DNA of 64,000 nucleotides from Christensenellaceae bacterium Phil1 (GCA_963595065.1 CAVBGJ010000007.1:26746-90745); one strand, 5' to 3'; positions 1 to 64,000 are shown, counted from the stretch's first letter. Notes: generated by a model from the sequence alone, not told the origin. Numbers and translations are program-made.

Positions 1-3000
1 GTTTGCGCGGTCAAGTACCAGGTTTGCATTGCTATCGACCCTGAAACCACTGGCAGAGCATTTGAGGTTCAGCTGCCCGGTTTTCTCGGAATCGATAACG
101 GTAAGCCCCGTGTTGGAGGGAACAACCACCGCATTGGCTATATCCGAACCGGCAACCGTAAGGGTATGCCCAGCCAAATCAAGCGTGATGGAACGGTTCG
201 TACCGGCAGTGCTGCTGGAAAGGTCCAGCGCAGACTTAGCCGAAACGTCCGCCGCCAGCTTAATAGTGCTGCCATCAGCGGCTTCGGAAAAGGCCTTGCT
301 AAGAACGTAGTACTCCGTGGAGTCGATAGTGGCCACCACATTGCGGTCAAGTTCCAGCACGCTGCACGAAGATCCAAACCTCAAAGGCCAATTCTCGCCA
401 TCAAGCCAAACGGAGAACATCCCCTTTTGGCTCTCAGTGAAATTTTCATCATCGCCAGCAGGGCGCTTGGCGAATTCGTCGGAGAAGCCGGAGGCGAGCT
501 GAACGCCTAGAACCTTATTGTTCTTGGAAACAAAGCTGCTACTCAGCTGAAGGGGGCTCTTCAATCCCGCAATGTCGGAATGTTCGGCGCTAGAAGCTAT
601 GCCGCATTCGCCGGCCAAGGCCAGCGTTCCCGAATCAACATAGACGCCCGCCTCTTTCGGAGACGTGCTGCTCCCGGAAGACTGTTCTTCAACGGTGCAG
701 CGGGTAAGGGTAACGTTTTTGCCTGCTACATAGACACCAGTAGAATAGCTAGACTCAGCAGAGCAATCCTTGCTTTCGGCAGTAATGGTTGTATCGGTTG
801 CCATAAAGGCGTCCGTGCCAGCCGCATAAACACCAGCAACGCCAACATATGTCTTGGCCATGTCGGACCCCAAAGCAGTAACGACAGAACGATTCAGGTT
901 CGCCGTAGAGCTACCGCCAAGGTACACGCCGTGAACCATGCCATTGGTTGATTTCGCCTCAACGGCGATACCGATCAAATTGACGGTCGCCATGTTGACA
1001 TAAACGCCAACAGCACCTGCACCGTTTTCGCCAGAAGCTTTGATGGCAACGGGGGCGGAAGAGGCGTCACCCGCAATAAGAGACGGCAAATCGGAAGTGC
1101 TGGCACTGAACGTACCACCCGTAACGCTGACAGCATGGATGGAGGTTGACCCTTCCACGTCCACGGTAACGCTGGGATCCAGAACAAGCTCGCCAGAGCC
1201 CGTCATGGATACGGCCGTGGCATAGCCCCCGTCTTTGGCACCGCAAAGCACCTGGCCGCCCTCCACCGAAGACTTCAAGGTCACTTTGGCTTTAGAGCTG
1301 CATTTGAATTCCTTGACGGGTGCCCCATTCAGATCCACGGTATAGGTAAGGCCATCTACGCTAGAGGAAGCCTTTTCCTCGGATCCGGGAGCGAACTCAA
1401 CCGCATCCCCGCTCCACCTGTTAGAGTTGAGCTTGATCGTATCACCGCTCGTTACAGCACTATTGGCCTGGGAAAACGTTCTGTAATAGCCTTTGATGTC
1501 ACCATTGGAGCCAACAATATAGGCACCGCAGGTATTCTCGTCTATTTCGGTAAACGAGAGGCCATCTTTCGTTAAAGTTACGTCTCTTGATGTCGAAGTA
1601 CCAATGCCCTTGAACGAATCCCCGAGAGCCGCAAGCTCAGCTTCTGTGGGCTCAAAACCATCCGCAAACGAAAAGATCTTGGCTCCGCCGGCATTGGCCG
1701 TATCCGAGGTCGCACCAACCATAACCGGAAGTGCCCCTGATTCGCTCTTGAACCCACTACCTATCTTGATGGAATTCGGCTGCTCGGCATCAGATTTCAA
1801 AAATGCTTCTACATAACCGTCGGATTGACCAACCTGCGAAGCTGAGTACGAAACATTGCCGTTAAGGTTGACTGCGCCATCGTTGGCATTGCTGGGAAGA
1901 ACGATTCCGTACGAACCGGTACAACCATTCACATCGAAGGCAGCACCCGTAAAAGAGCAAATGGCGGTTTTCGAATAGTTCGAATCGGTGGATTTGACTG
2001 TATCATGACCATAGCCAAACCCAACAGCAGCACCCGATGGGGCTGTTGCCTTGAAAGCAGAGTTGCTTATATCGAACGTCGGCTCATCCGAGCAGGCAAC
2101 ATAAGCAGCGTAAGCATTGATGCTTTTTTCAGCAGAATCACTTCCCGCAACGAAGTGAGAAGGAGCGGTACATTCGAAACTTGACCCTTCGATCGTGAAG
2201 TTTCCCAGACCCTGATTGCTACGAAGAACCATCGCTGCAATATTGGGACTAAAAGAAGATCTGGTTTTAACCAAATTAGACGCATCGTATACAATCTCCG
2301 AATCGATTATCGAATAATTGAATTCATTAAACGAATAACTGTTGTACGAGGCGATATCTATCGAAAGGGCGCTGCCTGTGTGTTCGTCTTCAGGGCTATT
2401 TGAGGGGTTAAAGCCGAAACCAGTCTCAATAGACACACCAGAGCCGTCCTCGCTTGAGTACGATTTCGATATGTGCACATTATTCAATTCAAAATTGTTC
2501 GCGCAAACAGATAGTTGACCGCTACCAGAAAAGACCAAATTGCCCTTTTTCTCTTTATCACTGCTCATTATGACCAGCGATTCCGAAGTAACAGCCCAAG
2601 ATTGCGTCGCAGAGCCCCAAACGAAGCTCTGATCTTTCGGAAAAATCAGGGTATATCCGTTGAGATCAAGCACAAGACTCAATGCGTTCTCGCTCATGAC
2701 CCAATCATCATAACCATTAAGGCCACTACTCAGTTCGACATCGCTAGTGAGCTTATACTTGAAACTATGATCTCCCTCTTCCTCGATCGTAAACTTATCG
2801 TTGGTCAAGTAATCAGCGGCATTATCTTGGTTAACCTCAACCCAACCATCATCGGTTGCAACTTCGGAATCAACGGTCGGATCAGTCGATGCCAATGCAA
2901 TCGCTTCGTTCCCGCTGCTTTGCTGCTTTTCGCTGCCGCTTTCTGCGGAGACGAAAAACAACTTGCCATTGGAGCTATTGCATTTCAACTCGTCGGGATT

Positions 3001-4032
3001 GATTGCGCTTGTAAACGCTCCCTCGGGAATCTGAACACCTTCAGTAATCGTGGCAAAAGCCGTACCATTCACATTGCCGTCGGTATAGACGCTCAACCCA
3101 GTGGCTGCGAAGTCTTGCCCAACTTCAAACCCGGGAGCTTGCTTGCAGTAGATATCGCAAGCATCCCCAGCAGAAGATGTAGAGACCTGCGTTTTACCAA
3201 GGAGCTGTGCTCCCTTTTCCGCAAAATAGAAGCCAACAGAAAGGCCGGACGCATCTGTGCCAAGAACCTTTTCGCCGTACTTCGTCAGAAGGTCGTTTGC
3301 CGACTGCCCGTCCAGCGAAATCATATTCAGCTTAGAGCTGATCTTACAGCCGTTGAAAACCGCATTCAACGAGGTGCGACTATCGTTTGCATCGGAATAC
3401 CCGGCATAAACACCGTAGCAATCGAACTTAGAGGCAGTGGATCCCGCGTCAACGGTGTTGACCTCAACGTCGATGAACAGGTCGCGAACCTCAAGCGAAG
3501 GAATAGGAGCGCTTTCGGATTGGGTCGACGCATCGCCGGGCTTGTAGTTGGCCAAAATACCGCAGGTTACTTCTTCGGCCTTGTTAGCAGCTACCGATAT
3601 ACCGGCCTGCGGGTCTTCCTCAGACCCCTCCTTCGCGGCTGAGTCGTAAAGAACAACCTTACCTTGGGAAGAGCTGATATCTATAGCGGCCAAAACCGTT
3701 CCCTTCACCGTGGCCTTATGGCTCCGAAAGTCGATCGAGACTTCCTCATCTTCCGGCGCTGCAACGGTTAGGGTTCCAGACGTTTGGACATCGGACGAAA
3801 GGTAATAGCACCCCCCCTTGGTAATGCTGAGAGAACCCTTGCTCCATTCAGCGGAAATGTCAATCGCTTCTTCGTTCGAAGAACCAGTTGCTACCGTACT
3901 TGTTAAGGAATCGGACTGCTGCGCCTTGTCTGCAAAAGCAGCCGTTGGAATCGTCATGCCCAGCGCAAGAACAATGCTCATAAACAACGAGCATGCTCTT
4001 CTTATGCCGGGCGAATCAATTAATACACTCAT
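1..4032 (-). CDS. Large secreted/surface protein (>1340 aa), 3' end outside window
   Basis: ATG at 4032 gives MSVLIDSPGIRRACSLFMSIVLALGMTIPTAAFA-DK (signal peptide). The same frame is open at the window edge. It is absent from the ORF track, presumably because there is no stop in the window. Ser/Thr/Gly/Asp-rich; I did not translate every codon. Confidence 0.75.
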   Translation of the reverse strand, partial: MSVLIDSPGIRRACSLFMSIVLALGMTIPTAAFADKAQQSDSLTSTVATGSSNEEAIDISAEWSKGSLSITKGGCYYLSSDVQTSGTLTVAAPEDEEVSIDFRSHKATVKGTVLAAIDISSSQGKVVLYDSAAKEGSEEDPQAGISVAANKAEEVTCGILANYKPGDASTQSESAPIPSLEVRDLFIDVEVNTVDAGSTASKFDCYGVYAGYSDANDSRTSLNAVFNGCKISSKLNMISLDGQSANDLLTKYGEKVLGTDASGLSVGFYFAEKGAQLLGKTQVSTSSAGDACDIYCKQAPGFEVGQDFAATGLSVYTDGNVNGTAFATITEGVQIPEGAFTSAINPDELKCNSSNGKLFFVSAESGSEKQQSSGNEAIALASTDPTVDSEVATDDGWVEVNQDNAADYLTNDKFTIEEEGDHSFKYKLTSDVELSSGLNGYDDWVMSENALSLVLDLNGYTLIFPKDQSFVWGSATQSWAVTSESLVIMSSDKEKKGNLVFSGSGQLSVCANNFELNNVHISKSYSSEDGSGVSIETGFGFNPSNSPEDEHTGSALSIDIASYNSYSFNEFNYSIIDSEIVYDASNLVKTRSSFSPNIAAMVLRSNQGLGNFTIEGSSFECTAPSHFVAGSDSAEKSINAYAAYVACSDEPTFDISNSAFKATAPSGAAVGFGYGHDTVKSTDSNYSKTAICSFTGAAFDVNGCTGSYGIVLPSNANDGAVNLNGNVSYSASQVGQSDGYVEAFLKSDAEQPNSIKIGSGFKSESGALPVMVGATSDTANAGGAKIFSFADGFEPTEAELAALGDSFKGIGTSTSRDVTLTKDGLSFTEIDENTCGAYIVGSNGDIKGYYRTFSQANSAVTSGDTIKLNSNRWSGDAVEFAPGSEEKASSSVDGLTYTVDLNGAPVKEFKCSSKAKVTLKSSVEGGQVLCGAKDGGYATAVSMTGSGELVLDPSVTVDVEGSTSIHAVSVTGGTFSASTSDLPSLIAGDASSAPVAIKASGENGAGAVGVYVNMATVNLIGIAVEAKSTNGMVHGVYLGGSSTANLNRSVVTALGSDMAKTYVGVAGVYAAGTDAFMATDTTITAESKDCSAESSYSTGVYVAGKNVTLTRCTVEEQSSGSSTSPKEAGVYVDSGTLALAGECGIASSAEHSDIAGLKSPLQLSSSFVSKNNKVLGVQLASGFSDEFAKRPAGDDENFTESQKGMFSVWLDGENWPLRFGSSCSVLELDRNVVATIDSTEYYVLSKAFSEAADGSTIKLAADVSAKSALDLSSSTAGTNRSITLDLAGHTLTVAGSDIANAVVVPSNTGLTVIDSEKTGQLNLKCSASGFRVDSNANLVLDRAN

Positions 4033-4047
4033 TCTTAAACCCACTAA

Positions 4048-5475
4048 TTAATTCGCGGTACCGTCAACGATCTGGGAAACCGTATGTCCCTTGGTATTGG
4101 TGGAAGTGCTCCAATTTGCAACGTCCGAATCCTCCCACAGCTTGGCATTATCTTCGGTCGTAGTGTCAGCAGCATCCCAATTGCGGACGCCATCCATGGC
4201 CTGGTCTATGACGTAGCCCAGATTGCTATCGGAAATATGGTAGAAGTGGCTGTAGTAGTAGGCGATGAACGCATCCTGATCGATGAGCTCGGGATACAGG
4301 CAACCATAAATACGACCGATGTTCTGGGCATTCTCAACCGAGTTCATCGTCACCCCGTACATAGAGCCCTGCGAACCGTTGTCCTTGACGAAATACGTAG
4401 AGCTGACCAGGCCATCGTCCTCTAGGTCGCCCATGATCGTACCGTAGTTCGCGCTCGAGGACTGACCACCGACAAGGATCAGGTTCAGTTTGCCGCTGGC
4501 AAGGGCAGCCTTCATCGCGCTTGCTTTGATTCCGCCTGTCTTATCGCTGCCAAAATTGTTGGCAACCCTGGAAGCAGTCTCGAAATAGCGGTTGCTGCTG
4601 GCTGTCCCATCGGTAGAGTCCGCCGTCATTACCTCATAGACGTTATTGCCGGAAGCATCAGTCGACACATTGGTCACGACAACAAAGCTCTTCTTGGATG
4701 AATCGGAAACATTATTGAGAATATAGTTTGTGGTGTTGTTGATGTAGTTCTCATAGTCCTGGGCGATGGCGGAGATGCTGCCATAGCGGCCAGAAGCTTT
4801 GCCGTCCGACACCGAGGCGTTCGCGGCGGCAACGATATTGTCCATGGACTCGATGAGCGAGTCGTAATTGGAGATGTTGTAGTTCGCGCCCTTGGGGCTG
4901 TAGCCCGATATCTGGGAGGCCGCGGTGCTGTAGGTGTCGATGCCGCCACCGTTGGTTCCCACAATCACGTTGGGCTTGAGGTTCCATATAGCGTCGTCGT
5001 TGGAAGCGATGGTTCCGCCGTACGAGGCCAAGGTGGCGTTCGGCCCCTTGCCGCTGCCGTGACGGCTAGCGCTGAAGACGGCCTTGGGCGTCTTGGCAGT
5101 GGAGCCGGAGGCCAGGTTTGCAAGGTACGTGCTGGGATTGGTGTTGTAGTTCGAGGCGCATAGGTAGTACTTGGGCTGGTCCCAGCTGTATTGCGGTACC
5201 CCTTCAACCACGCTCACGAACTGCCCGGACTCCTCCACGGAGTTGATGCCCAAAATCTCCAGCGAGGGCATTGCGGCACGGGTGGCCGCGCCGGTTACCA
5301 CCGTGGAGTCGAGCGTGGAGCTCACGTCCCGGGCCGCCGCATCATTTGCCTCGTTCACCGCGCCCGCGAAGGCGGTGGACGGGACCAGCATGGTGAAGGC
5401 CAGCGCCGCACCGCAGATCAATGCCCCGGCTTGCTTCGCATAGTCCTTACGGATGGCTGCAAATGTTGTTTTCAT
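4048..5475 (-). CDS. Secreted protein, distant ABC substrate-binding-protein-like
   Basis: 475-aa ORF with signal peptide (LAFTMLVPSTAFA), 'LKPNVIVG' segment and C-terminal 'CLYPELIDQ...YYYSHFYH' typical of Fe/B12-type binding proteins. Confidence 0.55.
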   Translation of the reverse strand: MKTTFAAIRKDYAKQAGALICGAALAFTMLVPSTAFAGAVNEANDAAARDVSSTLDSTVVTGAATRAAMPSLEILGINSVEESGQFVSVVEGVPQYSWDQPKYYLCASNYNTNPSTYLANLASGSTAKTPKAVFSASRHGSGKGPNATLASYGGTIASNDDAIWNLKPNVIVGTNGGGIDTYSTAASQISGYSPKGANYNISNYDSLIESMDNIVAAANASVSDGKASGRYGSISAIAQDYENYINNTTNYILNNVSDSSKKSFVVVTNVSTDASGNNVYEVMTADSTDGTASSNRYFETASRVANNFGSDKTGGIKASAMKAALASGKLNLILVGGQSSSANYGTIMGDLEDDGLVSSTYFVKDNGSQGSMYGVTMNSVENAQNIGRIYGCLYPELIDQDAFIAYYYSHFYHISDSNLGYVIDQAMDGVRNWDAADTTTEDNAKLWEDSDVANWSTSTNTKGHTVSQIVDGTAN

Positions 5476-5551
5476 TTTGATTCCTTTCTTTCGGAAACTA
5501 CTTTTGCTTTCAAGAAGTGCATGGCAAAAACGCCAACGCCCTTGACTTCAA

Positions 5552-7495
5552 TTAGGAATGGCAATTCGCCACGTACGTCTCCCCGTAGCCCTCGACCGCC
5601 GACGACGGGTCGCAACGGAAGAACGTGCTGTAGAAGTTGGAAACGTAGCTGGAGCACACGTCCAGGCGCTGTTCCTGCTGGTACATGCAGTAGGTCCACG
5701 GGGCCAGCAGGAAGCTCTCGACGGTGCCGTCTGTCCAGCTTCCGGTTATTCCCGACGGCACCACCCAGATTTGGTACGAAGAAAGGTAAACGCAAACATA
5801 GGAATTCATGGGGCACTTCTCCGCGAGCGCCGCATTGTACGGGGTGATGTTGTTGTAATAAAGATTGTCGTGGACATCGGCATCCTGCGGTGTTTCGGCA
5901 GATCGCTTTATATGTTCAGCAATATCTGAATCCCGTACCAGAATAGCTGGGTACTTGTTTTCCCCTACCAATGCGTATTCGCTTCTTGTTAAACCAGGAT
6001 TACCAAAGCACCAAAACAGCTGTCCTGCGCCTAAACCGCTAACGTCCCTAGCACCACAGCCTTCAAAGTAATCGCTGCCGAAATAATAGTATGGATTGAT
6101 CCGGGTTATTGTGCTCATAACCCCGGCAGACTGCAGGTAATAAAGATAGACCGCATAGTAGTGACGAGGGTTCGTCCACCTTCCGGCGACCCCAACACCA
6201 ATGCCCTCCGAGCCATCAACGTATCGGTAGCTGCCGCTTTGGTAAGTGTCGCAATTAAGCCATCTGTCGACATACGAGGCAATGTAAAAGCTCGAGCTGA
6301 AGTTAGAAGCCTCGGCTCCACGCCCCGTATAGAGAACCTGAGGATAAGTGCTGTTATCGTGTGTATAAAGCGAATAGCCCCCGTTCGCCGACACCACGTT
6401 GTTCAGCGTTTCTGTGTGGAAGCTCTTGTACTTGTTGGCGGCGTCCTTTGCGTTGTACTGGATGCTGCTGCCAGCCTTGCTAAGGATCTCGCCCACTATC
6501 TGCACGCTCTGCAGTATCTCGTCGTCGCCGGCGTACGCCGTGCCCACCGCAGGCATCACCACCACGCTCACGCCCTTTTCCATAAGCTGGTTGGCCTGGT
6601 CCTGGGTTATGCCGCCGTAGGTCTCGTCGCAGGTGAGCACCACCTTGGCGCCGCTGGCCACGATGGCGGCCACGTCGGCGCTGCCCGATGCCCGGCCGTC
6701 GCCGCTCCAGGCCACCTGCACGTTGGACAGCTCGTCGCCGTTGGTGCTGAACGCGCCCTTGCTGCGCATGCGGGAGAGCCATTCGCTGTCGGTTGCCGCA
6801 AGGGCGTTCTTGCCGCCGAGCATCTGCACGATGGTGGCGTACTCGCCCGCCGCGGCGATGCTGCCGGCGTAGGGCAGGTTGACGTAGGTGCCGTCGCTGC
6901 CGTACACCTGGCCGGTGCCGCCGCTTCCCTGGCCGCTGCCGCTGCCGTTGTAGCCGGAGGGGTCGCTGCCGGAGATGTTGTCGGTGCCGGAGTTGCCGGA
7001 GTCGGATGTGCTGTCGGTCTCGGCCTTCTGCACGTAGGAGTTGGCCTTGCTCTGGTCTTCCTCTTCCGCGGTGGAGCCCTCGTCGGAGGCTGCGGCGCCG
7101 CTGCCGCCCTGGCCGCCCTCGGCCGACTCGCCCGCGCCCTCGGTGGCCTTGCCGTCGTTCAGGGAAAGGTCGTTCTGCTGCTTCTGCTGGGCCTGCGAGT
7201 CGTTCGGGGTCTGGCTGTCGTAGGTGGGAGTGTTGTCCTGGCTTTGGCTCTTGTTCTGGTCGTTGTCGGAGTCGTACTGCTTTTCCGCCCAGCTTTCCTG
7301 CAGCGGGCTGGTGGCGTCGTTGTCGGTGATGGGCTCCAGCGAGTTGTCCACCGGGGCGCTCTGGTCGATGATGACCTGCGTCAGCACGTCGGTGTCCTTG
7401 CAGCCCACCAGCGAGAGCACCAGCACGCAGGAGAGCGCCGCCGAAAACGCCGCGCGCACCGCAGCATAGGCCTTGCCGTTCTTCTTCATCCGCAT
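5552..7495 (-). CDS. Lipoprotein with acidic/Gly-Ser linker and ABC substrate-binding-like domain
   Basis: RBS AAGGAG before ATG 7495; lipobox LVGC; low-complexity linker; 'IVQMLGGKNALAATD' and 'YVSNFYSTFF' resemble Fe/B12-type binding proteins. Confidence 0.6.
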   Translation of the reverse strand: MRMKKNGKAYAAVRAAFSAALSCVLVLSLVGCKDTDVLTQVIIDQSAPVDNSLEPITDNDATSPLQESWAEKQYDSDNDQNKSQSQDNTPTYDSQTPNDSQAQQKQQNDLSLNDGKATEGAGESAEGGQGGSGAAASDEGSTAEEEDQSKANSYVQKAETDSTSDSGNSGTDNISGSDPSGYNGSGSGQGSGGTGQVYGSDGTYVNLPYAGSIAAAGEYATIVQMLGGKNALAATDSEWLSRMRSKGAFSTNGDELSNVQVAWSGDGRASGSADVAAIVASGAKVVLTCDETYGGITQDQANQLMEKGVSVVVMPAVGTAYAGDDEILQSVQIVGEILSKAGSSIQYNAKDAANKYKSFHTETLNNVVSANGGYSLYTHDNSTYPQVLYTGRGAEASNFSSSFYIASYVDRWLNCDTYQSGSYRYVDGSEGIGVGVAGRWTNPRHYYAVYLYYLQSAGVMSTITRINPYYYFGSDYFEGCGARDVSGLGAGQLFWCFGNPGLTRSEYALVGENKYPAILVRDSDIAEHIKRSAETPQDADVHDNLYYNNITPYNAALAEKCPMNSYVCVYLSSYQIWVVPSGITGSWTDGTVESFLLAPWTYCMYQQEQRLDVCSSYVSNFYSTFFRCDPSSAVEGYGETYVANCHS

Positions 7496-8096
7496 GCTCC
7501 TTGCAACCGAGCCGACACTTCCCAGGCCGGAAATGTTTCTGGGCGAAGAAGGCCTGCGGGCGAGCGATGGGCTGCGCATGGTGCGCAACCCGGGCGCCGC
7601 AGGTGCCTTACGGCACAGAAGTAGAGCCTAACCTGGCTCTATGATGATGGGTAATGGAATTATCCATTTTCGAGATAACTCAATCGATTCGGCGCAGATT
7701 AACCGTTTCCCTCGGTGAACGGGTTCGCGATTCACCGGTATCGAGAGGATTGTCCGGTTTTTCCGCGACCCCGAGGGTGCGCAAACGTTGCGTACCGCCT
7801 GCTCGAGGGCCGTTTGCACACAGAACGAGCGATATGTGTAAGCGAGCTCGCAGGGCGAGCGGCAGCAGGCCGTGGGCGAGTCGGTTTGAGTCCGTGAGCG
7901 GTGACGGGTGGCGGACAGTGGACGATCCCCGTCTGAGGCTGGAGCCGCGAGCGTGAGCGCTCCCCGTTCGAGCCCAAGCCACAAGCGGCAGCGTGTGGCG
8001 TGCGGCTGCGTTCAGCGTTCGGACTCAGGGCCTTCCTACTGCCAAATCCGCCAATTCCCCAAGTTCCGCTCGACGGTTCGGTGATACAATACGGAA

Positions 8097-8173
8097 TACA
8101 AACGGTGCCCCGCTTACCCGGGCAGCATCGTCGACTTAAAGCCAGGTCACTTTCTCAGGGGTGCCTGGCTTTT
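8097..8173 (+). ncRNA. Putative type I antitoxin sRNA, copy 1
   Basis: Extended -10 TGaTACAAT (8082-8090), conserved 5' hairpin, bidirectional terminator AAAGCCAGG..CCTGGCTTTT; convergent with a small peptide ORF. Ends are approximate. Confidence 0.6.
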
Positions 8174-8216
8174 CTGTTTCAAATGCAGTCCCCCACTTCC
8201 CCTCTTCCCTCCATGC

Positions 8217-8297
8217 CTAGCGGCGGTGGTTGGCTTTGGTGATCTCAAGCACAACCATGAGCAGTGCGCAAAGCGCAACAACGGTCTGGCTATCCAT
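8217..8297 (-). CDS. Putative type I toxin, 26-aa hydrophobic peptide MDSQTVVALCALLMVVLEITKANHRR
   Basis: Hand-translated; SD GAGGGGG inside a hairpin; two paralogous copies nearby. Confidence 0.7.
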   Translation of the reverse strand: MDSQTVVALCALLMVVLEITKANHRR

Positions 8298-8450
8298 GAG
8301 CGGCACCCCCTCTCAAAAGGGGCTGCCCGAGTGCGGGAGCACCGATCACAGGGTACCAAAAGCGGGAGATAAGCGTCCTGGTGGGCGCGGTTGAAGCGAA
8401 ATGATCGTCGCGGTTCCCGGTTTCCTCGGGCGGAAGTGGCCGGCTGGCTC

Positions 8451-8970
8451 CTATTCGTTCTTGAGCAAGCCGATGCAGTAGATCGGCGCGTAAAGAACCT
8501 TGTCAACACGCTGTATGTTTTCCGCACCGAGAACATACGCTGTATCCAAGTGATAGTTCTTCACGCCAAGGACGTTGTCTATCGCGCTATGCCGTCTGTA
8601 CGACTTCCCCGACTTCACTTCTATGGGAAACACTTCCCCATCCCTGTTCTCGATCACGAAATCGATTTCTCCCAGCTTCTTGCTGTTGAAGTAGTACAGG
8701 GGGGTAGCCGTGCGCTGCCAGCTCTTGGGCGACCACGCTTTCATACACGCTTCCATGGTTGGTTTCGGGCGTTTCTCCCAAAAGGCTGAAAGCCGTTTTG
8801 CGAGAATACGAGCTTGTGAGCAGACCCACATCTGAATAGAACAGCTTGAAAAGGTTCCGCTGCTTCGATGCCAACAGGGGGCTTGCCGGTGCTTCAACGT
8901 TGTAAACAGGCAGCGTGACATTGGCTGCGGATATCCATAGGAACGCATCCTCGTACGAACGCAGACAAAT
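8451..8970 (-). pseudogene. C-terminal fragment of AAA_14/DUF4143 ATPase, frameshifted
   Basis: 'KLFYSDVGLL...GSVYESVVAQELAAHGY' in one frame and 'LYYFNSKKLGEIDFVIE..PIEVKSGKSY' in another, with the shift at a G6 run (8699-8704). The Walker A region is missing. Confidence 0.85.
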
Positions 8971-8990
8971 CACCTGTTCAGAATAGGCAT

Positions 8991-9068
8991 ATGCCACTTT
9001 TTCCTACAATTTTACAGCTGAAATGCCACTTTTTCCTACATTAATTGAGGTGAATATGCCACTTTTCC
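8991..9068. repeat. 3x ATGCCACTTTT(T)CC, 32-33-bp period, upstream of the ATPase fragment
   Basis: Units start at 8991, 9023, 9056. Confidence 0.9.
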
Positions 9069-9113
9069 AACGGAAATCAACCACGTAGCAGATGGCGTGC
9101 GTTCCCCGTCCTA

Positions 9114-9300
9114 CTTGCGTTTTCCAACCCGAAATCGGGCGTTTTGCCTGCGTTTTCCACCCCGAAAACAGCCAAATCACTTGCGTTTTCCAACCGGGGT
9201 AGCTTGCCCTAGGGCATCGGTGGGCAATGGATTTTCGAAAAAACAGTAGCCAAGCTAACGAAAGCTAAAAAAGCTAACAAATGTTGGCGCCTGCTAACCA
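9114..9300. repeat. Repeat block with 3x C(T/C)TGCGTTTTCCA (33-bp period) plus AAGCTAA short repeats; duplicated near 11948-12102
   Basis: Units at 9114, 9147, 9180; about 155 bp nearly identical to 11948-12102. Confidence 0.9.
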
Positions 9301-9506
9301 GAGCTAAAAAAGCTAACGCATGCTAACTAAAATGAAAGCGGCTGCTTGGCTATTCCCTTATTCCCCATCGTTGCTCTTGCTTATTTCGGATACTAAGCAG
9401 CAAACAACCGTCCTACAATGGGAATGAGCGCAGGCAGCGTCTTTTCGGCCGCCATATCTACCAATTCCCTAGGTTCCGCTCGGCGGTTCGGTGATACAAT
9501 ACGGAA

Positions 9507-9585
9507 TACAAACGGTGCCCCGCTTACCCGGGCAGCATCGTCGACTTAAAACCAGGCTACGCTTCGAACTCTAGCCTGGTTTTTT
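9507..9585 (+). ncRNA. Putative type I antitoxin sRNA, copy 2
   Basis: TGaTACAAT at 9492-9500, same 5' sequence as copy 1, terminator AAAACCAGGCTA..TAGCCTGGTTTTTT. Confidence 0.6.
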
Positions 9586-9631
9586 ATTGCCAAGACACCG
9601 ATCACACCCTCCTCTCTGCCGCAGCGGGCCG

Positions 9632-9712
9632 TTAGCGCCGCTGGTTGGCGTTCAGGATTTCCAGGACTACAGTCAAAACCGCGCAGAGCGCGATGATCGT
9701 CTGAGGATCCAT
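9632..9712 (-). CDS. Putative type I toxin, 26-aa peptide MDPQTIIALCAVLTVVLEILNANQRR
   Basis: Last 26 codons of track ORF 9632..9976; SD AAAGGGGG; paralog of 8217..8297. Confidence 0.7.
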   Translation of the reverse strand: MDPQTIIALCAVLTVVLEILNANQRR

Positions 9713-9779
9713 GGCGAACACCCCCTTTCGGGGCTGCCCGGGTGCGAAACACCGCAGACTAGGGTACCAAAAGCGGGAG

Positions 9780-10013
9780 ATAAGCGTCCTGGTGGGCGCG
9801 CGCGGCACGGGCAAGACTACCCTGCTCTCGTACTTCGCCGACAAGGCCGAGGCCGACGGCTGGGTCACCGCACGTGTGACCTGCGTTGCCGGCATGCTCG
9901 ACGACATCCTTGTAAGAACCCGGCGCGGGGCAAAGCACTTCGTAGACACCCAGCCTTCAAGGAAGATCAAGTCCATCGGCCTGGAAGGTCTCGCCGAAGA
10001 ACACGATCTCTAA
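9780..10013 (+). pseudogene. Fragment of a different P-loop ATPase
   Basis: 'ISVLVGARGTGKTTLLSYFADKAEADGW' Walker A; no proper start and truncated after about 75 aa. Confidence 0.7.
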
Positions 10014-10104
10014 GCGCTCGTGCGCCATTGCCGTGGGGTCGTGGGGTTCGCACCGGTGCCAATTTTCCGGATTACGCTCGGCGGTTCGGTGATACAATAC
10101 GGAA

Positions 10105-10185
10105 TACAAACGGTGCCCCGCTTACCCGGGCAGCATCGGTTAATCAAAGGCCAGGCTAGCCGTCAAACCTATGCCTGGCTTTTTT
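10105..10185 (+). ncRNA. Putative type I antitoxin sRNA, copy 3
   Basis: TGaTACAAT at 10090-10098, conserved 5' part, terminator GCCAGGC..GCCTGGCTTTTTT. Confidence 0.6.
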
Positions 10186-10230
10186 CATGTCCAAATGCAG
10201 TCCACACCTCTTCCCTGTCAACCCACGCCG

Positions 10231-10311
10231 TTAACGGCGCTGGCTGACTTCGATGATCCCAAGTACAACCATAAGAATCGCGCAAAGCGCGAGAATAGTC
10301 TGATCGTCCAT
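10231..10311 (-). CDS. Putative type I toxin, 26-aa peptide MDDQTILALCAILMVVLGIIEVSQRR
   Basis: Hand-translated; SD AAAGGGGG in a hairpin; third paralog. Confidence 0.7.
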   Translation of the reverse strand: MDDQTILALCAILMVVLGIIEVSQRR

Positions 10312-10409
10312 GAGCGGCGCCCCCTTTCAAAAAAGGGCTGCCCAGGTGCGGAACACCGTAGATTAGAATATCAAAAAAGCAAGAGAAGTATGCCCAGCTT
10401 GGCGCACGG

Positions 10410-11705
10410 TTAAGCCCCCAATAGTGCCGCCGGGATCACCTGTACGCCATCATCGCGGGTATAGGCAAGGCTGCCGCGCCCCACCACAACGGCAAGGAAC
10501 GCAGGTTGAGCGGTTTGGGTCAACGGATTGGCGCACAGCTTATCGCGCAGCTTCAGCAAATTCCTTGCCCCATCATCAGCTTTCGTGTCGCTGAGCTTTA
10601 CCTCGATCGCGCCCCAAGACCCACCACGCTGAACGATTGCGTCCACCTCAAGGCCGTTCTCGTCACGATAATAGAAAACGTCATTTCCCAAACCTGAATA
10701 TGTTGACAAGAAAACCCGCAGGTCGCGTATAACCAGGTTCTCGAACAGCATGCCAAGGGTCTGCGTATCGTGCAAAAGACTCTCGGGCGCTGCGCCAAGC
10801 AAGGCACAGGCAAGGGATGGATCGCAAAAGTAGCGCTTGGGCTTCACACGCACCCTTGCCTTGGATCGCATAGGAGGTTCCCAGCCGCGCAGCTCTTCCG
10901 TAAGCTTCAGTCTGTCGAACAAGTCCAGGTAGGCAGCTATCGTATCCTCGCTGGGTTTCGCCTCGCCGCCCGCCATGTCGTTGGCAAGCGTCTTATAGGT
11001 AACGGCTTGACTCTCGTTCATCGCGAGCGCCCGCAAAAGCGCAAGGCCGGTCTGGGGCGACCTGCCATCTTCCAGCACATTGATGTCCAGAACAGATTGC
11101 ACGTACTGCCCCGCAGTTTCCGCGGCAGCCTCATCGGCGAGGCCAAGGTTCGCAGGCCAGCCGCCCCGGCAGCACCAGCGCGCCACATCGGCCAGACCGG
11201 TTTCCTTGCGAGCCGGAACAAGCCCATTGCCATTCAGTAACGCCGCAAGGGACACCCGCGCTTTCCCATCGCCCGATTCGCACAGAGCCATTGGACGCAT
11301 GGAAAGACGAGCGATTCTGCCTGTTCCGGAATGGCGCACTTTACCGCGGTCCCCGCGCCCCAACGAAGTTGAGCCGGTAAGCAAGAGCGCGCCGCGCTGG
11401 TTGCCCGAATTGTCCACAAAGCGCCGAGCCGCATCCCAGACTTCCGGCACTTCCTGCCATTCGTCCACAAGGTGAGGCTTATCGCCGACGAGCGCCAGCG
11501 TCGGGTCCATTTCCGCGGCTTCCCGGTCGGAAGGTTCGTCGAGCTTGGTCATCGACGATGCGCGCGTCATAGCGGTCCAGGTTTTGCCGCACCACTTCGG
11601 CCCGTTGATCTCCACGCAGCCGAATGCCGCCATAAGGGCATCGAGCCTGGTCTCTATAAGCCTTGGCCGATAGCCATCGGGGGTAAGCGTTTCCTTTGCA
11701 GCCAC
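10410..11705 (-). CDS. AAA_14/DUF4143 ATP-binding protein (ATPase, wHTH, PD-(D/E)xK-like C-terminus)
   Basis: Walker A GPKWCGKT, Walker B LVDEWQ, LLLTGS, C-terminal EVDAIV..AIEVK; GTG start after GGAAGGAG. Confidence 0.88.
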   Translation of the reverse strand: MAAKETLTPDGYRPRLIETRLDALMAAFGCVEINGPKWCGKTWTAMTRASSMTKLDEPSDREAAEMDPTLALVGDKPHLVDEWQEVPEVWDAARRFVDNSGNQRGALLLTGSTSLGRGDRGKVRHSGTGRIARLSMRPMALCESGDGKARVSLAALLNGNGLVPARKETGLADVARWCCRGGWPANLGLADEAAAETAGQYVQSVLDINVLEDGRSPQTGLALLRALAMNESQAVTYKTLANDMAGGEAKPSEDTIAAYLDLFDRLKLTEELRGWEPPMRSKARVRVKPKRYFCDPSLACALLGAAPESLLHDTQTLGMLFENLVIRDLRVFLSTYSGLGNDVFYYRDENGLEVDAIVQRGGSWGAIEVKLSDTKADDGARNLLKLRDKLCANPLTQTAQPAFLAVVVGRGSLAYTRDDGVQVIPAALLGA

Positions 11706-11754
11706 CGCGTTCTCCTTCCAATAATCCTTCAATCGGTATTTTACGCCATTTGCA

Positions 11755-11838
11755 TTCGGGAAAATACGGGAATCCTATTCGGGAGAATACGCACTTTCCG
11801 TTCGGGAAAATACGGAAATTTCAACCGGGAAATTACGC
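11755..11838. repeat. 4x TTCGGGAAAATACG core, exact 23-bp period
   Basis: Units at 11755, 11778, 11801, 11824, about 50 bp upstream of the ATPase start. Confidence 0.9.
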
Positions 11839-11914
11839 GTAAACAGAAAACCAGCGCCCTTAGCGACATTCGTGCATTGAAACAGCTATATGAGCAGGTG
11901 TTTCATTGAATCCG

Positions 11915-12102
11915 ATACGCTTTTCCATCCCGTTTTGCAGGGTTTCACTTGCGTTTTCCAACCCAAAAACAGCCAAATCACTTGCGTTTTCCAACCAGAG
12001 TGGCTTGCCCTAGGGCTTCGGTGGGCAATGGATTTTCGAAAAAAAAACAGTAGCCAAGCCAACAAAAGCTAAAAAAGCTAACGGATGTTGGCGCCTGCCA
12101 AC
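11915..12102. repeat. Second copy of the 9114-9300 repeat block
   Basis: CTTGCGTTTTCCAACC at 11948 and 11981, then ..GCTTGCCCTAGGGC..AAGCTAAAAAAGCTAAC. Confidence 0.9.
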
Positions 12103-12202
12103 TGAAACGAAACGGTCGTCACGGGTCGACCCTGTTCAATGGTCCGCTTTAGCGTGCTAAAGAGTGACTGCCCCCGATATGCCTCGCAGCGGCTCGTTCG
12201 TG

Positions 12203-13486
12203 CTACACGGTGAGACATGTTATGGGCAGGACGAACACGCCATCGCTGCGTCGCATCGCGTAACCCCCGGGCGTAACAACCGCGCAAAATGCCGGGTAGC
12301 CCATTACGGTTGTGTCGATCTTATCCCGCAGTTTCAAGAGGCTTGCGGCTCCCTCGTCTACGAACGAAGCACCGAGCTTCATTTCGAAAAGGGCGTATCT
12401 GCCGTCCCGAAGCTGGATAACAGCATCGGCTTCCCTGCCTGCATCGTCGTGGTAATGGAACACTTCCCCGGAAAGAGCTTGAGCGTAAACGCGCAGGTCG
12501 CGAACGCAAAGAGACTCGAACAGCAAGCCCAGCGTTGCCGTGTCCATAAGCAGCGATCTGGGGCTTGCGCCAAGCGCCGCAGCAGCAATGGAGGGACACG
12601 CATAGTGACGGGTTGGGGTTTTCGTTATACGCGCCCGCGCACGGTGCGATGGAGTCCATGCGGAAAGCTCCTGGATAACGTAGAGCCTGCGCAGAGCTGC
12701 CAAATACCCGTTCACCGTGTCGCGCGAAAGCTCGATGCCGCGCGCCTTCAGGTCTTTGTTGATGGTGGACTGCGTTGCTTGGGACGACGTTACCCGCGCA
12801 TACCCCCGCATGATTAAACGTGCATATTGGGGATTGCGCTCAACGCCGTCAACGCGGGAAATGTCCTGCTCAGCAATGGTGGCAAGGTAATCGCCGGCGA
12901 ATTCAAGCGCATCCTCTTCGTTCGGAAAGGTAACGGCACGTGGCCAACCGCCCCGGCAAACAAGGTAGGCGATGCGCTCGATGTCGCATTCCGAATAGCC
13001 GAAGCAATCTTCCTGCCCGTCGAACAGCGCGCCAAGGGAAACCTCGGCCGTCGAATCCTTGGATTCGGCAAGGCTCATAAGTCCCATATCGACAGAGGCT
13101 ATCCTCCCAGCACCGGAATGCGACGGAAGAGAGGTGGGCGTTGAAGACCCGGTAAGCAGGAACCGGCCGGGTTCGCTGTTGCCGTCAACAGCAAAGCGTA
13201 CAGCATCCCACAGCTGCGGAGCCTCTTGCCATTCATCGATAAGGCGCGGGGACGAGCCCTCCAGCAGCAGCGACGGTTTTGTTTGGGCTAGGAGCTGATA
13301 GTCCTTCCGTTTGTCGGGATCTTGCATCATGACCCAGCTGGATGCTTGTTGCATGGCAGACTGCGTTTTGCCGCACCATTTCGGCCCCCTGATTTCAACC
13401 GCGCCTATATAGCCGAGCTTCCGCTTGATAAGGGCGTCAGCGAAGCGGGGCAGGTAATGATCTGCATCCATTTTCTGATTAGCCAC
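12203..13486 (-). CDS. AAA_14/DUF4143 ATP-binding protein
   Basis: GPKWCGKT, LIDEWQ, FLLTGS, EADAVI..LFEMK; GTG start after AGGAAGGGG. Confidence 0.88.
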   Translation of the reverse strand: MANQKMDADHYLPRFADALIKRKLGYIGAVEIRGPKWCGKTQSAMQQASSWVMMQDPDKRKDYQLLAQTKPSLLLEGSSPRLIDEWQEAPQLWDAVRFAVDGNSEPGRFLLTGSSTPTSLPSHSGAGRIASVDMGLMSLAESKDSTAEVSLGALFDGQEDCFGYSECDIERIAYLVCRGGWPRAVTFPNEEDALEFAGDYLATIAEQDISRVDGVERNPQYARLIMRGYARVTSSQATQSTINKDLKARGIELSRDTVNGYLAALRRLYVIQELSAWTPSHRARARITKTPTRHYACPSIAAAALGASPRSLLMDTATLGLLFESLCVRDLRVYAQALSGEVFHYHDDAGREADAVIQLRDGRYALFEMKLGASFVDEGAASLLKLRDKIDTTVMGYPAFCAVVTPGGYAMRRSDGVFVLPITCLTV

Positions 13487-13512
13487 GGTATCCCCTTCCT
13501 GCGCAAACAACT

Positions 13513-13668
13513 GATTGCGGAGTTTTCAACCAACCGATTACGACGATTCTAACCAACCAATTGCGGAGTTTTCAACCAACCGATTGCGGAGTTTCTGACC
13601 AGCCGATTGCGGAGTTTCTGACCAGCCGATTGCGGAGTTTCTGACCAGCCGATTGCGGAATTTCTGAC
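13513..13668. repeat. Tandem array of 23-bp units GATTGCGGAGTTT(TCAACCAACC/CTGACCAGCC), 6 full + 1 partial
   Basis: Units at 13513, 13536 (degenerate), 13559, 13582, 13605, 13628, 13651; no spacers. Confidence 0.95.
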
Positions 13669-13732
13669 GGAAAAGTGGCATATTCGCCGCAAGAAATGCA
13701 GGAAAAAGTGGCAGATGCCTATTCTGAGCAGG
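13669..13732. repeat. Inverted copy of the 8975-9068 leader (2 units of GGAAAA(A)GTGGCA)
   Basis: GGAAAAGTGGCATATTC..GGAAAAAGTGGCAGATGCCTATTCTGAGCAGG matches the reverse complement of 8975-9068 minus one unit. Confidence 0.85.
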
Positions 13733-13765
13733 GGATTCTATGAACAAACGGTTTGCGCAGAAGAG

Positions 13766-13802
13766 CCTTAAGGAAGCATGAGCGCTTATGACTGCAAGGA
13801 GC
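13766..13802 (+). repeat. 37-bp direct repeat, left copy
   Basis: CCTTAAGGAAGCATGAGCGCTTATGACTGCAAGGAGC; one mismatch to 14969-15005. Confidence 0.9.
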
Positions 13803-13803
13803 T

Positions 13804-13846
13804 GCTTTCTTATAGCTATCTATATAATGCGTAGCTATAAGAAAGC
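13804..13846. promoter_or_regulatory. Perfect 15-bp inverted repeat enclosing TATAAT
   Basis: GCTTTCTTATAGCTA-tctatataatgcg-TAGCTATAAGAAAGC. Confidence 0.55.
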
Positions 13847-13946
13847 CCTCTTTGGCGAGCCGAAGCGTCAGAATGCCCTACTGTCACATCGCCCAGAATC
13901 GCGGTACCTTGTTAGCTATCGGCACAAAAACCGTCACAAAGTATTA

Positions 13947-14031
13947 AAAGTCGTTAGAAGAAATTAAGCCAACGCGAAAAAGTCCCTTGAAAAAAGTTTA
14001 GAATCTTCTATAAAGTCGCTTGAAAAAGTTA
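13947..14031. repeat. 3x AAAGTCxxTxGAAxAA, 32-33-bp period, upstream of ATPase
   Basis: Units at 13947, 13979, 14012. Confidence 0.8.
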
Positions 14032-14057
14032 CATAAGCGCAGTTGGAGGCTTGAATC

Positions 14058-14911
14058 ATGCTCAGGCGTAAAATAATCGATCAATTGGCCGCCTGGAAAA
14101 CAGACCCCGACCGTAAGCCGATCATACTCAAGGGCTGCAGACAGTGCGGCAAAACCTTTGCTGTGCTCCAGTTCGCACGCGAGAACTATGAGAATGTTGT
14201 CTATCTCAACTTTTTTCAGAACGCTAAGGCCAAAGAAGTGTTCGCGGACTCTCTCGACGTTGACTATCTTACGATGATGATATCAGCGCTCCTGGGCCCA
14301 CAAACCCGCTTCGTTCCCGGCAAGACCGCCATTGTCCTCGATGAGATCCAAGAGTGCCCCCAAGCGCGCACCGCTCTCAAATTCTTCTGCGTCGATGGAC
14401 GCTACGACATTATCGGCACAGGCTCGCTGCTCGGCGTTTCCGGCTATGGGGCAACTCCCGCATCGGTTCCCGTAGGTTACGAGACTGTTGTCGACATGCA
14501 TCCGCTCGATTTCGAGGAGTTCTGCTGGGCTTGCGGCATCAACGAGCAATTGATTGACTTGCTGCGCGGGTGCTTGGAGGAAACATCCTCAACGGCAGCT
14601 TGCACAGCTACAAGGGAGCCATCTTCGAGAACCTCATCGCCGATGTTTTCTCGAAGATGGGACGGAAGCTCTATTACTTCCATAAGGACTCGGGGCTTGA
14701 ACTGGACTTCGTGATCCGTTACAAAGGCCGCTGTATACCAGTCAAGGTCAAGGCAAACGACGGCAACGCCAAAAGTCTTAAGACCGTCCTCAAGCATCCC
14801 GAAAAGTATCACGTGGAAAACGCGATCAAGCTCGCAGATCTTAATGTGGGGCGCAGCGGGCCAGTCCTGACCCTGCCGCTCTATATGGCTTTCCTGCTGG
14901 ACGAAGCCTAA
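14058..14911 (+). pseudogene. AAA_14/DUF4143 ATPase with internal deletion and frameshift
   Basis: N-terminal GCRQCGKT/VLDEIQ to about 14580, joined out of frame to 'GAIFENLIAD..ELDFVI..IPVKVK'. About 280 codons in total versus about 430-455 in the intact paralogs. Confidence 0.85.
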
Positions 14912-14968
14912 GGCGCAGACGTACAGCCCTCGATCTTTTTCCGCAGAACCAGAAGCTCAGCAACAAAT

Positions 14969-15005
14969 CCTTAAGGAAGCATGGGCGCTTATGACTGCAA
15001 GGAGC
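14969..15005 (+). repeat. 37-bp direct repeat, right copy
   Basis: CCTTAAGGAAGCATGGGCGCTTATGACTGCAAGGAGC. Confidence 0.9.
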
Positions 15006-15067
15006 GTCAGAACGCCCTCGCTGCCGTGTCGGTTCAATCGCGGCCGCCGATTGGCTGCGCCTGCTCG

Positions 15068-16870
15068 CTATTCCTGCCCGTGAAGGTCCAGGTAGGCGCC
15101 GGTTTGGCGGCCCCAGAGGTGGGCGTATTCCCCGCCCTGCTCTACCAGCTGGGCATGCGGGCCGTCTTCCACGATCTTGCCGCCGTCCAACACCACGATG
15201 CGGTCGAGGTTGGCCACCGTGGAAAGGCGATGCGCCACCACGATGCAGGTGCGCCCGCGCATCAGCGTTTCCAGCGCGTCCTGCACCAGCTTCTCGCTCT
15301 CGGAATCAAGCGCGCTGGTGGCTTCGTCCAGCACCAGCACAGGGCAGTCGGCCAGCAGAGCGCGGGCAATGGCTATGCGCTGGCGTTGGCCGCCCGAAAG
15401 CTTCACGCCGCGTTCGCCCGTAACCGTATCGAAGCCCTGCGGCAGGCGCTCGATGAACTCCAGCGCATTGGCCTGCGCGGCAGCCTGGCGAACCTCTTCC
15501 CTGCTTGCCTCGGGCCGGCCGTAGGAAATGTTCTCGGCAATGGTGCGGTGGAACAGCAGCGCCTCTTGCGGCACGTAGGCAATCTGGCGGCGCAGGCTCT
15601 GCTGGGTGCAGTCGGCGATGTTCTGCCCATCCACCAGGATGCTGCCTTCCTGGATGTCGGAAAGGCGCAGCAGAAGCTTGGTCAACGTGGTTTTACCCGC
15701 GCCGCTCATACCCACCAAACCAACCCGCTGGCCTGCGGGAATGCTAAGGCAGAACTTGTCGAACACCTGCGTGCGCGTATTGCCATCGGTGTAGAAGAAG
15801 TCGATATCCTTGAACTGGATGGCGCCTTCGGTCACTTCTAGGTCGGGCGCACCGGGCTTGTCGTCCACCAGGCGCGGCTCGTCCAGCACAGCCGTCATGC
15901 CGCTGGCATCGCCGAAGGCGCGGTTAAAGCGCTGCAAGCCGTTGTTGATGAAGTTGAACTGGTTGGTGATGGTGTACGTGTAGGTGAACATCAGTACCAG
16001 CGTGCCCGGCGTGATACCGAACCACGCATTGCCGCCGGCGATGAACACGGCCACCACGCTCATGATGACCACGGTGATGCACGCGGTTATGATGCCGCGG
16101 GTAAGCGATGCCCACATGCGCTTCGAATCGCGCAGCACCACTTCCCTGTTGGCGGCGTCGAACAGCCCGCGCTCGTAGTCTTCGCGGCCGTAGGTTTTCA
16201 CCGCCAGGATGTTCGCCACCGAATCGGAAAGCTCGCCGGAAAGGTTGTTCTGCGCGCCGGCGGCTTTCTCGTTAAGCGACAGGATGCGCTTGTACATGTA
16301 GTACGAAACGCTGGCGTAGATAACCAGCAGCAGCATGAGGATGGCCACGTACAGCGGCACGCGCGGCGCCAAGATCCCGCAGGTGAACACGATAGAGCAC
16401 AGCACCGGCATGAACGGGAAGTTGATGGTCTCGATTATCTGGTTGTACGCGCTCATGAACTTGGAGGTTTGGCTTACCAGCGTGCCACCGAAGCGGTTGG
16501 AATGGAAGCTCATGCTCTGGTTGCACAGCGCGTCGAAGCTCATGGTTGCCAGGTCGTAGCTTGCGGCTATTTCCAACTTGTACAGCGTGTAGTCCTGCAG
16601 CTTGCTGGCGGCCTGGCCGAGCACGTTGATGAGTATGAGCGCCAGCACGAACGGCCCGTAGGCGGCGAACACCTGGCTGGCTTCCACCGGCTGGGCGCTT
16701 ACCTTGTCCACGATAAGGCTCATGACGTACGGGTTGCCGTAGGTAAGCAGCGCCACGAAGGCGAACGTGCTGAACATCAGCCCGAAGAAGTAGCCCTTGT
16801 GGTTCCTGGTTACTTGCCAATAGAAAAGCAGCGTGCGGCGCGTGGTTGATTGTTTCCTAGGCCTGCCCAT
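15068..16870 (-). CDS. ABC exporter, fused permease/ATPase
   Basis: TM domain, GMSGAGKT, LSGGQRQR, LVLDEATSALD; ATG 16870 overlaps the rsmA end. Confidence 0.92.
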   Translation of the reverse strand: MGRPRKQSTTRRTLLFYWQVTRNHKGYFFGLMFSTFAFVALLTYGNPYVMSLIVDKVSAQPVEASQVFAAYGPFVLALILINVLGQAASKLQDYTLYKLEIAASYDLATMSFDALCNQSMSFHSNRFGGTLVSQTSKFMSAYNQIIETINFPFMPVLCSIVFTCGILAPRVPLYVAILMLLLVIYASVSYYMYKRILSLNEKAAGAQNNLSGELSDSVANILAVKTYGREDYERGLFDAANREVVLRDSKRMWASLTRGIITACITVVIMSVVAVFIAGGNAWFGITPGTLVLMFTYTYTITNQFNFINNGLQRFNRAFGDASGMTAVLDEPRLVDDKPGAPDLEVTEGAIQFKDIDFFYTDGNTRTQVFDKFCLSIPAGQRVGLVGMSGAGKTTLTKLLLRLSDIQEGSILVDGQNIADCTQQSLRRQIAYVPQEALLFHRTIAENISYGRPEASREEVRQAAAQANALEFIERLPQGFDTVTGERGVKLSGGQRQRIAIARALLADCPVLVLDEATSALDSESEKLVQDALETLMRGRTCIVVAHRLSTVANLDRIVVLDGGKIVEDGPHAQLVEQGGEYAHLWGRQTGAYLDLHGQE

Positions 16871-17741
16871 GAAGCTCCAAGTACGCGCGCCCCAGGCCGA
16901 TGAAAGCCTCGCGCTCAAGCGATTCGCCGCGTGCCTTGGCCGAAACGCCGGCGCGGGCAAGCACATCGGGGATGTTGGCCAGCATAAGGCCGTCGGCAGT
17001 GGCCGGGTTGCTGAAATAGGTTTTCATGGAGTTGGCGATGGTCTTACGGCGCGTGGCGAAGGCGGCATCGGCCATGGTCATGGCGGCCGCACGCAGGCTG
17101 CCCTCCAGCTGGTCGGAGCGGCGGTCCATGCGGATAACGGCGCTCTTCACGCGCGGCGGCGGGAAGAAGTTACCCTCCGAAACGGCGAAGCGGCCATGGT
17201 ATTCGGCCAGCAAACCCAGCTTAACCGTGTAGGCGCCGTAGTTCTTGGTGCCCACCTTGGCGCACATGCGGTCGGCCACTTCGGCCTGCACCATAACGGT
17301 TTGGCTCTGCAGGCTCTCGTAGCGCTCGAAGAAGTCGAGGATGATGGTGGCGGCCACCGCATAGGGCAGGTTCGACACCAGCTTGTTCGGAGCGAAGGGA
17401 ACCTGGTCGGGCGAAACGGCCAGGGCGTCGCCGGAAATAAGCGTGAAGCCGCCTTCCCATTCGGCGCAGGTTTCCGCCAGCACGGCGGGCAGGTCGGCGT
17501 CCATCTCGATGGAGGCAACCTTGCCGGCGCGCTGCAGCAGCGCCACGGTAAGCGTGCCGATACCCGGGCCCACTTCCAGAACGTTGTCGGCCGGGCACAG
17601 CTCGGCCAGGTTGCAGATCTTTTCCACCACCCCATCGTTGATAAGGAAGTGCTGGCCCAAGGCCTTCTTCGTCATAAGGCCATGCGCTTCGAGCACGGCG
17701 CGGGTTTCCGATACGGAAGCCAGGTAAGAGAGCTTGCCCAC
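16857..17741 (-). CDS. rsmA: 16S rRNA adenine dimethyltransferase
   Basis: KKALGQHFL, VLEVGPGIGTLT, VSNLPY, FFPPPRVKSAV. Confidence 0.95.
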   Translation of the reverse strand: MGKLSYLASVSETRAVLEAHGLMTKKALGQHFLINDGVVEKICNLAELCPADNVLEVGPGIGTLTVALLQRAGKVASIEMDADLPAVLAETCAEWEGGFTLISGDALAVSPDQVPFAPNKLVSNLPYAVAATIILDFFERYESLQSQTVMVQAEVADRMCAKVGTKNYGAYTVKLGLLAEYHGRFAVSEGNFFPPPRVKSAVIRMDRRSDQLEGSLRAAAMTMADAAFATRRKTIANSMKTYFSNPATADGLMLANIPDVLARAGVSAKARGESLEREAFIGLGRAYLELHGQA

Positions 17742-18283
17742 TAGGCACCCCACTTTCCCAAACAATCAGGACGGATAGTCTTAAGCCCCACCAGGGGCAC
17801 CACTTCATCGATGGCGAAGCCCGCCAGCGCCATGCTGGAGCGCACGGTTGCCACCAGCGGGTCGAAGCCATGCGGGTCGCCGCCGTCGCCCACCACGAAC
17901 AGGGTGAGCGGGCGCTTTTCCGCCGGCGGAAGGCCGGCGCGCTTGCGCTTCAGGTACTCCCAGAAATACGGCTGCATGCGGTCCAGCACGGCCTTCGCCT
18001 GCGAGGGCGCGCCCGCGAAGTAGATGGGAACAACCATCAGCACATGCTGCGCCCGTTCCAATTGGGCCAGAAGGCCCGTCATATCGTCTTCGTAGATGCA
18101 CGTGCCCGCCGTTTCGCAGAAGGCGCAGCCGTTGCAGCCTTCCACCTGGGAAGCGGCAACCTCGAACAGCTCGCATTCGTCCTGCGGGCAGGTGCGCTCC
18201 AGGTACGCGGTAAGCAGGCGCACCACCCGGGCGCATTTGCCGTTGATGCGCGGACTGCCGTTGATGATGAGCCACGTGCCCAT
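17741..18283 (-). CDS. Flavodoxin family / NADPH-dependent FMN reductase
   Basis: INGSPR, CxxCxxC-x5-C, PIYF. Confidence 0.85.
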   Translation of the reverse strand: MGTWLIINGSPRINGKCARVVRLLTAYLERTCPQDECELFEVAASQVEGCNGCAFCETAGTCIYEDDMTGLLAQLERAQHVLMVVPIYFAGAPSQAKAVLDRMQPYFWEYLKRKRAGLPPAEKRPLTLFVVGDGGDPHGFDPLVATVRSSMALAGFAIDEVVPLVGLKTIRPDCLGKWGA

Positions 18284-18289
18284 GGGTGC

Positions 18290-19363
18290 CTACCCTTGCA
18301 GGCGCGCGTACTCGGAGCGCTGCCATTGGGTGGGTTCGCGGTTCAGCAGGCCCAGGGCGTTATCGTACATCTGGGCAAGCAGGGCTTCGCGCTGATCTGC
18401 CGTTTCGCAGCCCAGCACTTCCAGCAGCTTCTGTGCGGTGAACACCACATGGGCAGGGCCGCAGTCCACCCCGCGCATGGGCTCGGGCGTCATGTACGGG
18501 CTGTCGGTTTCGGTAAGCAGGCGGGCATGCGGCACCTTCACGGCAGCGGCGCGTACCTCGTCGGCCTTCTTGAAGGTGATGGGGCCGCCATAGGCGATGT
18601 AGCAGCCATGCTGCGCCCACGGCTCCAACGCCTGTTCGTCCAGGTTGAAGCAATGCAGCAGCACGCCCGCCTCGGGAAAGCCCTCTTCCTCCAAGATGGC
18701 CAAACCTTCATCGTGCGCCTCGCGCATGTGCAGGATAAGCGGCAGGCCCGCAAGCTTCGCCAGCTGGATTTGCCGGCGGAACACCCCGCGCTGCGCTGCT
18801 CGGGGCGAAAGGTCGTAGTGATAATCCAGCCCCACTTCGCCCAAGGCGCACACCCGCGGGTCGGCCAGGCGGCGCAGCATCAGGCACTCCATGCGCGTAT
18901 CCCACAGGCGGGCATTGTGCGGATGCACACCCACCGCAATGCGCAGCTGCGGAATGCGGGGCGAGTATTCGCCCAAGCCAGCGGCATCAAGCTCGGCACG
19001 CGCGCCGGAAGCCCACTGCTCCAGCTGCTCGAAGGTGGGCTGGGAGCCGTCGTAGCCGGGTTGGAATGCGCCCTGCTCAGCAGGCTCGCCTTCCGCACCA
19101 TCTTCGCCTTCACCCAAGCCATCGGCAGGGTCGCACATGGCGCACACGAAACGCACGTTGCGGTAGGCGCATCGAGCCAGCTCGGCGGCGGGGTTCTTCA
19201 GCATCTGCAGGTGCGCGTGCGTGTCGGCTACCGGGCCCTCAAGCACGGGCGCTTCAACCTCGCGGTACTTGTGGTGCTTGCGCTTCTGGAAAAAGGAAAC
19301 GCTGAACGCCCCCTCCTCGACGAAGGCGGCGTTCAGCGATTGATCCTGGGCTTCGGTTGGCAT
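18290..19363 (-). CDS. tatD: TatD family hydrolase
   Basis: DTHAHL, GVHPH, GEVGLDY, LHCF, ETDSPY. Confidence 0.92.
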   Translation of the reverse strand: MPTEAQDQSLNAAFVEEGAFSVSFFQKRKHHKYREVEAPVLEGPVADTHAHLQMLKNPAAELARCAYRNVRFVCAMCDPADGLGEGEDGAEGEPAEQGAFQPGYDGSQPTFEQLEQWASGARAELDAAGLGEYSPRIPQLRIAVGVHPHNARLWDTRMECLMLRRLADPRVCALGEVGLDYHYDLSPRAAQRGVFRRQIQLAKLAGLPLILHMREAHDEGLAILEEEGFPEAGVLLHCFNLDEQALEPWAQHGCYIAYGGPITFKKADEVRAAAVKVPHARLLTETDSPYMTPEPMRGVDCGPAHVVFTAQKLLEVLGCETADQREALLAQMYDNALGLLNREPTQWQRSEYARLQG

Positions 19364-19380
19364 CCGACAGGCCGTTTCGG

Positions 19381-20967
19381 CTACTCGATGGAAAGGTCGA
19401 TAGCGTCCGCGTCCAGGCGGGGGAACAGCGGGTCGCCCACGGAAACGGCGCTGCCGGCCTGAAGCTGGCCCCAGGCGGTTGCGCCCTCGATGTCGGTGAC
19501 GGCGGTGATGTCGCCCAGGCTCAGGCGACGGAACACCTCGGCAGAGGTGCGGGGCATGAACGGCGCCATGTACAGCGCGATGATGCGGATGGCCTCCAGC
19601 GCGTTGTAGATAACGGCAGCCAGCTCACCTGCGGTTTCCTCGCTCTTGGCCAGGTTCCACGGAGCCGATTCCTCCACGTACAGGTTCACGCGGCCGGCAA
19701 GCTTCTGCACCGCGGCGGCAGTACCGGTGAAGTCGACCTTGGCCATGCAGGCATCGTATTCGGCGTACAGCTCGTCGGAGATCTGGCGCAGCGGGTTCTG
19801 CTCGGCGCCGGCGGGGGCGGCGGGAACCTTGCCCTCGAAGTACTTCTTGGTCATGTTGAACACACGGCTGCACAGGTTGCCCCAGGTGTTCGCCAAATCG
19901 GCGTTGTACACCTGCACCATGCGCTCGATGGAGATGGAACCGTCGTGGCCGAACTGCACGTCGGAAAGGAAGTAGTAGCGGTAAGCGTCCACGCCGAAGG
20001 CACGTACCAGGTCGGCGGGCTTCACCGCGTTGCCCTTCGACTTCGACATCTTCTCGCCCTTGGTAAGCAGGAAGCCATGACCGAACACGGTGTGGGTAAC
20101 GGGCAGACCAGCCGCCATGAGCATGGCCGGCCAGATAACGCAGTGGAAGCGCGTGATGTCCTTGCCCACGAAGTGGTACTGCATGGGCCAGCGCTGCACG
20201 AACTCGCCTTCGCGCTCGGGGTCGCCGTAGCCGATGCCGGTGAAGTACGCCAGCAGGGCGTCGGCCCATACGTAGGCCACGTGGCCCTCGTCGAACGGCA
20301 GCGGAACGCCCCAGTCGAACGTGGAACGGGAAATGGAAAGGTCCTTCAGGCCGCTCTTCACGAACTGCACGATCTCGTTCTTGCGGGTTTCGGGACGGAT
20401 GAACTCGGGGTTCTCCTCGTAGAACTTCAGCAGCGGCTCCTGGAACTCGGAGAGCTTGAAGAACCAGTTCTCTTCGCCGCTGGCCTTCTGCACCGGGCGC
20501 TTGCAGTCGGGGCACACGAACTCGCCTTCGTCGTTCTTCAGAAGGTCGCTTTCGTTGTAGTAGGTTTCCTCGTGCACGCAGTACCAGCCCTCGTACGAGC
20601 CCTTATAGCAGTAGCCCTTGTCGAAAAGGTCCTGCCAGAACTTCTTCACCGTGCGGGCATGGCGCGGCTCGGTGGTGCGCACGAAGTCGGTGTAGGTGAT
20701 GTCGAGCATGTCCCAGCAATCGCGGAAGGCGGGCTCCATGGAATCGCACCAGTCCTGCGGGGTCATGCCCTTGGTTGCGGCGGTGTCGGCAACCTTCTGG
20801 CCGTGCTCGTCCATGCCGGTGACGAAGGCCACATCGTAGCCGTTCATGCGCTGGTAGCGCGCAACCGCGTCGGCCGAAACCGTGGTGTAGGCAGTGCCCA
20901 GGTGCGGCGCCGCGTTTACGTAGTAGATGGGAGTGGTAAAGGAATAGGTTCCCTTGCTCATGCTCAT
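19381..20967 (-). CDS. metG: Methionine--tRNA ligase
   Basis: TTPIYYVNAAPHLG, KMSKS; start set at MSMSK after RBS. Confidence 0.97.
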   Translation of the reverse strand: MSMSKGTYSFTTPIYYVNAAPHLGTAYTTVSADAVARYQRMNGYDVAFVTGMDEHGQKVADTAATKGMTPQDWCDSMEPAFRDCWDMLDITYTDFVRTTEPRHARTVKKFWQDLFDKGYCYKGSYEGWYCVHEETYYNESDLLKNDEGEFVCPDCKRPVQKASGEENWFFKLSEFQEPLLKFYEENPEFIRPETRKNEIVQFVKSGLKDLSISRSTFDWGVPLPFDEGHVAYVWADALLAYFTGIGYGDPEREGEFVQRWPMQYHFVGKDITRFHCVIWPAMLMAAGLPVTHTVFGHGFLLTKGEKMSKSKGNAVKPADLVRAFGVDAYRYYFLSDVQFGHDGSISIERMVQVYNADLANTWGNLCSRVFNMTKKYFEGKVPAAPAGAEQNPLRQISDELYAEYDACMAKVDFTGTAAAVQKLAGRVNLYVEESAPWNLAKSEETAGELAAVIYNALEAIRIIALYMAPFMPRTSAEVFRRLSLGDITAVTDIEGATAWGQLQAGSAVSVGDPLFPRLDADAIDLSIE

Positions 20968-21102
20968 GCTCTCTTCCTTGGCGGAAACGACCGATGATAT
21001 CGCCCGCCTGTTGAATGGATGAATCTTAGTGGTGCGCCCCGCGAAAAGCTGTTGGGGCATACGGTTCGATAGTTTACCACTGGCAGCACGCCAGCCAGCC
21101 CA

Positions 21103-21546
21103 CTACGCCAAGCGTCCCTGCAGTTCCTTGGCAGCGGCGGCCTTGTCGAAGTTGCCGCCGGTCTTCTGGGTAAGCGCGCCCATAACCTTGCCCATCTCCT
21201 TCTTGGTGGATGCGCCGGTTTCGGCCAGCACGGCGTCGATAAGGGCGGTTAGCTCCTCACCGGAAACCTGCTTGGGAAGGTAGCCCTCCAGGATCTCCAC
21301 CTGGGCGGCAAGCGTGTCGGTGCGCTCCTGGTCGTTGCCGGCCTTGATGGAGCCGTCCAGCGTTTCCTTGGTCTGCTTGATGGTGCGCTTCAGCATGGCG
21401 TCCACATCGGCCGTGGTGATCTCGCGGCGCTCGTTCACCTCGATGTTCTTCACCTCGCCCAGAACCTGGCGAAGGATGCCCAGGCGGGGCTTGTCCTTGG
21501 CCTTCATGGCGTTCTTTATCTCTTCGCGCAGCTCGTCGTAGTTCAC
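21103..21546 (-). CDS. GatB/YqeY domain protein
   Basis: IKNAMKAKDK..LR, YLPKQ, KEMGKVMG; GTG start after AAGGAGG. Confidence 0.9.
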   Translation of the reverse strand: MNYDELREEIKNAMKAKDKPRLGILRQVLGEVKNIEVNERREITTADVDAMLKRTIKQTKETLDGSIKAGNDQERTDTLAAQVEILEGYLPKQVSGEELTALIDAVLAETGASTKKEMGKVMGALTQKTGGNFDKAAAAKELQGRLA

Positions 21547-21787
21547 GTTCGTTCCTCCTTGGTTGCTTGGCAGCTGAATGCCTGGATGCATTCGTTGTCC
21601 CCGATACCGTACCACGCCAACATGGAGCTGCGCTGAAGGGCGCACGGGGCAGAATCCATGGCAAACCCATAGAGAAAGCGGGTTGAACGGGTTCGCCGGT
21701 TATAGAATAGGAACATTCATCACCTAACCGAACAACTTGCTTTGCCGCGCACCCCTCCGTGCGCGCTTGCGCATGGGAAGGAACACC

Positions 21788-23191
21788 TTGAAGCCGAGCG
21801 AGCGCTGGTACGCATTCTTCAACAAGAACATCCCCAACATCATCCTTCGTCTTTGCGTGTTGGGCGCCGGCTTCTTCTCCATGGCAATGGCCATAGCCAT
21901 CTCGCGCACCACGGGGCTGGGCACCTCGCCCATCTCGTGCTTGCCGGCAACGCTTTCCTACTTCACGCCGCTTACCATCGGCACGGGCACCTTCGTGATG
22001 AACTGCTGCTTTCTGCTTCTGCAGGTAATCCTGCTGCGCCGCGACTTCAATCCCGTGCAGGTGCTGCAGGTCCCCTTCGTATTCTTGTTCAGCGCCATCA
22101 TCGACCTGTGCGTGCCGGTGGCCGAGCTTATCCCCATGCCGAACTACCCCGTCCAGCTTGCCTGGAACATTGCCAGCTGCTTCCTTATCTCGTTCGGCGT
22201 GTTCCTGCAGGTGAAGGCCGCTTTCATCACGCTGCCGGGCGAAGGCTTGGTGCTGGCCGTTTCCCGCACGGTGAAGCAGCCGTTCCCCAAGTGCAAGATC
22301 GCCTTCGACACCACCATGGTCGTTATCTCGGTGGTGCTCTCGTTTGCCGCGATGGGGGCGCTCAACGGCGTGCGCGAGGGAACCATCATCACCGCGCTGA
22401 CCGCCGGCGCCATTGTGGGGCTGTTCAACCGCCTTATGCCCAACTTCGATCGCTTCTGCCCCGTTGAAGGGCACATCAGTTTCGTTATCGGGGTTTCCAT
22501 GGGCGAAGACGACCAGCCCGCGCCAAAGCCCCCGAAGTCGGGCGAGCAGCCGCTGGTCATCGCCATCGAGCGCCAATACGGCTCGGGCGGGCGCATGATA
22601 GGCCAAGCCGTGGGCAAGGAGCTGGGCATCCCCGTGTTCGACCACACCCTCATCGACCTCACCGCGAAGGAATCGGGCTTCCCGCCCGCCTACGTGGCCA
22701 ACCACGAGCAGGAGGTGCGCCGCGGCCTGCTGTACAACCTGTACATGCAGAACTACCAGCACGTGGGCGCCGAGCCCGAGAAGATGGACGGGGTCTGGCT
22801 GGCCCAGGCGCGCGCCATCACCAAGCTGGCCGACGACGGCGCCTGTGTTATCGTGGGCCGTTGCGCCGGGCCCATCCTGCGCGGCCGCAAGAACGTGCTT
22901 TCCGTTTTCGTGCATGCGCCGCTTGAGGCGCGCATCGCCCACGTGATGAAGCGCGAGCATATCGCCCGCAATGAAGCCGCCGCCCGCATCGACACCATCG
23001 ACCGCGAGCGCGCCGAGCACAGTCTGCGGTTCGCCGATGTAGCATGGGACGCGCCCGAGGGGCATCACCTCTCCATCGACTCCAGCCTGGAGGGCCCCGC
23101 CGACACGGCAACGCTCATAGCCCAGTTCGCACGGCGCGCCTTCCCCGACGCACCGCTTTCCCCCTGCCCCAAGAAGCCCAGCGCAAACTAG
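21788..23191 (+). CDS. YitT/DUF6198-like membrane protein fused to cytidylate-kinase-like domain
   Basis: GLGTSPIS and GVREGT membrane motifs, then IERQYGSGGR, CVIVGRC; TTG start inferred. Confidence 0.8.
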   Translation: MKPSERWYAFFNKNIPNIILRLCVLGAGFFSMAMAIAISRTTGLGTSPISCLPATLSYFTPLTIGTGTFVMNCCFLLLQVILLRRDFNPVQVLQVPFVFLFSAIIDLCVPVAELIPMPNYPVQLAWNIASCFLISFGVFLQVKAAFITLPGEGLVLAVSRTVKQPFPKCKIAFDTTMVVISVVLSFAAMGALNGVREGTIITALTAGAIVGLFNRLMPNFDRFCPVEGHISFVIGVSMGEDDQPAPKPPKSGEQPLVIAIERQYGSGGRMIGQAVGKELGIPVFDHTLIDLTAKESGFPPAYVANHEQEVRRGLLYNLYMQNYQHVGAEPEKMDGVWLAQARAITKLADDGACVIVGRCAGPILRGRKNVLSVFVHAPLEARIAHVMKREHIARNEAAARIDTIDRERAEHSLRFADVAWDAPEGHHLSIDSSLEGPADTATLIAQFARRAFPDAPLSPCPKKPSAN

Positions 23192-23375
23192 CGGCAGTGG
23201 GGGAGCAAGGCCGACCGCGGGCGGTGAAGCTCGGCCCCTGCCGCCCGGGCCGCCGCCGAGCACGGCACCCGCAGCCGCCCCAACGCCCTTCGCCCGCACG
23301 GCAACCCCCCATCGGCCGCCCCGCACCGGCCTACCGAAGCAAGCAACCGATCCCGTCTAGAAAGGCCTCCCTCCC

Positions 23376-24776
23376 TTGAGATTCACCCAATCCTGGCATG
23401 CGTTCTTCGACCGCAAAGTGCCCAACGTGGTACTGCGCCTGCTGGTTATGCTGGCCGGCGTTTCCATCGTTTCCGCTTCCGTGGCGCTTACCCGTGCAAC
23501 GGGGCTGGGCACTTCGCCCGTGTCGTGCTTCCCGGCAGCGCTTTCCTACCTAACGCCGCTTTCCACCGGCGTGTGGACCTTCATCCTGAACGTGCTGTTC
23601 GTGCTCATCCAGATAGCCCTGTTGCGGCGCGACTTCAACCCCGTGCAGCTGCTGCAGATTCCCTACGTGTTCGTGTTCTCGGCGCTTATCGACGTGTTCG
23701 TGCCGCCGTGCGAGCTTATTCCCATGGGTAACTACGGCCTGCAGCTACTGTGGAGCGTGGTGGGCTGCTTCATGACGGCGTTCGGCGTGTTCCTGCAGGT
23801 GAAGGCAAGCTTCCTCACCCTTCCCGGCGAGGGCATCATCCTTGCCATATCGCGCGTTACCAAAATCGCGTTCCCCAAGATCAAGGTTGCATTCGACAGC
23901 ACGAACGTGGTGGTTGCGGCCGTTGTTTCACTGGCACTTTCCGGAGCGCTGAACGGCGTGCGCGAAGGCACCATCCTGGCGGCGCTGGCGGTTGGCACCA
24001 TCGTGGGTCTGTTCAACAAGGCGCTTCCCCACTTCGAGCACTTCTGCCCGGTGCAGGGCCACATCACCCTTACCGCCGCCGGCATGGATGCGCCCGTTGA
24101 ATCCGACGAGCCGAAGAGCGAAGGCGAGGCCACCCCGCTGGTTATCACCATCGGCCGCCAGTTCGGCTCGGGCGGCCGCGAGATCGGCCAGGCCGTGGGC
24201 AAGGAGCTGGGCATCCCCGTGTTCGACCACACGCTCATCGAGCTGACGGCCGAGGAATCGGGCCTTACGCGCGGCTACATCGCGGCGCACGAGCAGGAGG
24301 TGCGCGGCGGCCTGCTGTACAACCTGTACATGCAGAGCTTCCAGCGCTTCGGCTCCGATGCCCAGGACATCGACCCCATCTGGCTGGCCCAGGCGCGCGC
24401 CATCACCAAGCTGGCCGATGCGGGCAGCTGCGTTATCGTGGGCCGTTGCGCCAACTTCATCTTGAAGGGCCGCAGCAACGTCTTCGACGTGTTCATCCAT
24501 GCTCCCCTGGTGCCGCGCATCGGGCGCGTTATGGATCGCGAGGGCGTAGACCATATGAAGGCGGCCGAGGACATAAAGCGCATCGATACCGAGCGCGCCG
24601 AACACTGCCGCTACTTCGCCGGCAAGGAATGGGGCGCCTCCGAGAACTACCAGCTTTCGCTTGACTCCTCGTTCCAGCCCGCCGCGGAGAACGCGAAGCT
24701 CATCGCCAGCCTTGCGCGCAAGGCGTTCCCCAACGCGCCGCTTACGCCCAACCCCGAAAAGCCGAAGGCGAAGTAA
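23376..24776 (+). CDS. Tandem paralog of the YitT/DUF6198 plus cytidylate-kinase-like fusion
   Basis: Same architecture: GLGTSPVS, GVREGT, IGRQFGSGGR. Confidence 0.8.
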   Translation: MRFTQSWHAFFDRKVPNVVLRLLVMLAGVSIVSASVALTRATGLGTSPVSCFPAALSYLTPLSTGVWTFILNVLFVLIQIALLRRDFNPVQLLQIPYVFVFSALIDVFVPPCELIPMGNYGLQLLWSVVGCFMTAFGVFLQVKASFLTLPGEGIILAISRVTKIAFPKIKVAFDSTNVVVAAVVSLALSGALNGVREGTILAALAVGTIVGLFNKALPHFEHFCPVQGHITLTAAGMDAPVESDEPKSEGEATPLVITIGRQFGSGGREIGQAVGKELGIPVFDHTLIELTAEESGLTRGYIAAHEQEVRGGLLYNLYMQSFQRFGSDAQDIDPIWLAQARAITKLADAGSCVIVGRCANFILKGRSNVFDVFIHAPLVPRIGRVMDREGVDHMKAAEDIKRIDTERAEHCRYFAGKEWGASENYQLSLDSSFQPAAENAKLIASLARKAFPNAPLTPNPEKPKAK

Positions 24777-24845
24777 CGCAGAAGCCCCGCAAACTTGGCG
24801 GTTCGTATATCATCAGAGCCGAACGAATTGAAAGGAACGCGAAAG

Positions 24846-26342
24846 ATGACCGACCAGCAAAAGCCCGTCCGCGTACGCTTCGCCCCCTCGCCCACCGGCG
24901 AGCTGCACATCGGCGGCGCACGCACCGCAATCTTCAACTGGGCGTTCGCCCGTGCAACGGGCGGCACCTTCATCCTGCGCATCGAGGATACCGACCCCGA
25001 GCGCTCCACGGAAGAGAACAAGCAGGTTATCCTCCGCGGCATGCGCGGCCTTGGCCTGAACTGGGACGAAGGCCCCGAGGTGGGCGGCGAGTACGGCCCC
25101 TACCTGCAAACGCAGCGCTTCGACACCTACACCGCCGCGCTGGAGCGCCTGAAGGAAAAGGGCGCGGTGTACCCCTGCTTCTGCACCAAAGAGGAAATCG
25201 ATGCCAAGCGCGCCGCCGCCGAGGAAAGCGAAGGCGGCTATTCCGGTTACGACCGCACCTGCCGCTGCATCCCCGCAGAGGAAGCGCAGCGCCGCATCGA
25301 CGCCGGCGAGCCGCACGTATGGCGCCTGAAGGTTCCCGAGAACCACGGCCCCATCGAGTTCGACGACGCGGTGTACGGCCACATGAGTTTCCCCGCCGAC
25401 GTTATGGACGACATGATCTTGGTGCGCACCGACGGCACCCCCACCTACAACTTCGCTGTGGTGTGCGACGACACCAACATGGCCATAACCCACGTTATCC
25501 GCGGCGACGACCATCTTTCCAACACCCCGCGCCAGATCCTTATCTACGAGGCATTGGGCTATGAGGTTCCCACTTTCGCGCACCTTTCCATGATCCTGGG
25601 CTCCGATGGGCGCAAGCTTTCCAAGCGCCGCAACGCCACCAGCGTGGAGCAGTACCTGAAGATGGGCTACCTGCCCGATGCGCTGGTGAACTTCCTTGCG
25701 CTTCTGGGTTGGAGCCTGGACGGTGACACCACCATCATCCCGCGCGACGTGCTGTGCCAGAACTTCAGTCTGGACCGCATCACCAAGAAAGACGCCATCC
25801 TGGACGAGACCAAACTGGACTGGATGAATGGCGAGTACATCAAGGCCATGGGCGCCGGCGCCTGGGTCGATGCCGTGGCACCGTTCCTGGTGGAGGCCGG
25901 CCTTGCCACCGAGGAAGACATCGCCGCGCGCCACGACTGGTACGAGAAGCTGTACCCGCTGGTTGCCGAGCGCATGAAGCGCCTTACCGAGGCGCCCGAG
26001 AAGCTGGCGTTCATCTTCGCCGGCGATAGCGTCGAGCTGGACGAGAAGTCGGTGCAGAAGAACCTGTTGAAGGAAGGCTGCCGCGCCGACGAGGTTCTGG
26101 CGGAAGTGCGCGCCATCCTGGCCGACGAGAGCATTCCCTGGGAATGCGACCCGCTGCAAGATACGGTTGCCGAGCTGGCAGAGAAGCTGGATTTGAAGAA
26201 GAAGCTCATCTTCCAGCCCATCCGCGTTGCCATCACCGGATCGCAGGTTTCGCCGCCGCTGTTCGAGTCCATCGAGCTGATGGACCGCGCCACCGTGGTT
26301 GCCCGCCTGGACAATTCCATCGCAAAGGTGTTCGGTGCCTAA
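24846..26342 (+). CDS. gltX: Glutamate--tRNA ligase
   Basis: VRVRFAPSPTG, HIGG, KLSKR. Confidence 0.97.
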   Translation: MTDQQKPVRVRFAPSPTGELHIGGARTAIFNWAFARATGGTFILRIEDTDPERSTEENKQVILRGMRGLGLNWDEGPEVGGEYGPYLQTQRFDTYTAALERLKEKGAVYPCFCTKEEIDAKRAAAEESEGGYSGYDRTCRCIPAEEAQRRIDAGEPHVWRLKVPENHGPIEFDDAVYGHMSFPADVMDDMILVRTDGTPTYNFAVVCDDTNMAITHVIRGDDHLSNTPRQILIYEALGYEVPTFAHLSMILGSDGRKLSKRRNATSVEQYLKMGYLPDALVNFLALLGWSLDGDTTIIPRDVLCQNFSLDRITKKDAILDETKLDWMNGEYIKAMGAGAWVDAVAPFLVEAGLATEEDIAARHDWYEKLYPLVAERMKRLTEAPEKLAFIFAGDSVELDEKSVQKNLLKEGCRADEVLAEVRAILADESIPWECDPLQDTVAELAEKLDLKKKLIFQPIRVAITGSQVSPPLFESIELMDRATVVARLDNSIAKVFGA

Positions 26343-27852
26343 CGCACCCGAACAATCCGCTTTCCCCAACGCCGCCTGCGCCACCCGCACAGGCGGCGTT
26401 GATTCGCTTGCGCCCGAAACCGGGCTGACGTTCGACGCCCAAACGGAAGAAGAGCTGATAGAGCAGATCGTTGCCGCGGCGAAGCAGATGGAAGAGGGCG
26501 AGGGTTCGCCGGGTGGCGAAGGAGCGGCCATTGGCAACAACGGGGGCGTGCCCGCTTACGATGAGAGTACGGCTGGCGAGAACGCTGCTGTTGCCGGCGA
26601 AAGTGCGGCTGGCGAGGACGCTGCTGCTGGCGAGGGCACGGCTAGCAGCGGTGCGGTGGCCTCCGAGAGCGACGTTTCGCGCTCGGAAATCGGCAACGAC
26701 ACTGCAGGGAATTATGTCCCTGGCGAGTCTAATACCTTGTCAAGCGATGATTCGTACGCGGATCCCGACTCTGCTGCTGAAGCCGCCAACGGCGACACAA
26801 CAGGCGAACCCGAAGAAGATGCCGAGCCCTTCCCCCGCGAGCGCATCGTTGCGCTGCCCTCTTGGTGCACCGCGCCGCGCGGATCCGGCTGCACACGCTG
26901 TGCCGCGGCCTGCCCCGCCGGCGCCATAGCACTCGATAGCGGGGCGCCCGTCATAGACGAAGAGATATGCGCCCGGTGTGGCATATGCGCCGGGGTGTGC
27001 GATGCCTTCGCCTGGGAGCGCTTCACCCTGAAGGACCTGTTCGAGCGTGCCCGCACGGAAGCCGAAGAAGAAGGAAGCGCGTGCTTCACCTGCAACGACC
27101 ACCTGTTCCCCGGCGTGGTTCCACGCAGCAACGTATTCGTGCTGCCCTGCCTTGCCGCCGTGCCGCCGGAGTTCTGGACGGCGCTTCTGGCGGCCGATGT
27201 TCCGGTAAGCCTGTACCTGGATGAAACGTACTGCGAAGGCTGCCCCACTGCAGGAGCCATGGGGCCCGCCCTGTTCACGCACGCGCTGGAGTCGGCGCAA
27301 GACAGCACCGGCAACAGCATCCGCCGCGTGAAGGCGCTCCCCGAGCGCGAGCTGCTGCTTACCGCATGGTCGCACGCCGAGGGGCAAGACCGGCGCGGGA
27401 TGCTTTCCACTCTGTTCCACGAGAGCAAGGAAGTGGCCGACGGAACGCACCGCAAGCGCAACGCCGCTGCGGTGAGCGATTTCCGCGAGAAGCAAGAGCG
27501 CATGCACGCCATGGCGCGCATCAGCAGCGAGGAATCGGCGGGCTCTGCCTGGATGCCCAGCAAGCAGCCGTGGCCCCGCCAAGAGCTTATGGTGCAGGCG
27601 GCGAAAGCCATCCCCGTGCGCGCTGCGCTTATGGAGCGCTACTGTTCCACCACCGACTGCCAGAAGTGCACCGGCGCCCGCGAATGCGTGGAGGCATGCC
27701 CAACCGGCGCACGCACCGCAGCAGCCGACGGCACCTGCCCCGAAGTGGACGCCGCGCTCTGCATAGCCTGCGGCTCCTGCATCGGCAGCTGCCCTGCCGG
27801 CGCCTGCGATTTCACCGCCATAACCGCACAGGCCTACTGCGCCAAGGAATAG
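26335..27852 (+). CDS. 4Fe-4S binding protein with acidic low-complexity N-terminus
   Basis: Several CxxCxxCxxxC(P) motifs; start uncertain. Confidence 0.75.
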   Translation: MPNAPEQSAFPNAACATRTGGVDSLAPETGLTFDAQTEEELIEQIVAAAKQMEEGEGSPGGEGAAIGNNGGVPAYDESTAGENAAVAGESAAGEDAAAGEGTASSGAVASESDVSRSEIGNDTAGNYVPGESNTLSSDDSYADPDSAAEAANGDTTGEPEEDAEPFPRERIVALPSWCTAPRGSGCTRCAAACPAGAIALDSGAPVIDEEICARCGICAGVCDAFAWERFTLKDLFERARTEAEEEGSACFTCNDHLFPGVVPRSNVFVLPCLAAVPPEFWTALLAADVPVSLYLDETYCEGCPTAGAMGPALFTHALESAQDSTGNSIRRVKALPERELLLTAWSHAEGQDRRGMLSTLFHESKEVADGTHRKRNAAAVSDFREKQERMHAMARISSEESAGSAWMPSKQPWPRQELMVQAAKAIPVRAALMERYCSTTDCQKCTGARECVEACPTGARTAAADGTCPEVDAALCIACGSCIGSCPAGACDFTAITAQAYCAKE

Positions 27853-28083
27853 GCTGCCGCCGCCCCTTCCGAACGGCGAAAACCGTCGATGCCGCTCAGC
27901 CCTGGGCTCGGCTGCCGCAAGAGCAGACGATGCAGCACGCTTCCCGCCATCCCAGCCGTCGTCTCAAACAACCCAAACCAAGCCCCACCTTTACGCATCC
28001 GTAACCGTTGAGACTGCAAGCATACTGGCGCGGTAGTATTCTCTGAGCAGTCTGAACACGGCATCTGCGCTGAAAGGAACATC

Positions 28084-29244
28084 ATGCCCCGCACACCCGA
28101 TCCTTCTTACTGGGGAAACCCGCCGCAGACACCGGTATCGAAATACGCGCCCCAGCGCACCGGCCGCCAAGCGAACAGCAACCAGCCTCCCGTTCCTCCT
28201 GCCCCAACGGGCAACTACGGGGCCGAGCAACCTGCCGGCTCGAGCCAGCAGCAACCGCAAACCGCCCCGCAAGCACAGCAAACCCCCGGCCAAGCCGATC
28301 CCGGCACCCAGCACAACGCGGCGCAAGGCGAATCCTCCCAGCAGCAGAGCGCTGCAGCATCCGGCTTCAACTACGCCCAGCTGAACACGCCGCCAACGCC
28401 TCCCTCGCCCCCGAAGAAAAGCAACAGGGGCATCATCATCGCCATAGTTGCCGCTATCGTTGTGCTGCTCCTGGGTATGGCGGGGTGCTCCGCCTGCACG
28501 GTAGCCCTCAGCAGCGGCGCCAGCAATTACCTGGGAAGCACATACAGCAACCCGCAGAACATCCCCTCTTTCGACAACGACCAATACAGCAGCACTCCCG
28601 ATACGGAAAGCGATCAAGCGTACCTCAACGCCCAGACACGCAACGCCTTCGACCTGCAGGGCTCTTCCGCCCTTTCCGAAGAAGAGCTTTCCCAACTGCA
28701 AGCAGATTTCTTCGGCGGAAGCTCGAACGCCCCCAACGCCGAAGGCATCTACCCGCAAGGCATATTCCACGTGGGCACCGACCTTCCGGCTGGAAGCTAC
28801 TGGTTCAGCGGCAGCAGCTCTGACCTTTCGTACTTCTTCATCCTGCAGCCCACTTCCGATGGCGCCAGCACCTACAATGCCGTGCACGTGAACACCTACT
28901 ACGGGCACAACCTTATGAATCTGGAAGACGGCGAGGTGCTCATACTGGTGAACAACGGCACCATGACGCCTATCGCCAAGATGACCCAGCAGTTCACCTC
29001 GCCCTACGGCAGCGGCGTGTACCGCGTGGGCATCGACATCCCCGCGGGATCGTACCGCGCAATCGTTGGCGATGGCGCCGATACCTACAGTGCCTACTAC
29101 GTGATGAGCGACCTAGACTACCGCGACGACAGCTTCATCGAAAGCAATTACTTCGTTTCAGGCGACAGCGGCACCGAGATCATCCTGGAAGAGGGCACCT
29201 ACGTGGAGCTCTACAACATGCGCCTGGTAGCCATCCTCTCGTAA
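28084..29244 (+). CDS. Membrane-anchored protein with Pro/Gln-rich N-terminus
   Basis: Single TM helix; twice-repeated 'G.(F/Y).VG.D.PAGSY' motif. Confidence 0.75.
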   Translation: MPRTPDPSYWGNPPQTPVSKYAPQRTGRQANSNQPPVPPAPTGNYGAEQPAGSSQQQPQTAPQAQQTPGQADPGTQHNAAQGESSQQQSAAASGFNYAQLNTPPTPPSPPKKSNRGIIIAIVAAIVVLLLGMAGCSACTVALSSGASNYLGSTYSNPQNIPSFDNDQYSSTPDTESDQAYLNAQTRNAFDLQGSSALSEEELSQLQADFFGGSSNAPNAEGIYPQGIFHVGTDLPAGSYWFSGSSSDLSYFFILQPTSDGASTYNAVHVNTYYGHNLMNLEDGEVLILVNNGTMTPIAKMTQQFTSPYGSGVYRVGIDIPAGSYRAIVGDGADTYSAYYVMSDLDYRDDSFIESNYFVSGDSGTEIILEEGTYVELYNMRLVAILS

Positions 29245-29301
29245 AGCCTGCAGCGCATGCAGGTTGCGGAGACGGACAGCCAGACGGCCGAGCACTATCG
29301 C

Positions 29302-29323
29302 GTGACAAAGGGGTCTGTCCCTA
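29302..29323 (+). repeat. Direct repeat left of ATPase cassette
   Basis: GTGACAAAGGGGTCTGTCCCTA; the copy at 30944-30966 differs by one substitution and one insertion. Confidence 0.75.
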
Positions 29324-30691
29324 GCTGAACACCACTTCCGGCAGATGGATTCCCGGAGCGCGGGTATCAGCTTCTTCGGAAAGGCACATAGTCATGTAAA
29401 GGGGCAGGTAGCACACCGGTTTCCCTTTGCGCTGACCAACCGAAACGTTGTACTCCGAAAGGACATACGCGCATTCAATGCTGTAGCCTTCGGTTCCCAA
29501 AAGGTTGTTCAAGGCAGTGTGCAACTTGTAATCCTTGCCCGATTTCACCTCTATAGGCAGAACGGTTCCCCGCTTTGTCTCGAGCAGGAAGTCAACTTCG
29601 CCTTTGCGGCTGTGGTGGTAGTAGTACAGGCTGAAGCCTGCCGCCGCCAGCTCCTGCGCCACCACGTTTTCGTAGACGGCGCCGTAGTTGCCATCTCCTT
29701 CGCCCAACACAATGTCCATCGAGGCAGACTGCGGGTAACGGGCAGCAAGCATTCCGCAATCAGAGGCATACAGCTTGAACTTCCGCTGCTCCTTGGTGCG
29801 CATCAACGGCATCTTCGGCTCAGTAACCGCATAAACGGGAAGAGCCACGCCAGCCTCTGTCAGCCAAGAAAAGCTGTCCTGCAAACGAGAGTACCGACCG
29901 TTTTCGGCAACCGCCTTCATGGCGAACCGCTTGTTTTCCTTGGACAACTGAGCAGGGATGTTGTCGTATATTGCCGCGATGTTCGTTTTCTGGTCGCCGG
30001 CGTACTTCGTTATGTCTCGGCGATATTGGTTCCCAATCTCAGCAGCAACGGCCTGAGCCGCACCAAGATCCCGCTGGTTCTGCACGAATGCCTCCACCGC
30101 TTCCGGCATTCCGCCCACCACGATGTATTGGCGATACAGGGCCATCAAAGCCTGATGCAGATTTTCCTCAAGCGGCTCCTTGCTTTCGTAGGCATGCCGA
30201 ACCTGGGCAATAACCGCAGGAGGAACGCTCATTGCCCAACAGAACTCCTCGAAATCCAGCGGGCACATACGCTCTTCGCGGGCATAACCAACCGGAAACG
30301 ACTTCACCCCCTGGATGAACGTACCCAAAAGCGAGCCCGAAAGAACCAGGTCGAAACGGCCGTCTTCAAGCAGGTACTTCGAAAGGGTTACCACTTCCTT
30401 GCCGAATTCCTGGACTTCATCGAAGAACACCAGGGAGTTGTTTGCTATACCGCCCGCAACCAGGGAAAGACGCGAAACCAAGTCTTCGGCACTAGTGGCT
30501 GCAGAAAGCAGGCGGGCTGCATCCGCATCCTGACGGAAGTCGACTTTAACGAAATGCTCGTACTCGTTGCGGGCAAATTCTTCAACGATGAACGTTTTAC
30601 CCGTTTGACGAGCGCCGAACAGAAGCAGCACCTTGCGCTTTTCGGTCTGTTTCCAAGAAAGCAGCTTCTCATACATCTTCCTTTTCAACAT
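29321..30691 (-). CDS. AAA_14/DUF4143 ATP-binding protein
   Basis: GARQTGKT, FFDEVQ, SGSLLG, VGGMPE, EVDFLLE..PIEVKSG. Confidence 0.9.
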   Translation of the reverse strand: MLKRKMYEKLLSWKQTEKRKVLLLFGARQTGKTFIVEEFARNEYEHFVKVDFRQDADAARLLSAATSAEDLVSRLSLVAGGIANNSLVFFDEVQEFGKEVVTLSKYLLEDGRFDLVLSGSLLGTFIQGVKSFPVGYAREERMCPLDFEEFCWAMSVPPAVIAQVRHAYESKEPLEENLHQALMALYRQYIVVGGMPEAVEAFVQNQRDLGAAQAVAAEIGNQYRRDITKYAGDQKTNIAAIYDNIPAQLSKENKRFAMKAVAENGRYSRLQDSFSWLTEAGVALPVYAVTEPKMPLMRTKEQRKFKLYASDCGMLAARYPQSASMDIVLGEGDGNYGAVYENVVAQELAAAGFSLYYYHHSRKGEVDFLLETKRGTVLPIEVKSGKDYKLHTALNNLLGTEGYSIECAYVLSEYNVSVGQRKGKPVCYLPLYMTMCLSEEADTRAPGIHLPEVVFS

Positions 30692-30769
30692 GCGGTACCC
30701 CTTCCCTAGAGTCCAGCGACGTCACAGCTCGAACTTGGCAGCGGTTGCCGAGAAGCGTTCGAGCCTGCC

Positions 30770-30852
30770 TTTGTCACTAAAACAGAAAGAATTATCGCAT
30801 TTTTGTCACTAAAACAGAAAATATTTCGCTTGATTTGTCATTAATACGGAAA
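30770..30852. repeat. 3x TTTGTCACTAAAACAGAAA, 32-bp period, upstream of ATPase
   Basis: Units at 30770, 30802, 30834 (third degenerate). Confidence 0.9.
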
Positions 30853-30943
30853 TCTGGCAAGGTTACTGGGTATTGCCTCGCGCCGGCTTGTTCAGCTGCG
30901 TCCGCTGTGTCACCCAGCGCGCCGGCTAAACAGTCGCTTTAGT

Positions 30944-30966
30944 GTGCCAAAGGGGTCTGTTCCCTA
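30944..30966 (+). repeat. Direct repeat right of ATPase cassette
   Basis: GTGCCAAAGGGGTCTGTTCCCTA. Confidence 0.75.
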
Positions 30967-30980
30967 TTGAAAGGAGAGCC

Positions 30981-31952
30981 ATGAGGGTTCTTGAGAAGAT
31001 CAGTGCTTTTGCAGGGAAATGGATGGCCATCATCGCCCTGCTCGTTGCCGTTGTTGCCCTTGTGGTTCCCGACCCCGTGCATGAAGCGCTGCCCACCAGC
31101 TGGGTGAACCCGCTTTTGGGCATCGTGATGTTCGGCATGGGCATGACCCTTACCGCAAACGACTTCAAAGTGGTGTTCACCAAGCCGAAGGCAGTGATCG
31201 TCGGCATCTTCGCCCAGTTCGTTATCATGCCCCTTCTGGCATGGGTACTGTGCATGGCGTTCCAGCTTCCCGCGGAATTGGCCGTGGGCGTGATACTCGT
31301 TGGATGCTGCCCCGGCGGCACGTCCTCGAACGTGATGACCTACCTTGCGAAAGGCGACGTGGCCCTTTCCGTGGGCATGACCGCTTGCACCACCATCATG
31401 GCCCCCATCGTAACGCCCGCCCTAGTGCTCCTGCTTGCCGGCGAAACCGTGGATGTTTCCTACGTCAGCATGCTCCTGTCCATCGTGCAGGTAGTGCTCG
31501 CGCCTATCGTTTTGGGCTTCATCGTCAATGCCCTTTTCTCGAAGCTCGCCGAAACCTGCGGCAAGGTGCTGCCCCTTGTTTCGGTAATCGCCATCTCGCT
31601 CATCATCATGGCGGTGGTTTCCGCCAACGCCGCAAAGCTCATGACCGTGGGTTGGCTCATCATCATCGTGGTGATGCTGCACAACGTCGGCGGCTACGCG
31701 CTCGGCTATGGGGCAGCGCGGGCACTCGGCCTTTCGCGCGCACAGGTCCGCACCATTTCCATCGAAGTGGGCATGCAGAACTCCGGCCTGGCAACCTCGC
31801 TGGCAACGGTGCATTTCGCCAACTACCCCCTGGCAGCTGTGCCCGGCGCCGTGTTCAGCGTGTGGCACAACATCTCCGGCGCCATCTACGCCAATATCCT
31901 GGCGCGTACGGCCAACGGTCCCGAAGGCAAGAAGGCATCCCAAGGAAAATAG
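30981..31952 (+). CDS. Bile acid:sodium symporter family transporter
   Basis: MFGMG, CCPGGTSSNV, EVGMQNSGL; RBS AAAGGAG. Confidence 0.92.
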   Translation: MRVLEKISAFAGKWMAIIALLVAVVALVVPDPVHEALPTSWVNPLLGIVMFGMGMTLTANDFKVVFTKPKAVIVGIFAQFVIMPLLAWVLCMAFQLPAELAVGVILVGCCPGGTSSNVMTYLAKGDVALSVGMTACTTIMAPIVTPALVLLLAGETVDVSYVSMLLSIVQVVLAPIVLGFIVNALFSKLAETCGKVLPLVSVIAISLIIMAVVSANAAKLMTVGWLIIIVVMLHNVGGYALGYGAARALGLSRAQVRTISIEVGMQNSGLATSLATVHFANYPLAAVPGAVFSVWHNISGAIYANILARTANGPEGKKASQGK

Positions 31953-32122
31953 AAGGCGGGAAGAGAAAGGCTGCCGCAGAAGCCCAGCCCGCTCGGCGAA
32001 ACGCTCCCGCGAAAGACAACCGTGCACCGCAGCAACCGCAGGCAAAGGCAAGCAACTTGAAGAGCAGCTACAATAAAGGCTCCAGGCCACATGAAAGGCC
32101 ATCTACGGGGAATGGGGACGAA

Positions 32123-32905
32123 ATGAAGAAACTCACGTTTGCTCTTTTGAGCTGCCTATTGCTGGCCACGCTTGCCGGCTGCTCTTCAAGCAGCAGCTCA
32201 GGCCAATCCGCCACAAACAGCGAATCGCAGTTCTCGGACATCAACCTTTCGGGCTACACGTGCGTCGACGTTTCGCATCTGGTGGAAAGCGAGATGCCTG
32301 CCGACCCTTCGTTGAAGCTTCCCGAAATCGATTACTTCGCGCAGATCTCGAACGGCGATTCCGAGTACAACCTGGAAACCATCGGCTATTGCCCGCACAC
32401 GGGAACCCACATGGACGCCCCCTTCCATGTGCTGAACGGCGAGGGCACCATCGAATCGGTTGACCCAACCGTGCTCATCGGCCAAGCCTGCATCATCCGC
32501 CTAGACGTCAGCGGCGATTACGAAATCACCGCGCAGGACGTGAAGGACTGGGAGGCTGAGCACGGCGAAATCCAACAGGGTGAAGCCGTGCTGTTCGACA
32601 CCAACCAGGACAAGCTCTGGGAAAGCGACCCGCAGGGCTACATCAGCAGTTATCCGCACCTTGCTGCCGAAACCGCCGAGTACCTGGTGCAGAAGGGCGC
32701 GCGCTTCGTGGGCTGCGAGGCCATTTCGCCCGATACCTCCGAGCCCACCTGCCACAAGATACTGCTTGGCGGCGGCGTCGAAGTGGTAGAAAACCTCTGC
32801 AACCTGGACCAAGTTGGGGCCGATCGCTGCTACGTAATCGGTACCTTCGCCAATGTGCAAAGCAGCACCGGCGTCTGGACAAGGATCCTCGCCTACTACC
32901 GCTAG
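32123..32905 (+). CDS. Cyclase-family (kynurenine formamidase-like) metal hydrolase, lipoprotein
   Basis: Lipobox LAGC, HTGTHMDAPFH, VENL. Confidence 0.85.
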   Translation: MKKLTFALLSCLLLATLAGCSSSSSSGQSATNSESQFSDINLSGYTCVDVSHLVESEMPADPSLKLPEIDYFAQISNGDSEYNLETIGYCPHTGTHMDAPFHVLNGEGTIESVDPTVLIGQACIIRLDVSGDYEITAQDVKDWEAEHGEIQQGEAVLFDTNQDKLWESDPQGYISSYPHLAAETAEYLVQKGARFVGCEAISPDTSEPTCHKILLGGGVEVVENLCNLDQVGADRCYVIGTFANVQSSTGVWTRILAYYR

Positions 32906-32986
32906 CTCTTTCGACTTGTTGCCCTACACAGCTGCAAATCCGTACAAATGTAGGGTAACTGGCTAGAGCCACTGCAATCGTGGGCC

Positions 32987-33634
32987 TTATTTCAGCAAAC
33001 CACGCACCGACAGGTCGGCGGTGGCAGCGGCAAGGGCTTCCACGCTTACCGTCAGCTTGCCCTGGTCCGGCATCCATGTTTGGTTATGGAAACGATGCTG
33101 AACCCCTTCGTCGGCAGCAACAATGGTAACGGCATATGCCGCCGGGTCGGGGCACTCGAACACACCCTCATCGACCCCCTGGCGAATAAGTTCCTCCACC
33201 TTGGCAACCAAAGCGCGGTAGTCGTCGAACAACTCGGCGAATTCCTCGCCGCTCTTGCGGGCCACCGTTTCCAGCAACCGATAATCGAATGGAAGTTGGC
33301 ACAACGCCAACGTGTCCCGGTACAGCAATGCGCGCAACTGGCCTGCAACGCCTTCGCCGGCAGCTTCGGCTTCCTTGGCGGCGTTGAGCGGATTGCGGTT
33401 CGTGCCCAGGAACTCCTTCAGGATGTCTTCCTTGCTTTTGAACCAGTAATACAAGGAGCTTTGCCCCAAACCCGACTCGCGCGCGATGGCGCTCATGCTT
33501 GTTTCGGCGAATCCGTCCCTTCTGAACAGGCGAACCGCAGCATCCAATATCTCTGCACGCTGGTTCTGGCTCTTCGAGCCGTTACGGCGCGGCCTGCCAG
33601 GCGCGCCCTTCTGAACTGCATTCTTCTTAGGCAT
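32987..33634 (-). CDS. TetR/AcrR family regulator
   Basis: ILDAAVRLF..GFAETSMSAIARESGLGQSSLYYWFKSKEDI. Confidence 0.93.
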   Translation of the reverse strand: MPKKNAVQKGAPGRPRRNGSKSQNQRAEILDAAVRLFRRDGFAETSMSAIARESGLGQSSLYYWFKSKEDILKEFLGTNRNPLNAAKEAEAAGEGVAGQLRALLYRDTLALCQLPFDYRLLETVARKSGEEFAELFDDYRALVAKVEELIRQGVDEGVFECPDPAAYAVTIVAADEGVQHRFHNQTWMPDQGKLTVSVEALAAATADLSVRGLLK

Positions 33635-33670
33635 TCTCTCTCCTATCTGCAAGTACAGCTTTGCAGATTA

Positions 33671-33687
33671 TTCGATACTCTATCGAA
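33671..33687. promoter_or_regulatory. Palindromic operator 1, TTCGATA-N3-TATCGAA
   Basis: Perfect 7-3-7 palindrome in the divergent TetR/transporter intergenic region. Confidence 0.8.
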
Positions 33688-33743
33688 ATGTTAATGAGCG
33701 GGCAACTATGCCGAAACCCGCAGTTAACACGGCCTCCCTAGAA

Positions 33744-33760
33744 TTCGATACATTATCGAA
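33744..33760. promoter_or_regulatory. Palindromic operator 2, TTCGATA-N3-TATCGAA
   Basis: Arms identical to operator 1; 17 bp before the transporter ATG. Confidence 0.8.
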
Positions 33761-33777
33761 ACCGTATTGGAGGACCG

Positions 33778-35430
33778 ATGAATTCACTGTTGATAATAGG
33801 CGTGGGAGCCACCGTGCTCCTAGTGATAGTGGTTGGCATGCTTGTCGGCCGAAAAGTGGAAGGCGACTCGCAGAACTTCCTGGTAGCAGGCCGTAACATG
33901 CCCATCTACCTGGTGGCACCTGCGCTCATGGTTGCCGCAGTGGACTCGAACGCCACCGTAGGCAACATGGACCTGGGCGTTGCCTCGGGCTTTTGGGCAG
34001 GCGCCCTTCTGGCCATCGGCCTGGGCATCGCCCTGCTGCTCTCGGGCATCTTCGTGGCAAAGCCCATGAACGAGATGGGCTTGTTCTCCCTGGGCGATTT
34101 CTTCCGCATCAAATACGGCCATAGGTTCGAGATCCTGGCCGCCTGCGTGATGATCTTGGCCTACGTCATCCTGCTGGCAGGCAACCTGGTTGCCATCGGC
34201 CTTCTGTTCGAGTACTTCCTGGGCATTCCCTACCTTGCCGGCCTGTTCATCATGGCTGCCCTAGTGCTGCTGTACACGTTGTGCGGCGGTCTGCTCTCCG
34301 ACGCCTACACCGCGGCCATCCAAATGGTAATCACCCTGGTTGCCACGGTGGTCATCGGCGTGTTCGTGTTCACCAACTGGGGATTCACCGCCCCTGAGGG
34401 CATGGGCATCTTCGACTGGGGGCAGCTCACCGATTCCTCCCAGGGAGCGGCCATCAACTGGGCAACCATCATCTCCCTTGGCGTGGGCGACATCGTTGCC
34501 CTGGACTTCCAGCAGCGCATCTACAGCGCCAAGAGCCCTAAAACGGCACGCAACGCATGTTTCGTCAGCGCGTTTTTGGTGATGGCCGTGGGCATCGTCT
34601 ACGGACTGATCGCCAGCACTTGCGCAAACACCCTCGGCATCACCGGCGAGGAAACCTCGGTCCTCTATGAGTTCCTGGACAACTACGCGCCCTCCCTTAT
34701 CGCCGTCATCGTTCTTTCGGGCCTGGTGGCCGCATCGTTTTCCACCGCATCGGGCGCCATCCTCAGCGTTTCCGAGATGATCGTCCGCAACATCGGGGGT
34801 TTCCGCCGCAACGTGAATGTGAACCGCAAAGACCCGCAGCTGCTCTGGGTTCGCCTGTGCATGGTCCCCTTGGCATTGGCCGGCATCCTTATCGCCGCCC
34901 GCCTCTCCGAAACCGGCATCCTGCTTACCCTGGCCTTCGACCTTATGCTGTGCTGCCTTATCCCCGCGCTGTTCGGCGGCCTGTTCTGGAAGCGCAGCAG
35001 CAAGGCGGCGGTGTTCGCCTCCTGCTCTGTCGGCCTGGTACTTCGCATCGCGTTCTTCGTACTGACCCCCACCATCTACGGCGCCGAGAACACGCTGCTG
35101 TACTTCGAGAACCCCTGGCTCACCGCCGACATCGACGGCTGGAACACCTTCATCTGCTTCGGCGCCTCGCTTATTACCTACTTCGCCGTTGCCGCGTTCT
35201 GCCCCCGCACCGCTGCCGATGAGGAAGCCGAGAAGGCAGAGCTGGCCGAGCTCCATGAAGAGCGCACCGTGGAAAGCGAGATCCTCTACATCCGCGCCGT
35301 AACCGAGCAGCGCGAAGACACCCTGAGCTTCTACAAGGAGGCGAAGGAGGCGGGCTTCCCGGTGGAAGAGCAGATTGCCAAGGCCGAAGCCGACCTGCAC
35401 GCCCCCATCGTTTGGGCCAAGAACGCCTAG
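33778..35430 (+). CDS. Sodium:solute symporter family transporter
   Basis: FLVAGR, YTLCGGL, QQRIYSAKS, many TM helices. Confidence 0.88.
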   Translation: MNSLLIIGVGATVLLVIVVGMLVGRKVEGDSQNFLVAGRNMPIYLVAPALMVAAVDSNATVGNMDLGVASGFWAGALLAIGLGIALLLSGIFVAKPMNEMGLFSLGDFFRIKYGHRFEILAACVMILAYVILLAGNLVAIGLLFEYFLGIPYLAGLFIMAALVLLYTLCGGLLSDAYTAAIQMVITLVATVVIGVFVFTNWGFTAPEGMGIFDWGQLTDSSQGAAINWATIISLGVGDIVALDFQQRIYSAKSPKTARNACFVSAFLVMAVGIVYGLIASTCANTLGITGEETSVLYEFLDNYAPSLIAVIVLSGLVAASFSTASGAILSVSEMIVRNIGGFRRNVNVNRKDPQLLWVRLCMVPLALAGILIAARLSETGILLTLAFDLMLCCLIPALFGGLFWKRSSKAAVFASCSVGLVLRIAFFVLTPTIYGAENTLLYFENPWLTADIDGWNTFICFGASLITYFAVAAFCPRTAADEEAEKAELAELHEERTVESEILYIRAVTEQREDTLSFYKEAKEAGFPVEEQIAKAEADLHAPIVWAKNA

Positions 35431-35570
35431 CCGCGGCGGCGCCCTTGGCGAACGTCCAACTCGTCGAAGCCGCCCCACCCCCAGCACACGATCGCAAAGA
35501 CAACCCCGGCCGGCGCCGAATTGCCGCCGGCCATCCCAACCAGCAAGAAACCAACAGTTAGGAGAAAACC

Positions 35571-36290
35571 ATGCAATGCATCTGGAAGAAAGTCCTGAAG
35601 CCCGGCGAGAAATGGTCTGGCGCAATCGGCACCGGTAAGTACGTGCACTTCAAGGCACTGGGCAAAGGCGCCAACGTGGCCCTGCTTATGTACAACCTGT
35701 ACGACAAGACCGAGCGCTACAACATGCCCGACACGCTGAAGGCCCAGTACACCCAGCACCTGACGCGCGGCAACGTGCTGATGAGCGACAACGGCCGCGT
35801 GCTGGCAAGCATCGTGGAAGACAGCCTTGGCTGGCACGACAGCATCACCGGTCTTACCACCCGTCAGATGACCGAGGAAAAGTACGGCGCCAGCAGCTAC
35901 CAGGAACAGCACAACGAATGGCACCGCAACGGCATGGACAACGTGGCCATGGAGCTGGTGCGCAACGGCCTGAGCATGCGCGACCTGGTGCCCTGCGTGA
36001 ACCTTTTCACCAAGGTGTACGTCACCGAAGACGGTGGGTTGCACTTTGCCGAGGACTGGTGCCAGGAGGGCAGCACCGTAACCCTGCGCACCGAGATGGA
36101 CAGCGTGGTTATCCTCTCCAACACCCCCAACCCGCTCGACCCTTCCCCCGACTTTCCTTCCGTCCCTGTTGAGGTAACCGTCTACGATGCCCCGCCGGTA
36201 GACCTGAACGACGAATGCGTGCAGTTCCGCACCGAGAACTTCCGCGCCTTCCAGAACACCTGGGACTACCACAACCTGCTGGGCAAGTAA
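35571..36290 (+). CDS. Urea carboxylase-associated DUF1989 protein (CgdA-like)
   Basis: ERYNMPDTLKAQ, GWHD, VNLF. Confidence 0.88.
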   Translation: MQCIWKKVLKPGEKWSGAIGTGKYVHFKALGKGANVALLMYNLYDKTERYNMPDTLKAQYTQHLTRGNVLMSDNGRVLASIVEDSLGWHDSITGLTTRQMTEEKYGASSYQEQHNEWHRNGMDNVAMELVRNGLSMRDLVPCVNLFTKVYVTEDGGLHFAEDWCQEGSTVTLRTEMDSVVILSNTPNPLDPSPDFPSVPVEVTVYDAPPVDLNDECVQFRTENFRAFQNTWDYHNLLGK

Positions 36291-36314
36291 GAGAGCACTA
36301 ACCAAGGAGACACC

Positions 36315-36971
36315 ATGTTTGGATTCATCGAAAAGGCCAGCGAGCTGGACCCCGCAAACGCGATTTACGACGAGACCGTGGAAGCCGGCCGCGCCTGGTC
36401 CCACGAACTGAAGCCGGGGCAAACCCTGCGCATCCTGGACGTTTGCGGCAACCAGGCGGTGGACACCACCTTCTTCAACCTTGAAGACCCCGCCGACCAC
36501 TACTCTGCGGTAGCCACCATCGTGGGCCAGCAGAACATCTACCTCACCACCGGCACCATCCTGCGCAGCGAAAGCTACAAGCCCCTGCTGGAGATCACCG
36601 CCGACCTAACCGGGCGCCACGACACCTTGGGCGGCTGCTGCTCTTCCCAGAGCAACACCGTGCGCTACGCCCGCGAGAAGGAGTACATGCACAACTGCCG
36701 CGACAGCTTCATGCTGGAGATGTCCCAAGACGACGAGGGACGCTTCCTGAAGCGCGATCTGGCGCCCAACATCAACTTCTTCATGAACGTGCCCATCACC
36801 GAAGACGGCTACTACAAGTTCGACGACGGCGTGAGCGCACCGGGCAAGTACGTGGAGATGAAGGCACTGGCGAACGTGGAGGTGCTGGTAAGCAACTGCC
36901 CCCAGCTGAACAACCCCTGCAACGCCTACAACCCCACCCCGGTGCGCATGATCATCTGGGATGCGGAGTAG
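36315..36971 (+). CDS. Urea carboxylase-associated DUF1989 protein (CgdB-like)
   Basis: GNQAVD, HDTLGGCC, NINFFMNVP, SNCPQLNNPCN. Confidence 0.9.
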   Translation: MFGFIEKASELDPANAIYDETVEAGRAWSHELKPGQTLRILDVCGNQAVDTTFFNLEDPADHYSAVATIVGQQNIYLTTGTILRSESYKPLLEITADLTGRHDTLGGCCSSQSNTVRYAREKEYMHNCRDSFMLEMSQDDEGRFLKRDLAPNINFFMNVPITEDGYYKFDDGVSAPGKYVEMKALANVEVLVSNCPQLNNPCNAYNPTPVRMIIWDAE

Positions 36972-36976
36972 CAGCC

Positions 36977-39900
36977 ATGTTCACCAAGATCCTCATAGCG
37001 AACCGTGGCGCCATCGCAGTACGCGCCGAGCGCACCATTGCGAAGATGGGCCTGAAGAGCGTTGCGGTGTACGCCGCAGCCGACAAGGACAGCTTGCATG
37101 TTTCCAGTGCCGATGAAGCGGTGTTCCTGGGCGAAGGCCCCGCGGCACTTACCTATCTGGACCAAGGTAAGATCCTGGACGCCGCCAAGCAAACCGGCGC
37201 CCAGGCGATCTTTCCCGGCTACGGCTTCCTGAGCGAGAACGCGGATTTCGCACGCCGCTGTGCCCAAGAGGGCATTGCCTTCATCGGGCCTTCCCCCGAG
37301 CAGATAGAGCGCTTCGGCCTGAAGCACGTTGCGCGCGACTTGGCCAAGAAGGCCGGCGTTCCGCTTGCTCCCGGCAGCGACCTTCTGGAAACCCTGGAAG
37401 AGGCCCGCGCGGCAGCCGTTGGAGTTGGCTTCCCGCTCATGCTGAAGAGCACGGCGGGCGGTGGCGGCATCGGCATACGCATCTGCCGCAACGCAGGCGA
37501 GCTTGAGGAAGCCTTCGAGGGTGCGCGTCATCTTGCCCAAGCGAACTTCGGCAACGGCGGCGTGTTCTTGGAGCGCTTCGTGGAACGCGGGCGCCACGTC
37601 GAGGTTCAGATCTTCGGCGTTAACGGCCAGGTTGCCGCCTTGGGCGAGCGCGACTGCTCCGTGCAGCGCCGCAACCAGAAGGTGGTGGAGGAATGCCCCG
37701 CCCCCAACCTTCCCCAAGAAACGCGCCAGGCCATGATGGAAAGCGCCCGGAAGCTTGCGCTTTCCATCGGCTACAACAACGCCGGCACCGTCGAGTTCCT
37801 CTACGACGAGGCACGCGACGAGTTCTACTTCCTGGAAGTGAACACCCGCCTGCAGGTTGAGCACGGCATAACCGAGGAATGCTGCGGCGTGGACCTGGTT
37901 GAGTGGATGATACGGGAAGCAGCTGGCGAACCGGTTGACTTCACCCAGGCGCACGCCCAGCAGGGCCATTCGATCGAAGTGCGCCTGTACGCGGAGGATT
38001 GCGGCAACAAATTCCTGCCGGCTACCGGCAAGATAGACGCCGTGCAATTCGGCGAAGGCGCCCGCATCGAAACCTGGATCGCCAAGGGCATCGAGGTAAC
38101 CAGCCTGTTCGACCCCATGCTGGCAAAGATCATCGTGCATGCCGAAACGCGCGAAGATGCCGTTGCCGCCATGCGGAAGGTGCTTTCGGAAACCCGCGTA
38201 TACGGCCTTACCACCAACCTTATGTACCTTGAAAGCCTGTTGGGCACCCAGGGCTACCAGCAGGCCCAGCTGAGCACGCGCATGCTCGACGGCTTTGCGC
38301 CCACCGAACCCACGCTGGAAGTGCTCGACGGCGGCGTGCAGACCACCGTGCAGAGCTACCCGGGCATTGTGGGCTACTGGGCCGTGGGCGTTCCGCCTTG
38401 CGGCCCCATGGACTCGCTGAGCTTCCGCCTGGGCAACGCGCTTCTGGGCAACCCGACCGATGCGGCCGGCCTCGAGCTTACCCTGCGCGGCGGCAAGTAC
38501 AAGTTCCGCACGGATACCGCCTTCGCCCTTACCGGCGCGAACATGGATGCGAAGCTGAACGGAAAGCCCTGCCCGCAGTTCGCCGCCGTGCAGGCGAATG
38601 CCGGCGATGTCCTGGAACTGGGCACGTGCTCCGCCGGCATGCGCGCCTACCTGTGCGTTGCCGGCGGCCTTGATGTGGCACCCGTCCTGGGTTCACGCTC
38701 CACCTTCGTCGACGGAAAGATGGGCGGCCATGGCGGGCGGGCGTTGCGCACCGGCGACCTGGTTCGCATATTCCAACCCGCCGAAGCAGCGGGCACGGCA
38801 GCAGAGAAAGCCCCGCGCACTGCCAAGGCACAGCTTCCCGAAGCCGCTCAACCTGCCTGGACCGGCGAATGGACCATCGGCGTGCTGGTGGGCCCCCTGA
38901 GCGACGACGAGTTCCTGGCCCCCGAGTTCCTTGAGACGCTTACCACCACCGGCTATACCGTGAACTACGATTCCGCCCGAACCGGCGTGCGCCTTAACGG
39001 CCCCACCCCGCAATGGACGCGCGAAGACGGCGGCGAGGCAGGGCTGCACCCCTCCAACATCCACGACAACCCCTATTCCATCTGCGCACTCGACCTTACC
39101 GGCGACCAGCCCATCCTCCTTGGCCCGGACGGGCCCAGCCTGGGCGGCTTCGTGTGCCCCGTGGTGGTTGCCGTAAGCGAGCGCTGGAAGCTTGGCCAGC
39201 TGAAGCCCGGCGACACCGTGCGCTTCCAGGTGGTAAGCCAGTCCGAAGCCGATGCGATGAACCGCGCCCACGAGCAGGCCGTTGCCGCTGTCGGCGCAGG
39301 CGATGCAGGCGAAGCAGGCGAAGCAGGCGAAGCCGCGAAGGTTTGGGATCTGTTGCCTGCCGCTCCCAGCGCCTTCACCGCGAACGACGCCATCCTCTAC
39401 CAGGCCGGCTCCGGCGACGACGCCATCTGCGTGCGCCAGTCGGGCCTGGATGCGCTGCTGATCGAATACGGCCCGATGAAGCTCGACATAGCCCTGCGCT
39501 TCAAGGTGCACGTGCTGATGATGCAACTGGAAGAGCAGGACCTTCCCTATATCGTCGACCTTACCCCGGGCATCCGCAGCCTGCAGGTTCACTACGACCC
39601 GCTGGCCGCTACCCAGCAGGAGGTGCTGCAGCAGGTGCTTGCCACCGATGCCGCGCTGCCGCCGCTGGAAGACATCACCGTTCCAAGCCGCATCGTGCAC
39701 CTGCCCCTTTCCTGGGACGACCCGCAAACGCAGCTTGCCGCACGCCGCTACATGGAAACCACCCGCCCCGACGCCCCCTGGTGCCCTTCGAACCTGGAGT
39801 TCATCCGCCGCATCAACGGGCTGGACAGCATCCAGGACGTCTACGACATCTTCTTCGACGCCAGCTACCTGGTGCTGGGCTTGGGCGATGTGTACCTGGG

Positions 39901-40657
39901 CGCACCTGTGGCAACGCCGGTGGACCCACGGCACAGGATGGTAACCACCAAGTACAACCCCGCCCGCCCCTGGACGCCCGAAAACGCCGTGGGCATCGGC
40001 GGCGCGTATCTGTGCGTGTACGGCATGGAAGGCCCTGGCGGCTATCAGTTCATCGGCCGTACCACGCAGATGTGGAACCCCTTGCGCACCACCCCCGTGT
40101 TCAAGGAAGGCAAGCCCTGGCTGTTGAACTTCTTCGACCAGCTGCAGTTCTATCCCGTAAGCGCCGATGAGATCCTGGAGCTTCGCGAGCAGTGCCTTCG
40201 CGGAACCTTCTGCCCCAAGATCGAGGAAGCCACGTTCAGCCTGGGCGAGTATCGCCGCTTCCTGGAAGAAAACGCCGAGGGCATCGACGCCTTCAAGCAG
40301 CATCAGGAAGCCTCGTTCGAGGCCGAGCATCAACGCTGGGTGGAGCAGGGCCTGGATGTGTTCGTCCCCGACGAGCCCAAAGCCGCCTTCACCGAGGAAG
40401 AGGCTCCCGAAGGCTGCGAGAGCGTCCCCAGTACCATGGCCGGCGCGGTGTGGAAGGCAAACGCCGAAGTCGGAAGCCGTGTAGAGAAGGGGCAGACCCT
40501 TATCACGCTCGAGAGCATGAAGATGGAGTTCCCCATCGCCTCCCCCTGCGCCGGAACCTTGGAAAAGCTGCTGGTGGGCCCGGGCGACCTGGTAACGCCC
40601 GGCCAAGCCGTTGCGTTCGTTCGCGTCGGAGAAGACCAAGAACAGGAAGGTGAGTAA
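36977..40657 (+). CDS. uca: Urea/guanidine carboxylase (biotin-dependent)
   Basis: Biotin carboxylase (IANRG, FLEVNTRLQVEH), carboxyltransferase (HPSNIHD, TTKYNPAR), biotinylation motif ESMKME. Confidence 0.95.
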   Translation: MFTKILIANRGAIAVRAERTIAKMGLKSVAVYAAADKDSLHVSSADEAVFLGEGPAALTYLDQGKILDAAKQTGAQAIFPGYGFLSENADFARRCAQEGIAFIGPSPEQIERFGLKHVARDLAKKAGVPLAPGSDLLETLEEARAAAVGVGFPLMLKSTAGGGGIGIRICRNAGELEEAFEGARHLAQANFGNGGVFLERFVERGRHVEVQIFGVNGQVAALGERDCSVQRRNQKVVEECPAPNLPQETRQAMMESARKLALSIGYNNAGTVEFLYDEARDEFYFLEVNTRLQVEHGITEECCGVDLVEWMIREAAGEPVDFTQAHAQQGHSIEVRLYAEDCGNKFLPATGKIDAVQFGEGARIETWIAKGIEVTSLFDPMLAKIIVHAETREDAVAAMRKVLSETRVYGLTTNLMYLESLLGTQGYQQAQLSTRMLDGFAPTEPTLEVLDGGVQTTVQSYPGIVGYWAVGVPPCGPMDSLSFRLGNALLGNPTDAAGLELTLRGGKYKFRTDTAFALTGANMDAKLNGKPCPQFAAVQANAGDVLELGTCSAGMRAYLCVAGGLDVAPVLGSRSTFVDGKMGGHGGRALRTGDLVRIFQPAEAAGTAAEKAPRTAKAQLPEAAQPAWTGEWTIGVLVGPLSDDEFLAPEFLETLTTTGYTVNYDSARTGVRLNGPTPQWTREDGGEAGLHPSNIHDNPYSICALDLTGDQPILLGPDGPSLGGFVCPVVVAVSERWKLGQLKPGDTVRFQVVSQSEADAMNRAHEQAVAAVGAGDAGEAGEAGEAAKVWDLLPAAPSAFTANDAILYQAGSGDDAICVRQSGLDALLIEYGPMKLDIALRFKVHVLMMQLEEQDLPYIVDLTPGIRSLQVHYDPLAATQQEVLQQVLATDAALPPLEDITVPSRIVHLPLSWDDPQTQLAARRYMETTRPDAPWCPSNLEFIRRINGLDSIQDVYDIFFDASYLVLGLGDVYLGAPVATPVDPRHRMVTTKYNPARPWTPENAVGIGGAYLCVYGMEGPGGYQFIGRTTQMWNPLRTTPVFKEGKPWLLNFFDQLQFYPVSADEILELREQCLRGTFCPKIEEATFSLGEYRRFLEENAEGIDAFKQHQEASFEAEHQRWVEQGLDVFVPDEPKAAFTEEEAPEGCESVPSTMAGAVWKANAEVGSRVEKGQTLITLESMKMEFPIASPCAGTLEKLLVGPGDLVTPGQAVAFVRVGEDQEQEGE

Positions 40658-40663
40658 GGAGCC

Positions 40664-42403
40664 ATGAGCACCGAAGCCCTAACGATCGAATCCCTTGCCA
40701 ACGCTTACGAATCCGGCAGCACCACCCCGCGCGCCGTTGCCGAGGCCATCGTGGCCCGCGCGGCGCAGCGTGCTGAGAGCAACATATGGATCACCCCGCC
40801 CTCGATGGATTTGATTGAGCCGTACCTGGCGCGCCTGGAAGCCATGAACAAAGAGGAACGCGCCGCCTTACCGCTTTGGGGAATCCCCTTCGCCGTGAAG
40901 GACAACATCGACGTTGCGGGCGTGCCCACCACGGCAGCCTGCCCCGAATACGCCTACACGCCAAACGAAAGCGCCACTGTAGTGCGCCTTCTGGTGGAAG
41001 CCGGCGCCTTCCCGGTGGGCAAAACCAACCTGGATCAGTTCGCCACCGGCCTGGTGGGCACCCGCAGCCCCTACGGCGAGTGCTGCAACGCGTTGAAGCC
41101 CGAGCTCATAAGCGGCGGCTCGTCTTCCGGCTCTGCGGTAAGCGTGGCCCTTGGCATGGCTGCGTTCGCGCTGGGAACCGACACCGCCGGCTCTGGCCGT
41201 GTGCCGGCCGCCCTCAACAACCTGGTGGGCTTCAAGCCCGCGTTGGGGAAATGGAGCACCAAGGGCGGGGTGCCCGCCTGCGCCAGTCTGGACTGCGTTA
41301 CCGTGTTCGCCAACAACCTGGCCGATGCGCTCGCCGTGGATGCCGTTGCAAGCCAGCCAGACGCTGAATGCGCCTGGAGCAAAGCCTATGCCGCCGAAGA
41401 ACCGCGCTTCCCTAGTACCGTGTACGTACCGGCCGATGAGCCGCAGTTCTACGGCCCCTACGAAGAGGAGTACCGCGCAGCCTGGCATAAAGCCCTAGCG
41501 CGTATCGTCTGCGTGGCACAAGCGCAGGGGGCGAAGGTTACGCCCATCGACACCGCGGATTTTTCCCGCATCGCCTCGATACTCTACGATGGCCCATGGG
41601 TTGCAGAGCGCTGGAGCGACCTGGGCGGCTTCGTCGAGCAGCATGGCACGGCGGTGTTCCCCGTTACCAAGCAGATCCTGGAAAGCGGCAACCGCCCCGA
41701 CCTTACCGCGGCCGACCTGTTCCAAACCCTGCACCAGGTATGCGCCATGCGCGCCAAATGCGCCCAGCTTTTCGACGATGCCGTGATGATCATGCCCACC
41801 GCCGGCGGCACCTTCACGCGCGAGCAGGTTGACGCCGACCCCATCGCAACCAATTCGCAGATGGGGCTCTACACCAACCACTGCAACCTCAGCGACTTGG
41901 GGGCCGTGGCCGTTCCTGCTGGCTGGGCAGCCGAAGACGTGCCCTTCGGCATCACCGCCTTCACCACCGCAAAGCGCCAGTGCCTAACCGATGGCTTCGC
42001 CCAGGCGTTCCTAGGGGAAGACATGGTGGAAGTGGCCGTCTGCGGCCAGCACATGCGAGGGCTTGCCCTGCATGGGCAGCTGGAAGATCTCGGGGCGGTG
42101 TTCCTCCAGACAACCCGCACGGCTCCGAGCTATAAGCTGTTCGCCCTTCCCACCACGCCGGTTAAGCCAGGCCTGATGAAGGCAACCGATGCTGGCAGCT
42201 CGATAGAGGTGGAAACCTACCTGATCACCGCACAGGCTTTCGGCAAGCTGGTAGCGGCGACCCCTGCACCCTTGGGCTTCGGCTCCGTGGAGCTGGAAGA
42301 CGGGCGGGAAGTAAAGGGCTTCCTGGCCGAGCCCTATGCCCTTGACCAAGGCGGCGTGGAGGAGATAACCGGCTTCGGCTCGTTCAAGGTTTGGCTCGCC
42401 TAG
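40664..42403 (+). CDS. atzF: Allophanate hydrolase
   Basis: AVKDNIDVAG, GKTNLDQFATGLVGTRSPYG, GGSSSGSA, C-terminal AVCGQHM domain. Confidence 0.95.
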   Translation: MSTEALTIESLANAYESGSTTPRAVAEAIVARAAQRAESNIWITPPSMDLIEPYLARLEAMNKEERAALPLWGIPFAVKDNIDVAGVPTTAACPEYAYTPNESATVVRLLVEAGAFPVGKTNLDQFATGLVGTRSPYGECCNALKPELISGGSSSGSAVSVALGMAAFALGTDTAGSGRVPAALNNLVGFKPALGKWSTKGGVPACASLDCVTVFANNLADALAVDAVASQPDAECAWSKAYAAEEPRFPSTVYVPADEPQFYGPYEEEYRAAWHKALARIVCVAQAQGAKVTPIDTADFSRIASILYDGPWVAERWSDLGGFVEQHGTAVFPVTKQILESGNRPDLTAADLFQTLHQVCAMRAKCAQLFDDAVMIMPTAGGTFTREQVDADPIATNSQMGLYTNHCNLSDLGAVAVPAGWAAEDVPFGITAFTTAKRQCLTDGFAQAFLGEDMVEVAVCGQHMRGLALHGQLEDLGAVFLQTTRTAPSYKLFALPTTPVKPGLMKATDAGSSIEVETYLITAQAFGKLVAATPAPLGFGSVELEDGREVKGFLAEPYALDQGGVEEITGFGSFKVWLA

Positions 42404-42503
42404 GGCGAAAGATCTATCCCCCACAACTACACCGAACGCAACGCCTCATGGCACCGCGCTCGGCACGCAGAGTCAACATCCCGCACAACCCGCCAATCAA
42501 CAA

Positions 42504-42536
42504 GAAGGCCGGCACTCATCGCGAGTGCCGGCCTTC
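42504..42536. terminator. Hairpin terminator between convergent atzF and pth
   Basis: 14-bp perfect stem GAAGGCCGGCACTC/GAGTGCCGGCCTTC. Confidence 0.8.
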
Positions 42537-42550
42537 GGTTTCAAGTAAGC

Positions 42551-43126
42551 CTATTTCTGGTTGAACACGTCTTGGGTGCGGGCCAAACCCTTTTCCAAAA
42601 GTGATTCCACTGCCTCGGCCGAGCGCTGAACAGCCGTGTCGAAATCGTCCTTCGCTTCCTTCTTGGGAACGCCCAGCACGAAATCCACCACGCTCATACG
42701 TCCCGGCGGGCGCCCGATACCGCAGCGCACGCGCAGGAACTCGCGCGAGCCGCACTTCTCGATGATGGACTTCAGGCCGTTATGGCCCGCATGCCCACCG
42801 CCCTTCTTCACCTTCACAGTGCCGGGGTTTATGTCCAGCTCATCATGGATGACGATGAGCTCGTCTACCGGGCAGTCGTATTCCTTCAGCAGCTTGGAAA
42901 CCGGGCCGCCCGAAAGGTTCATGAAGCTCTGCGGCTTGGCCAGGATCACCTTGGTAAGCTCGCCGTTCAAGCGAACCTTCCCTTCGCCCACCAGCGAGCC
43001 GCAGGTGTTCTTCCAGTAGCTCACGCCCCATTCCTGCGCCAGGGCATCGACGGTGTCGAAGCCGGCGTTGTGGCGCGTGTGGGCGTATTCTTCACCCGGG
43101 TTGCCCAGCCCAACAACTACGCGCAT
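42551..43126 (-). CDS. pth: Peptidyl-tRNA hydrolase
   Basis: VGLGNPG, TRHNAGF, GHNGLKS. Confidence 0.97.
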   Translation of the reverse strand: MRVVVGLGNPGEEYAHTRHNAGFDTVDALAQEWGVSYWKNTCGSLVGEGKVRLNGELTKVILAKPQSFMNLSGGPVSKLLKEYDCPVDELIVIHDELDINPGTVKVKKGGGHAGHNGLKSIIEKCGSREFLRVRCGIGRPPGRMSVVDFVLGVPKKEAKDDFDTAVQRSAEAVESLLEKGLARTQDVFNQK

Positions 43127-43129
43127 GGG

Positions 43130-44101
43130 CTACAGCGCGAATTCGGGGTCGAACAGCGAAGCAACCGACTTGTTGTCGTAGACGTTGCTGATGGCATGGG
43201 CCAGAAGCGGAGCAACCGAGATAACGCGGATCTTGCCGGTCTGCTTGTCCTGCGGCACGGCAACGGTGTTGCATACCACGACCTCGTCGATCTGGGACTT
43301 CTCGATGCGCTCGTAAGCCGGGCCCGAGAAGATGGGATGGCTGGCGCACACGAACACCTTGTCGGCGCCCTTTTCCTTCAGGGTGGCAACGGCGGCGCAC
43401 AGGGTGCCGGCCGTGTCGATCATGTCGTCGTTGACGATACAGATCTTGCCCTTTACGTCGCCGATGAGCGCCGTGATCTCAGCCTTGTTATGGCCGGGAC
43501 GGCCCTTGTGCATGATGGCCAGGTCGGAATGTATCATGTCGGAAAGCTTCTTGGCAGCCTTGGCGCGGCCCACATCGGGGCTTACCACGCACAGCTTCGA
43601 GGGGTCGATGTCCTTCTTCTTGAAGTAGTCGGCGAAGATGGGAAGCGCGGTAAGGTGATCCACAGGGGTATCGAAGAAGCCCTGGATCTGACCCTGGTGC
43701 AGGTCGATGGTGATGGTGCGCGTGATGCCGGCAACGCCCATGAGGTTGGCAACCAGCTTCGCGGTGATGGGCTCGCGGGCTGCGGCCTTGCGGTCCTGGC
43801 GGGCATAGCCGTAGCAGGGAACAACCGCATTGATGGTGCGGGCGGAAGCGCGCTTGGCCGCATCGGCCATGATAAGCAGTTCCATGATGGCCTCGTTCAC
43901 GTTGGGCGTGGAGGTGGACTGCACGATGAACACGTCGGCGCCGCGGACGCTTTCAAGGTAGCGCGCGTAAATCTCGCCGTTCGAGAACTTCTCGAGCTTC
44001 ACATTGCCAAGCGTGGTGCCCAGCTGCGTGGCAATCTCCTCGGCAAGTTCGGGGCAGGTTGACCCGGCGAAGATCGCCATGGTCTTGGTCATGTTGCTCA
44101 T
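43130..44101 (-). CDS. prs: Ribose-phosphate pyrophosphokinase
   Basis: FSNGE, YARQDRK, DDMIDTAGT; start at MSNMTK overlapping the glmU stop. Confidence 0.97.
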   Translation of the reverse strand: MSNMTKTMAIFAGSTCPELAEEIATQLGTTLGNVKLEKFSNGEIYARYLESVRGADVFIVQSTSTPNVNEAIMELLIMADAAKRASARTINAVVPCYGYARQDRKAAAREPITAKLVANLMGVAGITRTITIDLHQGQIQGFFDTPVDHLTALPIFADYFKKKDIDPSKLCVVSPDVGRAKAAKKLSDMIHSDLAIMHKGRPGHNKAEITALIGDVKGKICIVNDDMIDTAGTLCAAVATLKEKGADKVFVCASHPIFSGPAYERIEKSQIDEVVVCNTVAVPQDKQTGKIRVISVAPLLAHAISNVYDNKSVASLFDPEFAL

Positions 44102-45459
44102 TAGTTGTTCCTCTCGTTCCAATGCTCGATCTCGGTTTGGCGCGCACGGCCCAAGCCAAGGGCCCCCGCGGAAACGTCTTTGGTGATAACGGACCCGGCT
44201 CCGATAAGCGAGTTCTCGCCCAGCTTGACGGGAGCCACCATCATCACGTCGCTGCCGACGAAGCAGTTGTCGCCGATGGTGGTGGGCCACTTCTTCTTGC
44301 CATCGTAGTTGCAGGTGATGCTGCCAGCGCCGATGTTCACGCCTTCGCCCATGGTGGTGTCGCCGATGTAGCTGAGGTGCGGCACCTTGCTGCCCTTGCC
44401 GATGGTGGATTTCTTGATCTCCACATGCGTGCCGGCCTTCGAGCCCTCGCACATGTGCGTGCCCGGGCGCAGGTAGGCGCGCGGACCGCAGGTTACCTCG
44501 GCGTCGAGCACGGTTTCGATGGCAACGGTTTCCTCCACCGTGCAGTTCGGGCCAACCGTGGTGTCGGTAAGGCGGGAATTCGGGCCGATGACGCTGCCCG
44601 TGGAAACATGGGTGGTGCCCATCAAAAACGTCATGGGAAGCAGCTCCACGTCAGGCTCGATGGTGACGTCCGGGCCGATATAGGTGGCGTCCGGGTCCAT
44701 GATGGTAACGCCGTTGTCCATATGCATGCCGTTGATGCGGCGCTGCAGCACCTTGGTGGCCTCGGCCAGCTGGCGGCGGGAGTTCACGCCCAGGCATTCG
44801 CTCGCGTCGGCGGCTTTCAAGCCCAGAACGCGCTTACCCTGGCTGCGGGCAATGCCCAGAACGTCGGTAAGGTAGTACTCGCCCTGCGCGTTGTCGGTGG
44901 AAACCTCTTCAAGCGCGGCGAAAAGGGTGTCGATGTCGAAGCAGTAGAAGCCGGAATTGCATTCGGTTACCGCAGCCTGCTCGGGCGTGCAGTCCTTCTG
45001 CTCCACGATTTCCTGCACATCGCCCTGCGCATCGCGGATGATGCGGCCGTAGCCGGTGGGATCTTCCGCTTCCATGGTAAGCACCACAACGGCGGCTTGC
45101 GCCTCTTCGCGTGCACGGACAAGATCGGCGATGGTCTCGGGGCGAACCAAGGGGGAATCGCCGGTAAGCACCACCAGCGAACCGGTGCGGCCCGCCAGGG
45201 CGTCTTTCGCGGCAAGAACGGCATGGGCCGTGCCCAGCTGCTGCTCCTGCACCACGCAGGTTGCGTCCTGAAGAAGGGGCTCCACCAATTCACGCCCATG
45301 GCCGATAACGCCCACCACGGAATCGATGCCGGCGGCGTGCGCGGCATCCACCACCCAGCGAACCAACGGCTTACCGAATATCTGGTGGGTCACTTTCGGT
45401 TTGGATGATTTCATGCGGGTACCCGCACCCGCAGCAAGAATGAGAGCTGATGCTTCCAT
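44101..45459 (-). CDS. glmU: Bifunctional UDP-GlcNAc pyrophosphorylase/acetyltransferase
   Basis: LAAGAGTRMKS, GEYYLTD, hexapeptide repeats, NYDG. Confidence 0.97.
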   Translation of the reverse strand: MEASALILAAGAGTRMKSSKPKVTHQIFGKPLVRWVVDAAHAAGIDSVVGVIGHGRELVEPLLQDATCVVQEQQLGTAHAVLAAKDALAGRTGSLVVLTGDSPLVRPETIADLVRAREEAQAAVVVLTMEAEDPTGYGRIIRDAQGDVQEIVEQKDCTPEQAAVTECNSGFYCFDIDTLFAALEEVSTDNAQGEYYLTDVLGIARSQGKRVLGLKAADASECLGVNSRRQLAEATKVLQRRINGMHMDNGVTIMDPDATYIGPDVTIEPDVELLPMTFLMGTTHVSTGSVIGPNSRLTDTTVGPNCTVEETVAIETVLDAEVTCGPRAYLRPGTHMCEGSKAGTHVEIKKSTIGKGSKVPHLSYIGDTTMGEGVNIGAGSITCNYDGKKKWPTTIGDNCFVGSDVMMVAPVKLGENSLIGAGSVITKDVSAGALGLGRARQTEIEHWNERNN

Positions 45460-45520
45460 GGACGCCTTTCTGCTCAATTTGCCTATAGCGTCCTAAGTAT
45501 AGCAGCCCGGTAAAGCGCCA

Positions 45521-46435
45521 TCACTGCTTCACTGCGGCAAGGCCGGAGCACAATGCGTCCAGCAACACGATGGCGTAATGCTGCGCCGAGCGAGCCTCGC
45601 CCGCATCTTCCCAGCCTTCGCCGGGAAGGCGCACCGCAATGCGACCGCCCTTCACCTGGGTTGCCGCAAACGCCTGCGCGATGCGGGCAGCCAGGCTGTC
45701 CTCGTCCTCGAAATCGACCACCGGAACGCGCGTTGCCGGCGTTTCGGATCCCACCAGGATCTGCACGAAGCACATGCTGGGATCGGGGGCCACCAGCAGC
45801 GATTCTGCGCTGGTTACCTTCGAAGCCGGGTTGGTGGCAAGGGCAAGGTTCGACATGCGCGCTGCCACCGAGCGGGTGAAATCGGTTAAGCCGAACAGGC
45901 AGATAAGGTTCGATTCAAGCACTTCCGAAGCGCGGGCGAAGCCCAAGCGCGGGATAGGGCTGAACGAATCCTTGCCCTTCCAGGAATGCTGCAAATGCAG
46001 AAGGGCACGGAACGTGAAGGCGCCGGCGATGCCATCGCTGGGCAAGCCCATGTTCAGCTGGAAACGGCGCAGGGCGTCTTCCGTGTGCGCACCGAAGATG
46101 CCATCGGCAGCCCCGCATGTGAAGCCCAGGGCGGAAAGCGCTTCCTGCAACGTGCGCACATCGGCTCCGTGGAAGAAGGGCACGCGCAGGAACAGGTTAC
46201 GGTCGCCCAGCTCGAACGAGGCATCCACGAGCCTGGTCCAAACCGTTTCATCGACCTCTTCGCGCACCTCGATGTCGAAATCGCGGCACAGCGAGGCGAT
46301 GGCAGCAGCCGTGGCATCGTCGAAGCAGCCCGTAAGCTGACCTTCGCCCAAATACCCGGCTTTCACCAGCCTGCGCTGCACGTCTTCGACAGGTGCACCA
46401 GTATCGTTTCTCTTGATTGTATCCATAGGTATCAC
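45521..46435 (-). CDS. Peptidoglycan-binding domain protein
   Basis: Two PG_binding_1-like repeats (VEDVQRRL..; VRTLQEALSALGF..DGIFG). Confidence 0.8.
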   Translation of the reverse strand: MIPMDTIKRNDTGAPVEDVQRRLVKAGYLGEGQLTGCFDDATAAAIASLCRDFDIEVREEVDETVWTRLVDASFELGDRNLFLRVPFFHGADVRTLQEALSALGFTCGAADGIFGAHTEDALRRFQLNMGLPSDGIAGAFTFRALLHLQHSWKGKDSFSPIPRLGFARASEVLESNLICLFGLTDFTRSVAARMSNLALATNPASKVTSAESLLVAPDPSMCFVQILVGSETPATRVPVVDFEDEDSLAARIAQAFAATQVKGGRIAVRLPGEGWEDAGEARSAQHYAIVLLDALCSGLAAVKQ

Positions 46436-47550
46436 TACTTAAGTCGGTCCACGAACCAGTCCGCCATGGAAACCAGCAGATCGCGGGCGCGCGAAGGGGC
46501 AAGAACGCCCTCGAGGCGGGTCTTGGCATCGGCGGTGAGCTTCTCTGCGTAGGAACGGGCGTAGTCGATGGATCCGGCCTCGCGCATGATGGATACCGCT
46601 TCCTCGAGCACTGCCGGATCGGTTTCCTTGGAAGAGAGGATCTGTATCAAGCGATCGCGCTTGGGAGTGTTCTGCAGGGCGTGCACCACCACAAGCGTGC
46701 GCTTGCCTTCGGTGATATCGCTTCGATAGTCTTTTTCCTTGGCCTCTTTGGTGCCTACCAGGTTAAGCAGGTCGTCCTGAATCTGGAAGGCGAGGCCGGT
46801 GTCCAGGCCGTACGAGCGCAGGGCCTCTACCTGCTCGGGCGTGCCCCCGCCCACCATGGCACCAACGGCCAGCGGAACGGCGCCCGAGTAATGAGCCGTC
46901 TTGTGTGTGGCCATTACCAGGTAGTCTTCCGGCGTGATGTCGTAGCGGCCGTCGCGCGCCCAACCGATGTCCAGGGCCTGACCTTCCACGGTGCTCTGCG
47001 CCATGGACACCAGCTCGATGGCCACCTTCACCTTCATGGAGTCGTCGAGCAGGTTATCGCGCATAACGATGCCGTTCACGATGGAAAGGGCCAGGTCGCC
47101 TGCGTTGATGGCAAGCCCCTCGCCTTCGGTAAGGTGCATGCAGGGCTCGCCGCGGCGCAGCGATGCCTCGTCGGCTATGTCGTCGTGGATCAGCGCCGCC
47201 GTATGGAAATGCTCGATGGCGGCCGATGCGGAAAAGGACTTGCGGATGTCGCCGCCGACCGCCGCGCACGCCGCCACGCAGATAAGGGGGCGATGGCGCT
47301 TGCCGCCGTTGGCGCTGTACTTCATCAGCGGGGTGTACAGGTACTTGTCCATATCGGGATGGGTACCGCTGGGAATGAATGCATTGACGATCATGCCCAC
47401 CTTGGGGGCGTAACGGTTCAGGTACGACTCGAACAGCTTAGACGAGCCAACCTCGGAAGACGGCTCCTGCGCTTTGCAGTACTCCTCGAACTCAGCGATG
47501 GAGTCCGCGATTTCGGGAATCTGCATATAAGGTTCGATGTCTATCATCAA
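46435..47550 (-). CDS. Polyprenyl diphosphate synthase family
   Basis: GGKRHRP, LIHDDIAD, FQIQDD, DITEGKRT. Confidence 0.92.
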   Translation of the reverse strand: MMIDIEPYMQIPEIADSIAEFEEYCKAQEPSSEVGSSKLFESYLNRYAPKVGMIVNAFIPSGTHPDMDKYLYTPLMKYSANGGKRHRPLICVAACAAVGGDIRKSFSASAAIEHFHTAALIHDDIADEASLRRGEPCMHLTEGEGLAINAGDLALSIVNGIVMRDNLLDDSMKVKVAIELVSMAQSTVEGQALDIGWARDGRYDITPEDYLVMATHKTAHYSGAVPLAVGAMVGGGTPEQVEALRSYGLDTGLAFQIQDDLLNLVGTKEAKEKDYRSDITEGKRTLVVVHALQNTPKRDRLIQILSSKETDPAVLEEAVSIMREAGSIDYARSYAEKLTADAKTRLEGVLAPSRARDLLVSMADWFVDRLK

Positions 47551-47626
47551 TCAACGCTTTCCGTGTTGCCTTGTATTTGACCGAGCCTCGCAAGAAGCGA
47601 GTGCCGCGCGCCCTTGGAAGGAGAAC

Positions 47627-47711
47627 TGGTAGGAGCGGTGGGACTCGAACCCACAAGCCCGAAGGCGGCGGATTTTAAGTCCGCTGCGTATGCCAATTCC
47701 GCCACGCTCCC
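47627..47711 (-). tRNA. tRNA-Leu(TAA)
   Basis: GGGAGCG acceptor, anticodon arm GCGGA-CTTAAAA-TCCGC, long variable arm, GGTTCGAGTCC, encoded CCA. Confidence 0.97.
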
Positions 47712-47759
47712 GCACAACCCATTCAGGGCAGCGTAGTTATCATAGCAAAAAGCCAAGCG

Positions 47760-48704
47760 CTATTCGCAGGCTCCCAGTATGATGCCCTGAAGTATATCCG
47801 ACTCGCTAACCGTGAAGCTTTCGCAGCCCGCCGCGGCAACGACATCGAGCAATATCCCCATGCCCGCCACTATCACGCCGGCTCGCTTCGGCTCCAAGCC
47901 AACCACCTGCTTGCGCTCCTCCAGGGGAAACGCCCGAAGGCGGTCGTAGATGCCCTGCAGCGTGGAAACGGGAACCAGGGTGCCATGGACTTCGGCCGAA
48001 TCGTAGACAGCCATGTGCTTGTCCACCGATACCACGCTGGTGGCCGTGCCCGCCACCGCTACGATGCGATCGATAGCGATGCCCTGCTGTTCGGCCTGGG
48101 CGAAGAACGGCTCGAACTGCTGGCGAACCCATTGCCGCGCCTGATCGCATTCCTCGATGGTGGGTGGATCCGACACCAGGAAGCGCTCGGTAACGCGACG
48201 GCACCCGATGTTGAAGGAATGAGCCAGCTTGGGAGCTTGGCCGCCAACACCGAGCACGATCTCGGTAGAGCCGCCGCCGATATCGGCTACCAAAAGGTTC
48301 TCGCCCTCGAAGCCGCACGAGGCACCGCGGAAGGAAAGGGCCGCCTCGCGCGAGCCCTCGATAACCGAAAGCTCCACACCCAAGGCGCGCAGCTTCCCCA
48401 CCAGTACATCGGAGTTCTTCGCATCACGCGAAGCGCTGGTGGCCATGGCGATGATCGGGATATCGGGGAATTGCGGGGTACGGTAGGCTTCCACCACCTG
48501 CAGGTACTCGGCGATCTGCGCAACCACGCGCTCGATGGCGTCATCGCGGAGCACGCCCGTCTTGTCTACCCCGATGCCAAGATCAGTGATGGCGCAGCGG
48601 CGCTCGAGTTCGGTAAGCGCCCCGTCTTCCACCTGGGCCAAAAGCAAGCGGCACGTTACCGTGCCGATATCGAGCGCAGCGATGCGCGTTGGTTTAGCTG
48701 CCAT
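47760..48704 (-). CDS. ppx: Ppx/GppA phosphatase family
   Basis: AALDIGT, ATSASRDA, DIGGGSTE. Confidence 0.88.
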   Translation of the reverse strand: MAAKPTRIAALDIGTVTCRLLLAQVEDGALTELERRCAITDLGIGVDKTGVLRDDAIERVVAQIAEYLQVVEAYRTPQFPDIPIIAMATSASRDAKNSDVLVGKLRALGVELSVIEGSREAALSFRGASCGFEGENLLVADIGGGSTEIVLGVGGQAPKLAHSFNIGCRRVTERFLVSDPPTIEECDQARQWVRQQFEPFFAQAEQQGIAIDRIVAVAGTATSVVSVDKHMAVYDSAEVHGTLVPVSTLQGIYDRLRAFPLEERKQVVGLEPKRAGVIVAGMGILLDVVAAAGCESFTVSESDILQGIILGACE

Positions 48705-49776
48705 AGCCGAAAAGCACATCCAAGAAACCGGAATACCAAGTGTCGGGGGCCTTTATGCTTCCCGAGGTTATCGAATACAGCCGTTGGCCGGAATGCGTGC
48801 CATCCTCGGTGGAGGTAACGCCTTCCACCGTGACCACATGCTCGTCGGGGCGCACCCAACCCAGCTCGGAGCGGGCGTAATCCTCTATGCCCTCATCGGA
48901 GCTGAGGTAGTCGACCTGGGCCTGCACCTTGCTGTTGTAGTCCTGAAGCGCATCGTACTCAGCCTCGAGCTGTTGAAGCGAGCGCGTTTCGTTGTACAGG
49001 TTCTGACACGACGGGTACAGCATCACAACCGCAAGAACCGCCGCGGCGGCGCAGGCCACGCAACGCATTCCCCAAGCGGAAATGGAGCGGCTGAACGAAA
49101 ACGGCAGGCTTACGCCGCGACGCTTCGCGCCCTCTTCTTCGGCCATGCGCGCGCTCTTGCGATGGGTTGCCCCCATGCGCATGTCGTAGACCGCCGCCCG
49201 GCTGCCCGAAGCCTGCTCGCGCTGAGCGGCAGCGCGCTCCCGGGCGCCCACCGTACGGTCGAACTCGCGCTCGGCCTTGGCAGAGCGAAGCTTCTTGCGA
49301 ACGCTGGCGAACAGCCCTTCCTGCTCGTTGGAGCCGCGACGCGAACCCTGCTCGTGGGAACGAGCTGGATCATGGCGATAGGAACCCTGGCCTTCGCGGG
49401 AACGGCGGCTGCGCTCGGTGGGAAAAGGCTCCTCGTACTCGAAGCGGCCCCGCCGCGAAGAGCGGGCATGGCGATCGACCTGGCGGGCATCGCGCATCGA
49501 AGCTGCATTGGCGCTCCGACCAGTGCGGCTCTGAACCGTTCGCGGGCTTGAGGGACGGCCGTCACGAGAAGACGGATGGCGCTCGGGGCGATAGGACGGA
49601 TAGCCTCCCTGAGCGGCAGGGCGAGGACGGCGGAAACCGCGGTCTTCTTCGCCAAGCGCGGCAGAGTACCGATCGTACGAGCGGCGTGAGGCGGATGACG
49701 GGGAAACGGTACGCGGAGACGAGGCCTCGCGGGCCTTGACCTCATCGAACGAGAGAATGTTCGCCTGACGCGTCAC
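48694..49776 (-). CDS. Septum formation initiator (FtsB/DivIC) family with long basic N-terminus
   Basis: TM helix, coiled coil, IEDYARSELGWVRPDE. Confidence 0.8.
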   Translation of the reverse strand: MTRQANILSFDEVKAREASSPRTVSPSSASRRSYDRYSAALGEEDRGFRRPRPAAQGGYPSYRPERHPSSRDGRPSSPRTVQSRTGRSANAASMRDARQVDRHARSSRRGRFEYEEPFPTERSRRSREGQGSYRHDPARSHEQGSRRGSNEQEGLFASVRKKLRSAKAEREFDRTVGARERAAAQREQASGSRAAVYDMRMGATHRKSARMAEEEGAKRRGVSLPFSFSRSISAWGMRCVACAAAAVLAVVMLYPSCQNLYNETRSLQQLEAEYDALQDYNSKVQAQVDYLSSDEGIEDYARSELGWVRPDEHVVTVEGVTSTEDGTHSGQRLYSITSGSIKAPDTWYSGFLDVLFGYGS

Positions 49777-49999
49777 TGAAAGATGATCCCCTTGAGCATA
49801 GTGGTTTGATTAAGTGGTACGAGTAATGCTTTGAGTTCAAACACTATACCACAGCAACCCCCGCTCGATGGTTTGTTGAGGAAAAGAAACAAGGCTGCGA
49901 AATGCAACCTTGTTTCGATTAGGGCTCTTAATAAAACCCCAGTTCATATTGAGTTTTGCAACCATGCGCCCCGCGGGGCGGAACAAAAGGCGCTAGCGC

Positions 50000-50797
50000 C
50001 TACTCCTCTTCCAGGGCAGCAGCGATCTCGTCGGTGATATCCATGGTGTGGTAAACGCTCTGAAGATCCTCGAGCTCTTCCAGACGGTCGACCAGGCGCA
50101 TGACCTTCTTGGCATCGGAAGCGGTTACCTCGGTGGGGGTGGTGGGCTCCATGATGAACTCAGCGCCCTTGGTCTCGATGCCCTGTTCCTCCAGGCCCTT
50201 CTTCACGGCGATAAGGTCGGTGGGAGCGGTGTAGACGATCCACTCGTCGCCGCCGTCCTCGTAATCGGAGCCGCCGGCTTCGGCAACAGCCATCATGAAC
50301 TCGTCCTCATCGACGGCGTTTTCCTTGTCGGCAACCTTCTTCTGCTCGGACTTGATTACCTTCTCTACCAGGATCTGACCCTTCTTCTCGAACTGGAAGG
50401 CAACGGAACCGGAGGTGCCCAGGTTGCCGCCATGATGGTTGAAGGCAGCGCGAACGTCGGCAGCGGTGCGGTTGCGGTTATCGGTAAGGGCCTCGCAGTA
50501 GATGGCAACGCCGCAGGGGCCGTAGCCTTCGTACACGACGGTTTCGTAGTTGGCGGCATCCTTGCCGGAACCGAAGGCCTTGTCGATAGCGGTCTTGATC
50601 TTGTCCTTCGGCAGGGAGTAGCTCTTCGCCTTATCGATGGCGGCTGCCAGGGAAGCGTTGTTCTCAGGGTTGGGGTCGCCGCCTTCCTTAGCAGCAACGG
50701 TGATGTTGCGGGAAAGCTTGGAGAACAGCGCGGAGCGCTTTGCGTCCTGAGCTGCCTTGCGATGCTTGGTGGTTGCCCATTTTGAATGCCCTGACAT
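50000..50797 (-). CDS. yebC: YebC/PmpR family protein
   Basis: MSGHSKW, YEGYGP, TDNRNRT. Confidence 0.95.
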   Translation of the reverse strand: MSGHSKWATTKHRKAAQDAKRSALFSKLSRNITVAAKEGGDPNPENNASLAAAIDKAKSYSLPKDKIKTAIDKAFGSGKDAANYETVVYEGYGPCGVAIYCEALTDNRNRTAADVRAAFNHHGGNLGTSGSVAFQFEKKGQILVEKVIKSEQKKVADKENAVDEDEFMMAVAEAGGSDYEDGGDEWIVYTAPTDLIAVKKGLEEQGIETKGAEFIMEPTTPTEVTASDAKKVMRLVDRLEELEDLQSVYHTMDITDEIAAALEEE

Positions 50798-50910
50798 ATA
50801 GTTACCTTTCCGATGGTTGTATTCCGACCCGTTATTCTAACACATGCGGTATGCGCAGCCGTCGACACCCGCAATACCAGCCCATTCGCCCTTTGGCGGC
50901 AGGAGGAACG

Positions 50911-51783
50911 ATGGCGCAAATCAAGCTTCAGGACCTAACCGATGCACGCCTGCGCGTGTTCTGCGCCATGACCGATGCAGAGCTTCGCGACCCCAAGCAG
51001 TTGGTGGGCCTGCGATTGGCCACCGATGCGCCTATTTCCGACGAAGGGCTGTTCATCGCCGAGAGCAAGAACGTCATCGAGCGCGCAATGGCTGCGGGCC
51101 TTGCCCCCTTCGCGCTTCTTACCGAAGAGCGCTGGGCGCAGCCGAGCGCGGAGCTGTTCGAGCGGATAGAGACCGCAGCGCCCGATGCTCCCCTGTTCAT
51201 CGGATCGCGCGAGCAGGTGCGCGAGCTTACCGGCTACGAGCGCACCCGCGGGCCCCTGGCGGCGTTCCATCGCCCGCAGCTGCCTTCCGTGCACGAACTG
51301 CTGGCAGGCGCAACGCGCATCGCCGTGCTGGAGGACATAACCAACTTCACCAACATCGGCGCCATCTTCCGAAGCGCCGCCGCCTTGGGGATGGACGCGA
51401 TCTTAGTAACGCCCGGCTGCCACGACCCGCTGTACCGCCGCGCAAGTCGCGTTTCCATGGGCACGGTGTTCCAGGTTCCCTGGACGCGCATCGGCAGCGA
51501 CCGCGACTGGGGAACGGAAGGCGTGCCGCTGCTGCATTCGCTGGGATTCACCGTGGCCGCCCTGGCGCTGGAGGAAGATTCCGTGGCGCTGCAAGACCCC
51601 TGCATCTCGGGGGCGGAAAAGCTCGCATTGGTGTTGGGCACGGAGGGCGATGGCCTTGCGCACAGCACCATCGCCGCCTGCGACCATACCGTCATGATCC
51701 CCATGGCGCACGGAGTGGATTCCCTGAACGTGGCCGCCGCAAGCGCCGTGGCCTTCTGGCACGTTAGCGGGCAATTCCTGTAG
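50911..51783 (+). CDS. TrmH/SpoU family RNA methyltransferase
   Basis: NIGAIFRSA, GTEGDGL, DSLNVAAA; RBS AGGAGG. Confidence 0.92.
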   Translation: MAQIKLQDLTDARLRVFCAMTDAELRDPKQLVGLRLATDAPISDEGLFIAESKNVIERAMAAGLAPFALLTEERWAQPSAELFERIETAAPDAPLFIGSREQVRELTGYERTRGPLAAFHRPQLPSVHELLAGATRIAVLEDITNFTNIGAIFRSAAALGMDAILVTPGCHDPLYRRASRVSMGTVFQVPWTRIGSDRDWGTEGVPLLHSLGFTVAALALEEDSVALQDPCISGAEKLALVLGTEGDGLAHSTIAACDHTVMIPMAHGVDSLNVAAASAVAFWHVSGQFL

Positions 51784-51960
51784 GCCCGTCCGGCGAAAGC
51801 GGGTTCGGCTTGGCCAAGTGCCGAGGCCAGATGCCCTGAGCCCAGGCAATTCCCGGCACCCAACCGGCAAACCCTGGAAGCGCCGAACGATAGAATAAAC
51901 CCCAGAGGCAAATAAGCCGCACCCAAGCGCAAACCTGCCCGCACGCAGAAAGGAAGCCCC

Positions 51961-52509
51961 ATGAAGCTCATAATCGCGTCCGACATACACGGAGCTGCCG
52001 ACTGGTGCCGAAAGCTGGTTGATGCCATAGGCGAAGAACGGCCCGACCGCATAGTGCTTCTGGGCGACCTGCTGTATCACGGCCCGCGGAACAACCTGCC
52101 GGCAGACTACGACCCGAAGCACGTCATCGCAATGCTGAACGGCATGGCGGATAAGATCATCGCGGTGCGCGGCAACTGCGATGCGGAAGTGGACCAGATG
52201 GTGCTCGACTTCCCCTGCATGGCCAGCCACAACATCCTTATCGACCCGGATGCAAGCGGCAAAACGCTGTTCTTCACGCATGGGCACATCTACGGCCCAG
52301 GCCTGCACAACAGCGTGGACGTGTGGCCCACCCTGGCACCGAACTCCGCCCTGGTATACGGCCACACCCACCAGAAGGTGCTGCAGGAAGTCGAAGGGCA
52401 TCCGGACGTTACCGCGTTCAACCCCGGCTCGCTGGGGTTGCCCAAAGACGGATCGCACAGCTTCGGCATCTACGAAAACGGCACCTTCAGGCACGTCGAG
52501 CTAGATTAA
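51961..52509 (+). CDS. YfcE-family metallophosphodiesterase
   Basis: SDIHG, GDLLYHGPRN, RGNCD, GHTH, NPGS. Confidence 0.92.
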   Translation: MKLIIASDIHGAADWCRKLVDAIGEERPDRIVLLGDLLYHGPRNNLPADYDPKHVIAMLNGMADKIIAVRGNCDAEVDQMVLDFPCMASHNILIDPDASGKTLFFTHGHIYGPGLHNSVDVWPTLAPNSALVYGHTHQKVLQEVEGHPDVTAFNPGSLGLPKDGSHSFGIYENGTFRHVELD

Positions 52510-52511
52510 AA

Positions 52512-52545
52512 AAGAACCCGATAGGAATCGCCCTATCGGGTTCTT
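52512..52545. terminator. Hairpin terminator between convergent genes
   Basis: AAGAACCCGATAGG/CCTATCGGGTTCTT with an upstream A tract. Confidence 0.8.
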
Positions 52546-52636
52546 GAATTCATGGGGCTCCGCAAAACGCGCCATGCCGAACACTTCGCGAGGCAACCTC
52601 GCACCAACCTCGAAGCCCGCCAGGCTAGGCTTTAAC

Positions 52637-53797
52637 CTACTGGGCCACAGCGGTCAAACGCTGATTAACGCGGCTTTGCACTTCGATGTAATACGCATCG
52701 TCTGCCGCGGTAAGCGAGCTTTCGTCGATGGCATCGAAGTCTTTCTCCAAATCCGCCAGTTTCTTGACATAGTTTGCGTAATCAGCAGCCATGGAGGCCG
52801 GACGGCCACCGTTGATGTACTTCTCCATGAAGTCGCAGTAGCTGTTCATGCCCGCTTCGTAATCGTCCATGGTCTTCTTGAACGAAACGGTTACGCCGTT
52901 CGCATCGGTCGAAGATGAGCTCGAGGAACTGGAGGCATTGCTCGTAGCAGTGCTGCCGGAGGTGTTGGTCGAGCTGCCGGAAGAAGCGCTGGAAGAAGAA
53001 TCGGAGCCCTCCTTGGCGGCATCGATCGCAACCTCCATCTGGTTGTTGCCTTCGTACTTCACGCTCACTTTGTTACCGCTGGCGTCCTTAGCGCTGAACG
53101 ACTTGTCCTGCTTGCTGAAGTCGACGTCGAACCCTGCGGCGGAAACCTCGTTGACGTATGCCTCGAAAGCAGCCTTGTCGGTGTTGGCCAAGGTGACGCA
53201 GAAGCGCGTGGACGTGTTGGAGCTCACCGCGCCCTTGTCGGATACCGGCTTGGGAAGCAATGCGCCCGGGCCGGAAGTGGGCCACGAAACGGTATCGGCC
53301 TTCAAGGGAGCGTCGAGGCTGATGCTCATGTCTCCAGAGCTCCCATAATAGATCAGGTTCACATAGTAGCCCTCGGAGTTGTAGGCCTTGTAGCTGGAAG
53401 TATCCGACTCGGCATCTACCGTGAAACCCTTTTCCTTGCAGGAATCAACATACTTGCTGTACGCCTCCTGCTTGAAGTCGTCCACTTCTGCCGAAAGCTT
53501 GGTATCGGAGTTCACGCTAACGGATATCTTGGAGCTGTCGGGCTTGGGCAGCTGGGTAGCCAAACCGCTTGTGGGCCAGCTCACATAGTCCTTCGAACTG
53601 CACGATGCGCAGCGGGAAATGCCGAACAGCACCAAAAGCACTGCCACCACGATGATGATCACCTTGCGCTTGGTCTTCTTGCCCTTCGAAGGACCGGGCA
53701 TGTTCGGCGCGCCCTGAGGCGAGTTCTGCTGAGGCGTGATGGGTACGGTGCTGTCGGCGGGATGCCCGCTCGGTTTGCCTGCTTCTTCCCACTCCAT
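52637..53797 (-). CDS. Membrane-anchored protein with two WPTSG repeats (DUF6591-like C-terminus)
   Basis: TM helix, two 'VSWPTSG...LPKP' repeats, Ser linker, 'FKKTMDDYE..YCDFMEKY'. Confidence 0.7.
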   Translation of the reverse strand: MEWEEAGKPSGHPADSTVPITPQQNSPQGAPNMPGPSKGKKTKRKVIIIVVAVLLVLFGISRCASCSSKDYVSWPTSGLATQLPKPDSSKISVSVNSDTKLSAEVDDFKQEAYSKYVDSCKEKGFTVDAESDTSSYKAYNSEGYYVNLIYYGSSGDMSISLDAPLKADTVSWPTSGPGALLPKPVSDKGAVSSNTSTRFCVTLANTDKAAFEAYVNEVSAAGFDVDFSKQDKSFSAKDASGNKVSVKYEGNNQMEVAIDAAKEGSDSSSSASSGSSTNTSGSTATSNASSSSSSSSTDANGVTVSFKKTMDDYEAGMNSYCDFMEKYINGGRPASMAADYANYVKKLADLEKDFDAIDESSLTAADDAYYIEVQSRVNQRLTAVAQ

Positions 53798-53864
53798 TTG
53801 TTTCTCCTGTTCATCGGGGTAAAACTGTATGCAGACGACTTTAGGCACTCCAAGGGCGCATTTC

Positions 53865-53881
53865 CTCAGCTGGCAACTGAG
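53865..53881. promoter_or_regulatory. Palindrome CTCAGCTG-G-CAACTGAG in divergent intergenic region
   Basis: Its core is one mismatch from the palindrome at 57718-57734. Confidence 0.6.
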
Positions 53882-53937
53882 GAAATGGAGGAGCCGGATG
53901 CGTACCATTTTCGAAACGCCTGTTCAAGGAGCATGAA

Positions 53938-54534
53938 ATGGACAATTACAACTTAGAACCTGGCGAAATAGTGCTTGCTCAGGCCTCTCCGGCACAACTG
54001 GGGGTCGATCAAAACGGCGAGCCCCTCAAAGAGGTGGTGCTCACAAGCAAGAACCTCATCTTGGTAAACGAGGTAAGTTCGGGGCTGTTCTCGAGCAAGA
54101 CCTACGTGAAACGCTGCCCTCTTGCTTCGCTGCTTGATTCCCTAGGCACACCGCAGGTTATGGCCACCAAGCTACGCGAGGATTACTTCCTGCAAGCCGT
54201 TTTCGGAAACGAAACCATCTCGCTTTACTTCCCCGCTGCTCCTAAGCGCTATTCACAGAAATGGGCAACCGATCTGGCGAATGCAGCGTTGGGCGACCTT
54301 TCAGCCATCAACTCCGAACAACCAGAGGCATCCGAGATAGCCGACATGGTGGACGAGATGAAGGAGGCGTTCGGCGGCATATTCGGCAAGAAGCCGGCAC
54401 CTTCGCATGTTGCCACCAGGGCGGTGGGCAACCCCCAGGTAACCATCAAATGCAGAGGTTGCCACGCACCCCTTTCCGGACGCAAGACCCAAACCGTAAC
54501 GTGCGCGTACTGCGACACGAAGCAAACCCTCTAG
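53938..54534 (+). CDS. Hypothetical protein with C-terminal zinc ribbon
   Basis: CRGC..CAYC at the C-terminus. Confidence 0.75.
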   Translation: MDNYNLEPGEIVLAQASPAQLGVDQNGEPLKEVVLTSKNLILVNEVSSGLFSSKTYVKRCPLASLLDSLGTPQVMATKLREDYFLQAVFGNETISLYFPAAPKRYSQKWATDLANAALGDLSAINSEQPEASEIADMVDEMKEAFGGIFGKKPAPSHVATRAVGNPQVTIKCRGCHAPLSGRKTQTVTCAYCDTKQTL

Positions 54535-54569
54535 CAAACAACGTGCATAGCGCACTATAGGAGCATGAA

Positions 54570-55820
54570 ATGGGCATCGTAGACTCGCTGTTCGATTCCG
54601 TCGGCGGAACCCTACAGGATCAGTGGAAAGACATAGTAACCGCCGGCCCGTTCGACGAGCATACCTGGGTGGCTCCTGGCATCCGCAAGCGCAGCCAGAG
54701 CCAACGCGGCATGAACATGGGCGCAGAGGACATCCTTTCCAACGGGTCGCAGATCTTCGTGCCAGAGAACACCGCGGCGTTCATCTTCAGCCAGTCGGGC
54801 ATCGAGCAGATGATCACCGATCCGGGCAGCTACGAGTACCACGATGGCCAGGCAAGCGTGTTCGATGCGCAAAGCCGCGCCGAAACAGGGATTGTGCACA
54901 GCATCGTCGGGCAAGCGGTTGAGCGCTTCGGGTTCTCGGGGATGTCGCCCGACGAAAAACGCGTGGCATTCGTTAACCTGCGCGAGATCCGCGGCATCAA
55001 GTTCGGCACCCGTGGACCGCTGGTGTACCACGACCTGTTCTACAAAACCGACTTGGAGATCTACTCGTACGGAGCTATCAGCATCAGGGTCGTCGATCCG
55101 GTGAAGTTCGTGCAGAACTTCCTGCCGGCAAACAATTGGAATTACAGCGCCGACGACCCCAATGCGCGCCGCCAGCTTACCTCCGAGTTCCTGCATTCGT
55201 TTATCGCAGCAGTGAATGCCCTCTCCGAAAAGCACCGCATTTCCAGCCTTCCTGCGCATACCAACGACATCGCTGCCGCCGTTGCCGCAGACGGCACCAA
55301 TGCCGGCAGCTGGGAAGAGCGCTTTGGCTTGAAACTCGTGAGCATCGCCATCGAGAACATCGAGTTTTCCGACGATTCACGCCAGCTGGTGCGTCAGTAT
55401 TCCGAGAAGCGCATGAACGTCGCTGCCTACGAAGAGGTCTCCGAGCATGCAGCCAACGTTGCAGCCCAACAGCTCATCGCAGAGGGCGTGCGCGAAAACG
55501 GCCTAGGCGAAGGAGGAGGCATGCTGTTCGGCATGGGCTTGGCTACAGGGCTGAATCCCATGAACGCAAGCTTGCACACAACCGGTATGGGGGGCCATGC
55601 AGCACCGGAGGCTACCGCAGCCACTGCAGCACCGGTAGCCCCAGAAGCGGCCAGCACAGCAAACGCGAAAACGCCCAACGGCGAAAGCGCCGGCAACAAG
55701 CACGCATCCTCACTCGATGAGCAGATCGAGACACTGAAGAAACTGAAAGAACTGGTCGATGCGGGCGTGCTCACCCAAGAAGAGTTCGATGCCAAGAAGA
55801 AGGACATCCTTGGTCTGTAA
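54570..55820 (+). CDS. SPFH/band-7-like (YdjI-type) protein with C-terminal SHOCT
   Basis: DQWKD, NGSQIFVPENTAA, EIRGIKFGT; LKKLKELVDAGVLTQEEFDAKKKDILGL. Confidence 0.85.
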   Translation: MGIVDSLFDSVGGTLQDQWKDIVTAGPFDEHTWVAPGIRKRSQSQRGMNMGAEDILSNGSQIFVPENTAAFIFSQSGIEQMITDPGSYEYHDGQASVFDAQSRAETGIVHSIVGQAVERFGFSGMSPDEKRVAFVNLREIRGIKFGTRGPLVYHDLFYKTDLEIYSYGAISIRVVDPVKFVQNFLPANNWNYSADDPNARRQLTSEFLHSFIAAVNALSEKHRISSLPAHTNDIAAAVAADGTNAGSWEERFGLKLVSIAIENIEFSDDSRQLVRQYSEKRMNVAAYEEVSEHAANVAAQQLIAEGVRENGLGEGGGMLFGMGLATGLNPMNASLHTTGMGGHAAPEATAATAAPVAPEAASTANAKTPNGESAGNKHASSLDEQIETLKKLKELVDAGVLTQEEFDAKKKDILGL

Positions 55821-55926
55821 CGTCAATAAGGCCGTGAGCAGCTAAGGAAGGGCAAGCACCCGTTGGGGCAGCTATCCTGGTCGCATCATACAGACAAGCT
55901 GAATCGGACAGGCACCCGCGGCAGGG

Positions 55927-57597
55927 CTACCAGCAGATCCCGCTTATCTCATAGGTATCGTACGCAAGGCCGCTGGGAACCTGGATCTGGAAAGAGGTCT
56001 CGGCGCCAAGGGCGGGCATGCTCACGAATTCCAGGGAGCCACCCACGATTTCGCCGGCGCTGTTCCTTAAGACGGCCGAAAGACGCACCTGGTTCGACCC
56101 CAATCCCCCCACTTCTTCCGATTCGGTTTTCACCTTGCCAAGCAGCACATCGTTGCCGAACGATGTAGTTGAACGACTTAACCCGGAAACCGAGAAAGTG
56201 GCCACTTGCTCATTGGGATTCAAGTTGCTGCGCTGTGGCGCAACGGCTTCAAACGTTACCCGATCAGGCGCGATCCCATTGCCCGCTTGACCGCCGAAGG
56301 ATATGGTCTGCCCGGCGCCGATCTTCCACAAGACCTCCGATTGCGAGAAAAGAATGCTGCCGTCTTTCGCGTAACCGGTGACTTTCACTTCAGGGAAATC
56401 GATGGTGCTGCTTTCGTTGTTGCGCAGCTGAACGCCATATGACACATAGCTCGAACTCGAAGCGCTCCAGCCGGAATCGAGGATCTCCAGGGCGCCTTCC
56501 AAAGAGTCTGTTGAGGCTGTGTCCGATGTCGAGCTCGCGGTCTGCGAGGGCGAGGCGCTTGGTTCTTGACTGGTTGATTGCGGCTGTTGGGTCTGCACGT
56601 TCGCAAGCAAGGCAGCAACAAGGGCAACGACGACAACGGCTGCGCCACATGCCAACAGGATCTTACGCTTTGAAGCGAAGCCTAACCCGGCCGAAGCGCT
56701 TTTGGAGCCAGCCGAGGTTTCCGCGAAATCGCCGTTGGCAGACACGGGCGCATCGGACCCTAGCGAGGGGGCGGCATTGCCAGCCAAGGCGGCCGATCCC
56801 CCATCACCTACAGCAGGGATGCCGGCGCCATCGCCTTTCCCCACCACCGCTTGCAACGCGGAAGAAAGCTCTTCAGCGCTTTGATAGCGACTACTGGGCT
56901 CGAAGGCACAAGCCTTCCGAATAACCGCAAGCACCGACTGCGGCACAACTGCCGCATCGGCAAGAGATGCCTCGAACGCCTCGTCGTCGGGACGGATTCC
57001 AGTCATGGCAAAGCCCAGCACGCGACCGAGCGAATACACGTCGGAACGGGCATCGGTCTGGGCAAACCCGAACTGCTCGGGCGAGGCGAACCCCCACGTT
57101 CCCAACGAAGCCGTATCACGCGTTACGCCTTCCACGCGCAGGCGCGCTATACCCAAATCGATGAGGTGCGCGCCATCGGCAGAAAGAATGATGTTGGCGG
57201 GCGTGATGTCCCGATGGATAACCGAATGCCGATGCAAGTCGGCAACCGCTTCGCACAAGTCGCAGATGGCTTCGACCGCTTCCGCATAACCCATTGGGCC
57301 TTGCTGCTGGACATGCTTTTCCAGCGATTCGCCGGGAATGAAATCGTACACCACCACGAATTCTTCGGGCAGTTCGTAGGTTGCAGCAACTTGGGGCAAA
57401 CGCTTGCAAGAGCATTCAGCAAGCGTCGACCAAACACGGCGGCGGGCGATATCGGTGGGAACCTTCTTGCGGATGAATGGGCCAGCGCCCTCTATGGTAA
57501 CCAGCTCGGTCACACCGCACACACCCTGCGCTAAAACGCGCTCCACCTTATAGGTGTCATCGATATGCATGGCAAGCATAACCTGGTTATCGTTCAA
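55927..57597 (-). CDS. Hanks-type Ser/Thr kinase with TM helix and extracellular domain
   Basis: HRDITPANI, DLG, GTWGFASPE, SDVYSLG; TTG start after AGGAG. Confidence 0.9.
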   Translation of the reverse strand: MNDNQVMLAMHIDDTYKVERVLAQGVCGVTELVTIEGAGPFIRKKVPTDIARRRVWSTLAECSCKRLPQVAATYELPEEFVVVYDFIPGESLEKHVQQQGPMGYAEAVEAICDLCEAVADLHRHSVIHRDITPANIILSADGAHLIDLGIARLRVEGVTRDTASLGTWGFASPEQFGFAQTDARSDVYSLGRVLGFAMTGIRPDDEAFEASLADAAVVPQSVLAVIRKACAFEPSSRYQSAEELSSALQAVVGKGDGAGIPAVGDGGSAALAGNAAPSLGSDAPVSANGDFAETSAGSKSASAGLGFASKRKILLACGAAVVVVALVAALLANVQTQQPQSTSQEPSASPSQTASSTSDTASTDSLEGALEILDSGWSASSSSYVSYGVQLRNNESSTIDFPEVKVTGYAKDGSILFSQSEVLWKIGAGQTISFGGQAGNGIAPDRVTFEAVAPQRSNLNPNEQVATFSVSGLSRSTTSFGNDVLLGKVKTESEEVGGLGSNQVRLSAVLRNSAGEIVGGSLEFVSMPALGAETSFQIQVPSGLAYDTYEISGICW

Positions 57598-57717
57598 AAC
57601 AGCTCCTGCAACATGGACCGCACGAAGGCCCTCACATGAGAAAAGGGAGCCTGCAAACCTGCAGTACAAACAAATTGAATGTGGGGGCTATTGTAACCCC
57701 CGTCAGTTAGACGATTC

Positions 57718-57753
57718 TTCAGTTGCCAACTGAATTTTCGGTTGCCAACTGAA
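57718..57753. promoter_or_regulatory. Tandem palindromes TTC(A/G)GTTG-C-CAACTGAA
   Basis: Perfect 8-1-8 palindrome at 57718-57734 and a one-mismatch copy at 57737-57753. Confidence 0.7.
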
Positions 57754-57756
57754 TTA

Positions 57757-58242
57757 TCAATGCAGCTTTCCCGTTCCCAAAAGGGTTTTCTCGCCCAAAC
57801 GATACAGCTCATCGTCGGCCTCCGCGCGAGTCAGGCCATTCTCGATGCACCAGATAAGGATGGCATCGCGGCGGATCTTGCAATACAGCTCCGAAACGCC
57901 CGCCTGACGCAGCAGACGCTGGGTTTCACGAAGGTTGCAGCCAAGCCCGAACGCAAGCATCACCGCATGATCGTGGCCGGGCTTGCTCTTGCCGGCGAAG
58001 ATGTCGTACACCACCGTTGCGTTGATGCCGGATGCGCGCACCACTTCGGCACGTTTCAAGCCATGTGCGGCAAGAAGTTCATGCAGATACGCTGCCAAGG
58101 AGCGATCGGTCGGATCGCTTTCCTGCAGGTAGTCTTGCACGTTCGAGCTTTTAAGAAGGCGCTCCAGCAGCTCTTCGGTAAGGACGGGAACAGGGCTGGA
58201 TTCCTGTGCGGTTACCTGCTTCGTTTCTTCGGGCTGAGTCAT
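57757..58242 (-). CDS. XRE-like helix-turn-helix protein
   Basis: LKRAEVVRASGINATVVYDIFAGKSKP. Confidence 0.75.
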   Translation of the reverse strand: MTQPEETKQVTAQESSPVPVLTEELLERLLKSSNVQDYLQESDPTDRSLAAYLHELLAAHGLKRAEVVRASGINATVVYDIFAGKSKPGHDHAVMLAFGLGCNLRETQRLLRQAGVSELYCKIRRDAILIWCIENGLTRAEADDELYRLGEKTLLGTGKLH

Positions 58243-58261
58243 GAAACCTCCAGTCGGTGCG

Positions 58262-59278
58262 CTAAGCCGCAGCTTCGGCTTGCTTGGCTGCTTCGGCGTT
58301 CTCGCGCTCCACCACCAGGCGCATGGCCTCGATGGCGCACTCGAGCATGGAATCGTCGGGCTCGTTGGTGGTCAGGCGCTGCATCTGCATGCCCGGCCAC
58401 AGCACCACGCGTACCAGCGGGTTGTTGGGGCGGCTGCCCGCCCACTTCACCGTTATCTCGTAGGATATGCCGGCAATCAACGGCATGAACAGGATACGCA
58501 CGGCAATAAGCAGCGCGAACGCCGCCGGCCCGCTGATGCCCCAGCTGGCGATGAGCAGGTTCAGCGGGATGATGGTGTACACCAGGATGGCGATGATCAT
58601 CACCATGATAAGGAAGGCCGTGCCGCAGCGCACATGCAGGCGCGGGAACTGGCGCGCGTTTTCCGGCGTGAGGTCCAGCCCATGCTCGTAGCAGTGGATG
58701 GTCTTGTGCTCGGCTCCGTGGTACGAGAACATGCGCTTGATATCGGACATACGCCCGATAAGCCACACGTAGAACACGAAGATGGCAACGCGCATAACGC
58801 CGTCAACGATATTCCACGCCAAGGGGCTCTGCTCGTATTCGCCCACCAGCAGGTTCGAGGCGAAGGCCGGCAGCAAGATGAACAGACCAATGCCCAGCAC
58901 CAAACCCAGCACCAGCGAAAGCGTCATCTCGCCCTTACCGAAGAACGGCTCGTCTTCAGCGGCATCCTGAGCTTCCTCGTCCTCATCGGCAAAGGCGTGG
59001 TTCGCGGCGATCTCAAGCGCCTTGAAGCCCAGCACCAGCGAATCCACCAGGGCAACGCAGCCACGCAACAACGGCCACGAGAACCACTTGGGGCGCGTGC
59101 CTTTCTTGGAAAGCGGATGCTGTTCGGAATGCATGTTGCCATCGGGCTCGCGCACGGCAACAGCCCAGTTCAGCTTGCCGCGCATCATCACGCCTTCGAT
59201 AAGCGCCTGACCACCGATATGGGTGCGGTTGCTGCCGTCTTCGGAAAATGCCCGCTTAAGGTCGCTGCCCTTCGCCAT
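58262..59278 (-). CDS. DUF1385 membrane protein
   Basis: IGGQALIEGVMMRG, YHGAEHK, RCGTAF. Confidence 0.92.
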   Translation of the reverse strand: MAKGSDLKRAFSEDGSNRTHIGGQALIEGVMMRGKLNWAVAVREPDGNMHSEQHPLSKKGTRPKWFSWPLLRGCVALVDSLVLGFKALEIAANHAFADEDEEAQDAAEDEPFFGKGEMTLSLVLGLVLGIGLFILLPAFASNLLVGEYEQSPLAWNIVDGVMRVAIFVFYVWLIGRMSDIKRMFSYHGAEHKTIHCYEHGLDLTPENARQFPRLHVRCGTAFLIMVMIIAILVYTIIPLNLLIASWGISGPAAFALLIAVRILFMPLIAGISYEITVKWAGSRPNNPLVRVVLWPGMQMQRLTTNEPDDSMLECAIEAMRLVVERENAEAAKQAEAAA

Positions 59279-59287
59279 GGAAAACCG

Positions 59288-59968
59288 CTAGTTCCTTTCT
59301 ACCTTGGGATAAGGCCTGCCGCAGCTCATCTTCCCTTCCGGGCAGTTGCCGCGCACGCAGGGGGCGCCGGCATCCATGAAGATGTAGGGAGCCGTGGGGC
59401 GCACCAGTTCAAGCATGCGATGAGCCATCTCGCGGATCTCCCACTGCGCGCGGTTGCAGCAACGCAGGCTGAAGAAGTGCAGCAGCTCGCGGATGTTCAT
59501 GGTGATGACGATCTTCGTTTCCGCGGCGTTGGGCAGCAGGTAGCGCGCATCTTCGGCGGGAACACCAGCCTCGAGCAGCTTATGGTAGGCATCCACCACG
59601 GCACTGATGGCCTCGTCGAATACTTCCTCGGTTTCCTTGGACGCGGAAACCGTTGCCGGCTTCACCACCTGCACGTCGCCCGCGAACTTCACGTAGCGCT
59701 GGGACTGCTGGTTGAAGCTTGCCAGGCGATGACGAACCAGCTGATGGGTAAGGGCGCGGGAAACGCCATCCACCGCGAAGGTGTAGCTCACGTGCTCCAG
59801 CGTGGAGAAATGCCCCGATTTCATGATGGTGGCAAGCACGCTCTGCACGCGCTCGGGCGGCATGGTTTCCATCAGCTCTTTCGCGCCCACCGGCGCATAG
59901 CACAGGCGCGCAGCGGTTGCCACGGCGCGCTCGGGGTTTTCGGGATATTGCAAAAGCTCTACGTTCAT
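59288..59968 (-). CDS. thyX: FAD-dependent thymidylate synthase
   Basis: HQLVRHRLASFNQQSQRY, AQWEIR. Confidence 0.96.
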   Translation of the reverse strand: MNVELLQYPENPERAVATAARLCYAPVGAKELMETMPPERVQSVLATIMKSGHFSTLEHVSYTFAVDGVSRALTHQLVRHRLASFNQQSQRYVKFAGDVQVVKPATVSASKETEEVFDEAISAVVDAYHKLLEAGVPAEDARYLLPNAAETKIVITMNIRELLHFFSLRCCNRAQWEIREMAHRMLELVRPTAPYIFMDAGAPCVRGNCPEGKMSCGRPYPKVERN

Positions 59969-60033
59969 AGGGCTTGTCCTTTCTCTTCATGCGCCATCAT
60001 AGCGAAACTTCCCGACGGCAAGCAGCCCACTAG

Positions 60034-60062
60034 AAAAGAAAAGGGCGCCCCGTGGGGCGCCC
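60034..60062 (-). terminator. Intrinsic terminator after rpmE
   Basis: GGGCGCCC-N4-GGGCGCCC followed by a T-rich tract on the minus strand. Confidence 0.75.
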
Positions 60063-60089
60063 GACCTGAATGCGTTTCCAGGATTGCTG

Positions 60090-60572
60090 CTACTCTGCAG
60101 CGTTCTCCTCGGCAGGAGCCTCGGTCGCCTCGGCAGCAGGTGCTTCCTCGGCAGCGGCCTCAGCCTCGGCGGCAGGAGCCTCAGCAGCGGCAGCCTCTGC
60201 CTCTGCAGCAGCCTTAGCGGCCTCTTCCTCGGCCTTCTTGGCGTACTCGGCAGCACGGGCAGCCTTGGCAGCAGCCTTAGCCTCGCGCTCGGCCTTCTTG
60301 GCAGCCTCTGCAGCCTCGACGGCGGCAGCGCGCTCGGCCTTCTTGGCAGCCTGACGAGCAGCAACGGTCTCGGTAGCAGCACCGAACTTATCAGCGAAGC
60401 GCTGTACGCGTCCGCCGGAGTCGATCAGCTTCTGGGTGCCGGTGAAGAAGGGATGGCAAGCGTTGCAGATGTCAACGCGGATCTCCGACTTCGTGGAGCG
60501 GGTCTGGAAGGTGTTGCCGCAGGTGCAGGTGACCGTGCAATCAACGTATTCGGGATGGATGTCGTTCTTCAT
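60090..60572 (-). CDS. rpmE: 50S ribosomal protein L31 with Ala/Glu/Lys-rich extension
   Basis: [30 protein letters not shown]. Confidence 0.95.
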
Positions 60573-60668
60573 TGGTTCTCCTTCTGTGCCTTGGTTTCCG
60601 ACCAAGGCGAGACAAGCTTATTCAATATACCGCATCCACGCGGGTTTGCAAGAAGGAATAGAGGATAC

Positions 60669-61103
60669 CTACTTCTCTACATGGTTTCCGCGGTTCACAT
60701 ATTCGGGTTTCAGCAGCACTACCCCGCCGCGCTCGGCGATTTCCTCTTCCGTCATGCGTGTGTTCAGCTCGGCGGCGAACTCATCCAGGCCGATGCCGCA
60801 GCGCTCCAGCAGCACCATAAGGTGGTACACCACGTCGGCCGCCTCGTAGCGAAGATGGTTCACCTGAGCATCGTCGCCCTCGTTGTACACCACATCCTTA
60901 GCAGCCAGCGTGGCCTCGTGCGCTTCCTCGGCAACCTTCTTCAGCAAGGTGTCGATATCGCCGGTAAGCAGGCGATAGGTGTAGCTTTCCTCCCCAGCAT
61001 TGCGGCGCTCGTGGATGGTCTTGGCAAGCGATTCGAGCGATGCTCCGATTTGGCTTTCAGGAGCGGGACGATTGTCGGAAAGATAGGTTTTGCCGTTGGA
61101 CAT
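60669..61103 (-). CDS. hisE: Phosphoribosyl-ATP diphosphatase
   Basis: SYTYRLL, KKVAEEAHE, EAADVVYH. Confidence 0.92.
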   Translation of the reverse strand: MSNGKTYLSDNRPAPESQIGASLESLAKTIHERRNAGEESYTYRLLTGDIDTLLKKVAEEAHEATLAAKDVVYNEGDDAQVNHLRYEAADVVYHLMVLLERCGIGLDEFAAELNTRMTEEEIAERGGVVLLKPEYVNRGNHVEK

Positions 61104-61222
61104 GGTTCATAGCCTTTCGAATGTTTTGCGGCTAACAGGATAGCACGCCGCCAGGCGCAAGCTGCCGCCACCCAAGTCGCACCAAACACCGCAGCGGCCC
61201 GAAAATATGCGCACCAATAGAA

Positions 61223-61252
61223 AAGGCGCGCCCCCACTTGGGAGCGCGCCTT
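61223..61252 (-). terminator. Intrinsic terminator after rpoC
   Basis: AAGGCGCGC..GCGCGCCTT stem with an adjacent T tract on the minus strand. Confidence 0.75.
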
Positions 61253-61275
61253 CGGTTCAGCTTGCGGAAGAGTGC

Positions 61276-64000
61276 TTACTCTTCGTCGCCGCTCGCAGAT
61301 TCCTCGGCAGCACTGGTGCTATGGAAGCCCAGGTCGGAGGAGCCAAGAAGGGCATCGAGCTCTTCAAGGTTGCGCTGATAGGAGCGCGGGGGCAGAGCCT
61401 CGCCCAGCATGTCCTCGCCTTCGGTGTTGAAGGTTGCGGGCTGGTCGCCGCCGATGAGCACGGTGTCATCCGGAGAGAACACCATGTCCAGAAGCTGGCT
61501 CATGTCGTCGCGGGAAGCGGAAAGGTCGTCCTCGATAACATGCAGCAGGCCGTGCTTCTCCAGGCCTTCCTTCAGCTCCTCGATGGCCTTGGTGCCAATG
61601 CCCTCGATGCGAAGCAGGTCGTCCTCGTTGTGGCCAACCAGGTCGGCGACGGTCTCGATGCCCGCCTCGGAGAACTTGTTGGCCCAGCGCTGCGACACGC
61701 CCAGGTCGTCGTAGACGTACAGGCGGGCATCCTCGTCGGAGAGGTTGTTCGCACGGTAGCCTGCGGCGATGGAGGCGAAGTAGCTGGAGTAGTCGGAGCC
61801 GGCGCCCAGGTAGCCGTCGCCGTCAAGCGACCAATCCTGCGGCTGGGGCAGCAGCTCCTCGATCTCGCGCAGAGCCTCGGGGGCGGAATCGGGCAGACGC
61901 TCGGAATCCACTCGGTCCACCGGCACGCCGCGGTAGGTAAGGCCCACATCGTGGTAACGCTTCAGGCCGGTACCAGCCGGGATGGGCTTGCCGATGATGA
62001 CGTTCTCCTTCAGGCCCTGCAGGGTGTCCACCTTGCCCTCGATGGCAGCATCGGTAAGAACCTTGGTGGTCTCCTGGAACGATGCGGCCGAGAGGAACGA
62101 GTCGGTGGCCAGCGAAGCCTTGGTGATGCCCAGCAGCAGGGGCTGGCCCACCGGGGGCTCCTTGCCTTCGAGCACCAGCTCGTTGGCGGTGTCCTCGAAC
62201 TCGAAGCGGTTCACCTGGCGGCCCGGCAGGTAGTCGGAATCGCCGGGGTCGATGACGGCAACCTTGCGCAGCATCTGACGTGCGATGACCTCGATGTGCT
62301 TGTCGTTGATGTCTACGCCCTGGGACACGTACACGTCCTGGACCTGGGCAACGATGTAGCGCAGCGTGGTGTTCGGGTCGGTAAGGCGAAGCAGGTCGTG
62401 GGGGTTCACGGAACCCTTGGTGAGCTGCTGGCCAACCTCTACCTCGCAACCATCGGAAACGCCGGGAAGCAGCGTTGCGCGGGCGGATACCACGTACTCG
62501 CGGATATTGCCCTCCTGGTCGTGCACGGTAAGGGTCTTGTTCACCTTGTCGGCGGTAACCTGCAGGGTGCCGGAGATCTCTGCCAGCACGGCCTGGCCCT
62601 TAGGCTTGCGAGCCTCGAAAAGCTCGGTAACACGGGGAAGACCGTGGGTGATGTCCTCACCTGCAACGCCGCCGGCATGGAACGTACGCATGGTCAGCTG
62701 CGTGCCGGGCTCGCCGATGGACTGTGCGGCGATGATACCAACTGCGGTGCCGATGTTCACCGGACGTGCGGTGGCAAGGTCCCAACCGTAGCACTTCTGG
62801 CATACGCCGTGCTCTGCGTGGCAGGTCATGACGGTGCGGATGTTCAGCGACTCGACGCCTGCCGCCTCCATGGCCTTGAGCTGGTCCATCGAAGAGATGA
62901 ACTCGCCGGCATCGACGATAACCTCGCCATTGGCATCGGCAACAGCCTCGAGCATGCAGCGGCCGACGAGGTTCTCGTCAAGCTCGCCCTTGTCGTTATG
63001 AAGCGGGTACGCAACGCCATCGGCAGTGCCGCAGTCGATCTCGCGAACGATAACGTCCTGGGCAACGTCGACCAGACGACGGGTAAGGTAACCGGAGTCG
63101 GCGGTACGCAGCGCGGTGTCGGCCATACCCTTTCGGGTGCCGTGCGTGGAAATGAAGTACTCCAACACGGAAAGGCCCTCACGGAAGTTCGACTTAACCG
63201 GAATGTCGATGGTGCCACCCTTGGTGTCTGCCATCAGGCCGCGCATGCCGGCCAGCTGACGGATCTGCTTGATGTTACCTCGAGCACCGGAGTCGGCCAT
63301 CATGAAGATCGGGTTGAACGCGTCGAAGTTGGCAGCCATGGCATCGCCGACTTCCTCGTTCGCCTCGGTCCAGATGTCGACAACCTGTTTATGACGCTCT
63401 TCGGCGCTCATCAGGCCCATCTCGTAGTCTTCCTCGATGGCGGCAACCTTCATGTCGGCGGCAGCCAGGATCTCGCCCTTGCTCGGCGGCACCGTTGCGT
63501 CGTAGACGGAAACGGTGATGCCGGCGATGGTGGCGTAGTGGAAGCCGGTGTTCTTCAAGCCGTCGAGGATGGGCTCGACCTCGGAAAGGGTGTAGCGGTT
63601 GCATACATCCTCTACGATGCGGCCGATCTCCTTCTTGTTCATCTGGTAGTTCAGGAACGGATAGTCGTCCGGGAACACGCTGTTGAAGATGATGCGGCCG
63701 ATGGTGGTCTGCAGGCGCGTGCCGGCGGCATGCTCTTCGAACTCGTCGAACGCGTTGGCCACCTGGGTGTCCTTGGCAAGGCGAACCCAGATCTTGGCCT
63801 GCAGGTCTACGCCGGTACGCGCATCGTAGGCGTTGCGGGCATCAGCGAAGTCGACGAATGCGCGGCCCTCACCGGGGAAGCCGTCGCGGGCTGCGGTGAG
63901 GTAGTACATGCCGATGATCATGTCCTGGGTGGGAACGGTGAGCGGGCGGCCATGGGCAGGCGACTTGATGTTGTTGGCGGAAAGCATCAGCACGCGGGCC
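61276..64000 (-). CDS. rpoC: RNA polymerase beta' subunit (5' part outside window) with C-terminal extension
   Basis: [42 protein letters not shown]. Confidence 0.98.

Follow-up and report, generated by a model that had tools for sequence, protein, structure and literature searches.

Repeat arrays upstream of AAA_14/DUF4143 ATPase–nuclease genes are likely iteron-like self-operators with a period that follows the protein clade

Plasmid iterons are head-to-tail repeats spaced about two helical turns apart (22–23 bp), which adjoin the Rep gene in 4–7 copies. The Rep initiators of theta-replicating plasmids bind these lineage-specific iterons through winged helices and repress their own synthesis. 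In the ParR–parC and TubR–tubC partition systems, a phased array directly upstream of the partition operon is the cooperative binding site of a protein which the operon encodes. The parC and tubC arrays serve as the operator and are lineage-specific, so that the systems do not cross-talk. Their binders are small ribbon-helix-helix or winged-helix adaptors, the motor being encoded by a separate gene.

The 64,000-nucleotide stretch of DNA from the gut bacterium Christensenellaceae bacterium Phil1 analysed here (the window) contains genes and relics which are members of PDC-S01/COG1373 (AAA_14 plus DUF4143) (Table 1). PF13173 (AAA_14) scored above its cut-off for all three intact genes and for 14058–14714, with the Walker A pattern GxxxxGK[TS] present. 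PF13635 (DUF4143) scored 98–118 bits in the intact genes and matched both relics partially, and PADLOC PDC-S01 profiles matched all three intact proteins (5.6e-64 to 5e-172). The available parts of the published accounts characterise PDC-S01 solely by its occurrence in defence islands, and they are silent on upstream repeats, DNA binding and regulation (PMC12988326; PMC3424549; 10.1101/2024.09.26.614923). With respect to anti-phage activity, PDC-S01 is a candidate only.

The period-23 arrays of the window (11742–11838, 13513–13668) resemble iterons in having 4–7 units beside the gene of a putative binder. Unlike iteron-associated genes, those described here are chromosomal and number up to nine per genome, and homologues are rare among plasmids, occurring in 60 of 72,556 records. 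No Rep-family domain was found among the Pfam matches of the window proteins, which have ATPase and nuclease domains instead, and there is a second spacing class of 32–33 bp. In contrast to ParR–parC and TubR–tubC, the window genes have neither a partition partner nor a plasmid context.

Table 1. Family genes, relics and repeat arrays in the window (positions counted from its first nucleotide).
Feature	Position	Strand	Support
Relic gene, frameshifted C-terminal 170 residues (~258–427) of a clade-A AAA_14/DUF4143 protein	8451..8997	-	Pfam, blastx
Array of this relic, three GGAAAAAGTGGCA boxes (gene sense), period 32–33	8989..9068	-	TRF 8989–9066, period 32, 2.4 copies; shuffles; likeness to L095
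Gene-less array immediately upstream of that of the relic, with three TGGAAAACGCA boxes at period 33	9113..9195	-	TRF; gene-sense sequence
AAA_14/DUF4143 gene, intact, GPKWCGKT type (clade B)	10410..11732	-	Pfam AAA_14+DUF4143; PADLOC PDC-S01 5.6e-64; tree
Array of the 10410..11732 gene, about four units, period 23	11742..11838	-	TRF 4.2 copies; autocorrelation score 28
Second gene-less TGGAAAACGCA array copy, two boxes, within a duplicated 180-nt segment	11937..12000	-	Direct repeats D3/D7; box matches
AAA_14/DUF4143 gene, intact, GPKWCGKT type (clade B)	12203..13510	-	Pfam AAA_14+DUF4143; PADLOC PDC-S01 2.4e-65; tree
Array of the 12203..13510 gene, about seven units, period 23	13513..13668	-	TRF 6.8 copies; autocorrelation score 100
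Second relic: inverted GGAAAAAGTGGCA array copy (two boxes), leader, start codon and a few codons	13660..13780	+	Inverted repeats I1/I2; sequence
Array of the 14058..14911 gene with three AAAGTCnnTTGAAAAAGTT boxes, spacings 32 and 33 bp	13947..14031	+	Box positions; autocorrelation score 14
Deletion derivative of a GCRQCGKT-type clade-A gene, ~156 residues missing	14058..14911	+	Pfam; blastx to L023
AAA_14/DUF4143 gene, intact, GARQTGKT type (clade A), protein modelled	29321..30691	-	Pfam AAA_14+DUF4143; PADLOC PDC-S01 5e-172; AlphaFold2 mean pLDDT 89.6
Array of the 29321..30691 gene, three TTTCTGTTTTAGTGACAAA boxes (gene sense), period 32	30770..30852	-	TRF 2.6 copies; autocorrelation score 25

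The initial annotation had assigned an upstream array to each of five genes or relics, and all five arrays proved to be real by comparison with 200 dinucleotide shuffles. For four of them the observed score was not matched by any shuffle, and for the fifth (13979–14027) one of the 200 shuffles was as high. The 13947..14031 array was not called by TRF and was recovered by its autocorrelation score (period 33, score 14). The array at 30770..30852 ends 78 nt ahead of the start codon of its gene. Three arrays in the window are without a gene: 9113–9195, the copy near 11941–11995 and the inverted copy at 13660–13737, the last being part of the second relic, where no gene follows the start codon. 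A genome search detected the TGGAAAACGCA box solely at 9113–9195 and 11941–11995, besides two matches with two mismatches.

At the 14058..14911 locus, Pfam places AAA_14 at 14058–14714 and the C-terminus of DUF4143 at 14570–14911 (plus strand), while blastx covers residues 2–164 and 321–429 of L023 in two frames. A simple frameshift was rejected, as about 156 residues comprising the lid and the winged helix are absent in comparison with an 87–90% identical relative. In the relic at 8451..8997 the ATPase part is deleted. Pfam identifies DUF4143 at 8451–8948 (minus strand) plus a second piece in another frame, and blastx aligns the relic in two frames with a Sphaerochaetaceae gene (L095) at 74–77% identity.

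Outside the window, all four family genes (contigs C16, C21, C37 and C10) have a 32–33-bp array. Together with the five in the window, arrays are therefore present at nine of nine family loci of this 1.87-Mb genome, all of them chromosomal. The copy on contig C10 is devoid of the E-x-K motif. As revealed by a search of the whole genome, the 18–23-nt boxes are confined to their own arrays, the TTTCTGTTTTAGTGACAAA box being unique, and the boxes of paralogues within one cell are unrelated to each other. The arrays are AT-rich, the genome having 55–65% GC. Among AT-rich TRF arrays with a period of 18–45 and a score of at least 80, five genome-wide are upstream of family genes and a sixth is located in the same island.

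For relatives, an array was called at an autocorrelation score of at least 14. Clade-A genes from many phyla (n = 81) comprised 64 with a period of 32–34, one with 22–24, four with another period and 12 with none. Seventeen of 26 genes in the window organism's own order had one of the two periods. Of the downstream regions serving as control, 28 of 151 scored, with scattered periods. On a tree of 124 non-redundant representatives, clades A and B are separated with a support of 100. Within clade A (about 440 aa), 38 of 43 rows are at 32–34 bp, and 23 bp is the period of the GPKWCGKT subclade and of a Coriobacteriia GPRQSGK[ST] subclade. The period follows the protein clade and not the host, confirming the proposal that it tracks the subfamily: two changes between 23 and 33 bp were observed on the tree, against 10.9 on average, and never fewer than 8, for 300 shuffles. 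Exceptions are the contig C10 gene, which has period 32 though it belongs to clade B, where it sits on a long branch, and L241, a gene of the GPRQSGKT type, also with period 32. Any inherited trait should cluster on a tree as the period does, and there are about two independent events here; that geometry dictates the period is therefore not proven.

Arrays are not universal in the family. The original statement that every gene has one is correct for the nine loci of this genome but too general for its relatives, as 61 of 67 environmental GPRQSGKT genes are without an array and, across the phyla sampled, 10 of 24 genes lacked both an array and a palindrome. In an environmental GPRQSGKT clade, the array is replaced by a single palindrome of about 25–45 bp. 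The palindrome was detected at the array's usual place in 36 of 64 non-redundant representatives, a number exceeding all 20 shuffles. A palindrome where the array is missing would fit a conserved habit of binding the own promoter.

Arrays are inherited together with the gene. In orthologues from other species, the box is kept at exact 32–33-bp spacing while the spacers differ. The AAAGTCnnTTGAAAAAGTT box is present in 3–4 units in loci of three other species, with exact 32-bp spacing and unlike spacers, and the array of the 8451..8997 relic has the same box, unit number and leader as that of L095. Gene and array thus behave as the cognate module that had been postulated, the boxes being private in the genome and kept with the gene in other species and in L095. 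A repeat sequence of its own for each gene is found within the genome, but not always across the family, where the TTGGAAAAnnGG box is common to many clade-A genes from different phyla.

In pairwise comparisons of box similarity with domain identity no single domain stands out (rho 0.47–0.53 for all four domains). Four alignment columns are conserved in the 15 proteins with a TTGGAAAA box and rare in the other 24. Three of these (N262, K266 and K278) are in or adjoining the predicted recognition helix of the winged helix, and none is in the ATPase or the nuclease. The concentration in the winged helix (hypergeometric p ~0.02, hand-calculated) concerns four columns only, from TTGGAAAA-box proteins which nearly all belong to one clade.

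The AlphaFold2 model of the 29321..30691 protein (mean pLDDT 89.6) consists of an Orc1/Cdc6-like ATPase, a lid and a winged helix, followed by a C-terminal domain which carries conserved PD-(D/E)xK residues. E341, E365, E381 and K383 are invariant and D367 is nearly invariant in 39 clade-A sequences; these residues map to helix 337–350 and to strands 364–371 and 377–382 of the model. DUF4143 is listed in the PD-(D/E)xK nuclease superfamily in the accessible part of the respective survey (PMC3424549).

The top Foldseek matches, and the best structural matches overall, were the Arch_ATPase proteins SSO1545 (2fna) and PABY2304 (2qen), archaeal ATPases (E ~2e-8 to 5e-8; TM to target 0.53–0.54). 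The titles of these entries give no function and do not mention repeat arrays. Since the match to Pfam ATPase_2 is weak (16 bits, below the family cut-off of 33.2 bits), the window proteins are related to this family without belonging to it. Ranks 3 and 4 are Cdc6/Orc1 on origin DNA (2qby_A and 2v1u_A; E ~4e-7), the best DNA-bound matches, and ORC/Cdc6 chains are found throughout the top 50, in line with the initial comparison to Cdc6/Orc1. Global superposition on 2qby and 2v1u is poor (TM 0.26–0.28), and searches of Pfam and NCBIfam gave no match to the Cdc6/ORC family, only sub-threshold RFC and IstB. As in Orc1/Cdc6 on origin recognition boxes (2qby, 2v1u), AAA+ core, helical lid and winged helix are predicted in the same order, and repeated boxes, putatively bound, are situated beside the own gene. 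Differences from Orc1/Cdc6 are the extra C-terminal PD-(D/E)xK nuclease domain of the window proteins and the presence of numerous paralogues in a genome, each having a box to itself.

Between the proximal end of the array and the start codon there is a median gap of 26.5 nt in either period class, and at several Bacteroidia loci a few bases separate the last unit from the start codon. Promoter-like sequences pointing to the gene are present inside the 13513..13668 array (TTGAAA-18-TAGAAT, 13575..13546) and in the 13947..14031 array (TTGAAA-18-TAAAGT, 13987..14016). For the 30770..30852 array the promoter scan found no sigma-70-like site, and overall the number of sites was no higher than in shuffles.

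The best reading of the arrays is that they are likely iteron-like self-operators. We consider it reasonably probable that a private array, at most about 80 bases from the start codon, is the operator where the gene's own winged helix docks as a phased row of protomers and represses its own promoter, the period (23 or 32–33 bp) being bound to the clade. The winged helix would read a box of about 14 nt in the 23-bp class or about 19 nt in the 33-bp class. Neighbouring protomers would contact each other via their AAA+ domains, so that the spacing would be set by the oligomer geometry of the clade. Occupied proximal units would block RNA polymerase and thereby hold a potentially harmful ATPase–nuclease at a low, self-limited level, while distinct boxes would prevent cross-regulation among paralogues, of which a cell has up to nine. 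Autoregulation by itself does not account for the gene-less arrays or for arrays situated at rearrangement junctions.

AT-rich arrays in a genome of 55–65% GC, placed where promoters and leaders are and in several Bacteroidia loci extending almost to the start codon, would also suit repeats bound by another factor such as a host regulator, or repeats acting without protein, as phased bent DNA boosting the promoter or in the 5' untranslated RNA. We regard this as highly improbable, given that paralogues in one cell have unrelated boxes, that box and protein clade change together, the box accompanying its gene between phyla which differ in host factors, that the period tracks the clade and not the host, and that the encoded protein has a predicted winged helix with group-specific residues that vary in step with the box. 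Transposase binding sites stacked in a transposon end are the analogy for a different explanation, by which the arrays would be mobility or recombination sites and gene plus array a selfish cassette, with nuclease and ATPase acting at the repeats (homing, integration, excision). Two genomes of the genus lack the 29245–30980 module at this site, with a 347–378-bp intergenic region instead, and a third has another gene there; yet a site with different cargo per species fits an ordinary variable hotspot. Two modules are located between direct repeats (29303–29325/30942–30968 and 13757–13802/14960–15005), but the repeat that flanks the 29321 module is dispersed in the genome and recurs at several unrelated places. 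The relics are truncated right at their arrays, one of which exists also as an inverted second copy. Gene and array have passed between phyla, at 74–77% identity, and COG1373 appears in a list of genes common to gut genera in the available part of a published study (PMC10782964). Nevertheless, we judge mobility quite unlikely: the repeats flank the gene on a single side, neither a second end nor a short exact duplication of the target was seen, homologues are rare on phages (13 of 50,697) as well as on plasmids, and there is no sign of recent copying, each box being single-locus in the genome.

Invading DNA is the usual guess for the nuclease target of a defence candidate. The arrays might be loading or parking sites which keep the ATPase–nuclease inactive on 'self' DNA until loss, titration or remodelling by an invader frees the nuclease, a one-gene DNA-anchored defence or addiction switch. 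The invariant or nearly invariant catalytic residues (E, D and E-x-K in 39 clade-A sequences) point in this direction, the nuclease being probably active and in need of restraint, as do arrays of up to seven units, beyond the need of simple repression, and the Orc1/Cdc6-like fold of the model, which suggests ATP-dependent assembly on DNA. The family is also embedded in defence islands, the basis of PADLOC PDC-S01 according to the available part of its description (PMC12988326). This explanation is nonetheless unlikely in our view, as no array look-alikes were found in the phage collection and one weak match among plasmids, and as, in the accessible part of that report, one PDC-S01 gene in E. 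coli B was outside the four of eight candidates protective against T7, T5 or T4 (10.1101/2024.09.26.614923).

We found no published description of the gene–array pairing, which concerns a family of very common, unstudied ATPase–nuclease genes. Beyond the self-operator favoured here, there is a slim chance that a single gene forms a switch whose DNA half is the array: the Orc1/Cdc6-like ATPase–nuclease would be harmless while assembled on its private repeats and released to cut DNA when an invader disturbs or titrates the assembly. The spacings of 23 and 33 bp would then represent two oligomer architectures, and each of the up to nine paralogues might be an independent, non-cross-talking sentinel.

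The five phased arrays of tandem repeats that the initial annotation placed upstream of AAA_14+DUF4143 ATPase-nuclease genes or relics were borne out. TRF recovered four of them with the coordinates and periods claimed. The fifth (13947–14031) consists of three AAAGTCnnTTGAAAAAGTT boxes, the box being the repeated core of each unit, at spacings of 32 and 33 bp. When the arrays were scored by autocorrelation (match +1, mismatch −1, periods 10–50) against 200 dinucleotide shuffles, no shuffle reached the observed score for four arrays and a single one did so for the fifth. Four family genes beyond the window, on contigs C16, C21, C37 and C10, each have a 32–33-bp array directly upstream, so that in the whole genome (1.87 Mb in 41 contigs) nine of nine loci have an array. 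In a genome-wide TRF search at periods 18–45, the AT-rich arrays scoring at least 80 included five upstream of family genes and one more in the island, the window region with family genes and relics. At ~24990–25030 of C21, the ATG and nine first codons of an AAA_14/DUF4143 gene are out of frame with the remainder, which reflects a pseudogene with a frameshift or else a mistake in the assembly.

Family genes, relics and gene-less arrays in the window, and domains of the protein modelled from 29321–30691 (residue numbering of that protein)
Feature	Position	Strand	Source or remark
Intact AAA_14+DUF4143 gene	10410–11732	−	Pfam
Intact AAA_14+DUF4143 gene	12203–13510	−	Pfam
Intact AAA_14+DUF4143 gene	29321–30691	−	Pfam
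Partial AAA_14/DUF4143 architecture	14058–14911	+	Pfam
Partial AAA_14/DUF4143 architecture (relic)	8451–8948	−	Pfam
Gene-less array	9113–9195		Copy near 11941–11995
Gene-less inverted copy of the relic's array	13660–13737		Leader and start codon retained
Five-stranded P-loop core	residues 1–155		AlphaFold2 model
Helical lid	residues 156–231		AlphaFold2 model
Winged helix	helix 267–279		AlphaFold2 model; plus two long strands
C-terminal alpha/beta domain			AlphaFold2 model; E341, E365, E381 and K383 invariant, D367 nearly invariant

All three intact window proteins matched PADLOC PDC-S01, a single-gene defence candidate. An NCBIfam search found no family for them, and a sequence search of solved structures returned nothing matching the AAA_14/DUF4143 proteins of the window. 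The best relatives in the search with the clade-A alignment (clade A being the one that includes the GARQTGKT-type gene 29321–30691) are titled Eggerthellaceae and Collinsella; together with an L31-Coriobacteria leader matched by Rfam, they assign the window to Coriobacteriia. The Rfam scan of the island found no RNA families. The ORF 14981–15841 was considered as a target gene and rejected; it is probably not a gene, because it has no Pfam match and lies almost wholly antisense to the ABC transporter gene 15068–16966.

The first reading of the two partial loci had to be amended. An internal deletion has removed ~156 residues from the 14058 gene, which span the lid and the winged helix. The 8451 relic retains, with a frameshift, the stretch of a clade-A gene that encodes the last 170 residues, and has 74–77% identity to a Sphaerochaetaceae gene; array, unit number and leader agree between this relative and the relic. 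A 46-nt direct repeat, 89% identical between its copies (13757–13802 and 14960–15005), flanks the array and the deleted gene (13947–14911), and a hairpin with a 14-bp stem (~13806–13846) follows the first copy.

Relatives were collected in four samples: the family genes that Pfam found, without selection, in the order to which the window belongs, 80 genome loci obtained via the clade-A alignment, 80 metagenome loci obtained via a GPRQSGK[ST] alignment, and an unselected phylum sample. TRF alone was blank in 134 of 181 upstream regions of distant relatives; as it under-detects there, the autocorrelation score was used instead and checked against downstream regions and shuffles. We scored the 400 nt preceding the P-loop codons, with a threshold of 14. 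Among the downstream controls, 28 of 151 were at or above threshold, with scattered periods except for ten at 29 bp.

Array periods (bp) by sample
Sample	n	32–34	22–24	Other	None
Own genome, intact genes	7	5	2	0	0
Own order	26	8	9	3	6
Clade-A genome loci	81	64	1	4	12
Metagenome GPRQSGKT	67	0	1	5	61

Of the 64 representatives of the array-less metagenome GPRQSGKT clade, 36 carry an inverted repeat that beats 20 of 20 shuffles. These repeats are mostly 25–45 bp long (many 31–37 bp) and share one location just 5′ of the start codon. The phylum sample (n = 24) contained eight genes with arrays (four of period 22–23, one of 46, three of 32), six with a strong inverted repeat and ten with neither. 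A private upstream site is thus common in the family, but arrays of direct repeats characterise certain clades and do not precede every gene. The claim that every gene has its own array holds for the source genome but not for the family as a whole.

The proposal that period tracks subfamily was upheld on the upstream regions of relatives. A FastTree phylogeny, quick and midpoint-rooted, of 124 representatives that clustering had reduced to less than 75% identity splits with support 100 into clade A and clade B, the latter containing the GPKWCGKT and GPRQSGK[ST] types. Clade-A proteins are ~440 residues long and carry a VGGMPEAV motif; the period is 32–34 in 38 of 43, and two further ones are below threshold with a best period of 33. 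Clade B has 81 representatives. Within its GPKWCGKT subclade five have a period of 23 bp and one of 46 bp, and in the Coriobacteriia GPRQSGK[ST] subclade the period is 23 bp in five of five. Switches between 23 and 33 bp require two changes on the tree; with the labels shuffled 300 times, the number averaged 10.9 and was never below 8. The exceptions are the C10 gene (period 32, clade B, long branch) and the GPRQSGKT-type locus L241 (period 32). The association amounts to about two evolutionary events.

The boxes are private within the genome. A whole-genome search with boxes of 18–23 nt, allowing three mismatches, gave matches confined to their own arrays with a single exception; this match has three mismatches and is read as chance. 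At orthologous loci of three other species, a 19-nt box is present in every unit at an exact spacing of 32 bp, and the 13-nt spacers are divergent. The TTGGAAAAnnGG box is common to much of the clade-A crown (Bacteroidia, Clostridia, Akkermansia and others). Its presence across phyla shows joint transfer, and shows too that a box belongs to a clade and not to one gene. Each gene and its array can thus be regarded as a cognate module as far as privacy within the genome and conservation in orthologues are concerned, but not in the sense of a box unique to each gene. Pairwise box similarity correlates alike with the identity of every protein domain. The distance from array end to predicted start codon has a median of 26.5 nt in both period classes. 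Two window arrays have within them a pair of promoter-like hexamers oriented toward the gene; none was found in the third one examined. An origin of the arrays as copies of phage sequence was rejected, as a phage search gave no match, and so was one as copies of plasmid sequence, the one short match, in a Rhizobium plasmid transposase gene, being read as chance.

The AlphaFold2 model of the 29321–30691 protein (39-sequence alignment) has a mean pLDDT of 89.6 and a pTM of 0.90. The top Foldseek matches were 2fna and 2qen, both archaeal ATPases; after them came Cdc6/Orc1 on origin DNA (2qby, 2v1u) and then ORC, CED-4/Apaf-1 and RuvB. We compared alignment columns between the 15 clade-A proteins with TTGGAAAA boxes and the other 24 (at least 85% versus at most 25%). 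Only four columns passed, K181, N262, K266 and K278; three of them fall within the predicted recognition helix or next to it, and the ATPase and nuclease contain none, a placement with a chance of ~0.02 by hand calculation. Winged-helix residues may thus track box type, with modest support because the TTGGAAAA-box proteins belong nearly all to one clade.

Most likely, the array is an iteron-like self-operator. The boxes would be read by the winged helices, and AAA+ contacts among neighbouring protomers would set the spacing for each clade. With the units nearest the promoter occupied, the gene would be repressed, and unrelated boxes would insulate paralogues from each other. The arrays may alternatively be mobility sites, as relics and gene-less arrays occur in the island and the 29321 module is present or absent at a variable site. 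However, a check for defined mobile ends revealed no mechanism: at the empty sites the intergenic region has been exchanged as a whole, and the repeat at the flanks is one dispersed through the genome. The arrays may also act as a parking-and-release switch for the nuclease or as sites of another factor.

Two conserved genes border the site of the 29321 module, a hotspot with variable cargo. An unrelated 556-codon gene occupies it in a related species (G058:C5:7225–9413; L052 1493–3163), and two other species have a spacer alone (347–378 bp). A dispersed repeat of ~35 nt (core AAAGGGGTCTGTCCCTA) brackets the gene-plus-array module in direct orientation (29293–29328 and 30930–30968). It also occurs at window 12140–12175 and on contigs C1, C6, C8, C36 and C38 of the source genome, on C36 twice as a convergent pair ~400 bp apart.

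Other repeats and small genes were seen nearby. A 26-codon hydrophobic-peptide gene (MD.QT..ALCA....VL......RR) is present in three copies, 8220–8297(−), 9632–9712(−) and 10231–10311(−), each adjoined by a conserved 106-nt unit with a terminal terminator-like hairpin (8041–8146, 9451–9556, 10049–10154). This layout, triplicated in the island, resembles a type I toxin with its RNA partner. Another family of ATPases, of 367 residues, with a weak match to AAA_16 and an HTH_24 winged helix at the C-terminus, is encoded on C1 of the source genome (132889–134108, locus L213) downstream of an array of about eight TTCTAAAnAG units with 10-bp period. A truncated relic of this family lies at window 9761–10010(+), with a 40-nt fragment repeated at 8350–8389, and 10-bp GCTAAC/GCTAAA repeats similar to the L213 array are at 9252–9330 and 12049–12090. 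On C13 (51157–51233), a near-perfect 21-bp repeat of 3.7 copies lies directly 5′ of a 90-codon gene at the contig end, for which no Pfam match was found.

PDC-S01 is given as the fourth most common prokaryotic defence candidate, with ~39,000 detected instances (PMC12988326). The literature covered describes the family as a PD-(D/E)xK member of unknown function and a very abundant defence candidate, and contains one phage assay, untested-to-negative; in the passages covered we found neither upstream repeats nor a function for DUF4143, PDC-S01 or COG1373. The private conserved DNA site by each gene is a first concrete handle on PDC-S01. The array is a predicted ligand on which binding, footprint and cryo-EM studies could be based, the predicted specificity helix could be swapped between paralogues, and the paralogues with their arrays would provide natural orthogonal protein–site pairs. 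Where the gene is cloned without its native upstream array, or self-repression is overlooked, the system may be misjudged in tests.
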